Source: Candidatus Saccharimonadota bacterium (lineage in GTDB: Bacteria > Bacteroidota > Bacteroidia > Cytophagales > Amoebophilaceae). Taken from it: a DNA stretch of 32,000 nucleotides. The DNA lies in assembly GCF_964030745.1 (NCBI RefSeq), contig NZ_OZ034918.1, positions 1,020,001 to 1,052,000 of the forward strand. Reading direction: 5' to 3'. This document shows positions 1-32,000 of this stretch, one piece after another. Under the pieces are notes generated by a model. That model ran no database searches and had not been told where the DNA came from. It saw only the letters and a list, made by a program, of their open reading frames with translations. A program made the translations under genes and the position numbers. The stretch's first letter is position 1, and each line of letters opens with the position of its first letter.

Positions 1-954
1 TATTTAGGCTTAAATAAAGGTCGTATTAAGGCTTACCATATTGTCTTTTTTATCTTTATAGTTAGTAATATAGGAGGCGCATTAACCCCTATTGGAGATC
101 CTCCCTTGTTTCTGGGCTTTCTTAAAGGGGTCCCTTTTAAATGGACTTTGTTACACAATAGCCTCCCTTGGATGGTGATGCTTTTGATGCTGTTATCTAT
201 TTTTTACTTTTTTGAGCGCAACAATAAGATGGCCTTGGATGGTAATCCTTACCAAGGACGCATTTCTATTGCAGGCAGTAAAAACATTATTTGGTTGGTG
301 ATGATTATTGGCGCGGTCTTTTTAGATCCAACGATTTTTCCTTGGTTGCCTACTATTAATTACCATGGCCATCCCATTTCTTGTATACGTGAGTTGATCA
401 TGCTAAGCATAGCCACCATTGCTTATTATACTACCAACAAGGAGCTGTTGCTGGCAAATGGATTTAGTTTTGCCCCTTTAAATGAGGTTTGTTTAATCTT
501 TATAGGTATTTTTGGTACCATGATCCCAGCACTGGAATTAATTGGTAGCTTTGCTGCATCTGAAATAGGCAAACAGTTGATTACGCCTACTACTTTATAC
601 TGGGGGACGGGGATCTTTTCCTCTATTTTGGATAATGCACCTACCTATCTCAACTTTGTAGCGGCTAGTATGGCGGCACAAGGGGCCAATATTGAAGTGG
701 TGGCCAATGTGCAAGCATATGCAGCAGGAGGCATCTATCCTGATTCAGTCATTCGATTAAGCGCAATTGCTTTGGCTTCTGTTTTTTTTGGTGCTATGAC
801 CTATATTGGCAATGGTCCTAACTTTATGGTTAAAGCGATTGCTGAGCAGGCAGGCATCACCATGCCTTCTTTTGGGAAGTATATCTTTCGGTTTTCTATG
901 CCTATTTTGCTTCCTTTGCTTTTTATGATTTGGGTCTTTTTCTTTGCATTGTAA
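1..954 (+). CDS. ArsB/NhaD-superfamily ion transporter (sodium:proton antiporter-like), 5' end outside window
   Basis: Frame 1 is open from base 1 (YLGLNKGRIKAYHIVFFIFIVSNIGGALTPIGDPPLFLGF...), so the listed TTG at 106 is internal. Polytopic membrane protein with strings SNIGGALTPIGDPPLF, LDNAPTYLNF and GNGPNFMVKAIAE that I associate with this permease family. Confidence 0.6.
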   Translation, partial: YLGLNKGRIKAYHIVFFIFIVSNIGGALTPIGDPPLFLGFLKGVPFKWTLLHNSLPWMVMLLMLLSIFYFFERNNKMALDGNPYQGRISIAGSKNIIWLVMIIGAVFLDPTIFPWLPTINYHGHPISCIRELIMLSIATIAYYTTNKELLLANGFSFAPLNEVCLIFIGIFGTMIPALELIGSFAASEIGKQLITPTTLYWGTGIFSSILDNAPTYLNFVAASMAAQGANIEVVANVQAYAAGGIYPDSVIRLSAIALASVFFGAMTYIGNGPNFMVKAIAEQAGITMPSFGKYIFRFSMPILLPLLFMIWVFFFAL

Positions 955-997
955 ACCAATAAGGGTCTTTCTGGGATCATAGCTATACATCATCGAA

Positions 998-1750
998 ATG
1001 GGGAAAATAGTGCGCAGGATGGTCGCTTTGTTTTTAACGATTGGTCTATGCTTATCGCTATTATGGGCGCAAAAAAAGCATGCTGCTTTGGTATGCCAGG
1101 AGATAGCAATCGTTATCAAGGACCATGCAGGCCAGTCTTTGATACGCTCCAAAGAGATAATAGATCTGTTGCAATCCACCCATACCATTTCTTTACAAAA
1201 AACACTGCTCAAAAATATTGATGCGTATGCCATACAACAGCAGCTTAAAAGCCACCCGCTTGTAAAAAAGGTATTGGTCTATAAAACTTGGCGTGGTACT
1301 TTAACCATTTGGTTGGCAACCAAATGTTTGATTGCTCGTATTGTTAGACCTCTTTCAAACCCTAATGATATACCCTGCTACCTGGATGAACAAGGTGGCT
1401 TGATAGCAGCCAAAGGACTGCCCCTACTTCGACTACTTGTTGTAACCGATGACCATATAGTTGCAGCGCACAAAAGGTTATACGATCACGACTTGTTGGT
1501 ATTGTTGCAATATATTTATCAGGATCCATTTTGGAGGGGTCAGATTACAAGTTTGCAGGTAGATGCTACTGGCAAAATCATACTTGGCACACAAGTAGGG
1601 GGGCATCAAGTAATATTTGGAAAGGCAGCGCGCATAGAGGAAAAATTTGAGAAATTATGGCTTTTCTATAGCCAGGTTATTCCTTATAAGGGGTGGAAAG
1701 CTTACCGTTGTGTAAATGTAGCCTTTGAAGGCCAATTGATTTGTACCTGA
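998..1750 (+). CDS. ftsQ: cell division protein FtsQ (Bacteroidota type)
   Basis: 250 aa with one N-terminal TM helix and a POTRA-like region (CQEIAIVIKDHAGQSLI). The C-terminal pattern FGKAARIEEKFEKLWLFYSQVIPYKGWKAYRCVNVAFEGQLICT matches the FG..E.KF...F....Y..I.L.Y..Q.VCT ending I recall for flavobacterial FtsQ. Confidence 0.65.
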   Translation: MGKIVRRMVALFLTIGLCLSLLWAQKKHAALVCQEIAIVIKDHAGQSLIRSKEIIDLLQSTHTISLQKTLLKNIDAYAIQQQLKSHPLVKKVLVYKTWRGTLTIWLATKCLIARIVRPLSNPNDIPCYLDEQGGLIAAKGLPLLRLLVVTDDHIVAAHKRLYDHDLLVLLQYIYQDPFWRGQITSLQVDATGKIILGTQVGGHQVIFGKAARIEEKFEKLWLFYSQVIPYKGWKAYRCVNVAFEGQLICT

Positions 1751-1757
1751 ATCGATA

Positions 1758-2072
1758 TTAAAAAAGGGTAAGGAGTGGGGTTTTCCTCGGTAGTTTTTCA
1801 GCCAATCGGTCAGACCAGGATGCTATCTTAAAAATTTTATGACGCGCAGTAGCACCACCTACTAAGGTAATATTGCTTTTGGCTATATTCAATGTTTTGG
1901 CCAATAGCGCTATAATCGCCTTATTGGCTTTACCTTCTTGAGCAGGCGCCATAACACGAAGTTCTAGTATATATTTCCCTCCTTCTTGTATCCAGCCTTC
2001 AATTTTGTCCTGGTGGCTTTTAGGCTTTGCATAGATATGCAAAAAATAGGCTGAGTGCAAGTTATCCATCAA
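1758..2072 (-). CDS. DUF167 / YggU family protein
   Basis: 104 aa. IYAKPKSHQDKIEGW...LELRVMAPAQEGKANKAIIALLAKTLNIAKSNITLVGGATARHKIFKI fits the DUF167 pattern V.AKP......I......L.V.V.AP...GKAN.A.I..LA..L...KS.V.IV.G..SR.K. Confidence 0.75.
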   Translation of the reverse strand: MMDNLHSAYFLHIYAKPKSHQDKIEGWIQEGGKYILELRVMAPAQEGKANKAIIALLAKTLNIAKSNITLVGGATARHKIFKIASWSDRLAEKLPRKTPLLTLF

Positions 2073-2324
2073 ATCTATAACCTGGTAAAGGAGCGCTATT
2101 CAGAAAAGTGATAGGCTAAAGTGTGTTTTCTTTAATAAAAGAACAGTAAAAAGTTGATGCATTCTCTTGCACCATATCTATAAATATAACTATATTATAG
2201 GATAAATACAAATGCATTTGGCTATTAGGGTTAAGTATTCATATTAAGTTATAAGTTAAAAAAAGACTTATTCTTTATATAGGTATGATTATAGTATTGC
2301 TTCTTCTCCCTCTTTTTTCAACCG

Positions 2325-3101
2325 TTGATCAATATGCGCTTCATAAAAAATATAGATATACAGAGCATTAAGTCTGTCAGTTTGCTAGTCCTTATGTGGG
2401 CAAGTGGTTTATGCACGATTTTAGGCTGTAGCAAGTTGCCTGTGCAGTATGGCACTCCCAAAACATCCGTGCCAGGCAATTTTGAAAGGGTAGAAAGACT
2501 AAAGCATACTTTTTTGTCTCCTATTATGGATATTAGTAAGCGATATAAGCATAAGAAGCATCTATTTTTACATGGGTTGTGCAAAAATATAGGCGCTTAT
2601 CGAGAAGGGTTGAAACTCTTATATGAGGAGAAGGAGTGGTTCGATCTATGTGTCCAATATACCTTATGGCTTTCTAAGTTTATTTATAATCACAGGAGAT
2701 CATTATCTATATTAGATGAATCTGGATATACCCCTGTACATTGGGGAGTGGAAACTTTTAATGTAAAAGAGCCGTGTGAAGCGAAGCTTTTTAAGCTGTT
2801 AATTACAGCATATAGTTTGTTATTGGCTGAAGGTGTTGGTGTAAATGTTAAAAGTTCCAAGGGAGATACGCCTTTGCATTTAGCATCGTTTCGTCCACAT
2901 ATCCTAGAACTGGTTAAGATGTTACTGGATGGTGGTGCTGATGTAAATGCTCCAGATCAGAACGGGGCTACTGTTTTAGATCTAGTAAAAATGTGTAACC
3001 CAGAAAATTGTAACCGGGAGGAAGTAGTTCAGCTACTATTGGCCTATGGTGCTACATCGAATAATCAGGATGGACAGTTAAAAGTTCAAATATGGCTTTA
3101 A
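2325..3101 (+). CDS. ankyrin-repeat lipoprotein
   Basis: Signal peptide plus lipobox (LLVLMWASGLCTILGCS). C-terminal ANK repeats (DESGYTPVHWGV; SKGDTPLHLAS...MLLDGGADVNAPDQNGATVLDLV; VVQLLLAYGA). The true start is probably the ATG at 2334 (MRFIKN...). Confidence 0.75.
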   Translation: MINMRFIKNIDIQSIKSVSLLVLMWASGLCTILGCSKLPVQYGTPKTSVPGNFERVERLKHTFLSPIMDISKRYKHKKHLFLHGLCKNIGAYREGLKLLYEEKEWFDLCVQYTLWLSKFIYNHRRSLSILDESGYTPVHWGVETFNVKEPCEAKLFKLLITAYSLLLAEGVGVNVKSSKGDTPLHLASFRPHILELVKMLLDGGADVNAPDQNGATVLDLVKMCNPENCNREEVVQLLLAYGATSNNQDGQLKVQIWL

Positions 3102-3106
3102 AAAAT

Positions 3107-3739
3107 GTATCTATTCACGCCTGTGGTTGGGGCCCCTTATCTCCTTCGATAAAAAGTCTGGCCCGATAGTAAATAGCTGAATCGATATCTTTCTCAGCGA
3201 GAAAATCGTAAACTCAGCCCGCAAGCGGGCTTCAAACAGACGATTTTCTAATCCGCTGAAAAAGATATCGCTCAGGTGTTCGTGTTTTACTAGAGCGCCA
3301 TTTTTTATCGAAGGAGACGTGGGGCTGATAATGATAAGAAAATCTATTGTCGCCGCCGATAAAGGAATGCGGCGCTTCAGTAAAGCGGAAGTTTTTAAAC
3401 AATCTATTGTTCAGCGGATTAGAAAAACAGTCTGTTTGCAGCCCACAAAGTGGGCAAGTTCTGTTTTTCCCGCTGAACAATAGATTGTTTCATTGCCTTT
3501 ACTGCGCGCCAAATCTTTTATCGGTGGCGAAAAGTACTGCATATACCAATACTCCATGTAAAAAATGCTGTTCTATTTAATAGTCAATAATATATCACTC
3601 TTAAGTTGACGCTATTGTGTGTTCAATGCTATGGCGGTGAGGTCCCCCACTTTTTACCGAGGGCTTGATTTTTGTCCACTTCTTTATCAAGAAAAAAGTG
3701 GAATACAATTCATTACTAACCAGTGACGTGAGTAGATAC
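3107..3739. mobile_element. 633-bp non-coding MITE-like element, copy E1 (modules A-reversed, B, C), 8-bp TSD TAAAAAAT
   Basis: Termini are GTATCTATTCACG (3107) and CGTGAGTAGATAC (ends 3739), 12/13 inverted. Identical 8-bp direct repeats TAAAAAAT lie at 3099-3106 and 3740-3747. The interior is homologous to repeats at 10.0, 14.2, 15.9, 24.1, 27.2 and 30.8 kb. It has no credible ORF. Confidence 0.8.
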
Positions 3740-3818
3740 TAAAAAATAGTTTCCATTCAATACGTTATCTCTTTGTACTTAATTTGGAAACAATGAAACC
3801 TGAATCCTTACTCAGCTA

Positions 3819-4004
3819 CTAAAACAGCAGCGGAATAGCCTTTTTTATCAAAGGCTTCAATAAAAATTTCATTAGCATAGCTAAGAAGCCCCCCTGCACA
3901 GAACCATATAACTCTTTTTTGACTTCTTTTTTAGCTTTAAAAAAGCACCATAGGGAAAGTCCACCAAAAAGTGTTCCGCCACATAGTAATAATTTATTAG
4001 ACAT
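3819..4004 (-). CDS. small hypothetical membrane protein
   Basis: 61-aa ORF with one hydrophobic helix and a basic C-terminus, lying downstream of the gyrB/YtxH-like genes on the same strand. No family recognised. Confidence 0.3.
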   Translation of the reverse strand: MSNKLLLCGGTLFGGLSLWCFFKAKKEVKKELYGSVQGGFLAMLMKFLLKPLIKKAIPLLF

Positions 4005-4087
4005 AAGTTATAGAAATTAAATATAGGGGCTCAGGGGAACACAAAGAACGATGGATCCCCTGTGCTTCCCTATTGCATTCCACTAGC

Positions 4088-4294
4088 CTAATGCAAATAG
4101 TCCTTAACTGTGCTTTTAACAGCATCAATTGCTTCTTCAGCTTTTTTAGAAGATGATTGCACACAACCAGAAAACTGCTTAGCCTTATTTTGGATTGTTT
4201 TGGTTACTCTTTTTTTAGTGTCGTCGCAGACCAACACCCCCAATATGGCGCCTAATACTAGGCCAAATCCTAGGTAATATACATTTTTAGACAT
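4088..4294 (-). CDS. YtxH-like small membrane-anchored protein
   Basis: 68 aa. An N-terminal Gly-rich helix (LGFGLVLGAILGVLV) is followed by a charged helical tail, as in YtxH/general-stress small proteins. Confidence 0.45.
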   Translation of the reverse strand: MSKNVYYLGFGLVLGAILGVLVCDDTKKRVTKTIQNKAKQFSGCVQSSSKKAEEAIDAVKSTVKDYLH

Positions 4295-4450
4295 AATTTT
4301 ACTTTGATATAAAGCGTTGAATCGTTAAATATATATGAAACAATTTATTGAATTGAGACAACTCAATGCAATGAAACCATACCAATATACTATAAAAAGA
4401 TAAAATATAGTAGCCTCTAATAGATCCCTATGTGCAAAATTGGTTGAAAA

Positions 4451-6448
<1,998 letters not shown>

Positions 6449-6464
6449 TTAGCCGAAAGGAACA

Positions 6465-6761
6465 CTATATTTCAACTATTGTCATGCCAGCCATACAGTA
6501 TATGGGGCTTTGGAGGACTATCTCTTTTACCAAGGGGTGATGGTGTAAATAGTCCCGTATGGCGCTACGCAAAATCCCCTTTCCCTGCCCATGGATGATT
6601 TTTAATCGGCTGTGGCCCAATAACAAGGAACGATCTAGAAATTTTTCCAATGCCAACAGTGCTTGGGCTTTGTTGAGACCATGCAGATCAAGTATTGGAT
6701 CAGCTTGTTTAGATGGCAGACGCATCGTAATAGCATTCGATGACTTAGCTTTTTTCTGCAT
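6465..6761 (-). CDS. Smr domain protein
   Basis: 98 aa. LDLHGLNKAQALLALEKFL...LKIIHGQGKGILRSAIRDYL matches the Smr/MutS2 C-terminal domain signature (LDLHG...HG.G.G.L). Confidence 0.8.
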   Translation of the reverse strand: MQKKAKSSNAITMRLPSKQADPILDLHGLNKAQALLALEKFLDRSLLLGHSRLKIIHGQGKGILRSAIRDYLHHHPLVKEIVLQSPIYCMAGMTIVEI

Positions 6762-6786
6762 AGATGGAGGAAATTGTTGTTAAAAA

Positions 6787-7173
6787 CTAAAGAGCGTGTG
6801 CTTCTAAATCTAGATATACTTTTTCATATACTTCAAGTGACCTCTCTAAAGAATCTTCTAGATAATATTTTACACTCTCCTTAAAAGCTTGCGGATCTAC
6901 CGCGTATAGTGCTAGTATTTTTTGATGGTGTTGGTGGCGCAATATATCTTGCTCTTTTTGAGGATAGGAGCTATGTAGCAACCAATTATTGAGTAGCTCT
7001 AGATCTCTTACCACATGGATAAAAACTTCTTCATGGATGATCGTAGTGGGTGGATGTTTGGTAGAGATCATTGTAAATGAGGCCTTACCTACCCCATATA
7101 ATACCAATGAGGCTAAAAGAATAGTAGCTATTTTGTTCATGCTGTAAACAAGAGGTATGATAATGTATTTCAT
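6787..7173 (-). CDS. hypothetical secreted protein (possibly DUF4296-like)
   Basis: 128 aa with an N-terminal signal-like helix. The C-terminal helical region ...DPQAFKESVKYYLEDSLERSLEVYEKVYLDLE resembles Bacteroidota DUF4296 as I remember it. Weak. Confidence 0.4.
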   Translation of the reverse strand: MKYIIIPLVYSMNKIATILLASLVLYGVGKASFTMISTKHPPTTIIHEEVFIHVVRDLELLNNWLLHSSYPQKEQDILRHQHHQKILALYAVDPQAFKESVKYYLEDSLERSLEVYEKVYLDLEAHAL

Positions 7174-7286
7174 GTAAAGTTAAGTAAAAACCCCTATATT
7201 GGCCATACTATTCCCTAGAAGGTAACTAGGTTTTTCAGGAGCCTCATTACATGTTTGTATATAAGGAATGATAGCGCATATAAAGA

Positions 7287-8189
7287 TTGATTATGGAAGT
7301 TTTCCCAAGAAAAATTCTTTCTGTTATTCACAAATTCAACTTTGATAAAAGCATCAACTACCACTTGTCTATTAATATAGGCTATGGCTTTATTAAAATA
7401 TGTTGCATAGAACGGACGACACAAGAATGCTTGCTATTGGGTATATATGCACTTCCGTTGGATAAAAACCACGTCAGCTATATCAAAAGTTTGGAGCAAT
7501 TTTATAATCAAGATTTTTTTTTGATTAAAAAGAATTGGCGTTCTGTTACCTTATCTATCTCCAATCAAAAGTTTACCATTTTGCCCCATTTGTTGCTCAG
7601 TACAAAGGATTTATTTACCTATATGCATGTTGCTTGTGGTGTAGACCCCACTGATGAAGTCATCTCTTTTACCCATGCATTGGCAAAAGTGTCTGTTGTA
7701 TTTGCAGAAAATGCTGCTGTCTTGGATTGGTTTAGAAAGCGCTACACTGGTAGTAATTTTCATATTATCCATCAGGTTAATGCCATTATAGAGGGATACC
7801 AAATAGAATGCGTATCTAAGCCAGAATTATTTGTTTGGTTGGCGGAGGACTATTTGTATATCATTGTCCATAACAAAAAAAAATTACTTTACTGTAACCT
7901 TTTTACTTATAAATCATCTGATGATTTTTTAAGTTATTTATCGGCTGTCATCCAGGTTATGCACTTAGAACGCACCTCTTGTGCCTTATTGGTAGGTGGA
8001 TGCATTGAAAAAGGGTCACCTGCCTATCGTCAGTTAAAGGCATATATTCCCAAGACCACCTTAAAAACTAAGATTAATTTCTTACACGCAAATCCATATG
8101 TTTTTAAAAAAAGTGGTACCTCGCCTATGTTGTATTTTGATCTGATCAGCAGTTTTCTTTGTCATACCCATAGTAGCGCATGGCAATAG
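7287..8189 (+). CDS. hypothetical protein (possibly DUF3822-like)
   Basis: 300-aa ORF. The ATG at 7293 is more likely than the TTG at 7287. The N-terminal string HLSINIGYGFIKICCIE resembles the LSIR...DGFSF start of Bacteroidota DUF3822 proteins. This is a recollection-level call. Confidence 0.4.
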   Translation: MIMEVFPRKILSVIHKFNFDKSINYHLSINIGYGFIKICCIERTTQECLLLGIYALPLDKNHVSYIKSLEQFYNQDFFLIKKNWRSVTLSISNQKFTILPHLLLSTKDLFTYMHVACGVDPTDEVISFTHALAKVSVVFAENAAVLDWFRKRYTGSNFHIIHQVNAIIEGYQIECVSKPELFVWLAEDYLYIIVHNKKKLLYCNLFTYKSSDDFLSYLSAVIQVMHLERTSCALLVGGCIEKGSPAYRQLKAYIPKTTLKTKINFLHANPYVFKKSGTSPMLYFDLISSFLCHTHSSAWQ

Positions 8190-8247
8190 TGCGCTTGCAA
8201 AACTCGATTGTCGGTAAAATCTATTATATTTAGACAAATATGTCTGT

Positions 8248-8916
8248 ATGTCCCTTATTTTAAGCATTGAAACCGCTACAGCTGTTTGCTCTGTTGCATT
8301 GCATGACGCCGGTAAGCTTATAGCGCATACCGAACTTTTCATGGAACGATCTCATTCGGAGTATTTAGTGTCCATTATAGAAGATTTACTAAAAAATAGC
8401 TGTTATGATCGTAAATCGCTGGCTGCTATAGCCATTTCTAGTGGACCTGGTTCCTTCACTGGGTTGCGGATTGGTACTGCAGTAGCTAAAGGCCTTTGCT
8501 ATGGACTAGATATTCCACTTATCTCGGTTGGCACGCTAGAAGCTATGGCCTATGGCATGCGTCCATTTGTTGATGGGAATATGCTATTATGCCCGACTAT
8601 TGATGCGCGACGCAACGCTATTTATACCCTTATAGCTGACCAATCAGGGAAGCTGCAACGACCTGCACATGTGGCGTTGTTGGATAGTAAGGAATATCAT
8701 GCTGCACTTCCGGGTGGCCCTTTGCTTTTTTTTGGGGATGGGGTATTAAAATGTAAACCATTCCTGGTCGACTATCAGCATATTCAATTTATAGAACAGG
8801 TAGTCCCTTCTGCTATACAGATAGGTTATTTAGCCTTTGAGCAGTTTCAGCAACAGCTTTGGAAAAATATTGCCAGCTATACACCTTATTATTTAAGCCA
8901 GTTTCAAGAAAAATAA
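8248..8916 (+). CDS. tsaB: tRNA threonylcarbamoyladenosine biosynthesis protein TsaB (YeaZ)
   Basis: 222 aa. ILSIETATAVCSVAL, HSEYLVSIIEDLL and AISSGPGSFTGLRIGTAVAKGL are typical TsaB strings. Confidence 0.85.
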   Translation: MSLILSIETATAVCSVALHDAGKLIAHTELFMERSHSEYLVSIIEDLLKNSCYDRKSLAAIAISSGPGSFTGLRIGTAVAKGLCYGLDIPLISVGTLEAMAYGMRPFVDGNMLLCPTIDARRNAIYTLIADQSGKLQRPAHVALLDSKEYHAALPGGPLLFFGDGVLKCKPFLVDYQHIQFIEQVVPSAIQIGYLAFEQFQQQLWKNIASYTPYYLSQFQEK

Positions 8917-9100
8917 AGGAATATGTAATATTTATTTGGTTTTTTTTTAGATTAACCTTAATATTGCTGCTATTAAGTCATTTGGTGGGGCGGTTTGGCC
9001 TTGTAATTTAAGACCAGCTTGTTTTTCACATATAATTAATAGAAGTTTATAGTAAGTAAATAAAAGGAGTTCATAACACACACAATTTTTTAATATTATT

Positions 9101-9838
9101 ATGAAAGGAATCAAAAAAACTTTAATGGCGGGCTTATTGGCTTTCGCTGGGGTTGAAGGAGCACGCGCGGAGGTTAGTTCATGGGGTTATGGTATCCATG
9201 TTAGTGGAGGCACTTCTTCTGCTATAGGGTATGATAATGATGCTAAGATTGGTGGTAAAAAAGCAGAGGGGAGTTTCTTTAGTGACATGGCTTATGGTGC
9301 TAATTTTTATGGTGAGTGTCCAATTACAGGTTATGTAGGTATTGGGGGAGAGCTTGGGTGGATCAGGCAAGGAGCTAGTTTAGAGCCAGAGTCAGGGAAA
9401 GAGGCAAGTGAGACCAGCAACTCTACCGACTCATCTGTTAGCATGGCTAGCCACAATATTGCTGCTGGATTGAATCTATGCATCTACCCACTAGGTCGTG
9501 AAGAGGGTGAAGGTATTTTGAAAGTTAAGCTAGGCGCTGTTGCTTATGTCCCACTCCATACAACTTATAAAAAAGGGAGTACAGATTTAACACTTACATC
9601 TGAGCAAAAAACCAAGGAAGCATCTTTTGATGTAGCTGCACTGGGTAGTGTTGGATATGAATTCCCTATGGGCCTTGTTGTTGAAGCTGGATATCGTTAT
9701 GGTATTATGAATAAGTTTAAAGCAGACCAACAAATATTGACAGCGGGCAATACTGGTATTGAGGGGTTAAAGGAGGTGCATATCCATAATGCTATGCTTT
9801 CTCTAGGTTATAACTTTGCCTCTTTGTTATCAGAGTAA
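9101..9838 (+). CDS. outer-membrane beta-barrel protein (OmpA-like/porin family)
   Basis: Signal peptide MKGIKKTLMAGLLAFAGVEGARA. Gly/Tyr-rich amphipathic beta strands (GGELGWIRQG, VEAGYRYGI) and a terminal strand AMLSLGYNF. Confidence 0.6.
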   Translation: MKGIKKTLMAGLLAFAGVEGARAEVSSWGYGIHVSGGTSSAIGYDNDAKIGGKKAEGSFFSDMAYGANFYGECPITGYVGIGGELGWIRQGASLEPESGKEASETSNSTDSSVSMASHNIAAGLNLCIYPLGREEGEGILKVKLGAVAYVPLHTTYKKGSTDLTLTSEQKTKEASFDVAALGSVGYEFPMGLVVEAGYRYGIMNKFKADQQILTAGNTGIEGLKEVHIHNAMLSLGYNFASLLSE

Positions 9839-9938
9839 GCTCAGTAAAGGAGGTGTAGCGTTTGCAAGGCCTTCTTTTACCTGGCTTTAGCAGCAGCTAG
9901 CTGATTGAATATTTAAGCAGCTAGCTATTGCTTGATAT

Positions 9939-10010
9939 GGCCCGTTCGTCTAGGGGTTAGGACGTCAGGTTTTCATCCTGGAAACAGGGGTTCGATTCCC
10001 CTACGGGCTA
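9939..10010 (+). tRNA. tRNA-Glu (anticodon UUC)
   Basis: Cloverleaf read by hand: acceptor GGCCCGT/ACGGGCT (G1-U72 wobble), D arm TTCGTCTAGGGGTTAGGAC, anticodon stem-loop TCAGG-TTTTCAT-CCTGG (TTC), T arm AGGGG-TTCGATT-CCCCT. It is colinear with E. coli tRNA-Glu. CCA is not encoded. Confidence 0.85.
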
Positions 10011-10029
10011 CGTTTTCAACTCACCATTG

Positions 10030-10453
10030 GTATCCATTCATCACTGTGGTTACGTTTTTCTGAAAAAGCAAATAGCTAACCAAGTACCAGCCTCGCGTCT
10101 CCTTCGATAAAAAAATGGCGCTCTAGTAGACCTCTTGCAAAACCTACTTTGTGATGAGCAATTTTTAGGAGAAGTGTAGTCGAGCACCGCAGAATACTTA
10201 ATGTATTTGAGGAGCATAGACAAGCTTCGACACCAAAATTGCCATTAGAAATAGGTTTTGCAAGAGGTCTAGTAAAACACTAACAGGTGAGCGATATATT
10301 TTCAGCGGATTAGAAAATCGTCTGTTTGAAGCCCGCTTGCGGGCTGAGTTTACGATTTTCCCGCTAAAAAACATATCGATTCATCTATTTACTATCGGGC
10401 CAGATTTTTTATCGAGGGAGATAAGGCGGACAGCCAGAGGCGTGAATGGATAC
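10030..10453. mobile_element. 424-bp MITE-like element, copy E2 (module A with nested 141-bp MITE), 8-bp TSD CACCATTG
   Basis: Termini are GTATCCATTCA (10030) and TGAATGGATAC (ends 10453). A perfect 8-bp direct repeat CACCATTG lies at 10022-10029 and 10454-10461. The element starts 20 bp downstream of tRNA-Glu. Confidence 0.85.
10129..10269. mobile_element. 141-bp nested MITE (N) inside E2
   Basis: 17-18 bp perfect TIR GACCTCTTGCAAAACCTA / TAGGTTTTGCAAGAGGTC, flanked by TAGTA at 10124-10128 and 10270-10274. Copy E1 carries the uninterrupted site (3287-3300). Confidence 0.8.
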
Positions 10454-10513
10454 CACCATTGCTGCCCATTTAACTTATTCAAGGCGCTTTCCTAAAAACA
10501 GAAGCGATTCTTT

Positions 10514-11851
10514 TTAGTTTAGCTGGCCTACCATTTCTTTGAGGTTGCTCATTAGGGTGATTTTTATATCAAAGGATTGGGCAAGTTGTTGGGGATGGGG
10601 CGCTATAAATACCTCTTTAAACCCTAGTTTTGCTGCTTCTGCTATTCTATATTCCATTCTTTGTACGTTCCTAAGCTCACCGCCTAGCCCGATTTCTGCT
10701 ATAAAACATTTCAGGTTTGAGAGCACCTTGTCTTTTAAAGCGCTTACAACTGCCATACAGATGGCTAAATCTAGTGCAGTATCATCTACCCTAAGCCCTC
10801 CTGTAATATTTAAAAATACATCCCGGTCATGCAGACGCAAGCCTGTGCGCTTTTCTAATACAGCCAGCAACATGTTGAGGCGTCTAGGATCATAACCTGT
10901 AGCATTGCGTTGAGGATGGCCATATCTGGTCGCTGTTACCAATGCTTGAATTTCAACCATTAGGGGTCTGGTTCCCTCTAAACAGGAACCAATTGCTATG
11001 CCACTTAAAGCATAGTCTTGCCCAGAAAGCAGTATAGAAGAGGGGTTTTTTACACCATGGAGGCCACTGACTTTCATCTCATATATGCCTAATTCTGATG
11101 TAGGACCAAACCTGTTTTTTATTGTCCGAACCATTCGGTATAAACATGGTTTATCTCCCTCAAATTGCAATACCGTATCTACCATGTGTTCCAATAGTTT
11201 AGGGCCTGCTAAAGCTCCATCCTTATTGATATGGCCTATTAAAAATATAGCCACGCCCGAACTTTTGGCGTAATGCAACAATCGTGTGGTACAAGCTTTA
11301 ATCTGGTTGATGCTACCTATTCCACCTTCCTCTTCCTCAGCATATAGGGTTTGAATGGAGTCTATAACCAATAAAGTGGGCTCCAAATCATTTGCATGGT
11401 TGAGGATCTGTACCAGTGCACATTCCTGTACTAGAAAGCAATTGGTTGAGGATAACCCTAGACGAGAAGCACGTATTTTAATTTGACTTTCTGTTTCTTC
11501 TCCAGATACATATAATACTTTAGCCTCTTTTAACTGTAGCGCTATTTGGAGCAAAAGCGTTGATTTGCCAATGCCAGGTTCACCGCCTAATAGCACCAAC
11601 GAACCGGGCACAATGCCTCCACCCAGCACCCTATTGAATTCGGCATCTTCAGATAGCAGTCGTTTATTAGTAGTCGGTTGAATCTCATCTAATCTTTTAG
11701 GTTGGTTGGCAGCTGGCTGATTTTCCATTATACCCCGTTTAGTGCTGCTTTTTGTAGTAAATAGGGTTAGCCGATTCCATTCCTTGCATCCGTCACACTT
11801 TCCTTGCCATTTAACATATTCAAGCCCACAGTTTGTACAGACATATGCCAT
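10514..11851 (-). CDS. radA: DNA repair protein RadA/Sms
   Basis: 445 aa. Zn ribbon CTNCGLEYVKWQGKCDGCKEW, Walker A GEPGIGKST, IKNRFGPT motif and a Lon-protease-like C-terminal domain. Confidence 0.95.
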   Translation of the reverse strand: MAYVCTNCGLEYVKWQGKCDGCKEWNRLTLFTTKSSTKRGIMENQPAANQPKRLDEIQPTTNKRLLSEDAEFNRVLGGGIVPGSLVLLGGEPGIGKSTLLLQIALQLKEAKVLYVSGEETESQIKIRASRLGLSSTNCFLVQECALVQILNHANDLEPTLLVIDSIQTLYAEEEEGGIGSINQIKACTTRLLHYAKSSGVAIFLIGHINKDGALAGPKLLEHMVDTVLQFEGDKPCLYRMVRTIKNRFGPTSELGIYEMKVSGLHGVKNPSSILLSGQDYALSGIAIGSCLEGTRPLMVEIQALVTATRYGHPQRNATGYDPRRLNMLLAVLEKRTGLRLHDRDVFLNITGGLRVDDTALDLAICMAVVSALKDKVLSNLKCFIAEIGLGGELRNVQRMEYRIAEAAKLGFKEVFIAPHPQQLAQSFDIKITLMSNLKEMVGQLN

Positions 11852-11955
11852 ATAATAAATGTTGTTTAGATTTTTAGGTATTTATGATGTGTTAGGGGCG
11901 CTATTGTATAACTTTTTCCCAACTGCATGCACTATATTTGGGTCTATCCATAAAA

Positions 11956-12753
11956 GTAATGTTTATAGATCATATTCCCATGGATGATGCATTCGACCCA
12001 TTCACCAGTTCTATTCAGCCTAATCCACTATTTGACAGGGCTTCATTTTACTATAAAAGCTGCTCTTCTACCAATGACATGGCTCAAAAACAGCTGCTAC
12101 ATGCAGCAGAAGGAACCCTTTTTATTGCAGAACATCAGTATAAGGGGCGAGGACAACGGGGCAACAGTTGGACATCTGAAGCGGGCAAAAATCTTCTTTT
12201 TTCGTTTATCCTATATCCAGAATGGTTAACAGTAGATGCAGTGTTTGCCTTGAACATTATTACTAGTTTAACCATTTATGATATAGTAGTAGCCTATTTG
12301 CCCAAGGAACTTTCTATAAAATGGCCCAATGATATCTATTATGCAGATCAGAAACTGGGTGGTATATTGATTGAAACCCAAATAGGAGCGTGCCATACCA
12401 TAAAGGCAGCGGTAATCGGTGTTGGTTTAAACGTCAATCAGCTCCATTTTGAATCTTCAACATGCACTTCTTTAGCCATACAAAGGGGAGCTTCCTTGAA
12501 TAGACCACTGCTGCTTGCTCATATCATGGATGCTTTTGGTGGCTATTATGCGCAGTTGCAAAATAGTCTAAACTTGCTTTGGAAAAAGTATACCGATGTA
12601 CTCTACCGCAACAGAGGATTTCACACCTTTGCAACCATACATGGCCCATTAGAAGCGCGTATTGTAACCGTGAATAGGCTAGGGGAGTTGGTGATAGCGA
12701 CCCGCAATGGTAGACAGTATTGCTACAAAGCTAAAGAGATTGCTTTTGTATAG
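11956..12753 (+). CDS. birA: biotin--[acetyl-CoA-carboxylase] ligase (class I, no HTH)
   Basis: GRGQRGNSWTSEAGKNLLFS biotin-binding loop and KWPNDIYYADQKLGGILIE. The ATG at 11956 is preferred over the listed TTG at 11938, but the start is uncertain. Confidence 0.85.
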   Translation, partial: VMFIDHIPMDDAFDPFTSSIQPNPLFDRASFYYKSCSSTNDMAQKQLLHAAEGTLFIAEHQYKGRGQRGNSWTSEAGKNLLFSFILYPEWLTVDAVFALNIITSLTIYDIVVAYLPKELSIKWPNDIYYADQKLGGILIETQIGACHTIKAAVIGVGLNVNQLHFESSTCTSLAIQRGASLNRPLLLAHIMDAFGGYYAQLQNSLNLLWKKYTDVLYRNRGFHTFATIHGPLEARIVTVNRLGELVIATRNGRQYCYKAKEIAFV

Positions 12754-12977
12754 TACAGTCTGGAGGTAAGGGCATAGGTGTTATAGGTCGTTTGTAGTTT
12801 CCTTAAGGCTATCTACTACTGCATGTAGAAGTAAAATTTGTTTTATACTAGATAAAGTTTTAAACTTGGAAAATTTGTTTGTTGCGTTAGTAGGTGCCTT
12901 ACCTATTTTACTTTGGATAATAGTCGCTACTATAGGGTCTATTTATGTTGCGTCATTTATTATAATTGAGACTAAAA

Positions 12978-14129
12978 ATGGATAATTACACGATATTTAC
13001 TTCTGAGTCTGTATCTGAAGGACATCCTGACAAGATGGCGGACCAAATTTCTGACGCGATTCTCGATGCGATTTTAGCACAAGATAAATATGCACGTGTT
13101 GCATGTGAAACACTTGTTAAAACCGGAATGGTATTAGTTGCTGGTGAAGTGACGACAGAGGCGTGGGTTGATATAGAGCAAATTGTTAGAGAAACGGTGA
13201 AAGAAATTGGTTACAACAGCTCTTCTATAGGTTTTGATTGGGAATCTTGTGCTGTTATATTAGCGATTGGTAAGCAATCATCTGATATTGCACAAGGCGT
13301 AGATAAGTTAGATAAAGCGGAGCAAGGTGCGGGTGATCAAGGTATGATGTTCGGGTATGCGAGTAATGAGACGGATGTACTAATGCCAGCACCTATCACC
13401 TATGCGCATAGGCTTATGGAGCGACAGGCAGCGCTGCGAAAAAATAAGATTGTAGATTGGTTGCGGCCTGATGCAAAAAGCCAAGTGACACTGCGTTATA
13501 GAGATGGGAAGCCTATTGCAGCTGAAACCATTGTGGTTTCTACGCAGCATGCGCCTGAGATTTCCTATGCTAAATTAAAAGAGGCTATTGTTGAAGAAAT
13601 TATAAAACCTGTATTTCCAGTGGAATGGTTAACGAAAACGACTTTCCATATCAATCCAACTGGACGTTTTGTTATTGGCGGACCGCTAGGAGACACAGGG
13701 TTGACTGGGCGTAAAGTTATTGTGGACACTTATGGCGGCATGGCTAGACATGGCGGTGGCTGTTTCTCGGGTAAGGATCCCAGTAAAGTGGATCGTTCTG
13801 CAGCGTATGCGGCACGTTATGTTGCAAAAAATATCGTTGCCGCAGGTTTAGCCGATCGTTGTGAATTGCAAATTTCCTATGCGATTGGTGTTGTGCAACC
13901 GACATCTATTACCATTAATACATTTGGCACAGGTAAACTGTCGAATGAGCGCATTATTGAACTGATTCATCAACATTTTGATTTGAGACCGTATGGACTT
14001 ATTGAAATGCTTAATTTACTAAGACCTATTTATAAACTAACGGCAGCCTATGGTCATTTTGGACGTGAGCAGGGAGATTTTCCTTGGGAAACAACAGACA
14101 AAATAGAACTATTACGCTCAGCCCTTTAA
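12978..14129 (+). CDS. metK: S-adenosylmethionine synthetase (proteobacterial-looking)
   Basis: 383 aa from the ATG at 12978 ([11 protein letters not shown]...). [65 protein letters not shown] and [19 protein letters not shown] are present. It is near-colinear with E. coli MetK as I remember it. Confidence 0.95.
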
Positions 14130-14157
14130 AACAAGGTGTTTGCATATGAAAAACAGG

Positions 14158-14598
14158 TTGTTTAAAAACTTCCGCTTTACTGAAGCGTCGCATTCCTTTA
14201 TCGGCGGCCACAATAGCTTTTCTTATCATTGTCAGCCCCGCGTCTCCTTCGATAAAAAATGGCGCTCTAGTAGACCTCTTGTAAAACCTACTTTGTGATG
14301 AGCAATTTTTAGGAGAAGTGTAGTCGAGCACCGCAGAATACTTAATGTATTTGAGGAGCATAGACAAGCTTCGACACCAAAATTTCCATTAGAAATAGGT
14401 TTTGCAAGAGGTCTAGTAAAACACTAACAGGTGAGCGATATATTTTTAGCGGATTAGAAAATCGTCTGTTTGAAGCCCGCTTGCGGGCTGAGTTTACGAT
14501 TTTCCCGCTAAAAAACATATCGATTCATCTATTTACTATCGGGCCAGACTTTTTATCGAAGGAGATAAGGGGACCCAACCACAGGCGTGAATAGGTAC
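14158..14598. mobile_element. 5'-truncated MITE-like element, copy E4 (one arm of module B, module A with nested N)
   Basis: Homologous to E1/E2. The right terminus CGTGAATAGGTAC ends at 14598. No GTATC left terminus is present, and homology fades about 30 bp after the metK stop codon. The left boundary is approximate. Confidence 0.7.
14273..14413. mobile_element. 141-bp nested MITE (N) inside E4
   Basis: Same TIRs and same TAGTA flanks as the 10129-10269 copy. Confidence 0.8.
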
Positions 14599-14663
14599 CG
14601 TGAAGATTTGAGCACCGGGGTCGATCTGCAAATTACCAGCAGAAGTAGAGTTGCCAGAGCAGT

Positions 14664-15338
14664 CTATCGGCTATTGGTGCCTAGCAATCCCTCTAAAGTA
14701 TAAGCATTATCCAAACAATAACTACCTATTTGAGTGCGGCATAAGCCATGGAGGTACCCCCCAACACCTAATTTTTCTCCCAAGTCATAGGCAAGCCGCC
14801 GAATATAGGTTCCCTTGCTACAAACTACCTTAAAAGTGATGGAGGGTAGTGCTATTGACATAATCGAAAAATCGTGAATTGTAATCGAGCGCGGCTGAAG
14901 CCTAGCTTCTTCTCCTTTCCTAGCCATTTTATATGCCCTTTTTCCATCCACTTTAACCGCTGAATAGATAGGGGGTATTTGCATCAGAGGTCCTACAAAG
15001 GTAGCTGCAGCAGCCTTTACCATCTCTTCAGTGATGTGCTCATAGCTAGATAGACTATTAAAAGGTGTTTCTAAATCCATAGACGGCGTTGTCTTGCCAA
15101 TTACAATTTGACCCGTATAGACCTTATCCAATGCCTGCAAGCTACTGATTTTTTTAGTTTCCCGGCCGCTGCATAGCAAAAGCAATCCTGTAGCCAGAGG
15201 ATCTAAGGTGCCCGCATGGCCTATTTTTTTTATTTGTAAGCCATAGCGAACCTTTTTGACCACATCAAAGGAAGTCCAACCCAAAGGCTTGTTTACCATG
15301 AAAATGGCTTCAGAAAAGTCACCTTGTGGTCCATGCAT
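14664..15338 (-). CDS. truB: tRNA pseudouridine(55) synthase
   Basis: 224 aa. KPLGWTSFDVV and GHAGTLDPLATGLLLLC (catalytic Asp motif). Confidence 0.9.
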   Translation of the reverse strand: MHGPQGDFSEAIFMVNKPLGWTSFDVVKKVRYGLQIKKIGHAGTLDPLATGLLLLCSGRETKKISSLQALDKVYTGQIVIGKTTPSMDLETPFNSLSSYEHITEEMVKAAAATFVGPLMQIPPIYSAVKVDGKRAYKMARKGEEARLQPRSITIHDFSIMSIALPSITFKVVCSKGTYIRRLAYDLGEKLGVGGYLHGLCRTQIGSYCLDNAYTLEGLLGTNSR

Positions 15339-15373
15339 ATTGTTAAAAAATCTATATTATTAGCATAGTAAAA

Positions 15374-15901
15374 ATGTATAACCATACATTGGCTCAATTT
15401 ACCTATTTTAAATTAAAAATGAGAACAGTTCTATTTGAAGAAGGCATGTTTGCATTTGATCCATTGTTCATAGACCATTTTAGCCCTACCAACGCAATAG
15501 CCACATGCTACATGGTATGTAATGAAAAAGTCTTGTTATTGAAAAGAGAGGATGGCGCAATTTTAGGCAATAGGTGGTGCATGGCTGGTGGAAAATTAGA
15601 AAAAAACGAAACGCCACTCCAAGCGGTCATAAGAGAGGTCGCAGAAGAAGTAGGTATTATACTCCTTCCAGAGCAGGTTGCTTTTATTCAAACCATCTAT
15701 ATAAGGATCTTTGCATCAAAACAGGATTATATACTGCATCTATTCAAGGCAGTTTTCTCTGGATCAGAACCATCTGACTATAAAGTTACCCTAAATCAGG
15801 AACATACTGATTACCTATGGGTTGATCTACAAGCAGCAAAGCAACTCAACCTAATACCAGGTGGTTATGAAGTATTGGAATACATGCAGCACCACCATTA
15901 G
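15374..15901 (+). CDS. NUDIX hydrolase
   Basis: Nudix box GGKLEKNETPLQAVIREVAEEVGI (GX5EX7REUXEEXGU). The start may be the ATG at 15419. Confidence 0.8.
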   Translation: MYNHTLAQFTYFKLKMRTVLFEEGMFAFDPLFIDHFSPTNAIATCYMVCNEKVLLLKREDGAILGNRWCMAGGKLEKNETPLQAVIREVAEEVGIILLPEQVAFIQTIYIRIFASKQDYILHLFKAVFSGSEPSDYKVTLNQEHTDYLWVDLQAAKQLNLIPGGYEVLEYMQHHH

Positions 15902-15902
15902 G

Positions 15903-15985
15903 TTATCTATTCACACCTGTGGCTGGTCCCCATATCTCCTTCGATAAAAAGTCTGGTCCGATAGTAATCAATCAACTGAATGATG
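15903..15985. repeat. solo terminal arm (~80 bp) of the MITE family
   Basis: TTATCTATTCACACCTGTGGCTGGTCCCCATATCTCCTTCGATAAAAAGTCTGGTCCGATAGTAA aligns with the first ~70 nt of E1 (3107-). The rest of the element is absent. Confidence 0.65.
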
Positions 15986-16275
15986 AAGGATATACTGCGT
16001 TGCATTTGGCAGCGCAATATGGTTTTACAACCATAATAAATATGTTACGAAGTGCCAAAGGCATTTTAGTCAATTTGAAAAATAATAATGGTAATACCCC
16101 GCTTCATATGACAGCAGCCTTTAATGCGCTTACAAACGTAGTGGAAGCATTAATGAAATTCCCAGGGATTTTACACAATGAGAAAAATAAAGACGGCGAC
16201 ACACCACGTGATCTAGCAAACGATCAATATCATGAAGAAGTAGTCGAGTGGCTTGATAATTATAATAAAATATAA
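15919..16275 (+). CDS. ankyrin-repeat protein (short, probably a remnant; GTG start inside the MITE arm)
   Basis: ANK repeats DEGYTALHLAAQYG, NGNTPLHMTAAFNA and DGDTPRDLA. The first ~20 codons (MAGPHISFDKKSGPIVINQL) are encoded by MITE-arm sequence. Confidence 0.65.
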   Translation: MAGPHISFDKKSGPIVINQLNDEGYTALHLAAQYGFTTIINMLRSAKGILVNLKNNNGNTPLHMTAAFNALTNVVEALMKFPGILHNEKNKDGDTPRDLANDQYHEEVVEWLDNYNKI

Positions 16276-16313
16276 AAGCACTGTTTATAGCTGCAGGGCA
16301 GTTCTTTAGCCCA

Positions 16314-16949
16314 TGTGAAGTTTCAACAGAAACGCTACAACAAGTGATTTATAAAAATATAAAATTATATGTAGTAGTTGATGTGACAAAGGTGGGTAAT
16401 CAGTGCTATCAGTTTACTGCTGTATATGATTGTACAAGACTTAGAGTGTTAAGGCTATATCCTAATAAAACCGCTAAAAATTCAGTTTTATTTTTGCATG
16501 AAATCTTAGGGCATTTTCCTTTCCCGATTCAGCGTGTTCAATCTGACTGGGGAACTGAATTTTTTAATGCTTCCTTTCAAGAAGAGTTAATGGTTCACTT
16601 TATAAAGTTCAGACCCATTAAACCTAGCAGTCCGCACCTAAACGGAAAGGTAGAAAGATCACAACAAACCGATAAAGTAGAGTTTTATAATTTGCTAAAT
16701 CTTAAAGATGCTGCGATTAACTTACCAAAACTTCTTGCAGAATGGGAATATTTTTACAATCATAAACGGCCGCACTCCGCGTTAGGAGGCAAAACTCCTT
16801 GGGAAAAATTTAAAGAACTAGAACCAAAAACATCTATTCAACCAGATGTCACTCAAATGTACTGGGATAGTAATGAGCATATTTTACCAAGGTCTAGCAA
16901 ATACCTAAAATGGAAAAGAAAAATGTCTCACTTCTGTTGAAACTTCACA
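16314..16949. mobile_element. IS481-like element, internal-deletion derivative (636 bp)
   Basis: 18-bp perfect inverted repeats TGTGAAGTTTCAACAGAA (16314-16331) and TTCTGTTGAAACTTCACA (16932-16949) enclose only the catalytic core of an rve-type transposase. No clear TSD. Confidence 0.7.
16344..16940 (+). pseudogene. N-terminally truncated DDE (rve) transposase, IS481-like
   Basis: Integrase core strings VVDVTKVG, SDWGTEFF, HLNGKVERSQQT and YNHKRPHSALGGKTPWEKF. The HTH/N-terminal ~100+ aa are missing and the ORF opens with GTG 12 nt after the left IR. Confidence 0.7.
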
Positions 16950-17047
16950 ACGATATACCGATCTAAAAATTCATACATCTAAATTTTACCCTATATTCGT
17001 CTTGGTATAGTTTGTTTTATAACAAATGATCAATATAATGATATAAA

Positions 17048-18718
17048 ATGATGCGTAAGATAGATGCACTACCGATTGGCTACTCAGATGTTAAATCAGT
17101 GATTGAAACAGGTTATTATGTAGATAAAACCAGGTATGCACAAGATTTAATAGAAAAAAGAAATCCTATCTTCATAGCCCGGCCTAGGCGATTTGGCAAG
17201 TCTCTATTTATCAATACACTAGCTACCATATGCAATGGAGAAGAAGCAGTATTTAAAGATTATCATATAGGTAAGCCAAAAAACGGATATGAGTGGAAGA
17301 AATATCCTATTATTAGGCTGGACCTATCTAGGTTGACCAACGACACACCAGAGGAATTAAAAACCTCCATCAAAGGCGCCCTAAAAAAAATAGCATTACT
17401 ATATGCACTAGAAATAGAGGACCATACTATAAAAGACACTTTAGAGAATTTAGTCTTGCAGTTGGTTAATTTAACCCGCACTAGTTCCAATAAAGAGATC
17501 AGATCATCTAATTATGCCTCCAAAATAGTAGTATTAATAGACGAGTATGATGCCCCTATTGTTCATCTAACCAAAGGCTCCGATCTAGAGCAATCCAATA
17601 TTAAAGTCATGAAAGATTTCTTTATGACTTTGAAGTCACTAAATGACTACTTTCAACTCACTTTTATCACTGGCGTAAGCAAATTCAGTTTATCTGATGT
17701 ATTTTCAGGTGCCAATCATTTAGACGATATTACTATTTCCAAAGATGCTGATGCCATGTTTGGCTATACGCAAGAAGAAATATTATCCACTTTTTCAGAT
17801 AATATAGATACTATTGGTTTACAATGGAGTAAAGAAGAGGGTAGACAAGTAACAGATCTAGAAGTTATGAACCGCATAGCAACCTATTACAATGGATATA
17901 GATTTCATAAGGATGGCGTATCTGTTTATAATCCTTGGTCTACTTTAAAATTTCTTAAGCATGGCGAACTAGCCAACTACTGGTACGAGTCAGGCAGTCC
18001 AAGCTTACTCATTAATCAGATGCTAACAGATCCTGATAGGTTTGATATTAATATGGAAAGCCTCCAAATAGAGGCCGCTAGAGAAGACTTAATGTACACA
18101 GAAAGTAGAAATGAGATTAGTTTAAAGTCTCTGATGTTTCAAACAGGATATCTAACCATTGACCGTTATGATGAATCTACTGGTCTATATACATTAAAGT
18201 TCCCTAATAGAGAAATAGAAGCATCTTTTCAGAAAAGTATACAATCTAGCTTAGAAAAAAGCGTCAAAGATTACTTTATACACGAGCGCGATACCATCAG
18301 ACAAGCATTATCTGATAAAAAAGTTGAAACTTTTATAGATCACATCAATACAGTTTTTGCCACACTTCCTTATTACCTGGATACCAAACAAGAAAAACAA
18401 TACCATAGCAATTTACATATGTTGCTGCAAGGATTAGGCTTTCTAGGTGGTAGGAAAATGCATATGTATAGTGAATCCGCTTCTAGCCAAGGCAGATCAG
18501 ATATTGTGCTAGAATTAGGAACAGCCATATATATCATAGAGCTTAAGTATAAATCCACTGGTCAAATAGCCTTAGACCAAATCAAATCAAACGGGTATTA
18601 TAAGCCTTACTTACTTAGACAAAAAGCCCTTATACTTTTAGGTCTTAACTTTAATGAGGAAACCAGAATGATAGATAACTGGGCGTATGAAATAGTAAAC
18701 AAAGAAACTTCAGCCTAG
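17048..18718 (+). CDS. AAA-ATPase-like / PD-(D/E)XK nuclease family protein
   Basis: 556 aa. N-terminal FIARPRRFGKSLFINTL (P-loop of the 'predicted AAA-ATPase' family), VVLIDEYD (Walker B-like), and C-terminal GRSDIVLE...IYIIELKYK (D...E.K nuclease motif). Confidence 0.8.
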   Translation: MMRKIDALPIGYSDVKSVIETGYYVDKTRYAQDLIEKRNPIFIARPRRFGKSLFINTLATICNGEEAVFKDYHIGKPKNGYEWKKYPIIRLDLSRLTNDTPEELKTSIKGALKKIALLYALEIEDHTIKDTLENLVLQLVNLTRTSSNKEIRSSNYASKIVVLIDEYDAPIVHLTKGSDLEQSNIKVMKDFFMTLKSLNDYFQLTFITGVSKFSLSDVFSGANHLDDITISKDADAMFGYTQEEILSTFSDNIDTIGLQWSKEEGRQVTDLEVMNRIATYYNGYRFHKDGVSVYNPWSTLKFLKHGELANYWYESGSPSLLINQMLTDPDRFDINMESLQIEAAREDLMYTESRNEISLKSLMFQTGYLTIDRYDESTGLYTLKFPNREIEASFQKSIQSSLEKSVKDYFIHERDTIRQALSDKKVETFIDHINTVFATLPYYLDTKQEKQYHSNLHMLLQGLGFLGGRKMHMYSESASSQGRSDIVLELGTAIYIIELKYKSTGQIALDQIKSNGYYKPYLLRQKALILLGLNFNEETRMIDNWAYEIVNKETSA

Positions 18719-18803
18719 TAGTAATCTAAAATATTAGCTGATTATAAGTATAAAAAACAAAAACTATTTTACACAATCTTCTAGAAAGATCCGAGAGAAA
18801 TCC

Positions 18804-21800
18804 TTAATTGTTCATTACAATACCCTTTTCTTTATTTGTATTTTCACAAGCCTCTAGTGCTTGCTTGGCGGCTTTTTCTAGAACTGTTCCTATCTCTTTT
18901 CCTAAGTATGTATTAGCTATTTGCACATCTATAGCCAATGTTTCTTGCGCCATATGTTGAACCTCTGTTAGATGGATATAGCCTGAAGCATGGCGTAGGT
19001 CATAGAGTCTCTCAGCCAATTTAATAAAGAGTACAGAAAGCTGTACGTGATCTTCTTTAATTGCTTTCTTCAATCTATTTTTCACATAAAGCAAAGAGGC
19101 ATGATCTAAGTCTTGGCGTTTATCTATCCCTACCACATTTAACACAAATGCATAAACCCCTAAATTATAATGTTTCTTGATATAAGAAATCGGTAAACAA
19201 GTACGACGAACCAATTCATATAGCAAAGCAGCATAAATCACTTTAGGAGAGTGAAACACCCATTCTATCACTAATTCAGCAATCCCTACTGATCGAACAT
19301 AAAACAACTGTCCAGATGCATGCCGCTTAAATCCAAAATTTTTCCGTAATAATAAAAGCAAACCAGAAATCGTCTTTACATCAATAGGATCTTCTTTATG
19401 AGAGAATTTGCAGACATAGTCATGGAATTGCATTAATACCATCATCGAATCAGCCTGTTCCTTAGGTGTTACAGGGGACTCTAAGGCTAGGGAATCTATG
19501 GGTAAGGTGGTAGTCATCTTACTGAGGATATCAGTAACCTTATTCGGCAGCACTAATAACATAGATTTTTTGCTAGCATCATAAGGATCTTCTAAATATC
19601 CGTAGTGGGCCTCAATAATAGTAGATATGGTTTGTTGTTGCAGATCTATGGATAGCGGAACTTCCTGTTTACCTTTTGGTCCCATATAATCCATGAGATC
19701 ATCATAATGCTCCTTTACTTCAGGTAACGCTTGCGAATCAATAGTAGCATGGCTGATAACCAGAGCAGTAGCCTTAAAATCCATAAAGGTAGGATATCTG
19801 TTATCGATAGAATCCGCTTGCATAAAGTGCAAAGTAGTAGGATGCAGTTGTATACGAATAACTGGTGAAACATCGTTCTCTATTTTACCAATCCGTAAAA
19901 CAGATTGAACCAATAAATAAACTAATTGGTTGATATCGCCTATAATAGATAGGTTTTTATCAACATCGTTTATTGTTTCTAACAGAATCCTAGGTGGATC
20001 AATAATCTCTTGTGATAATGCTATTTCCACTTTACGAATCAGTTTATCGAAAGTAATTTTAGTAGGCTGTAACAGCGCATGGTCCTTAGATTTTTCTCTC
20101 CTATTGAAATAGGCTATCCAATCATAAAACTTATTGATAATACTTTGTAAATCTTGCTTATAAATGGGAATATCATTATCTAAAAAGGAGATAGATTCCT
20201 CAATCTTACCAACTACTTGGTTTAAAATAAATCCATAACCTTTAGGGGTATGAGAAGTAGAACCATTTGATGGAACCATTGCTGCATCGTAAAGGGAGGC
20301 TTTTACTCGTTGAGATTCTCTGATTTTTTCTTGATTTTTTAGGTAAATATTCTGTGTGGTAATATTACCTACTTTGATTTTAAAGCAAATAATAATAGCA
20401 AATACCAGTATACCCATCATACATAATGGTAATAAAGAGCCTAATAAAGGAAAAGCACATCCAACATAAATCAGATAAATAGCTACTAATGATGTAATGG
20501 CAGTAACCCTTATGCTTATATAAAGAGGAAAAATCCATAAAATTATAAATAAATGGGAAAAAGATAAGGATAAGGTAAAGATAAGATCATGAGGATACCA
20601 CCAGGTAAAAAGTAAACTTATAGGAAGATAAACTGACAAACCCACTAACCAGTATAGGCTAATAAACCAACTAGGAATAGACCTTATTTTTTTGGAAATA
20701 TCATAAAGAAATGGATAGCCTAAACAACAAGCTGATCCAAATAGCTGAATAGTAAGCCAGCATCCATCATGATCCGTAATACGAATCATAGAATAAGTAA
20801 ACAAACTAGTAATGGTAATATACAATCCTACACATACCATCGTAGTGTGGCTGGGCATCAATTTGGATAAAGTATCTTTTCGATTTGTCCAATAATTCTT
20901 AATCGCTTCTTTTCGCTCTGCACGCTTACGGGAACTTTCTTGTTTAATTTGTTTAAATGTATCATCTGTTCCAATCCATCCTCTATCTATTGGTTGTTTT
21001 GATAGATAATGAGCTGCCATCATAGCTAGACCATTGGCTAGCATAGCAATGACAGAACCATCTATACCAGTAGAAGATTGAACTAATTCGTTCCATATTA
21101 GAATGGTCAACACACCTGTACCCATACCGATTAACGCTGTACGGGAAGTGCCTCGAAAACCAAAGACGGCAAGTAATAGCGGAGCAGCTGTAATAGGCAC
21201 GGACACTTGAAGTGCCCAACAAAGTAACCGGAACAAATCGTTGCAGTAAAAAGCTATTATCATGGCTAATAAACCAGTAACTAGAGAAGAAATTCTTACT
21301 ACATATAACTGATGTTTTTCTGATAATATGTGCCACTTTGAGTAAATATTAGCAAGCAAATCATTGGTAAGCATAGTAGCACAGCTATTTAAACTAGAGT
21401 CAGCAGTCGACATAGTCATAGCAATTAGTCCAATTAGAATTGATGCTTGCAAAATAGGGGGGCATTGACCGATAATATAGGGCCAAATTTCTTCTATACT
21501 TAAATGCTTTATGGCTACAATAGTAAACAAACCAATGAGAATGATAAAACCTACTATAAGTAGGTTAAAAATGCTAGTATAATAAAAAACTTTTTTAGCT
21601 TGTATAACTCCAGAAGACATATAGACCCGTTGCACCATACTAGGTCTTCCACTAGGTATTATGATCGCTAATACCAGCATAAATACTCCAATAAATTTAC
21701 GATTGATATGAAATAAACTATCCAATTGAAACTTAGTCGAACACTTTAAGCAGGAAATTATCTCTGTTACCGATTGGTCGATATGTATATACATATACCA

Positions 21801-22385
21801 AGTAAAAAATGGAATAACAATTGTAAATGTGATAAATTGCATAACATCAGTAAAGGTAACAGAACGAATGCCACCCAAACTGGAATAGGTAACAAAAATT
21901 AGACTAATGGCCACTGTAATAGCATAGGGATCTATATTAGGTATACAGATAGCAACAGATGAAGTGACTACATTAATTTGTGTAACAATAGTTATAAGGG
22001 AGCGTACTACACCAAATAGTGCAGAGATGATTCTAGGCCATGTACCATATACACTACCTATGCTTTCTGCTGTGGAAAGGTGGTACATAAATGGTCCCAT
22101 ACGTGGTATAAGTAGCGTCCATATCCAAATAGAGATACTGTCTGCCAGTAATATAATTATATAATATATACCCTGATTATAAATCTGTTGTACAGTACGC
22201 ATCAAGGCACCTCCCCCATAAAGTGTAGCTAGTAATGTAGCCACTAAAGTAGCAGTAGCAAAATTTTTATTACCTATTGCATATTCACGTAAGGAAGTTA
22301 TTTTACCGCTATAATACATACCTACGACTAATGTTAGTAACAGAAAGGATATGATTATAGTTGACAGAATATATAAGGTTAACAT
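18804..22385 (-). CDS. SLC5/SSF-family permease fused to extra TM block, degenerate histidine-kinase-like core and degenerate RelA/SpoT-type HD domain
   Basis: 1193-aa uninterrupted ORF. aa 1-465 carry about 13 TM helices of sodium:solute-symporter type. aa 512-672 carry about 6 more TM helices. aa ~715-950 are DHp/HATPase_c-like with His, N-box and G-boxes replaced. aa ~1005-1165 are SpoT HD-like (AALLYELVRRT, LFIKLAERLYDLRHA, AQETLAIDVQIANTYLG). Confidence 0.85.
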   Translation of the reverse strand: MLTLYILSTIIISFLLLTLVVGMYYSGKITSLREYAIGNKNFATATLVATLLATLYGGGALMRTVQQIYNQGIYYIIILLADSISIWIWTLLIPRMGPFMYHLSTAESIGSVYGTWPRIISALFGVVRSLITIVTQINVVTSSVAICIPNIDPYAITVAISLIFVTYSSLGGIRSVTFTDVMQFITFTIVIPFFTWYMYIHIDQSVTEIISCLKCSTKFQLDSLFHINRKFIGVFMLVLAIIIPSGRPSMVQRVYMSSGVIQAKKVFYYTSIFNLLIVGFIILIGLFTIVAIKHLSIEEIWPYIIGQCPPILQASILIGLIAMTMSTADSSLNSCATMLTNDLLANIYSKWHILSEKHQLYVVRISSLVTGLLAMIIAFYCNDLFRLLCWALQVSVPITAAPLLLAVFGFRGTSRTALIGMGTGVLTILIWNELVQSSTGIDGSVIAMLANGLAMMAAHYLSKQPIDRGWIGTDDTFKQIKQESSRKRAERKEAIKNYWTNRKDTLSKLMPSHTTMVCVGLYITITSLFTYSMIRITDHDGCWLTIQLFGSACCLGYPFLYDISKKIRSIPSWFISLYWLVGLSVYLPISLLFTWWYPHDLIFTLSLSFSHLFIILWIFPLYISIRVTAITSLVAIYLIYVGCAFPLLGSLLPLCMMGILVFAIIICFKIKVGNITTQNIYLKNQEKIRESQRVKASLYDAAMVPSNGSTSHTPKGYGFILNQVVGKIEESISFLDNDIPIYKQDLQSIINKFYDWIAYFNRREKSKDHALLQPTKITFDKLIRKVEIALSQEIIDPPRILLETINDVDKNLSIIGDINQLVYLLVQSVLRIGKIENDVSPVIRIQLHPTTLHFMQADSIDNRYPTFMDFKATALVISHATIDSQALPEVKEHYDDLMDYMGPKGKQEVPLSIDLQQQTISTIIEAHYGYLEDPYDASKKSMLLVLPNKVTDILSKMTTTLPIDSLALESPVTPKEQADSMMVLMQFHDYVCKFSHKEDPIDVKTISGLLLLLRKNFGFKRHASGQLFYVRSVGIAELVIEWVFHSPKVIYAALLYELVRRTCLPISYIKKHYNLGVYAFVLNVVGIDKRQDLDHASLLYVKNRLKKAIKEDHVQLSVLFIKLAERLYDLRHASGYIHLTEVQHMAQETLAIDVQIANTYLGKEIGTVLEKAAKQALEACENTNKEKGIVMNN

Positions 22386-22575
22386 ACATATTTATTATTA
22401 ATTGCATGTGGGAAATGATAAACACAAACTGTAATATATTATAATTATATTATACTTTATCAAAATCAAAGTAAGTAAATATGTAAATTAATGTATAGCT
22501 TATCCGTTACCTATTAGCCTTAGCATGGTACTTTAAGTTCTATACAAGCGTAACCACCTTTTTTATCTTATTGCA

Positions 22576-23943
22576 ATGGAGTTTTTCCCTATAGAGTTTT
22601 ACCAACAGGAAGCAGACAAATGGATTAATCCATATCAGGAAGGATATGAAAAACCATTATTGGACAAACAGATACAACAATCTTATTTGAAAAATTTACA
22701 GGAACGCTTTTTTGGTACTGCATCTCCTTGGGATCAAGACTACGTTAAACAGGTTCTACAAACAGACATCTGGGCTAGTGAAAAAAAGCAGCTTACAATA
22801 TTTTCTAATCAGGATGATCTGTCGCAATCCAAATGGTATGGCCTTAACTTTAGACCTTATCCACACAAAAAGATACAAGATATAGCCGATACAATTCCAT
22901 TAGACGAACTGAAAATATTATCCTTTCATAAAGAAAACAGGGCAATAACAATTAAAAATTTAACAGGAAGAAGCCTACCTACAACAGATATTTATGTACG
23001 CAGCATTATTCCGGGTTATGGCTATCCGCTTGACAAACTACAAGCCTCTTCTCTGTTTATTGGTACCCCTATTTATGTTATAAATCAAACGAAAGATAAA
23101 CGTTGGTCCCTTGTTATAACACCAGACTTTATTGTATGGGTTGAAAGCGATGGGATAGCCTATACCAATGACAACTTTATTGAAACATGGAGATCTATTG
23201 CAAAAGAAAAGCTTGCTGCAATTATACAAACAGACACAGCTTTAGTAAATCAACAGGGAAGATATTTAGCAACAGCCTATATCGGTGCATTGTTTCCAGC
23301 ACGTAGTGCTATAATGGAAAAACTGATTTTGTCTGTACCTATAGCTGATAAAGATGGAAATGCCTTGTTATCTGATGTGGTAGTTAACTCAACGCAAGCG
23401 GCATATATCCCCATTAGTTCATCTCCAAGAAATTTTTCTCAATTAATAAATAGCTTAAAAGGGAGGCCTTATGGTTGGGGAGGGTTATCATACTATAACG
23501 ATTGTTCTGCAGAGCTTAAATGTCTTTTCCTTCCTTTTGGTATTTGGTTGCCTCGTCAATCATACGACCAGATGAAAGCAACAGCAGTGGTTGACTTAAG
23601 TACTTCTACACCAAAGGAACGTCTTACTTATTTAATTGAGCATGGAAATCCATTTTTTACCATAATGTACATTAAAGGACATATCTTTTTGTACTTAGGG
23701 AATTTCCCGCAAGTTGGCCAAAAATTACCTATGGTAATGAGTTACCAAAATATTTGGGGGCTATCTAATCTAACAAAAGATAAAATATCCATAATTGGAG
23801 AAGCTGTTTTTCTTCCGCTGCTACTTAACTATCCAGAAGATGCTAGTCTTAACTCACTCTTAAGTAGAGATACATTTCAAGTAGGTCATTTGAATCAGTT
23901 ACCACCAGGCTATCCTAAACTTATTCTCCCATATGTACTCTAA
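22576..23943 (+). CDS. NlpC/P60-family cell-wall peptidase with N-terminal SH3b-like region (YkfC-like)
   Basis: C-terminal catalytic signature GRPYGWGG..YNDCSAELKCLF..GIWLPRQSYDQ ... IKGHIFLYLG (Cys/His). No signal peptide. An in-frame stop 42 nt upstream of the ATG limits N-terminal extension. Confidence 0.8.
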   Translation: MEFFPIEFYQQEADKWINPYQEGYEKPLLDKQIQQSYLKNLQERFFGTASPWDQDYVKQVLQTDIWASEKKQLTIFSNQDDLSQSKWYGLNFRPYPHKKIQDIADTIPLDELKILSFHKENRAITIKNLTGRSLPTTDIYVRSIIPGYGYPLDKLQASSLFIGTPIYVINQTKDKRWSLVITPDFIVWVESDGIAYTNDNFIETWRSIAKEKLAAIIQTDTALVNQQGRYLATAYIGALFPARSAIMEKLILSVPIADKDGNALLSDVVVNSTQAAYIPISSSPRNFSQLINSLKGRPYGWGGLSYYNDCSAELKCLFLPFGIWLPRQSYDQMKATAVVDLSTSTPKERLTYLIEHGNPFFTIMYIKGHIFLYLGNFPQVGQKLPMVMSYQNIWGLSNLTKDKISIIGEAVFLPLLLNYPEDASLNSLLSRDTFQVGHLNQLPPGYPKLILPYVL

Positions 23944-24378
23944 AGTTATCTTTGCTGTTAAGAGTAGAAAATAACTGATCATTAAAGTAGTAGGTCTTCT
24001 AAAAAATAAAATACTATTAATTTGCATTAAATTTAGTCCTACGTTTTGGATTAGATCTAATTTTTAAGACTGATAGTCAATATGAATAAAAATTCATATA
24101 TGCTACTTTAAATAAAATAGAATATAGGAAAAATAAGTAGATTTGTATCTATTCACGTCACTGGTTAATAATGAATTGTATTCCACTTTATCCTTTATAA
24201 AAAAGTGGGCAAAAAATCAAGCCTTCGGTAAAAAGTTGGGGGCCTCACCCTCTTACAGGGGCATTTTTCTACTATGGCCATAGCGTTTGAACGCATACGC
24301 TACCTTTGGCTGAAAAAGCAAGTGGCTAATCCATTACCAGCCGCAGCGTCTCCTTCGATAAAAAATGGCGCTCTAGTA

Positions 24379-24519
24379 GACCTCTTGCAAAACCTACTTT
24401 GTGATGAGCAATTTTTAGGAGAAGTGTAGTCGAGCACCGCAGAATACTTAATGTATTTGAGGAGCATAGACAAGCTTCGACACCAAAATTTCCATTAGAA
24501 ATAGGTTTTGCAAGAGGTC
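24379..24519. mobile_element. 141-bp nested MITE (N) inside E3
   Basis: Same TIRs and TAGTA flanks as the other N copies. A second, partial copy (right 75 bp) lies at 27200-27274 within the duplicated segment. Confidence 0.8.
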
Positions 24520-24642
24520 TAGTAAAACACTAACAGGTGAGCGATATCTTTTTCAGCGGATTAGAAAATCGTCTGTTTGAAGCCCGCTTGCGGGCTGAGT
24601 TCACGATTTTCCCGCTGAAAAAGATATCGATTCAGCTATTTA
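24445..24642 (+). repeat. left copy of ~198-bp direct duplication flanking the IS5-family element
   Basis: TACTTAATGTATTTGAGG...CAGCTATTTA is repeated at 27200-27396 with only about 3 differences. The two copies share variants absent from E2/E4 (GAGTTCACG, CCGCTGAAAAA). Confidence 0.8.
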
Positions 24643-25124
24643 GTCGGCCCTGAAATATTATATATTTATTTGTTTGTGAATATAAAAACCCGTATATTAT
24701 AATATATATAATAACCATTTTTAGAGTTTTTTTGTATAAAACCTTGCAAAATAGGGATGAAATCTAAGAGGATAAATCATTCTTGTTGTAGGCTTTTTGA
24801 GCAACGCTTATCTGGGATTCTTAATCCCCAACACGCCTTATTTCAGTTAGCTGATTCCATTCCTTGGCAATCCTTAGAATCAGATTTAGATCGCAGCTTT
24901 AGCTATGGACCCGGTCAACCTCCTTTACCTATTCGTTTGATTGTAGGTCTACTCATTATCAGTCATATGTACCAAGTTTCTGATGAGCAAGTAGTTTCTA
25001 GATGGGTAGAAAATCCTTATTGGCAATACCTTTGTGGCTATGATTATTTTCAGATTAAGGCAGCTTGTCACCCTAGTTCATTAACTCGTTGGCGTCAAAG
25101 ATTGGGAGCAGAAGGTCTTAATAA

Positions 25125-26121
25125 CCTGAGTTCTGGATTAGACTTATTGTAAATCAGTCATATATATGTTAGTTATAGAAGGTTTTTTTTTCTTTTAGTC
25201 CATAAGCTGTGATTCCAGCGATCAAATTGACTAAAAAATTAGGTATACTTCTGTGCCTGGAGTGTTCTATCTGGCTAATATTTTTAAGCTGATCTATAAT
25301 TGTTTCAATAATAGATCGCTTTCTAAGCATCAGTTTATCCCAGAGTGGCATAAATGCATTTTTCATATTTTTTCTGATTTGAGTAATCAGTTCCATACCT
25401 TTATCTATCAGTTTCTCAAATAAATCTTTACTCAAGTAGCCTTTATCGCTGAACACTTTACCCATCAAATTTTTACATAAATTTTCTACAGGGAATCTAT
25501 CATTAACTTTACCTGTGGTAAGTGAAAAGTTCATAATTTCTCCTAAATCATTGACTATCAAGTGTAATTTCATCCCAAAAAACCACCCGGTGCTGGTTTT
25601 ACCTTTAGTAGCAATCGATTTAAAAACCTTATGAGCATAGGATCTTTTGACATTACAAACTTTGATGGCTGTTGCATCCATAAAGTAGCAACCTGTTTTT
25701 GTTTTAGAGAGACTTTGTGTAAAAAAGTACATTGGTACTAAGGATCTCTGAATCAGTGCTATAAATCTAGTATAGCTTACTAGATTACTAAAGTCATTAG
25801 AATGAAACTGCTGTAGATGAGCATAATATGACTTAAAGTTTCTAAAGCCAATTACATGAAAGGCAATTAATATGGTCATTATTTCGCTCAAAGACAACGA
25901 ACAAGTTCTAGTAGGTTTTCTTGTAGAGTGGGGTAACAGTTGACTTTCCATATAAGGCATAAATTTTTTAAGAATTCATCGACAGCGAAATATATTTCGA
26001 CTAATTTTGTTACATTCATAATGGGCTCCTTTGTTAATTTGGTTATTGTTTTCAACTCCAAATTTAAAACACAAAGGGGCTCTTTTAAACGCATTCTTAA
26101 ATTTCTAATCCAGAACTCAGG
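25125..26121 (-). mobile_element. IS982-family insertion sequence (997 bp), 7-bp TSD TTAATAA
   Basis: 18-bp perfect IRs CCTGAGTTCTGGATTAGA (25125-25142) and TCTAATCCAGAACTCAGG (26104-26121). Direct repeats TTAATAA lie at 25118-25124 and 26122-26128. Confidence 0.85.
25169..26019 (-). CDS. IS982-family transposase in two frames (-1 shift needed at an A6 run)
   Basis: The N-terminal 20 codons start at the ATG at 26019 (MNVTKLVEIYFAVDEFLKN). The body is the 263-aa ORF 25169-25960 (SLSEIMTILIAFHVIGFRNFKSYY, DATAIKVC, GWFFGMKLHLIVNDLGEI, DKGY). The frames overlap at TTAAAAAAT (T-run 25964-25969 on the plus strand). Confidence 0.7.
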
Positions 26122-27199
26122 TTAATAAGATCTTATCGATGACTATACAATTAGCCATTAAAAAAAAAGTAGTCTGCCCAAAAGAACTTGAAAAAGTGAT
26201 ATCCGACACTACTGTAATGGAGAAAAATATTCGCTATCCAACTGATTCTTCGTTGCTTAATAAGGCTAGACAAAAACTAGTGGCTATAGCTAAGAAAACA
26301 GGCGTTAAACTCCGTCAAACCTACCAACGTCTAGGCCCAGCTATCAAACGTAAAGTAGATGGCTATGCACATGCTAAACAGTTTAAACGTTTAGCCAAAG
26401 GCGTTAAAACATTAAAAAACTATCTTGGTCGGGTGGTAAGAGATGTAGAACGCTCTATGCAATCGTGTGATGAAGCAATACGCACCCAGTTTAGACATCT
26501 GCTTTCTATAAGTAAAAGGATTATTAACCAATCAAAAAAAAGTAAAAATAAAGTCTATAGTATCCATGAACCTGCTGTTTACTGCGTAAGTAAAGGTAAG
26601 GCTTTAAATCCCTATGAGTATGGTTGTAAGGTGCAATTTACGCTCACCCATAAACAAGGCTTGATTGTATCAACGGAAGCTTTAGATCCTAATGAATATG
26701 ATGGACATACCTTGCATAGAAGTTTATTACAAGCAGAAAAACTATCTGGTACTCAGGTAAAACACCTCTTCGTAGACAGGGGTTACAGAGGTCATAATAT
26801 ACCTAATAGTCAATGTAATATATTTATAAGCGGCTCTAAAAGAGGTATAACGCCTAGTCTCAAAAAAGCACTAAAAAGAAGATCTGCTATTGAACCACAT
26901 ATTGGTCATATGAAATCTGATGGTAAGTTAGCGGTTAACTACTTGAAAGGAATATTGGGAGACAAACTCAATGCTATTCTATGTGCTATTAGCCATAATC
27001 TACGCCTTATTACAAGAAAAACATTCCTAATACCCACCTAATCAGGTAAAATAAAACCTATAGCACTAAGATGCTTTATCCTGAACTAACGTATACAGAT
27101 ACCAGGATTAGAATAGATACAGAACATGAAAAAATTGAAATGGGGCAGGTGATTATTTTTTTAATAAATAACTTGAAGTATGAATACTTCAGGGCCGAC

Positions 27200-27396
27200 T
27201 ACTTAATGTATTTGAGGAGCATAGACAAGCTTCGACACCAAAATTTCCATTAGAAATAGGTTTTGCAAGAGGTCTAGTAAAACACTAACAGGTGAGCGAT
27301 ATATTTTCAGCGGATTAGAAAATCGTCTGTTTGAAGCCCGCTTGCGGGCTGAGTTCACGATTTTCCCGCTGAAAAATATATCGATTCAGCTATTTA
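27200..27396 (+). repeat. right copy of ~198-bp direct duplication flanking the IS5-family element
   Basis: See 24445-24642. It continues seamlessly into the right arm and terminus of E3 (27397-27458). Confidence 0.8.
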
Positions 27397-27583
27397 CTAT
27401 CGGGCCAGACTTTTTATCGAAGGAGATAAGGCGGCCAGCCAGAGACGTGAATAGATGCGTAAATTTCTTGGTTATCAGCGTATTACACATAATATATCTA
27501 AAACATTTGTTAAACAAATGCAAATGTTTACATATTAATATAAATCAATAACTCTCGTTATTAGACAATACTTTTGGAATAAA

Positions 27584-28269
27584 CTATTTAGAAAACTGAT
27601 CTAATAGATCATCTAGATATTGACCATCGTTCGCATTAAACTGATATAAAAGAGGCCCTTCCTTTCCATGATATATTTTTTCCCAATCCTTATGTGAAGC
27701 ATCATTACGAAGTATATCATCACCAGAATGGTGTATTTTAAATGCTAAAATACCTCTCCGAACTGAATCATTATAAGTACCATCTGTTTTGATATTATAT
27801 CCATATTCGCGTAGCTTTTGGATCCATTCTTGTTCATCTTGTGATAACCTACTATCTTTTTCCTTATAAGACACTACTATGTCAGGGTTTGGACTTATAC
27901 TTAAGTCCTTTTTTCTGGGGTATATACCAAAATTTTTATTAATGTTCAGTTCATTAAAAGATGGTTCGTCCTGTGCATTAGCCAATTTGTCCCAAAAGAA
28001 ATAAGGATTTGGATCAATTTTTCTACTTGGATCCCAATCGCTATGTCCTAGCATTAGTTTAGCATCAATGCTCCTATGCTGTTGAGTAAGCATTGCAGAC
28101 AGTTCTACATTAGACTTGATTTGTGCCTCTGTATAAGGTTGATTACCATTATTTACATTTTCAATTCCAATAGACCAACTATTCATATCATTTTGTAGTT
28201 CGGAATAAGATACTAAAGAACTACTAAGTTTAGAGCTTGCAGCTAAACTACCAATGCCTGCGTGATAAG
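27584..28269 (-). pseudogene. N-acetylmuramoyl-L-alanine amidase (amidase_2) gene, C-terminal part with peptidoglycan-binding domain
   Basis: The reading frame is open upstream of the listed Met back to the IS junction (..YHAGIGSLAASS..MNSWSIGIENVNNG..LMLGHSDWDPSRKIDPNPYF). The C-terminus is PG_binding_1-like (IQKLREYGYNIKTDGTYNDSVRRGILAFKIHH). Confidence 0.8.
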
Positions 28270-29612
28270 GGCTCTGTCCAGTTAAGTGTGTAACTATATT
28301 TTAGGGTTGTTAGATTCTATTTTCAAATTTAATTAAAAAATGAGCCATAGCCTCACTCCAATTATGGATAGGCGTGGTCCATTTTCTGGTCATATAGTTA
28401 ATAGTTAAATATAATGTTTTAAACACAGCTATATCGTTAGGGAACACTCTTTTATTTTTGGTAACTCTACGAAATTGGCTATTTACAGATTCCACGGCAT
28501 TGGTTGTGTAAATGACTCTACGTATGGCGTTAGGATATTGTAAAAATATCATCAGATTATCCCAGTTAGCATACCAAGACTTGGCTATTTGTGGGTATTG
28601 TTTATCCCATTTAGTAGCAAAAGTTTCTAATGCCATCAGGGCTTCTTCTTGAGTAACTGCTGTATAAATTGGCTTTAAATCAGCAACTAATTCCTTTCTA
28701 TGTTTATAGGACACATACTGCAGACTATTCCTAATTTGGTGAATAATACAGAGTTGGTGATCTGTTTTAGGGTATACAGCAGCGATTGCCTCAGACATAC
28801 CTGGCAAGTTATCTGTACATGCAATGAGCATATCGTTCATACCCCGATTTTTGAGTTCTGTTAAATTACCTAACCAAAATTTAGCTCCTTCATTTTCACT
28901 CATCCACAGCCCTAAAACATCCTTTATGCCAGATCTATCTATACCTAAAGCAACATAGACTGCCTTGTTGATGATACGTTTATCTTGTCTAACTTTAACT
29001 ACAAAACAATCAAAAAAAACAATAGGATAGACTGATTCTAATGGGCGATTTTGCCATATCTTAACATCTTCAATAACAGAATCTGTGATGTTACTTATCA
29101 GGCTTTCACTAACTTCTGCACCATATAATTCCTGTATTTGAACCTGAATATCTGATAGGCTCATACCTTTAGCGTATAAAGATAAGATCTTATCATCTAA
29201 ACCAGGAATTCTTGTTTGGCGTTTAGGTAATAAAACAGGTTCAAAAGTAGAGGATCTATCTCTTGGAACTTCAACCGATATAACCCCATGATCAGTGATA
29301 ACTTGCTTGCTGGATAAGCCATTACGAGCATTTTCTGAATCACTACGAGCATGCTTGTTATAGCCTAAATGGCTATCCATTTCTGACTCTAAGGCTTTTT
29401 CTACAAGACGCTTACTTAATTGTTTGAGTAAACCGCCTTGGTCAAATAGGGTCGATAAGTCTACGCCTGAGTCTATCAGTACGTCTATAGCCTTGCTTAT
29501 GCCGTCTTTGGGTGTCTCTTTTCTTTTCATTTTTTTAGGGTTAAGGGTGACTCTCTAGAAAGAGAGAAATAGACAACCTAAAAATTACTTACACACTTTA
29601 AAAGACAGACTC
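28270..29612 (-). mobile_element. IS256-family insertion sequence (1343 bp), 8-bp TSD GTGATAAG
   Basis: About 30-bp imperfect IRs (GGCTCTGTCCAGTTAAGTGTGTAAC... at 28270; ...TTACACACTTTAAAAGACAGACTC ending 29612). Perfect 8-bp direct repeats lie at 28262-28269 and 29613-29620. Confidence 0.85.
28310..29530 (-). CDS. IS256-family (Mutator-type) transposase, apparently intact
   Basis: 406 aa. LEKALESEMDSHLGY, VFFDCFVVKVR, CTDNLPGMSEAIAAVYPKTDHQLCIIHQIRNSL and TTNAVESVNSQFRRVTK are typical of IS256 transposases. Confidence 0.9.
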   Translation of the reverse strand: MKRKETPKDGISKAIDVLIDSGVDLSTLFDQGGLLKQLSKRLVEKALESEMDSHLGYNKHARSDSENARNGLSSKQVITDHGVISVEVPRDRSSTFEPVLLPKRQTRIPGLDDKILSLYAKGMSLSDIQVQIQELYGAEVSESLISNITDSVIEDVKIWQNRPLESVYPIVFFDCFVVKVRQDKRIINKAVYVALGIDRSGIKDVLGLWMSENEGAKFWLGNLTELKNRGMNDMLIACTDNLPGMSEAIAAVYPKTDHQLCIIHQIRNSLQYVSYKHRKELVADLKPIYTAVTQEEALMALETFATKWDKQYPQIAKSWYANWDNLMIFLQYPNAIRRVIYTTNAVESVNSQFRRVTKNKRVFPNDIAVFKTLYLTINYMTRKWTTPIHNWSEAMAHFLIKFENRI

Positions 29613-30020
29613 GTGATAAGCTCTGTAAAGATCCGAAACAAAACGATACACACTCCCATTAGTGTCAATAACATAATGAGCAGATACCGTAGATTTTTCT
29701 TGTGTAAATATATCAACAGTACGCTCGAATTTTGCAACTGTATGATGTTGCACGAGATATATAGGATATGCTTCCCCATATAGTCTATCTTTCTCATCGG
29801 GACCAATTTTTTTGAATCTATAGTTAAAAGTGTTACACTTTCCTGTTTCTCGGTTGGTTGTCTCCCCACTTTCTCCATGTTTTAAGGGATATCTATCCAT
29901 ATCACGTAGGTAATCATTCTTTACTACATCTGCTAACATAGGTTGATACGATACGTGTCCACTGCAAGCTATTCCCATTATATAACTACATAGTAGAACT
30001 TTAAATTTATTCCTGTTCAT
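29613..30020 (-). pseudogene. N-acetylmuramoyl-L-alanine amidase gene, N-terminal part (lipoprotein signal + first half of amidase_2 domain)
   Basis: Lipobox MGIACS, then LVQHHTVAKFERTVDIF...VSAHYVIDTNGSVYRFVSDLYRAYH. The frame then runs into the IS256 end. Joining at the TSD restores ..RAYHAGIGS... Confidence 0.8.
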
Positions 30021-30206
30021 TTTGAATTAGTTTAGTTTTAATTAAAGCTAATTTTTTCTATTATGATTTTACGTTTTAAAACTTATTACTAACCTTGTAG
30101 TAGGTTACATTTAACCTGACATATCAGTTGTAACAATATCTCTATACAGCAATTTTTTTCCTAAATTCATACAACCTGTCGTATAAAATAATATAACTAT
30201 ATATTT

Positions 30207-30437
30207 TTAGGAATCCTTCCTTAAATACTTATATAACGTATCCCTGCTGACACCAAATTGTTGGGCCAATTTTGTTTTTTGTATTCCAGATTGAACTAAG
30301 GAATGAAGTTTTTCGATTTGTTCTTGATTCATACAAGGCTTGCGTCCTTTATAGGCATTTTTAGCTTTAGCTAGTGCAATCCCTTCTCTTTGCCTTTCCA
30401 GTATCAGCGAACGTTCGAATTCTGCAAAAGCCCCCAT
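30207..30437 (-). pseudogene. serine recombinase (resolvase/invertase) C-terminal fragment
   Basis: GAFAEFERSLILERQREGIALAKAKNAYKGRKP plus an HTH (KTKLAQQFGVSRDTLYKYL). The catalytic N-terminal domain is absent, and homology stops right at the Met, with a stop 9 codons upstream. Confidence 0.75.
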
Positions 30438-30442
30438 AATAG

Positions 30443-30629
30443 AAAGGAATAATAGAGTTTTCTAAAGCAAGGTACAAATTTGCTTATACTGGATTTAAAG
30501 AATTACTGGAAAACAGCATCCGCATAGCTGACCAACATGATGCTAATTATGGAACATGGAAAGAATATAGGCTTATTGCTGTAGACGGTTCTTCTATGCG
30601 ATTACCTGCATCTCAAGAAATCATAATGG
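30443..30629 (+). pseudogene. IS4-family-like transposase fragment
   Basis: An open frame without a start: FSKARYKFAYTGFKELLENSIRIADQHDANYGTWKEYRLIAVDGSSMRLPASQEI. This resembles the region around the first catalytic Asp of IS4-type DDE transposases. Confidence 0.55.
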
Positions 30630-30748
30630 CCAATATGTGGTTCAATAGCAGATCTTCTTTTTAGTGCTTTTTTAAGACCAGTCGTTATACCCCTTTTAGA
30701 ACCGCTTATAAATACATTACATTGATTATTAGGCATATAAAATGCCCT
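30630..30748 (-). mobile_element. ~120-bp fragment of the IS5-family element
   Basis: It is the reverse complement of about 26787-26905 of the IS5-family transposase gene (CCAATATGTGGTTCAATAGCAGATCTTCTTTTTAGTGCTTTTTT...CCGCTTATAAATA.ATTACATTGA), with a few substitutions. Confidence 0.75.
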
Positions 30749-30841
30749 GGCTTGTTACCGAGGGCTTGATTTTTTGCCCACTGTTTTATCAAGAAAAAAG
30801 TGGCATACAACTCACTATTAGCCAGTGATGTGGATAGATAC
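30749..30841. repeat. solo module-C fragment of the MITE family
   Basis: TTACCGAGGGCTTGATTTTTTGCCCACTGTTTTATCAAGAAAAAAGTGGCATACAA...GTGATGTGGATAGATAC aligns with 3653-3739 and with the reverse complement of 24145-24235. It ends in the family terminus. Confidence 0.7.
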
Positions 30842-30901
30842 GGCAGAAAAGTAAAATTTAGCCAAAGTAGTGAATAGATACACCATCTTATAACCTGCAA
30901 A

Positions 30902-31486
30902 TTATGGCAATTTCTTTTCTTCGAAAAATTTACTAGAAAAGAACTTACCTACTACATAACCAATGAATGCTGCAGATACTGTTAAAAACAGATCTTTTTC
31001 TAATTCTAGAAATAAAAAAAGCACCTCCCTTTTCTGGTAAACTACTAAAAATAGATCAAAGTAAAAAAGTAGATACAAACAGGTAAATAGTATCCAAGTT
31101 GTGGAAATTGCTTTTTCATTCTTTATCTTGCTAATCCAAATCCCAACTAGGATAATACCACCTAATGACAAGATCAATAATAAGAAAGAAAAGATGGGAT
31201 ATAAAAGAAGATTGGCTAAAACATTATAGCAAAGTGCCAAGCCACCTAATATGTTTTGAATGGCTCCTTCTGCATGGGTATCTTTTTTCAAGATCTCATC
31301 CAACGAATCAGAAGGCATATCCTTTTGATCAGAAGGTACATCTGTTTCATGGGTAATATAGGATGTTGTAACTTGCAAAGCTTGGACCATCATATCCTCT
31401 TTGTGCCAAGATGCAACTGCATGATTCAATTTAAAACTTGTTGCCATAAACACAACCGTACTCACTAAATAGGATAAGAGATGCAT
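30902..31486 (-). CDS. hypothetical membrane protein
   Basis: 194 aa with an N-terminal signal-like helix, an acidic linker, then 3-4 TM helices. No family recognised. Confidence 0.5.
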   Translation of the reverse strand: MHLLSYLVSTVVFMATSFKLNHAVASWHKEDMMVQALQVTTSYITHETDVPSDQKDMPSDSLDEILKKDTHAEGAIQNILGGLALCYNVLANLLLYPIFSFLLLILSLGGIILVGIWISKIKNEKAISTTWILFTCLYLLFYFDLFLVVYQKREVLFLFLELEKDLFLTVSAAFIGYVVGKFFSSKFFEEKKLP

Positions 31487-31619
31487 AAATTTTAAGCTTA
31501 ATTACTTTTTTATAAGTGGTTTTTAGATTAGATTACCGTCAAAGCGTGGTGATTGTCTGCTTGATCACGCTTCTTTGCTCAATATCTTAATTTTTGGAAA
31601 AAGATCATAGTTTAAATGT

Positions 31620-32000
31620 ATGAATATTCAAAAAAAACTTAATATTTTATTTGCCGGAAGAGGTACCTGCCATACTGAACGATTATTACCTGAATTGGTA
31701 GACAACAACCTGTTGATTAGTGACCGACAATTTAGTGATCACCTCCGATTCCTCTACTTATATACTGATTTGCTCGCTTATTATGATAATAATAATCAAC
31801 GAATAGACCAAAATGTCTGGCGAAAGTTTTTAGAGCAGGATGATACCGTTATACGCTCCCTTATTCTACATACCAATATCGATACTTTAAAAAAAAATAT
31901 CCATAAACATTTTTTAACACTACGCAGAAACCCTACAGGAATTGCAGATAACGAGGCTATGTATAACATCTTGGTGGTGGCACAAGATTTAATCATATTG
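31620..32000 (+). CDS. hypothetical protein, 3' end outside window
   Basis: Not in the supplied track because no stop lies inside the window. ATG at 31620, then 127 open codons: MNIQKKLNILFAGRGTCHTERLLPELVDNNLLISDRQFSDHLRFLYLYTDLLAYYDNNNQRIDQNVWRKFLEQDD... The antisense 66-aa ORF (31796-31996) is less likely. Confidence 0.5.
   Translation, partial: MNIQKKLNILFAGRGTCHTERLLPELVDNNLLISDRQFSDHLRFLYLYTDLLAYYDNNNQRIDQNVWRKFLEQDDTVIRSLILHTNIDTLKKNIHKHFLTLRRNPTGIADNEAMYNILVVAQDLIIL

Follow-up and report, generated by a model that had tools for sequence, protein, structure and literature searches.

In pneumococci the BOX elements (boxA-boxB-boxC) and in enterobacteria the BIMEs consist of variable combinations of hairpin modules that lie between genes and have a strong potential to form structure. 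To our knowledge BOX elements and BIMEs are without clear signatures of terminal inverted repeats (TIRs) plus target-site duplications (TSDs). The Correia elements (CREE) of Neisseria, 100-155 bp long with TA duplications, and the Rickettsia palindromic elements (RPEs), often inserted in frame into genes and without a clear TSD, are orphan-like small palindromic mobile repeats of host-adapted or intracellular bacteria without known cognate transposase. Ends beginning with GTAA are found in the IS66 family, and 8-bp duplications are made by the insertion sequence (IS) families IS66, IS256, IS6, ISL3 and IS1595 (ISfinder family table). Cardinium cOegib contains MITECca01, a very AT-rich element of 240 bp derived from ISCca4 (IS982) with the inverted repeat (IR) ACGTGAATTCGGGATT (Halter et al., 2022; PMC9769881); the ISCca4 IR used here for comparison is from Fig. 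S1 of the same study, whose Table 1 catalogues IS6, IS256 and IS66 elements in cOegib.

The window, a stretch of 32,000 nucleotides, belongs to the 1,093,165-bp genome of icPhiSpin1, the Cardinium that lives as an endosymbiont in the beetle Philonthus spinipes and is thus an insect symbiont. In icPhiSpin1 a gene-less repeat family with inverted ends and 8-bp target duplications is real. Its copies (Table 1) very probably represent a family of non-autonomous, MITE-like transposable elements of the DDE-transposase type, 280-630 bp in length. A preliminary description had proposed non-coding TIR elements that transposed with 8-bp TSDs and had modular interiors, and precise boundaries and three unique TSDs support this core; its termini, TSDs, modules and partial pieces were found again, but it misread the structure of E3 and missed a nested element. 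The type of element is ordinary; since no prior description of a GTATC-ended modular MITE family was found in the literature, the family itself is apparently undescribed.

Table 1. Coordinates of family copies, their parts and associated insertions in the window.
Feature	Position	Strand	Remarks
E1 TSD, left	3099-3106	.	TAAAAAAT; holds stop codon of ankyrin ORF 2325-3101
E1, complete, 633 bp	3107-3739	- (written IRL to IRR)	paired termini
E1 A-type end	3107-3130		
E1 palindrome A	3131-3333		without nested insert
E1 palindrome B	3334-3534		inverted paralogue of A
E1 linker	3535-3635		
E1 module C	3636-3715		
E1 C-type end	3716-3739		
E1 TSD, right	3740-3747	.	TAAAAAAT
E2 TSD, left	10022-10029	.	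CACCATTG; 10 nt past tRNA-Glu 9939-10011
E2, complete, 424 bp	10030-10453	+	paired termini; without module C
E2 C-type end	10030-10052	+	GTATCCATTCATCACTGTGGTTA
E2 42-bp piece	10051-10092		common to E3
E2 palindrome A	10093-10429		with nested element
Nested independent ~140-bp TIR element	10129-10267	.	TIR (TA)GACCTCTTGCAAAACCTA
E2 A-type end	10430-10453		
E2 TSD, right	10454-10461	.	CACCATTG
T14, truncated E1-type copy	14147-14598	+	palindrome A with nested element
T14 half palindrome B	14147-14226		
T14 A-type end	14575-14598		GTACCTATTCACG on minus strand
Solo A-type end, 65 nt	15903-15967	+	fused to ankyrin-repeat ORF fragment
E3 flanking 8-mer, left	24137-24144	.	GTAGATTT
E3, left part	24145-24642	+	palindrome A with nested element, cut at 24642
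E3 C-type end	24145-24167		
E3 module C	24168-24249		
E3 linker	24250-24300		
E3 42-bp piece	24301-24342		
Foreign IS5-family insertion inside E3	24643-27199	+	2.56 kb; IR GTCGGCCCTGAA, TA on both sides
IS5-family ORFs in E3	24757-25152; 26139-27041		DUF772; DDE
ISCca4-like IS982 splitting IS5-family element	25124-26122		IR ACCTGAGTTCTGGATTAGA, TSD TAATA
IS982 ORF, 263 aa	25169-25960	-	DDE_Tnp_1_3
E3, right part	27200-27458	+	resumes within nested element, repeats ~200 bp, runs to A-type end
E3 A-type end	27435-27458		GCATCTATTCACG on minus strand
E3 flanking 8-mer, right	27459-27466	.	GTAAATTT; 7/8 versus left flank
Solo module C with C-type end	30745-30841 (left edge 30745/30751)	-	terminus at 30841
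Solo A-type terminus fragment	30850-30881	-	AGCCAAAGTAGTGAATAGATAC; 8 bp from C-type terminus

Termini, target sites and interior modules

The inverted termini of E1, E2 and E3 lie exactly where they had been placed. Complete copies have two imperfect TIRs of ~24 bp each, of which the outer 13 nt, GTATCTATTCACG, are common to both; beyond these the A-type end reads CCTSTGGYTGG and the C-type end TCACTGGTTA. In alignments of the ends each complete element pairs an A-type with a C-type end, just as IRL and IRR would be paired in one parent IS. For the 13-nt terminus GTATCYATTCACG the window has 11 matches with at most 2 mismatches as compared to 0.89 expected, a number reached in 0 of 100 shuffles; the match at 15736-15748, within a NUDIX ORF, is probably due to chance. 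The 8-bp direct repeats flanking the elements are as described before, with agreement in 8/8 positions for E1 and E2 and in 7/8 for E3. Given the composition of the window, the chance probability is 2.5e-5 for 8/8 and 5.8e-4 for at least 7/8 (joint ~4e-13), and empirically ~7e-4 of positions match in at least 7/8 at the same spacings. The three 8-mers are unlike one another and hence do not belong to the repeat consensus, a concern raised in the preliminary description. The duplication of E1, TAAAAAAT, is of low complexity, which was counted against the transposon reading.

The interiors are built from long imperfect palindromes, the modules A, B and C proposed earlier, B being an inverted paralogue of A with 73-76% identity. 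With 633 bp, E1 is about as long as MITEs usually get, a point counted against a MITE. E2 had been seen as A only with an extra insert of ~45 bp; the insert corresponds to the 42-bp piece, but the independent ~140-bp TIR element nested in the palindrome, bordered by TAGTA at 10124-10128 and 10268-10272, had been overlooked. This nested element is also found in T14 (~14273-14411) and E3 (~24379-24517; half copy at ~27202-27272), is missing from module A of E1, and stands alone at 6 sites within 22 kb of sequence from Cardinium cOegib. Its identical site in E2, T14 and E3 indicates that it was acquired once by a master copy that later multiplied. E3, previously taken for an intact C-linker-A element, is a copy both interrupted and internally duplicated, since it holds an IS5-family element split by IS982 and ~200 bp of module A are present on both sides of the IS (24439-24642 and 27194-27396), the duplicated segments showing 3 differences in 198 nt and being the closest pair among the copies. 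In principle the ends of E3 could come from two copies joined by IS5 recombination, against which the match of the flanks argues. That no protein is encoded holds for E1 and E2, with ORFs of at most 82 aa (at most 58 aa in E2), but not for E3 with its DUF772, DDE and DDE_Tnp_1_3 ORFs. Pfam scanning of MITE-internal ORFs of at least 80 aa found no domain in the longest ORF of E1 (82 aa) or in the 113-aa ORF over T14.

The partial pieces recognized before exist, albeit with bounds shifted to 14147-14598 (instead of 14158), 15903-15967 and 30745/30751-30841, and the solo A-type terminus has to be added to the list. T14 is truncated 18 bp past the metK stop codon; its interior matches E2 at 99% identity, and its outermost ~35 nt are E1-like. 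The ankyrin-repeat ORF fragment 15919-16275 has its start codon within the solo A-type end, and the solo module C adjoins an internal IS5-family fragment (30626-30738). The copies are recombinant mosaics, and part of their apparent modularity is due to the nested unrelated small TIR element and recombination between copies. Most copies in the window are truncated, tip-mutated or interrupted, suggesting that the family is decaying.

Copies elsewhere in icPhiSpin1 and in other Cardinium

The family is multi-copy and lineage-restricted. At least three further copies lie outside the window, detected as ORF products of the same genome, none of them encoded in the window; the three products read ...TIGPDFLSKEIRGP..GVNRY, corresponding to GTGAATAGATAC, where homology stops exactly and unrelated flanks follow. 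A Logan short-read contig from this organism breaks off at 30 nt inside E1 and at 85 nt inside E2, the behaviour to be expected of multi-copy repeats. Three other Cardinium lineages showed neither GTATC termini nor an intact copy in their syntenic regions of 22 kb, and one of them, cOegib, has a decayed relic of the family. No empty site was recovered at the nucleotide level, the nearest strains having ~92-94% GyrB protein identity and intergenic DNA that is unalignable up to the insertion points.

Mode of spread

How could such elements move? A transposase supplied in trans would bind the A-type and C-type ends, and insertion at an 8-bp staggered cut would create the 8-bp duplications. Variants arose by internal deletion, E2 corresponding to E3 minus module C, by duplication and inversion of a module, which gave A and B, by nested insertion of foreign mobile DNA (the ~140-bp TIR element; IS5::IS982 in E3), and by recombination or gene conversion between copies. 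Mobilisation in trans, the identity of the transposase and present-day activity go beyond the observed features. No autonomous element with ends of the GTATC family was found in the window, in a plasmid collection or in metagenome and genome pattern scans; an orphan family is conceivable. The IS ends in the window, read directly, are GTCGGCCCTGAAATATT (IS5 family), ACCTGAGTTCTGGATTAGA (ISCca4-like IS982), GGCTCTGTCCAGTTAAG (IS256) and TGTGAAGTTTCAACAGAA (IS3/IS481-like), none of them similar to the family's, in agreement with the preliminary description. The IS256 of the window differs from the family in its unrelated IRs (GGCTCTGTCC...) and its TSD of 9 bp; IS256 paralogues in the icPhiSpin1 genome are of the same type.

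It is unlikely that the repeats are REP/BIME-like palindromes, spread by a Y1 transposase (RAYT, IS200/IS605-type) or serving the host between convergent genes, where they would terminate transcription or stabilise mRNA. Such an origin would agree with long-hairpin mosaics with compensatory changes between paralogues (13/36 stem pairs in A, B and one cOegib paralogue stay paired via double changes), very strong folding (-142.6 kcal/mol and z = -20.9 for single-stranded E1 DNA, z = -11.2 for E2 DNA), a GC-rich apex stem GCCCGC/GCGGGC within an AT-rich genome, and copies at 4/5 convergent but 0/4 divergent gene junctions of the window. However, REP/BIMEs and IS200/IS605-derived PATEs have neither TIR nor TSD, whereas E1, E2 and E3 have both; terminator-like hits are not above shuffles (12 versus 10.1 expected), no Rfam family matched except for spurious miRNA-hairpin matches, and the window contains no Y1 transposase. 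The hairpin potential, the paired stem changes and the occupied convergent junctions, typical of tolerated MITE positions, were also counted in favour of the MITE reading, and a host function could have been added onto a MITE origin.

Very improbable are recombination relics or segmental duplications that never transposed, with 8-mers that match by chance or belong to the repeat. The mosaic copies, in particular T14, the internal duplication in E3 and the truncation of several copies at genes or ISs would be in line with such relics, but no fewer than 10 ends in the window lose homology at one and the same nucleotide (GTATC), as do 3 further ends elsewhere in the genome; the three flanking 8-mers, each of them duplicated, bear no relation to one another, and the neighbouring DNA consists of unique housekeeping loci (gyrB, tRNA-Glu/radA, an NlpC/P60-family gene and an amidase gene). 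Hardly credible is the reading of either E3 or the segment 15903...27458 between inverted A-type ends as a larger transposon, composite or autonomous, that carries the family's transposase, because the three transposase ORFs between the termini of E3 belong to IS5-family and ISCca4-like IS982 elements that have their own IRs and duplications (TA; TAATA), have ends unrelated to GTATC... (this IS5 copy being flanked by TA/TA only) and are nested inside MITE sequence, the IS5 transposase being broken by IS982, and because the flanks at 15903 (ACCATTAG) and 27458 (GTAAATTT) do not match.

Comparison with described elements

Like MITECca01/02, the non-autonomous family of icPhiSpin1 consists of small non-coding TIR elements of the same host genus, numerous between genes and within other mobile DNA, with lineage-specific expansion. 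Nevertheless, no sequence similarity of MITECca01/02 to E1, E2, E3 or the nested ~140-bp element was found, and on this comparison the families appear unrelated; the octamer ACGTGAAT, common with MITECca01, has the opposite polarity relative to the tip and is probably a coincidence. Unlike MITECca01, the icPhiSpin1 family carries GTATCTATTCACG at its ends, makes 8-bp TSDs and has long palindromes richer in GC, and no parent of it was found. With CREE and RPEs it shares length variants by internal deletion and the orphan-like state, but its elements are larger (280-630 bp) and have 8-bp TSDs. The ends of the family begin with GTAT and those of the IS66 family with GTAA, and its 8-bp TSD fits the IS families that make duplications of this length. 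Finally, the elements are modular, hairpin-forming and intergenic like BOX elements and BIMEs but, unlike these, have both TIR and TSD, which points to a DDE transposon as mechanism of their mobility.

Structure and target-site duplications of the family

The gene-less repeat family of the Cardinium endosymbiont of Philonthus spinipes (icPhiSpin1) is real and MITE-like, and no earlier description of it was found. Because it combines imperfect terminal inverted repeats (TIRs) of about 24 bp, a fixed 8-bp target-site duplication (TSD), no coding capacity, dispersed copies and internal-deletion variants, it has the hallmarks of a non-autonomous transposon of the DDE type, mobilised in trans, i.e. 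of a MITE family. The two-ended copies E1, E2 and E3 have the same outer 13 nt (GTATCTATTCACG) at both ends, with similarity reaching to about 24 nt, and the terminus GTATCYATTCACG is matched 11 times in the window with at most two mismatches, as compared to 0.89 matches expected from shuffles; one match, at 15736 within a NUDIX ORF, is probably due to chance. All three are flanked by 8-mers (TAAAAAAT/TAAAAAAT for E1, CACCATTG/CACCATTG for E2 and GTAGATTT/GTAAATTT for E3), which agree at 8/8 positions in E1 and E2 and at 7/8 in E3. At the composition of the window an 8/8 match has a probability of 2.5e-5 and a match of at least 7/8 one of 5.8e-4, the joint chance being about 4e-13, and at the real spacings of the elements flank matches of at least 7/8 occur at about 7e-4 of the window positions. 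These flanking 8-mers could have belonged to the repeat consensus, but the three are unlike one another and are therefore target duplications. Both the inverted termini and the 8-bp duplications proposed in the preliminary description are thus upheld, the former by the terminus count and the end alignment, the latter by the flank matches.

The end alignment distinguishes an A-type end (GTATCTATTCACGCCTSTGGYTGG) from a C-type end (GTATCTATTCACGTCACTGGTTA), which have the outer 13 nt in common. Each complete element has one end of either type (the left end of E2, GTATCCATTCA-TCACTGTGGTTA, is C-type), a pairing that, to judge from the sequences, would have the look of IRL and IRR from a single parent IS. 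Self-comparison and a terminus scan, the latter adding a solo tip absent from the preliminary description, place the family at seven loci in 32 kb (table). The interiors are built of the hairpin modules A, B and C. A and B are imperfect palindromes of about 190–200 bp each, mutually inverted and 73–76% identical, which agrees with the earlier proposal of a mosaic in which B is a paralogue of A. The copies read as mosaics also in the truncated copy T14, whose interior is 99% identical to that of E2 and whose terminal ~35 nt are E1-like; the near identity of the two interiors shows that copying or gene conversion was recent. With 633 bp E1 is above the size typical of MITEs (usually below about 300–500 bp), and E2 measures 424 bp, of which about 280 bp remain once the element nested in it is subtracted. 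Folded as single-stranded DNA, E1 reaches -142.6 kcal/mol (z = -20.9) and E2 -97.5 kcal/mol (z = -11.2), and when five A hairpins, B and a paralogue from another strain are aligned, 13 of 36 stem pairs still pair despite changes on both sides.

No ORF inside E1 or E2 is longer than 82 aa, and no Pfam domain was found in the 82-aa ORF of E1 or in a 113-aa ORF over T14, the only MITE-internal ORFs of at least 80 aa that were scanned. The earlier statement that no copy encodes a plausible protein therefore holds for E1, E2 and T14 but not for E3, in which ORFs of nested IS5 and IS982 elements lie. In an Rfam 15 covariance search of the window only the tRNA-Glu passes the gathering score, and a permissive search yielded just miRNA-precursor-like hairpin noise. 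The activity of the family may now be past, as most copies in the window look decayed, with mutated tips (GCATC, GTACC, ...ACTCACG), truncations and interruption by an IS.

Coordinates of family copies, insertions and gene junctions (window positions unless marked cOegib)
Feature	Position	Remarks
E1	3107-3739	minus strand; from C-type to A-type end: end-C-linker-B-A-end
E2	10030-10453	from C-type to A-type end: as E3 with internal deletion of C and linker
T14	14147-14598	E1-type copy cut within B, 18 bp past the metK stop codon
Partial copy	15903-15967	
E3	24145-24642 + 27194-27458	from C-type to A-type end: end-C-linker-42-bp piece-A-end
Partial copy	30751-30841	
Solo tip	30850-30881	from terminus scan
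Nested ~140-bp element in E2	10129-10267	
Nested element, further sites	~14273-14411, ~24379-24517, ~27202-27272	
Nested element, cOegib (region L005)	743-889, 4211-4310, 7853-8001, 12299-12431, 14714-14856, 15495-15631	
IS5-family element in E3	24643-27199	IR GTCGGCCCTGAA; TA either side; DUF772 and DDE ORFs
ISCca4-like IS982-family element splitting IS5	25124-26122	IR ACCTGAGTTCTGGATTAGA; flanks TAATA (TSD)
IS3/IS481-like derivative	16314-16949	636 bp; perfect 18-nt IRs TGTGAAGTTTCAACAGAA; truncated integrase-core (rve) ORF
IS256-family element	28270-29611	406-aa Mutator-type transposase; IR GGCTCTGTCCAGTTAAG...; 9-bp TSD CGTGATAAG
Convergent junctions	3101/4451, 10011/10514, 14129/14664, 18718/18804, 23943/27584	

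Insertions within family copies

Module A of E2, T14 and E3 contains an insert of about 140 bp with a TIR of its own, (TA)GACCTCTTGCAAAACCTA, also written (TA)GACCTYYTTCAAAACCTATTT, and TA at both edges. This nested element is bordered by TAGTA on both sides, and since module A of E1 has a single TAGTA and lacks the insert, the window holds a filled and an empty version of the site, the one comparison on which the TAGTA duplication rests. Three copies carry the insert at exactly the same position, and a single acquisition must therefore have preceded the multiplication of the composite. In the Cardinium strain cOegib the nested element stands solo, at six sites within 22 kb of syntenic sequence. 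It is not MITECca01 or MITECca02, as the published sequences share nothing with it, nor did we find it among those described in the cOegib curation paper (PMC9769881).

How did E3 acquire its present form? The preliminary description had taken it for a complete, protein-free C-linker-A element, which is not the case, since an IS5-family element, itself split by an IS982-family element whose IR agrees with the published IR of ISCca4 (PMC9769881), lies inside. About 200 bp of MITE sequence are present twice, flanking IS5 (24439-24642 and 27194-27396); of 198 positions only 3 distinguish these segments, and neither is closer to any other copy than to its partner. Simple insertion is insufficient to explain this duplication. 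If IS5 had inserted twice, at TA-CT sites of one element, and an unequal exchange had followed, the arrangement would be accounted for and the outer flanks would have been preserved. Alternatively, E3 could consist of two different MITE copies that became joined, whereby the 7/8 match of its flanks would have arisen by chance, with a probability of the order of 1e-3. An internal fragment of the same IS5-family transposase gene (30626-30738, 92% identical to 26797-26909 and inverted) directly adjoins the solo C module at 30745-30841. Both IS5 pieces in the window thus abut MITE sequence, which may reflect preferred insertion there or tolerance.

Gene neighbourhood and distribution

The window is AT-rich (33–43% G+C) and contains housekeeping genes, one tRNA-Glu, ankyrin genes and four IS types. 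A family copy is found at 4 of 5 convergent (3'-3') junctions and at 0 of 4 divergent ones (Fisher one-sided p ~0.04, a small sample), a pattern that fits selection against promoter-side insertions. A further reading, which we consider rather unlikely, is that of an orphan, domesticated mosaic repeat system of transposon origin with no cognate IS in icPhiSpin1 or other Cardinium, the palindromes of which would be under selection as 3'-end elements that act in both directions between the convergent genes of a streamlined symbiont genome, either as terminators or as RNA-stability hairpins. Compensatory changes among A, B and the decayed relic in cOegib suggest such a retention of the palindromes; a scan of the window for a terminator consensus did not rise above the level of shuffles, so that a terminator role finds no support from this simple scan.

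Several genes adjoin family sequence or share its neighbourhood. A 118-aa ankyrin-repeat ORF (15903-16275 region) has its GTG start at 15919 inside a solo A-type end; since about 20 codons at its beginning derive from the repeat, the element has here created a chimeric or truncated gene. The metK gene (12978-14129) lies between birA and truB and is missing there in two other Cardinium lineages, truB adjoining birA in one (region L008) and an ankyrin gene taking the position in cOegib. The encoded protein has the length of E. coli MetK and is a strong match (630 bits, residues 6–382), and nowhere in the window are G+C and GC skew higher than in this segment, with T14 beginning 18 bp past the stop codon; metK was possibly acquired horizontally. 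Genes for AAA-ATPase_like plus PDDEXK_9 (DUF1703) proteins are multi-copy and scattered in both strains (17048-18718 in the window; 12855-14621 and 16963-18774 in cOegib). Fragments of this gene family were flagged as 'MITE candidates' in a 2025 paper, and no family termini lie beside the copy in the window.

Further copies were sought by a protein search with an ORF that reads through the A-type end. It found three proteins, one of which represents a cluster of three sequences, all of them products of the 1,093,165-bp icPhiSpin1 genome from outside the window. The three have ...TIGPDFLSKEIRGP..GVNRY (GTGAATAGATAC) in common and continue into unrelated sequence; since they diverge after GVNRY, there are at least three more genomic copies outside the window, with homology ending at the same nucleotide. 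The same approach gave no called ORFs crossing C-type ends. A contig assembled from short reads of this organism is broken off 30 nt inside E1 and 85 nt inside E2. Exact matches to GyrB, TruB, TsaB and the IS256 transposase of the window lie on the 1,093,165-bp contig of this endosymbiont. The genome is listed as closed in a 2025 review, in which its mobile elements were not analysed.

Syntenic regions of 22 kb from three further Cardinium lineages (GyrB 92–94% identical) contain neither GTATC termini nor intact copies. The radA/tRNA-Glu spacer of cOegib (L005 5715-5960), which in icPhiSpin1 is occupied by E2, contains decayed C-like, E3-linker-like and A-like hairpin sequence devoid of GTATC tips, and the modules therefore predate the expansion in icPhiSpin1. 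Empty sites at nucleotide level were not recovered in other strains, the flanking intergenic DNA being too diverged: flanks align only to about 160 nt from E1, and beside E2 the alignment is confined to the tRNA gene. A single CAGCATTG 27 nt past the cOegib tRNA-Glu is only suggestive. Searched as a pattern, the A/B hairpin apex gave just three chance matches and no copy in 185,579 species-representative genomes and no match in metagenomes; a 20-nt terminus pattern gave 113 single matches in metagenomes, none module-like and most in one conserved gut-bacterium gene. E1 had no match among the PLSDB plasmids.

Possible parent and comparison with known elements

Which transposase could have mobilised the family? 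As the preliminary description had noted, none of the four IS types of the window (IS5-family, ISCca4-like IS982, IS256 and IS3/IS481-like) has similar IRs; compared by eye, all their ends are unrelated to the family tips. A cognate IS with matching IRs was found neither in the window nor in scans of the species-representative genomes, the metagenomes and the plasmid collection. The IS256 element, its end also given as GGCTCTGTCC..., interrupts an N-acetylmuramoyl-L-alanine amidase gene, the two parts of which lie at 27584-28186 and 29598-30020. Two or more additional copies exist in the genome (transposases 95–96% identical), and its homologues there, 95–100% identical, are of the same type. 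The IS3/IS481-like derivative looks like an internally deleted element that is becoming a MITE. TSDs of 8 bp occur in the families IS66, IS256, IS6, ISL3 and IS1595 according to the ISfinder table, and among these only IS66 ends start with GTA(A), the IRs of that family beginning GTAAGCG in ISfinder. The family tip GTATCTA... shares only GTA with this consensus of IS66, a family represented in Cardinium by ISCca16, and the TSD length fits, making IS66 parentage a weak lead.

As mobile DNA, elements of this kind are otherwise of an ordinary type. MITEs in maternally inherited endosymbionts were first reported in 2022, as one IS982-derived family unique to cOegib (PMC9769881), and icPhiSpin1 is a second Cardinium strain with at least two further, unrelated small TIR families, the nested element being frequent in the sampled cOegib region too. 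Such elements break short-read assemblies, seed recombination, create chimeric ORFs and gather nested ISs, and they therefore matter for annotation and for reconstructing symbiont genome reduction. The term MITE was applied more loosely, to transposase fragments, in a later paper (PMC12039267). The cOegib elements MITECca01 (240 bp) and MITECca02 (174 bp), the only Cardinium MITEs so far described, are AT-rich ISCca4 derivatives, reported as unique to that strain, with IRs ACGTGAATTCGGGATT / ACCTGAGTTCGGGATT and ISCca4-derived subterminal sequence (PMC9769881). The present family is distinct from both, as it has nothing in common with the published sequences, BLAST of MITECca01 against the window gave AT-rich noise only and the ends differ; the octamer ACGTGAAT occurs in the MITECca01 tip and in the inner part of the family TIRs, but in opposite polarity. 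REP/BIME sequences are short palindromes that begin with a conserved tetranucleotide of the GTAG type, lack both TIR and TSD and occur in genomes with a RAYT gene. The TIRs and TSDs of the family contradict an assignment to this class, and the window holds no Y1 transposase. BOX and BIME share with the family the modular construction, and Correia elements and RPEs, which are orphan palindromic repeats, resemble it in architecture; from all of these it differs by its clear TIRs and 8-bp TSDs.

Follow-up and report, generated by a model that had tools for sequence, protein, structure and literature searches.

A palindromic MITE with a covarying three-tier hairpin in a Cardinium endosymbiont genome

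The 32,000-nt stretch of DNA analysed here (the window) comes from a Cardinium endosymbiont, apparently that of Philonthus spinipes. A three-tier hairpin of ~88 nt is present in it six times, as five type A copies and a single type B copy. The hairpin forms the middle of a palindromic MITE with a terminal inverted repeat (TIR) at each end and is neither a free-standing gene nor a separate insertion, because its flanks are homologous and mutually inverted and a complete copy ends in TIRs. The best explanation is that this MITE has multiplied within one Cardinium sub-clade. An earlier note on this DNA had claimed that the pairing of the stems is conserved rather than their sequence, and a larger alignment with covariation statistics bears this out. 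We lean towards maintenance of the fold at the DNA level, as a selfish fold-back, over the alternatives weighed below.

Hairpin copies in the window

The window is AT-rich (37% G+C) and its GyrB shares 94% identity with the GyrB of both the Oedothorax gibbosus Cardinium and the Nabis limbatus Cardinium. The six hairpins were scored with a covariance model and are listed in Table 1 with the other features of the element. The two described in the earlier note, the type A copy at 3180-3272 and the type B copy, lie where the note had placed them, with model scores of 111 and 89 bits. The anchor AGCGGATTAGAAAA occurs six times in the window against an expectation of 0.36.

All copies share one skeleton. 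A 12-bp distal stem is joined to CAGCGG/CCGCTG, with a 4-nt ATTA bulge, and the inner part consists of a 9-bp middle stem, an 8x6 asymmetric internal loop, and a GC-rich apical stem. When six intact copies were folded together with shuffles, z-scores ranged from -4.4 to -12.3. Five of these copies fold at -43 to -49 kcal/mol with z-scores of -7.7 to -12.3, and the weakest fold is that of the copy at 10290, at -33 kcal/mol.

Table 1. Coordinates of the hairpins and of the MITE features. Positions refer to the window unless a locus is named.
Feature	Position	Strand	Evidence
Type A hairpin	3180-3272	-	Covariance model 111.3 bits; fold -46.9 kcal/mol, z -7.7
Long imperfect palindrome (MITE arms) with hairpin B central	3350-3541	+	RNAfold of 3330-3560, -98.4 kcal/mol, one long hairpin
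Type B hairpin, the sole B in the window	3398-3490	+	88.9 bits; fold -48.2 kcal/mol, z -12.3
Complete composite MITE with type A hairpin	10029-10454	+	TIRs 10029-10051 and 10431-10454; repeat families
Second, nested MITE, 141 bp (GACCTCTTGCAAAACC...GGTTTTGCAAGAGGTC)	10129-10269	+	In left arm of first MITE
Type A hairpin	10290-10381	+	103.6 bits; z -4.4
Type A hairpin	14434-14525	+	106.2 bits
Type A hairpin, reference A0	24540-24632	+	116.8 bits; fold -48.5 kcal/mol, z -9.4
Type A hairpin	27295-27386	+	110 bits
Type C hairpin	L002 865-955	-	Exact left-arm pattern search, Nabis limbatus Cardinium
Type D hairpin	L004 13026-13119	-	gyrB neighbourhood of Nabis limbatus Cardinium

Variants and relics in other Cardinium

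Two further variants of the hairpin are present in the Cardinium of Nabis limbatus. Type C is the one match of the exact left-arm pattern among species-representative genomes. Type D lies downstream of gyrB and two small ORFs, as type B does in the window, and the flanks of the two are homologous. In this genome a second, degenerate hairpin unit, which has a right flank of its own, stands in tandem beside type D (L004 12860-12930, minus strand).

The Oedothorax symbiont carries two relics, at L003 12730-12816 and L009 13623-13709, both weak matches to the covariance model. These keep GAAAAnCAG...TTTAATGG...CTGnTTTTC and have lost stem pairs, with z-scores of -0.7 and -2.8. At the second Oedothorax locus, reached via an IS256 transposase, such a weak relic was all that the model gave.

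The covariance model, built on eight copies (five A, B, C, and D), gave no other convincing match in the window and L002-L004 (~84 kb together), and no copy in L005-L008, ~85 kb from three Bemisia tabaci strains and another Logan Cardinium. In L005, which is from a different Cardinium, no copy occupies the site downstream of gyrB. A first metagenome scan gave no matches and a looser one gave 30 chance matches, none of which passed the covariance model (0/30). BLAST against plasmids found no match, and a protein search with an ORF overlying the hairpin found one 51-aa product, apparently from the window's own genome. The TIR motif TATCYATTCAYRYC occurs 9 times in the window, where 0.17 occurrences are expected, and is not found in the loci of other strains.

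Downstream of tRNA-Glu, strains without the MITE carry terminal-repeat-like sequences (GGTAATCTATTCAT, GTATCCATTCAAC, TATCTGTTCATC), located at L004 6215-6250 and L005 6080-6105 on the minus strands. These could be old insertion footprints or a motif that predates insertion.

Covariation of the stems

Types A and B already differ by many matched changes. Three pairs of the middle stem are changed on both sides (GAAAATCGT/ACGATTTTC in A vs. GAAAAACAG/CTGTTTTTC in B) and the apical stem has one compensated pair (GCCCGC/GCGGGC in A vs. GCCCAC/GTGGGC in B), as the earlier note had reported. The distal stems, which it had taken as flanks, align position by position between A and B and hold four further compensated pairs within their 12 bp (CGATATCTTTTT/AAAAAGATATCG in A vs. 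CAATCTATTGTT/AACAATAGATTG in B). In total, A and B are separated by 8 compensated pairs and 1 other change, more compensation than had first been counted.

Among the A copies, the four outer-stem states previously quoted as covarying all exist, and unmatched C·A, A·C, and G·T states that had been omitted exist beside them. The reference copy A0 has all stem pairs intact. It shares the GATATC/GATATC state with the copy at 3180-3272 and CAGCGG/CCGCTG with the copy at 27295-27386, which carries the compensated GATATA/TATATC together with one bulged A. In the copy at 10290-10381 a C·A (CAGCGG/CCGCTA) and an A·C (GATATA/CATATC) are unmatched. The copy at 14434-14525 has its outer pair restored by TAGCGG/CCGCTA and still contains the A·C mismatch GATATA/CATATC; its 300-nt repeat unit is 99% identical to the unit at 10110-10409 by repeat-family comparison. 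The module A core that had been quoted contains the stems as described, and the local copy at 3180-3272 departs from this consensus because of two G·T pairs, CAGCGG/TCGCTG and TTTTT/AGAAA.

Standard pairs make up 93% of cells in the model-based alignment and nine pairs have changes on both sides, values that 0/500 shuffles reach. When the partners are slid by 1-3 columns, ~40-49% of cells pair and at most three double-change pairs remain. Both the MAFFT- and the model-based alignment place the apical right arm one column off because the apical loop of A, at 2 nt, is shorter than the 3-nt loop of B, C, and D. The 34 pairs, apical stem included, were therefore tabulated by hand.

Permutation tests used one representative per lineage (A0, B, C, and D), which avoids repeat counting of the near-identical A copies. 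Across the four representatives, 127 of the 136 cells are Watson-Crick pairs, and each of the ten variable left-arm columns pairs with a variable right-arm column (10/10). Ten columns show two or three different Watson-Crick pairs, with three types each at distal positions 4 and 10. The 10 covarying pairs observed compare with 1.08±0.95 when partner columns are random (0/20,000 permutations), and with 4.5±1.4 covarying columns when bases are shuffled within columns (0/20,000 reach the observed value). The B and D hairpins, which share one genomic position, are separated by 5 compensated pairs plus 2 single changes, where chance would give about one coincidence.

A count of events over all eight copies gives at least 14 matched double changes vs. 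~11 single-sided changes. The earlier note had held that as many uncompensated as compensated changes would speak against conserved pairing. The raw count approaches such a balance; the excess of matched changes over chance is nevertheless very large because only ~1 double change is expected. In the young A lineage the unmatched changes outnumber the matched ones, at ~4 vs. 2. Between variants the arms differ by 15-35%, yet the stems are nearly perfect. Hypervariability of the stems was considered and rejected, as 29-41% of arm columns vary vs. ~30% of the right flank by hand count.

Anatomy of the MITE

The sequences beside the hairpin are shared between its variants. The left flank is homologous in A, B, and D (...CGATAAA..GGCGCT.TAGTAAAA...), the right flank is homologous in A, B, C, and D (...GTTTCA..TTTACT...GCCA....TTTATCG...), and the two flanks are inverted copies of one another. 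Around hairpin B they form a long imperfect palindrome whose outer arms pair more loosely and include G·T pairs. The homologous arms around type D fold at -101.7 kcal/mol, and the B and D elements each fold as a single hairpin of ~190 nt. A separate, nested insertion of the hairpin was considered and rejected, since no direct repeat borders the hairpin and A, B, and D have homologous sequence on both sides of it.

The complete copy of the MITE is 426 bp long, contains short ORFs only, and ends in terminal inverted repeats of ~23 nt (GGTATCCATTCA...). A 6-nt direct repeat, ACCATT, flanks it at 10023-10028 and 10455-10460. The same ACCATT precedes a solo end at 15902 and may be a preferred target rather than a duplication only. 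Other copies of the MITE are truncated or mosaic. The six hairpin-bearing copies lie at unrelated loci in 32 kb, and the element combines short non-coding size, terminal repeats, dispersed copies, and presence or absence between strains, as is characteristic of MITEs. No autonomous element with its terminal repeats was found in the window, where the ends of the IS5-, IS982-, IS256-, and IS481-like elements differ from them.

Several details of individual copies may be added. The segments 10110-10454 and 14254-14600 are 99% identical over the central 300 nt and have about ten differing sites in the last 60 nt, TIR included. These divergent ends suggest gene conversion or recombination between copies. 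The solo MITE end (GTTATCTATTCACACC...GATAGTAA; 15902-16275) starts 1 nt past the stop codon of a NUDIX gene, and an ankyrin-repeat ORF (15919-16275) starts within it. A small hairpin in the MITE arm, CGCTTCAGTAAAGCG then GAAGTTTTTA, is present at 3373-3387 (+) and 14173-14187 (-). It was flagged as terminator-like and, besides the apical stem of B, is the only such part of these repeats.

Nested MITE and neighbouring insertion sequences

The left arm of the complete copy contains a second MITE, bounded by a 5-bp duplication, TAGTA, at 10124-10128 and 10270-10274. The insertion recurs at 14273-14413 and 24379-24519, and most A copies carry it. Its unoccupied site, GCGCTCTAGTAAAAC, is kept at 3283-3297 (-). 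A solo copy of the nested MITE with the duplication TATTA is present in the Nabis genome (L004 ~12009-12152). The two ends of this MITE share a variant: each arm reads GCAAAA in the window and GCATAA in Nabis. Its GTGATGAGC segment has a hammerhead-like look; this candidate was dropped as there is no Rfam match.

An IS5-like element with the ends TAGTCGGCCCTGAA/TTCAGGGCCGACTA occupies 24641-27201. An IS982-like insertion with ends at 25112-25142 and 26104-26134 and an ORF at 25169-25960 splits the transposase gene of this element into 24757-25152 and 26139-27041. The IS5-like element is flanked by two partial copies of the hairpin MITE which are in direct orientation and not contiguous. This arrangement suggests recombination between copies. 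An N-acetylmuramoyl-L-alanine amidase gene (27584-30020) is likewise split, into 29598-30020 and 27584-28186, by an IS256-family element with ends at 28273-28305 and 29577-29609 and a transposase at 28310-29530. An IS481-like remnant at 16314-16950 has perfect ends (TGTGAAGTTTCAACAGAA) and a truncated integrase-core ORF (16344-16940).

Maintenance of the fold at the DNA or RNA level

The explanation we prefer, with some reserve, is maintenance of a selfish fold-back at the DNA level. The hairpin would be the central fold-back of an undescribed palindromic MITE with TIRs, and the element would fold on itself as a single strand during replication or transposition, keeping its arms complementary. 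A change in one arm may then be lost, as copies with a broken fold would give no new copies, or it may be matched, with the opposite arm either mutating in compensation or being recopied from the changed arm by template switching. This explanation requires no host function. Single-stranded DNA is probably the relevant molecule, and either propagation or correction may act as the filter on the arms. The data do not separate fold-dependent propagation from correction of the arms by template switching. Template switching in imperfect palindromes is a documented source of such changes (PMC7202029, PMC8794818).

Several observations favour maintenance at the DNA level over the RNA level. Both strands fold equally well, with z-scores of -9.4 vs. 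-9.5 for one pair of strands and -12.3 vs. -10.7 for another. The two arms of a copy also share variants outside the hairpin. In the copy at 10029-10454 both terminal repeats read ATCCATTC, where other copies read ATCTATTC; the MITE ends at 24146 and 27444 both have CACGTC; and the agtaaaG/agtaaaA difference between B and D is present in both arms. This sharing reaches arms that are 150-400 nt apart, terminal repeats included, with more mismatches there. Individual loci do not appear to be under purifying selection because unmatched changes exceed matched ones in the young A lineage and the relics have decayed.

Other features fit the DNA-level explanation less well. An asymmetric bulge (ATTA or ATCA) and an internal loop with an invariant TGTTTG are kept in all four variants. 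Their retention counts against frequent long-tract copying between the arms because such copying should erase them. The bulge and loop may be kept because a protein or RNA recognises them or because perfect palindromes are selected against. Of the 11 covarying pairs, 7 involve transversions, a pattern not accounted for by simple wobble-mediated compensation or by any specific model of correction. We also know of no DDE transposase for which a need for an internal hairpin has been demonstrated.

The earlier note had offered three possible causes for the conserved pairing: a hairpin-recognising transposition mechanism, arm-to-arm conversion, and an RNA function. Hairpin-dependent propagation and arm-to-arm conversion both stand. 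The third is weakened: the single-sided changes show no clear strand bias, the scanned A copies lack a terminator shape, and the hairpin has no match in Rfam. Under this third alternative the hairpin would act as RNA, as a bidirectional terminator, a stabiliser or processing site of transcripts, or a small RNA, and selection on RNA pairing would drive compensation. Structured RNAs are classically recognised by covariation that goes with conserved motifs at unpaired positions, here the ATTA bulge and the TGTTTG of the 5' internal loop. The positions of the copies also suit such a role, with five of the six window copies lying between convergent genes. The sixth (24540-24632) lies past the 3' end of one gene and ahead of the 5' end of a transposase gene. 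The B, C, and D hairpins are each followed by a T-rich tract, and the apical stem of B was flagged as terminator-like. The bcr1 repeats of Bacillus provide a precedent, being transcribed and having a structure kept by compensatory changes (PMC3184786).

An RNA function is nonetheless improbable in our assessment. Six G·T pairs are tolerated on the element strand, as expected of RNA, but four A·C events fall on the same strand and there is no clear strand bias. All clear single-sided changes are transitions, and the comparison of 6 G·T with 4 A·C events has little power because only 8 intact copies in 4 lineages are available. None of the scanned A copies was flagged as a terminator, canonical or otherwise, and among the hairpins only the apical stem of B was. 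At the gathering score the only Rfam 15 match is tRNA-Glu, which leaves the hairpin outside the RNA families curated there, and even at E<=10 there are only generic hairpin matches to microRNA precursors, far below threshold. B in the window and D in L004 are oppositely oriented relative to the gyrB-side genes. Recent copies gain unmatched changes and relics decay, and selection on single pairs should in any case be weak in an endosymbiont with a small population. A functional RNA receives no positive support from this evidence.

We give similarly little weight to the pairing being a mutational by-product, in which template switching or mismatch correction in the fold-back matches the arms with no selection on the fold. 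The near-perfect stems at such arm divergence would be expected, as would the compensating C-to-T change found between copies with 99% identical 300-nt units. Adjoining the hairpin of copy 3180-3272, at 3263-3275, CACCTG replaces the CAGGTG of all other copies (10277-10289 etc.), a two-base flip to the reverse complement and the kind of change that template switching produces. Such a mechanism is known from E. coli and from the evolution of RNA hairpins (PMC7202029, PMC8794818). However, no variant has lost the bulge or the asymmetric internal loop, the outer arms of this palindrome have not stayed perfect, and the Oedothorax relics have lost pairing instead of being corrected.

It is also conceivable, if rather doubtful, that selection acts on the shape of the hairpin as a mobile structured module, with the ATTA bulge and the TGTTTG loop read by a protein. 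It would then either provide the structure recognised in a putative hairpin-dependent step of transposition or be an element of transcript processing or termination that the MITE has carried through a reduced endosymbiont genome.

Recognition by a REP/RAYT- or IS200/IS605-type transposase, which would read the hairpin as a single strand, is very improbable. Such systems do conserve structure while sequence varies, bulged hairpins are typical recognition sites, and compensatory changes occur in the IS200/IS605 stem-loops of Borrelia (PMC3184786). This element, however, has TIRs and a flanking direct repeat, which those families lack. Its 88-nt hairpin far exceeds a REP in length, and neither of the REP tags, GTAG or CGTC, is conserved in it (definition in PMC3733652). 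The transposases found in the window with Pfam are of the IS5, IS982, IS256, and IS3/IS481 types, and no Y1 transposase is present among the 20 window ORFs scanned, which include every repeat-adjacent ORF.

Comparison with known systems

The closest known system to the window MITE is bcr1, an MITE-like repeat of ~155 bp in the Bacillus cereus group. Both are dispersed intergenic repeats with short flanking direct repeats, both are unevenly conserved between strains, and in both the fold is kept by compensatory changes and lost in some copies (PMC3184786). They are unrelated in sequence. bcr1 is cruciform-like, with two stem-loops, and is transcribed, whereas the window MITE is, as predicted from its sequence, a single three-tier hairpin within a longer palindrome bounded by TIRs. 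Stem-loops derived from IS200/IS605 in Borrelia behave similarly (PMC3184786).

Within Cardinium, the ~240-bp MITECca01 and MITECca02 derive from the IS982-family ISCca4 and are reported only in the Oedothorax Cardinium strain (PMC9769881). These and the window MITE have each expanded in a single Cardinium lineage and are mostly intergenic. The terminal repeats of the window MITE (GGTATCYATTCAC...) differ from those of MITECca01/02, a family that is known here by its description (PMC9769881). Identity with MITECca01 was rejected, as BLAST to the Oedothorax locus L003 gave one 20-nt match only, and the ends of the IS982-like element of the window also differ from those of the hairpin MITE. No Cardinium MITEs other than MITECca01/02 were found in the literature searchable. 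The present element therefore adds an undescribed MITE family to Cardinium, for which only the IS982-derived MITEs of one strain had been reported.

REPs, palindromes of 20-40 bp tagged with GTAG or CGTC, accompany a Y1 transposase (PMC3733652). REP/REPIN sequences and the window hairpin are both extragenic palindromes in which stem pairing is conserved while sequence drifts. The window hairpin differs in its length and in having no end tetranucleotide conserved across A-D, and it has no Y1 gene among the scanned ORFs. On size, tag, TIRs, direct repeat, and transposase, assignment to the REP/RAYT or IS200/IS605 elements was rejected. An intrinsic terminator, or a mobile repeat resembling one such as the pneumococcal SPRITE, was likewise set aside, as the scanned A copies do not show a GC-rich stem with a T/U run.

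The Correia/NEMIS elements of Neisseria, the ERIC elements of enterobacteria, and the Rickettsia palindromic elements are imperfect palindromes of ~100-150 bp that form long hairpins and have spread through intergenic regions; PMC3184786 gives an overview of such repeats. The Rickettsia elements are, in addition, hosted by an obligate intracellular bacterium. None of these has sequence similarity to the window MITE, and their terminal repeats and duplication lengths are different. RNA-processing or protein-coding roles have been described for those families.

The element provides a clean, small case of about ten covarying pairs in a selfish repeat. Covariation alone is not evidence of a functional RNA because palindromic mobile DNA yields the same signal, a caution that may be useful to RNA-discovery scans of repeat-rich endosymbiont genomes. 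If the fold is needed for mobility or transcript processing, the element would be a workable model in which the variants are natural compensatory mutants. Pairing between matched arms is the expected behaviour of palindromic bacterial repeats; the family itself is new.

Follow-up and report, generated by a model that had tools for sequence, protein, structure and literature searches.

A sodium:solute symporter joined to a catalytically dead kinase core and a dead RelA/SpoT-type HD domain in a Cardinium endosymbiont

Why would an insect symbiont maintain a membrane protein of 1193 residues whose cytoplasmic half is built from two enzyme domains, both stripped of their catalytic residues? The gene lies in a window of 32,000 nt, the whole stretch of DNA analysed here, as an unbroken 3.6-kb open frame that is far beyond chance in DNA of 37% G+C. 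Its product is 100% identical to WP_342265292.1, a RefSeq 'HD domain-containing protein' from the Cardinium endosymbiont of Philonthus spinipes. A search of the rest of the window for further copies or fragments of the gene found none. A first-pass annotation, made from the sequence alone, had described an intact frame encoding an SSS permease, a six-helix membrane block, a dead kinase and a dead RelA/SpoT HD domain; the frame is indeed uninterrupted, and each of the four parts passed independent tests. The gene is real and selected, and encodes a double-pseudoenzyme transceptor or transporter whose function we infer below. Its features are:

18804..22385, minus strand: complete ORF, 1193 aa plus stop, ATG start; identical to WP_342265292.1
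20991..22385, minus strand: aa 1-465, 13-TM sodium:solute symporter (SSS/SLC5, LeuT-fold) domain (TIGR00813, family profile, AF2, Foldseek)
21405..21410, minus strand: codons S326-T327, equivalent to the Na2-site hydroxyls S342/S343 of SiaT (alignment to 5nv9, conservation list)
20850..20990, minus strand: aa 466-512, Lys/Arg-rich amphipathic cytoplasmic linker helix (AF2 helices 475-500 and 502-508; sequence)
20361..20849, minus strand: aa 513-675, second membrane block of six TM helices (AF2 model)
20076..20360, minus strand: aa 676-770, signalling helix running on from TM19, then a DHp-like hairpin (helices 717-733 and 740-766) without a conserved phospho-acceptor His
19506..20075, minus strand: aa 771-960, CA-like (HATPase_c-derived) alpha/beta domain without N, G1 and G2 boxes
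19599-19610, minus strand: invariant AHYG, aa 926-929 (P947 is also invariant)
19371..19505, minus strand: aa 961-1005, partly helical linker joining the kinase-like module to the HD domain (AF2 model)
18876..19370, minus strand: aa 1006-1170, RelA/SpoT-type HD (HD_4) domain with all catalytic positions replaced (Pfam, profile against Rel, Foldseek)
19293..19295, minus strand: codon R1031, in place of a metal-ligand His (RelSeq H53); R in 86/87 clade members
19203..19220, minus strand: codons Y1056-E1057 and R1060-R1061, in place of the HD metal ligands and the ED catalytic pair; Y in 87/87, R1060 in 81/87
18999..19013, minus strand: codons E1125, Y1128 and D1129, in place of D144, H147 and N148; E in 87/87, Y in 85/87, D in 87/87

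The membrane half is recognisably that of a symporter. Searched alone, the query drew no Pfam SSF report, and NCBIfam TIGR00813 matched aa 1-465 at E 3e-15, below its curated cut-off. The family profile matches CHT1 at 1.3e-22 and SiaT at 7e-22, and an AF2 model of aa 1-700 (pLDDT 92.7, pTM 0.81) retrieved SiaT with Foldseek at E 4e-13 and a TM-score of 0.83. Ion-site residues are conserved: S326/T327 of the Na2 site sit inside a near-invariant MSTADS motif, and the Na3-like residues are S330 and D180, the latter aligning with SiaT D182 in the 5nv9 alignment. Helices of the second block fall at 513-534, 541-563, 572-596, 601-618, 621-642 and 652-699 in the AF2 model, with the last extending into the cytoplasm. 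This block matched no Pfam family but is common to all members of the protein family and to relatives with a live kinase (P0274-P0277). As modelled, 13 plus six TM helices and the K/R-rich linker are consistent with a cytoplasmic tail.

Pfam HisKA and HATPase_c were found neither in the query nor in eight distant homologues, and the kinase ancestry of the next module (aa ~680-960) emerged from profiles and folds. A profile of the middle domain only matched the PDB entries of ThkA (1.9e-8), ZraS (1.4e-5) and, weakly, HK853 (E 0.05), and hhalign aligned the domain with live-kinase relatives over 226 columns at 95.5% probability (E 1.4e-8). With the AF2 tail model (pLDDT 78), the top Foldseek ranks were DHp-CA structures of RetS, CckA, ZraS, HK853 and DivL, at E 3e-6 to 1e-4. 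These results bear out the earlier placement of a dead histidine-kinase core at aa ~715-950. TM-scores of the tail model to kinases are modest (0.4-0.55), which counts against our best explanation, and its pTM of 0.56 leaves the inter-domain geometry uncertain. No conserved His column occupies the acceptor position in the DHp alignment. The annotation was right about the lost His but misplaced the H-box, which hhalign puts at about aa 703-716 (AMVPSNGSTSHTPKG), ~10-15 residues upstream of FILNQVVGKIEE; likewise the N-box Asn is lost, but its positions correspond to Q/R, not to Ser. Its remaining observation, missing G1 and G2 boxes and a retained AHYG...P end, agrees with the alignment columns, in which Gly-rich G1 or G2 segments were not found and AHYG and the final P are invariant across 101 sequences.

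The terminal domain is easier to recognise. Pfam HD_4 matches aa 1021-1158 with 33.5 bits (gathering score 27.2; E 4.4e-8), the family profile matches Rel/SpoT hydrolase domains at E 1.8e-30, and Foldseek with the tail model also returns Rel and SpoT. The fold and surrounding motifs (SG, T1062, R1126) are retained, and the catalytic positions carry a near-fixed replacement set (R, Y, E/D/G, R, H/Y/R, E, Y, D) across 87 full-length clade members. Position 1057, the former HD Asp, varies among E, D, G and A, with Gly in 15/87. The annotation's SpoT-type domain at aa ~1005-1165, its exchange of the ligands His, His-Asp and Asp for Arg, Tyr-Glu and Glu, and its YE codons at 19215-19220 (Y1056-E1057) are exactly as it listed them. 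The domain searches it had proposed recovered HD_4 above cut-off and the kinase core by profile and fold match, though Pfam reported neither HisKA nor HATPase_c.

Relatives reveal the order in which the two activities were lost. The Bacteroidota proteins P0274-P0277, one of which JGI labels 'Na+/proline symporter/signal transduction histidine kinase', share the SSS domain and 6-TM block (profile E 1e-116 to 1e-68), here joined to a real HisKA + HATPase_c kinase. They differ in having real H (e.g. NHELRLP), N, G1 and G2 boxes that pass the Pfam HisKA and HATPase_c cut-offs; they are uncharacterised proteins of 770-978 aa without an HD domain. A second group, including P0273 (1191 aa, from a Roseivirga sp. 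MAG) and proteins of other Bacteroidota MAGs (P0107-P0120), has similar length, the same four parts, a kinase core that is already dead and an invariant AHYG, but an HD domain with the full H, HD, ED, D, HN signature (HHDEDDHN) that also matches Pfam HD (PF01966). Given that signature, these proteins are predicted to hydrolyse (p)ppGpp. Their identity to the query is no more than 25-27%, and their copy number is 1-3, compared with 9-19. One Bacteroidota MAG encodes a live and a dead paralogue in tandem. The 87 Cardinium/Amoebophilaceae proteins with the dead HD signature form one clade. Because relatives with an intact HD domain already have a dead kinase core, the two losses were sequential.

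The annotation knew of no SLC5 + pseudokinase + pseudo-SpoT architecture, but the gene does not stand alone: its multi-copy family is already represented in RefSeq and, as SSF + HD_4, in Pfam architectures. The family spans Cardinium and other Amoebophilaceae, this gene being one of at least nine paralogues in its genome, and includes intact 1193-aa orthologues in three beetle or bug Cardinium strains. Gene contexts differ among the window and loci L001 and L002, with no conserved neighbours. Paralogues of one genome share 87-94% identity in the HD domain and 75-92% in the DHp-like part, a tail similarity inflated by gene-conversion tracts in the C-terminal half, but only 58-60% in the SSF domain; dN is 0.06-0.16 in HD versus 0.40-0.47 in SSF. 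The literature mentions 'putative sodium-solute symporters' in passing (PMC5698495, PMC8831229), which are probably these long proteins. All 12 such 'symporters' of Cardinium cEper1 are expressed, two of them among its top-expressed genes (PMC5698495), and 19 Amoebophilus 'symporter' genes are regulated by life-cycle stage (PMC8831229). The 'spoT/sodium glucose cotransporter' homologues of PMC6232779 are probably members, and the family probably accounts for the 'rickSpo' expansion in Amoebophilus, whose domains Atkinson et al. tallied in A. asiaticus as rickSpo[H] (PMC3153485). A. asiaticus also retains a Rel enzyme (PMC3153485), so the alarmone could exist there. Small alarmone hydrolases such as Mesh1 and 'rickSpo' share the HD_4 fold (profile matches to Mesh1 5vxa and HDDC3 3nr1 at 2e-13) but are soluble active enzymes of ~180-220 aa, whereas here the dead domain ends a membrane protein of 1193 aa. 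Most of the short matches that we looked at were unremarkable live HD proteins or fragments, and we saw no special Rickettsiales link among them.

Selection has acted on the whole protein. Against the D. farinae copy, dN/dS is 0.21 for the whole gene, 0.23 for the middle domain and 0.17 for HD; against the Nabis copy, the values are 0.24, 0.33 and 0.20. Of all parts, the dead HD domain evolves most slowly (0.16-0.20 against the two closest orthologues, ~0.1-0.2 overall), and a neighbouring NlpC/P60 gene has a dN/dS of 0.23, equal to the whole gene. Fisher tests reject neutrality for HD (p 4e-11) and the middle domain (p 1.5e-9), in support of the annotation's proposal of selection for a non-catalytic role. 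Individual copies are dispensable, a point against the explanation that we favour: 6/22 loci are broken in four Cardinium genomes. The annotation had looked to frameshifted or neutrally evolving orthologues as evidence against it, and in part that is what two mite Cardinium copies show: that of D. farinae Cardinium is disrupted by a frameshift at codon ~1032 and that of Cardinium sp. TP by a truncating stop, but the C-terminal half is not neutral. The D. farinae frame downstream of the lesion still has a dN/dS of 0.16, which favours recent loss of one redundant copy over neutral evolution.

Several known systems combine parts of this design. CbrA-type sensor kinases (SLC5-STAC-PAS-HK) use an SLC5/SSS permease as the input domain for a cytoplasmic signalling module, the logic of a transceptor. 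Our protein differs in carrying a 6-TM bundle at the STAC/PAS position (Pfam found neither STAC nor PAS in it), a dead kinase and a terminal (pseudo)hydrolase. RetS (6dk7/6dk8) and DivL (4q20), among the top structural matches, have DHp-CA modules that signal through protein-protein contact rather than canonical autophosphorylation. Their HATPase_c sequence features are recognisable and their partners known (GacS, CckA/DivK), whereas our module escapes Pfam detection altogether and has no known partner. RelA of beta/gamma-proteobacteria (RelA[hS]) also keeps, for a structural or regulatory role, an RSH HD domain without hydrolase residues (PMC3153485); it differs in having an adjacent active synthetase and working on the ribosome, while our protein has no synthetase and its HD domain sits on a membrane transporter.

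From the demonstrated architecture, homologies, loss of catalytic residues, purifying selection and order of losses, we infer a scheme of transport, dimerisation, ligand binding and regulatory coupling. We lean towards the tail being a non-catalytic regulatory/dimerisation module on the substrate-diversified Na+-coupled SSS/SLC5 importers of a multi-copy Amoebophilaceae family. The membrane half, a predicted Na+-coupled permease that retains its ion-site residues and leads into the conserved 6-TM bundle, would most likely import and at once sense a host-derived solute. The cytoplasmic half derives from a signalling output in which catalysis was lost twice. When the His and ATP-binding boxes of the DHp/CA core disappeared, the core may have survived as a dimerising transmitter driving the fused SpoT-type (p)ppGpp hydrolase, a state still represented in other Bacteroidota. 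In the Amoebophilaceae ancestor, all metal and catalytic residues of the hydrolase then underwent the exchanges H>R, HD>Y+E/D/G, ED>R+H/Y/R, D>E and HN>YD, which subsequently froze. The tail would no longer hydrolyse alarmone; its pocket, more basic after remodelling, probably binds a phosphorylated nucleotide, for instance (p)ppGpp, without cleaving it, or else a common protein partner, and could thereby couple a single cytoplasmic cue to the activity of all the importers in the set.

It is possible, if rather unlikely, that the protein is a plain Na+/solute importer whose tail is kept for folding, oligomerisation, membrane insertion or stability, with no ligand sensing or regulatory information. 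Conserved ion-site residues, SSS domains diversified among paralogues and a literature that treats the family as nutrient importers (PMC5698495, PMC8831229) all suit such a protein. So does the DHp-like hairpin, a classical dimerisation element, and the Arg/Glu/Asp replacements might fill the pocket with salt bridges; that the new Arg, Glu, Asp and Tyr residues might stabilise a pocket without ligand also counts against the module that we favour. However, HD is the most conserved part, its eight former active-site positions near-invariant in 87 sequences otherwise 30-60% identical, and a passive scaffold is less likely because a scaffold would require neither so much constraint nor such a concentration of it at the pocket. 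The same sensor, moreover, drove signalling outputs in ancestors. Such ancestry, with true histidine kinases among relatives that share the SSF + 6-TM sensor, would also suit a protein that is mainly a sensor, whose dead DHp/CA relays substrate occupancy to another kinase, a regulator or a paralogue, with HD as an interaction surface. RetS, which acts with GacS, and DivL, which acts with CckA, provide the model and rank among the best structural matches; the tandem live and dead paralogues fit too, as does a tail homogenised among a genome's paralogues, expected if all fit one partner or pair mutually. We nevertheless consider this improbable: two-component proteins are generally few in reduced symbiont genomes, gene neighbours are not conserved, and nine to nineteen copies are hard to rationalise for a pure sensor.

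Very little probability attaches to a neo-functionalised enzyme, in which the remodelled pocket would bind a different metal, or none, and perform a new reaction on a nucleotide or other phospho-compound. The pocket does hold Glu1125, Asp1129, Glu/Asp1057, two Tyr and two Arg, placing three carboxylates near the former metal site, and the replacements are fixed, not random, within a retained fold and motifs. However, neither His ligand survives, and the HD Asp and the ED dyad have been lost as well; tolerance of Gly at 1057 is unlike a metal ligand, and we know of no HD-superfamily enzyme without the H...HD...D set. Least credible of all is a decaying or selfish repeat family spread with mobile elements, our intact ORF being a copy not yet hit. 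Many fragments and broken copies exist (PMC12039267), SSS/HD fragments in the Cardinium of Tyrophagus have been labelled 'MITE candidate', and the closest copy, the frameshifted one of D. farinae Cardinium, lies on a plasmid adjoining conjugative-transposon and Rpn transposase genes. This idea is already largely refuted by dN/dS well under 1 in every domain and matching a neighbouring gene, by the intact beetle and bug orthologues, by an architecture conserved from free-living-type Bacteroidota onwards and by the reported expression of the family (PMC5698495). On the regulatory reading that we favour, the tail probably persists in this insect symbiont because it controls, without enzymatic activity, one nutrient importer among many.

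The gene under study is an uninterrupted open reading frame (ORF) of 1193 aa at window 18804-22385 (-). Its product matches WP_342265292.1 ('HD domain-containing protein'; Cardinium endosymbiont of Philonthus spinipes) over the full length with 100% identity, which places the window in the chromosome of that symbiont; the neighbouring genes agree with this placement. We found no further copies or fragments of this symporter-HD gene elsewhere in the 32,000-nt window, where truB and a NUDIX gene are also neighbours, together with the following features.

4451-6400, gyrB
10514-11851, radA
12966-14129, metK
15919-16940 (+), 118-aa ankyrin-repeat ORF, then a 198-aa ORF with a partial integrase core (rve/rve_3)
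17048-18718 (+), DUF1703-type AAA-ATPase/PD-(D/E)XK gene, adjoining the symporter-HD gene
18804-22385 (-), symporter-HD gene
22576-23943, NlpC/P60-SH3b gene
24757-29530, transposase cluster
24757-25152, DUF772 transposase gene or fragment
25169-25960 and 26139-27041, DDE transposase genes or fragments
27584-28186, amidase ORF
28310-29530, Mutator-type transposase gene or fragment

The nearest DNA copy (92% nucleotide identity) is carried by a 125-kb plasmid in the Cardinium of Dermatophagoides farinae (locus L001, CP101108.1 15150-42731), flanked by conjugative-transposon (TraM) genes, recombinases and Rpn transposases, whereas the window copy is chromosomal with housekeeping genes around it. 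This difference in location indicates that the SSS-HD and NlpC/P60 pair has moved between replicons. The DUF1703-type neighbour is intact in the window (556 aa, AAA-ATPase_like PF09820 and PDDEXK_9 PF08011), and the D. farinae plasmid has an Rpn-family transposase at the equivalent site; the DUF1703 family is found in several Cardinium strains, and its fragments have been counted as MITE candidates (PMC12039267). The 198-aa rve/rve_3 ORF just upstream of this gene is probably a truncated IS remnant. On the D. farinae plasmid (L001 15779-18242), an intact N-acetylmuramoyl-L-alanine amidase directly follows the NlpC/P60-SH3b gene; the window amidase ORF is 5'-truncated, has transposase genes or fragments on both sides and looks like an IS-broken gene.

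We placed the N-terminal domain (aa 1-465) among known transporters by profile, fold and ion-coupling residues. TIGR00813 (NCBIfam) matched the query end to end (model positions 1-411, E 3e-15), but at 56 bits it fell below the curated cut-off of 184 bits; Pfam SSF (PF00474) was unreported for the query alone and is precomputed for nearly all homologues. A profile of the 101-member family retrieved the choline transporter CHT1 (E 1.3e-22) and the sialic-acid symporter SiaT (E 6.9e-22). The AF2 model of aa 1-700 (pLDDT 92.7, pTM 0.81) adopts a LeuT-type fold with 13 TM helices, for which Foldseek returned SiaT 5nva (E 4e-13, TM-score 0.83, rmsd 3.6 Å) as well as CHT1, NIS, SGLT and vSGLT. As the mark of an Na2 site we used the Ser/Thr pair of TM8 (PutP S340/T341, SiaT S342/S343). 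Query S326/T327 align with the SiaT pair and are at least 90% conserved among the 101 sequences, and D180 and S330, the counterparts of SiaT D182 and S346, are conserved family-wide. Profile, fold and Na2 site all assign the domain to SSS/SLC5, and Na+-coupled transport is predicted. Beyond it, aa 466-675 comprise a Lys/Arg-rich amphipathic helix and six more TM helices, the last extending as a long cytoplasmic helix in the AF2 model; a Pfam search with the query found no family for this second membrane block. Given 13 plus 6 TM helices and a positively charged linker, the tail lies in the cytoplasm.

The first part of that tail (aa ~676-960) is a histidine-kinase-like module whose ancestry surfaced only through a middle-domain profile, fold search and hhalign. 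Direct detection failed: the query had no Pfam HisKA/HATPase_c match at E<=10, and eight distant homologues had none at E<=1. Searched against the PDB, the middle-domain-only profile matched ThkA (E 1.9e-8) and ZraS (E 1.4e-5) and, more weakly, VicK/CovS, AdeS and HK853 (E 0.008-0.05). In the AF2 model of aa 681-1193 (pLDDT 78), an alpha/beta sandwich comes after a helical hairpin, and the DHp-CA structures RetS, CckA, ZraS, HK853 and DivL took the top Foldseek ranks (E 3e-6 to 1e-4). TM-scores to these kinases were just 0.4-0.55, mainly owing to a different placement of the two sub-domains relative to each other. Using hhalign, we aligned the middle domain with four relatives that have a live kinase (P0274-P0277) over 226 columns (probability 95.5%, E 1.4e-8). 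Profile, Foldseek and hhalign thus agree on a DHp hairpin and a Bergerat-type CA fold homologous to kinases.

The same alignment puts the lost H-box at ~aa 703-716, with the acceptor-His position opposite S709/T710, and no column of the H-box region in the family alignment holds a conserved His at the acceptor site. Query H712 is not kept in paralogues and sits within or next to a loop modelled at low confidence. Likewise, aa 800-960 contain no conserved Asn- or Gly-rich columns for the N, G1 (DxGxG) and G2 boxes, and the alignments show replacements; only 'AHYG' and the final Pro are invariant in the module. At the hhalign-placed H-box (window 20250-20261, aa 709-712, STSH; within 20238-20279), the query alone reads 'SHTP' where live relatives read EHEGHTP or NHELRLP, and this His may be either a relic or a coincidence.

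The C-terminal domain (aa 1006-1170) is recognizably of the RelA/SpoT type. Pfam HD_4 (PF13328) matched aa 1021-1158 with 33.5 bits against a gathering score of 27.2, and the family profile matched Rel (8acu, 1vj7) at E 1.8e-30 to 2.3e-29. Its all-helical HD fold led Foldseek to Thermus thermophilus Rel 6s2u, RelSeq 1vj7 and SpoT 7qpr (E ~1e-4, rmsd 4.7-6 Å over ~210 columns). None of the H...HD...D metal ligands is kept: the query has R1031, Y1056-E1057 and E1125, with like replacements in 86-87 of the 87 full-length Cardinium/Amoebophilaceae proteins of its clade. The catalytic ED pair and the HN of DRxHN are also gone, leaving R1060-R1061 and Y1128-D1129. Across the eight key positions, all 87 clade members read R, Y, E/D/G, R, H/Y/R, E, Y, D, and six of these positions are near-invariant. 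Judged by its residues, the tail cannot act as a kinase or as a metal-dependent HD hydrolase. A first-pass annotation had proposed a permease, a TM block, a dead kinase core and a dead HD domain from sequence alone. Profiles, AF2 models, Foldseek and hhalign bear this out, and every HD catalytic replacement is as that annotation gave it; of the two tail domains it had named in aa 700-1193, profile HMMs put HD_4 above threshold and recovered the kinase core by profile and hhalign where Pfam missed it.

Relatives of the protein reveal the order in which these activities were lost. Full-length paralogues number at least nine in the Philonthus symbiont and 14 in cHgTN10; every other complete Cardinium genome examined has several, and related proteins occur in MAGs labelled Amoebophilaceae. 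More distant Bacteroidota homologues, including one from a Roseivirga sp. MAG, are of like length and architecture and 25-27% identical to the query. Those with a live HD domain carry the full HHDEDDHN signature and a Pfam HD match, combined with an already dead kinase module; in a few paralogues of these proteins the HD residues were lost independently. P0274-P0277 (metagenome and genome proteins of 770-978 aa) combine the SSS and 6-TM blocks of the query with genuine HisKA and HATPase_c domains and have no HD domain. They are uncharacterised sensor histidine kinases with the SSS + 6-TM membrane module as input. The two catalytic losses were therefore sequential, which amends the first-pass picture. 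In the simplest reading, an SSS-6TM sensor kinase gave rise to a form whose dead kinase drove a live (p)ppGpp hydrolase, and then to a protein in which both are dead; this last state was fixed once in the Amoebophilaceae ancestor and amplified afterwards. A rough NJ tree of full-length proteins agrees with single fixation followed by amplification and sets the clade beside Bacteroidota SSF-HD proteins. The tail itself is rare. Against 1.84 billion representatives, phmmer with aa 681-1193 gave only 145 matches; nearly all share the query architecture, whole or fragmentary, and ordinary long RSH enzymes close the list.

We also considered whether the HD domain had been borrowed from the rickSpo proteins of Rickettsiales and rejected this origin: the short HD matches consisted mainly of normal live HD proteins or of fragments, and the full-length tree speaks against it as well. 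One short HD fragment resembles a member of the Amoebophilaceae clade, and a profile built from basal clade members found no protein labelled A. asiaticus. A separate observation concerns a Bacteroidota MAG (GCA_054552495.1, locus L002), in which family members stand in tandem at 4085-7573 and 8001-11492. The HD signature is degenerate in the upstream copy (NHNDVEHI) and intact in the downstream copy, P0110 (HHDEDDHN); the same contig may also carry a third, degenerate paralogue (P0115). With a dimerising scaffold, such a live/dead pair suggests regulation through heterodimers.

We next measured constraint by region against the two closest copies.

dN/dS of the symporter-HD gene by region (versus the D. 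farinae copy; versus the intact Nabis limbatus copy)
Whole gene: 0.21; 0.24
SSS domain: 0.19; 0.19
6-TM block: 0.27; 0.18
Kinase-like module: 0.23; 0.33
HD domain: 0.17; 0.20

The neighbouring NlpC/P60 gene has a dN/dS of 0.23 at equal dS. Neutrality was rejected for both the kinase-like part (p 1.5e-9) and the HD part (p 4e-11), and with tail values of 0.17-0.33 the earlier claim of selection holds. Across paralogues, dN is lowest by far in the HD domain (0.06-0.16, versus 0.40-0.47 in the SSS domain). Paralogues of one genome are 87-94% identical in the HD domain and 75-92% in the DHp-like part, and just 58-60% in the permease. We then followed dS along loci within the genomes of the Nabis limbatus symbiont, cEina3 and cBcalN2. 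In the Nabis genome, dS drops from 1.3-2.0 to 0.1-0.4 in the C-terminal tracts of some pairs, and the likeness of tails among paralogues is thus partly due to gene conversion. Three Nabis loci on NZ_OZ239769.1 illustrate such a mosaic: L011 and L004 differ with a dS of 1.3-1.8 in the permease and 0.28-0.37 in aa 751-1050, and L011 and L007 with a dS of 0.11 in aa 1051-1193, which indicates partial conversion of the C-terminal half only. In paralogue pairs with a uniform dS of ~1, dN is still lowest in the HD domain.

Simple decay has to be weighed against this record. The expectation that orthologues stay intact survived in part: the tail is under constraint, but in the D. farinae orthologue a 1-bp insertion at codon ~1032 separates the HD domain from the rest, and the Cardinium sp. 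TP copy is 5'-truncated and interrupted by a stop. We disfavour sequencing error in D. farinae because the identical truncated product occurs on three contigs from independent assemblies (Logan and ENA); the frameshift is probably real. Of 22 loci recovered from four Cardinium genomes, six are broken and a further three match over a short C-terminal stretch only. This pattern looks like birth-and-death evolution of a redundant yet selected family whose single copies are expendable, and decay of the family as such is largely excluded.

What the selected tail does must be weighed among several readings. The ion-coupling residues are intact, strong constraint centres on the former active site, diversified permeases carry a constant tail, and the protein descends from signalling proteins with the same membrane sensor. 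In the reading we favour, the permease would import a host solute and thereby sense it, and the DHp-like hairpin would dimerise the protein. With two Arg gained and its metal ligands gone, the remodelled pocket would bind a phosphorylated nucleotide, or a common partner, without cleaving it; such binding could couple a single cytoplasmic signal to many importers. The obvious candidate ligand is (p)ppGpp, given the ancestry of the domain and the Rel retained by Amoebophilus (PMC3153485). Rival explanations are less likely. A purely structural tail has to be set against the constraint on the former active site; the fixed replacements would suit a new enzymatic activity, set against the lost metal ligands and catalytic pairs. 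Signalling through a partner, as by RetS and DivL, fits the Foldseek ranks of the kinase-like module.

Parts of this architecture have precedents. CbrA-type SLC5-kinase fusions are established, as are a dead HD domain in RelA and dead kinases in RetS and DivL. Unlike the SLC5-STAC-PAS-HK layout of CbrA, the query has no STAC or PAS domain in Pfam, and a 6-TM bundle takes their place in the model. We found no paper on the combination of SSS, 6-TM block, dead kinase and live HD domain, or on its doubly dead form; the first-pass impression of an undescribed architecture stands to that extent, but the gene is a family member and not a one-off. We read the protein as a transporter-coupled signalling protein that has become a double pseudoenzyme, with a putative function.

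Probable members of the family have been noted under other names. The 12 'putative sodium-solute symporters' of cEper1 are all expressed, two of them among the top transcripts (PMC5698495), and the 19 symporters of A. asiaticus have stage-specific expression and a 'function currently unknown' (PMC8831229); these two papers, in which probable members are highly expressed, call the function unknown or assume nutrient uptake. Amoebophilus has been credited with '18 homologs of spoT .../sodium glucose cotransporter' and three Cardinium strains with 7, 3 and 2 (PMC6232779), a 'rickSpo[H] expansion' takes A. asiaticus to 15 RSH proteins (PMC3153485), and SSS/HD fragments are among the MITE candidates of cTPut (PMC12039267). 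We infer that all of these reports concern symporter-HD proteins; the family goes unmentioned in a 2025 Cardinium review.

As obligate intracellular symbionts, Cardinium and Amoebophilus depend on import for most metabolites, and the symporter-HD family makes up ~1% of their genes. A doubly inactive tail, strongly conserved on every copy, near-constant on diverging permeases and derived in steps, first from a live sensor kinase and later from a live (p)ppGpp hydrolase, yields testable hypotheses for how a reduced symbiont coordinates import. The family also offers a clean natural series for studying the passage from enzyme to pseudoenzyme, and points to an uncharacterised class of membrane-anchored, transporter-coupled putative alarmone hydrolases in free-living Bacteroidota, of relevance to symbiosis, alarmone and pseudoenzyme research. 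The boldest version, which we consider improbable, is that an SSS transceptor toggles its fused (p)ppGpp hydrolase in free-living Bacteroidota, and that in Cardinium and Amoebophilus the hydrolase became a metal-free receptor for an alarmone or other nucleotide, gating 9-19 host-nutrient importers together. If true, it would mean a direct, previously undescribed wiring of nutrient uptake to the stringent response in Bacteroidota, and alarmone-controlled transport built from a double pseudoenzyme.
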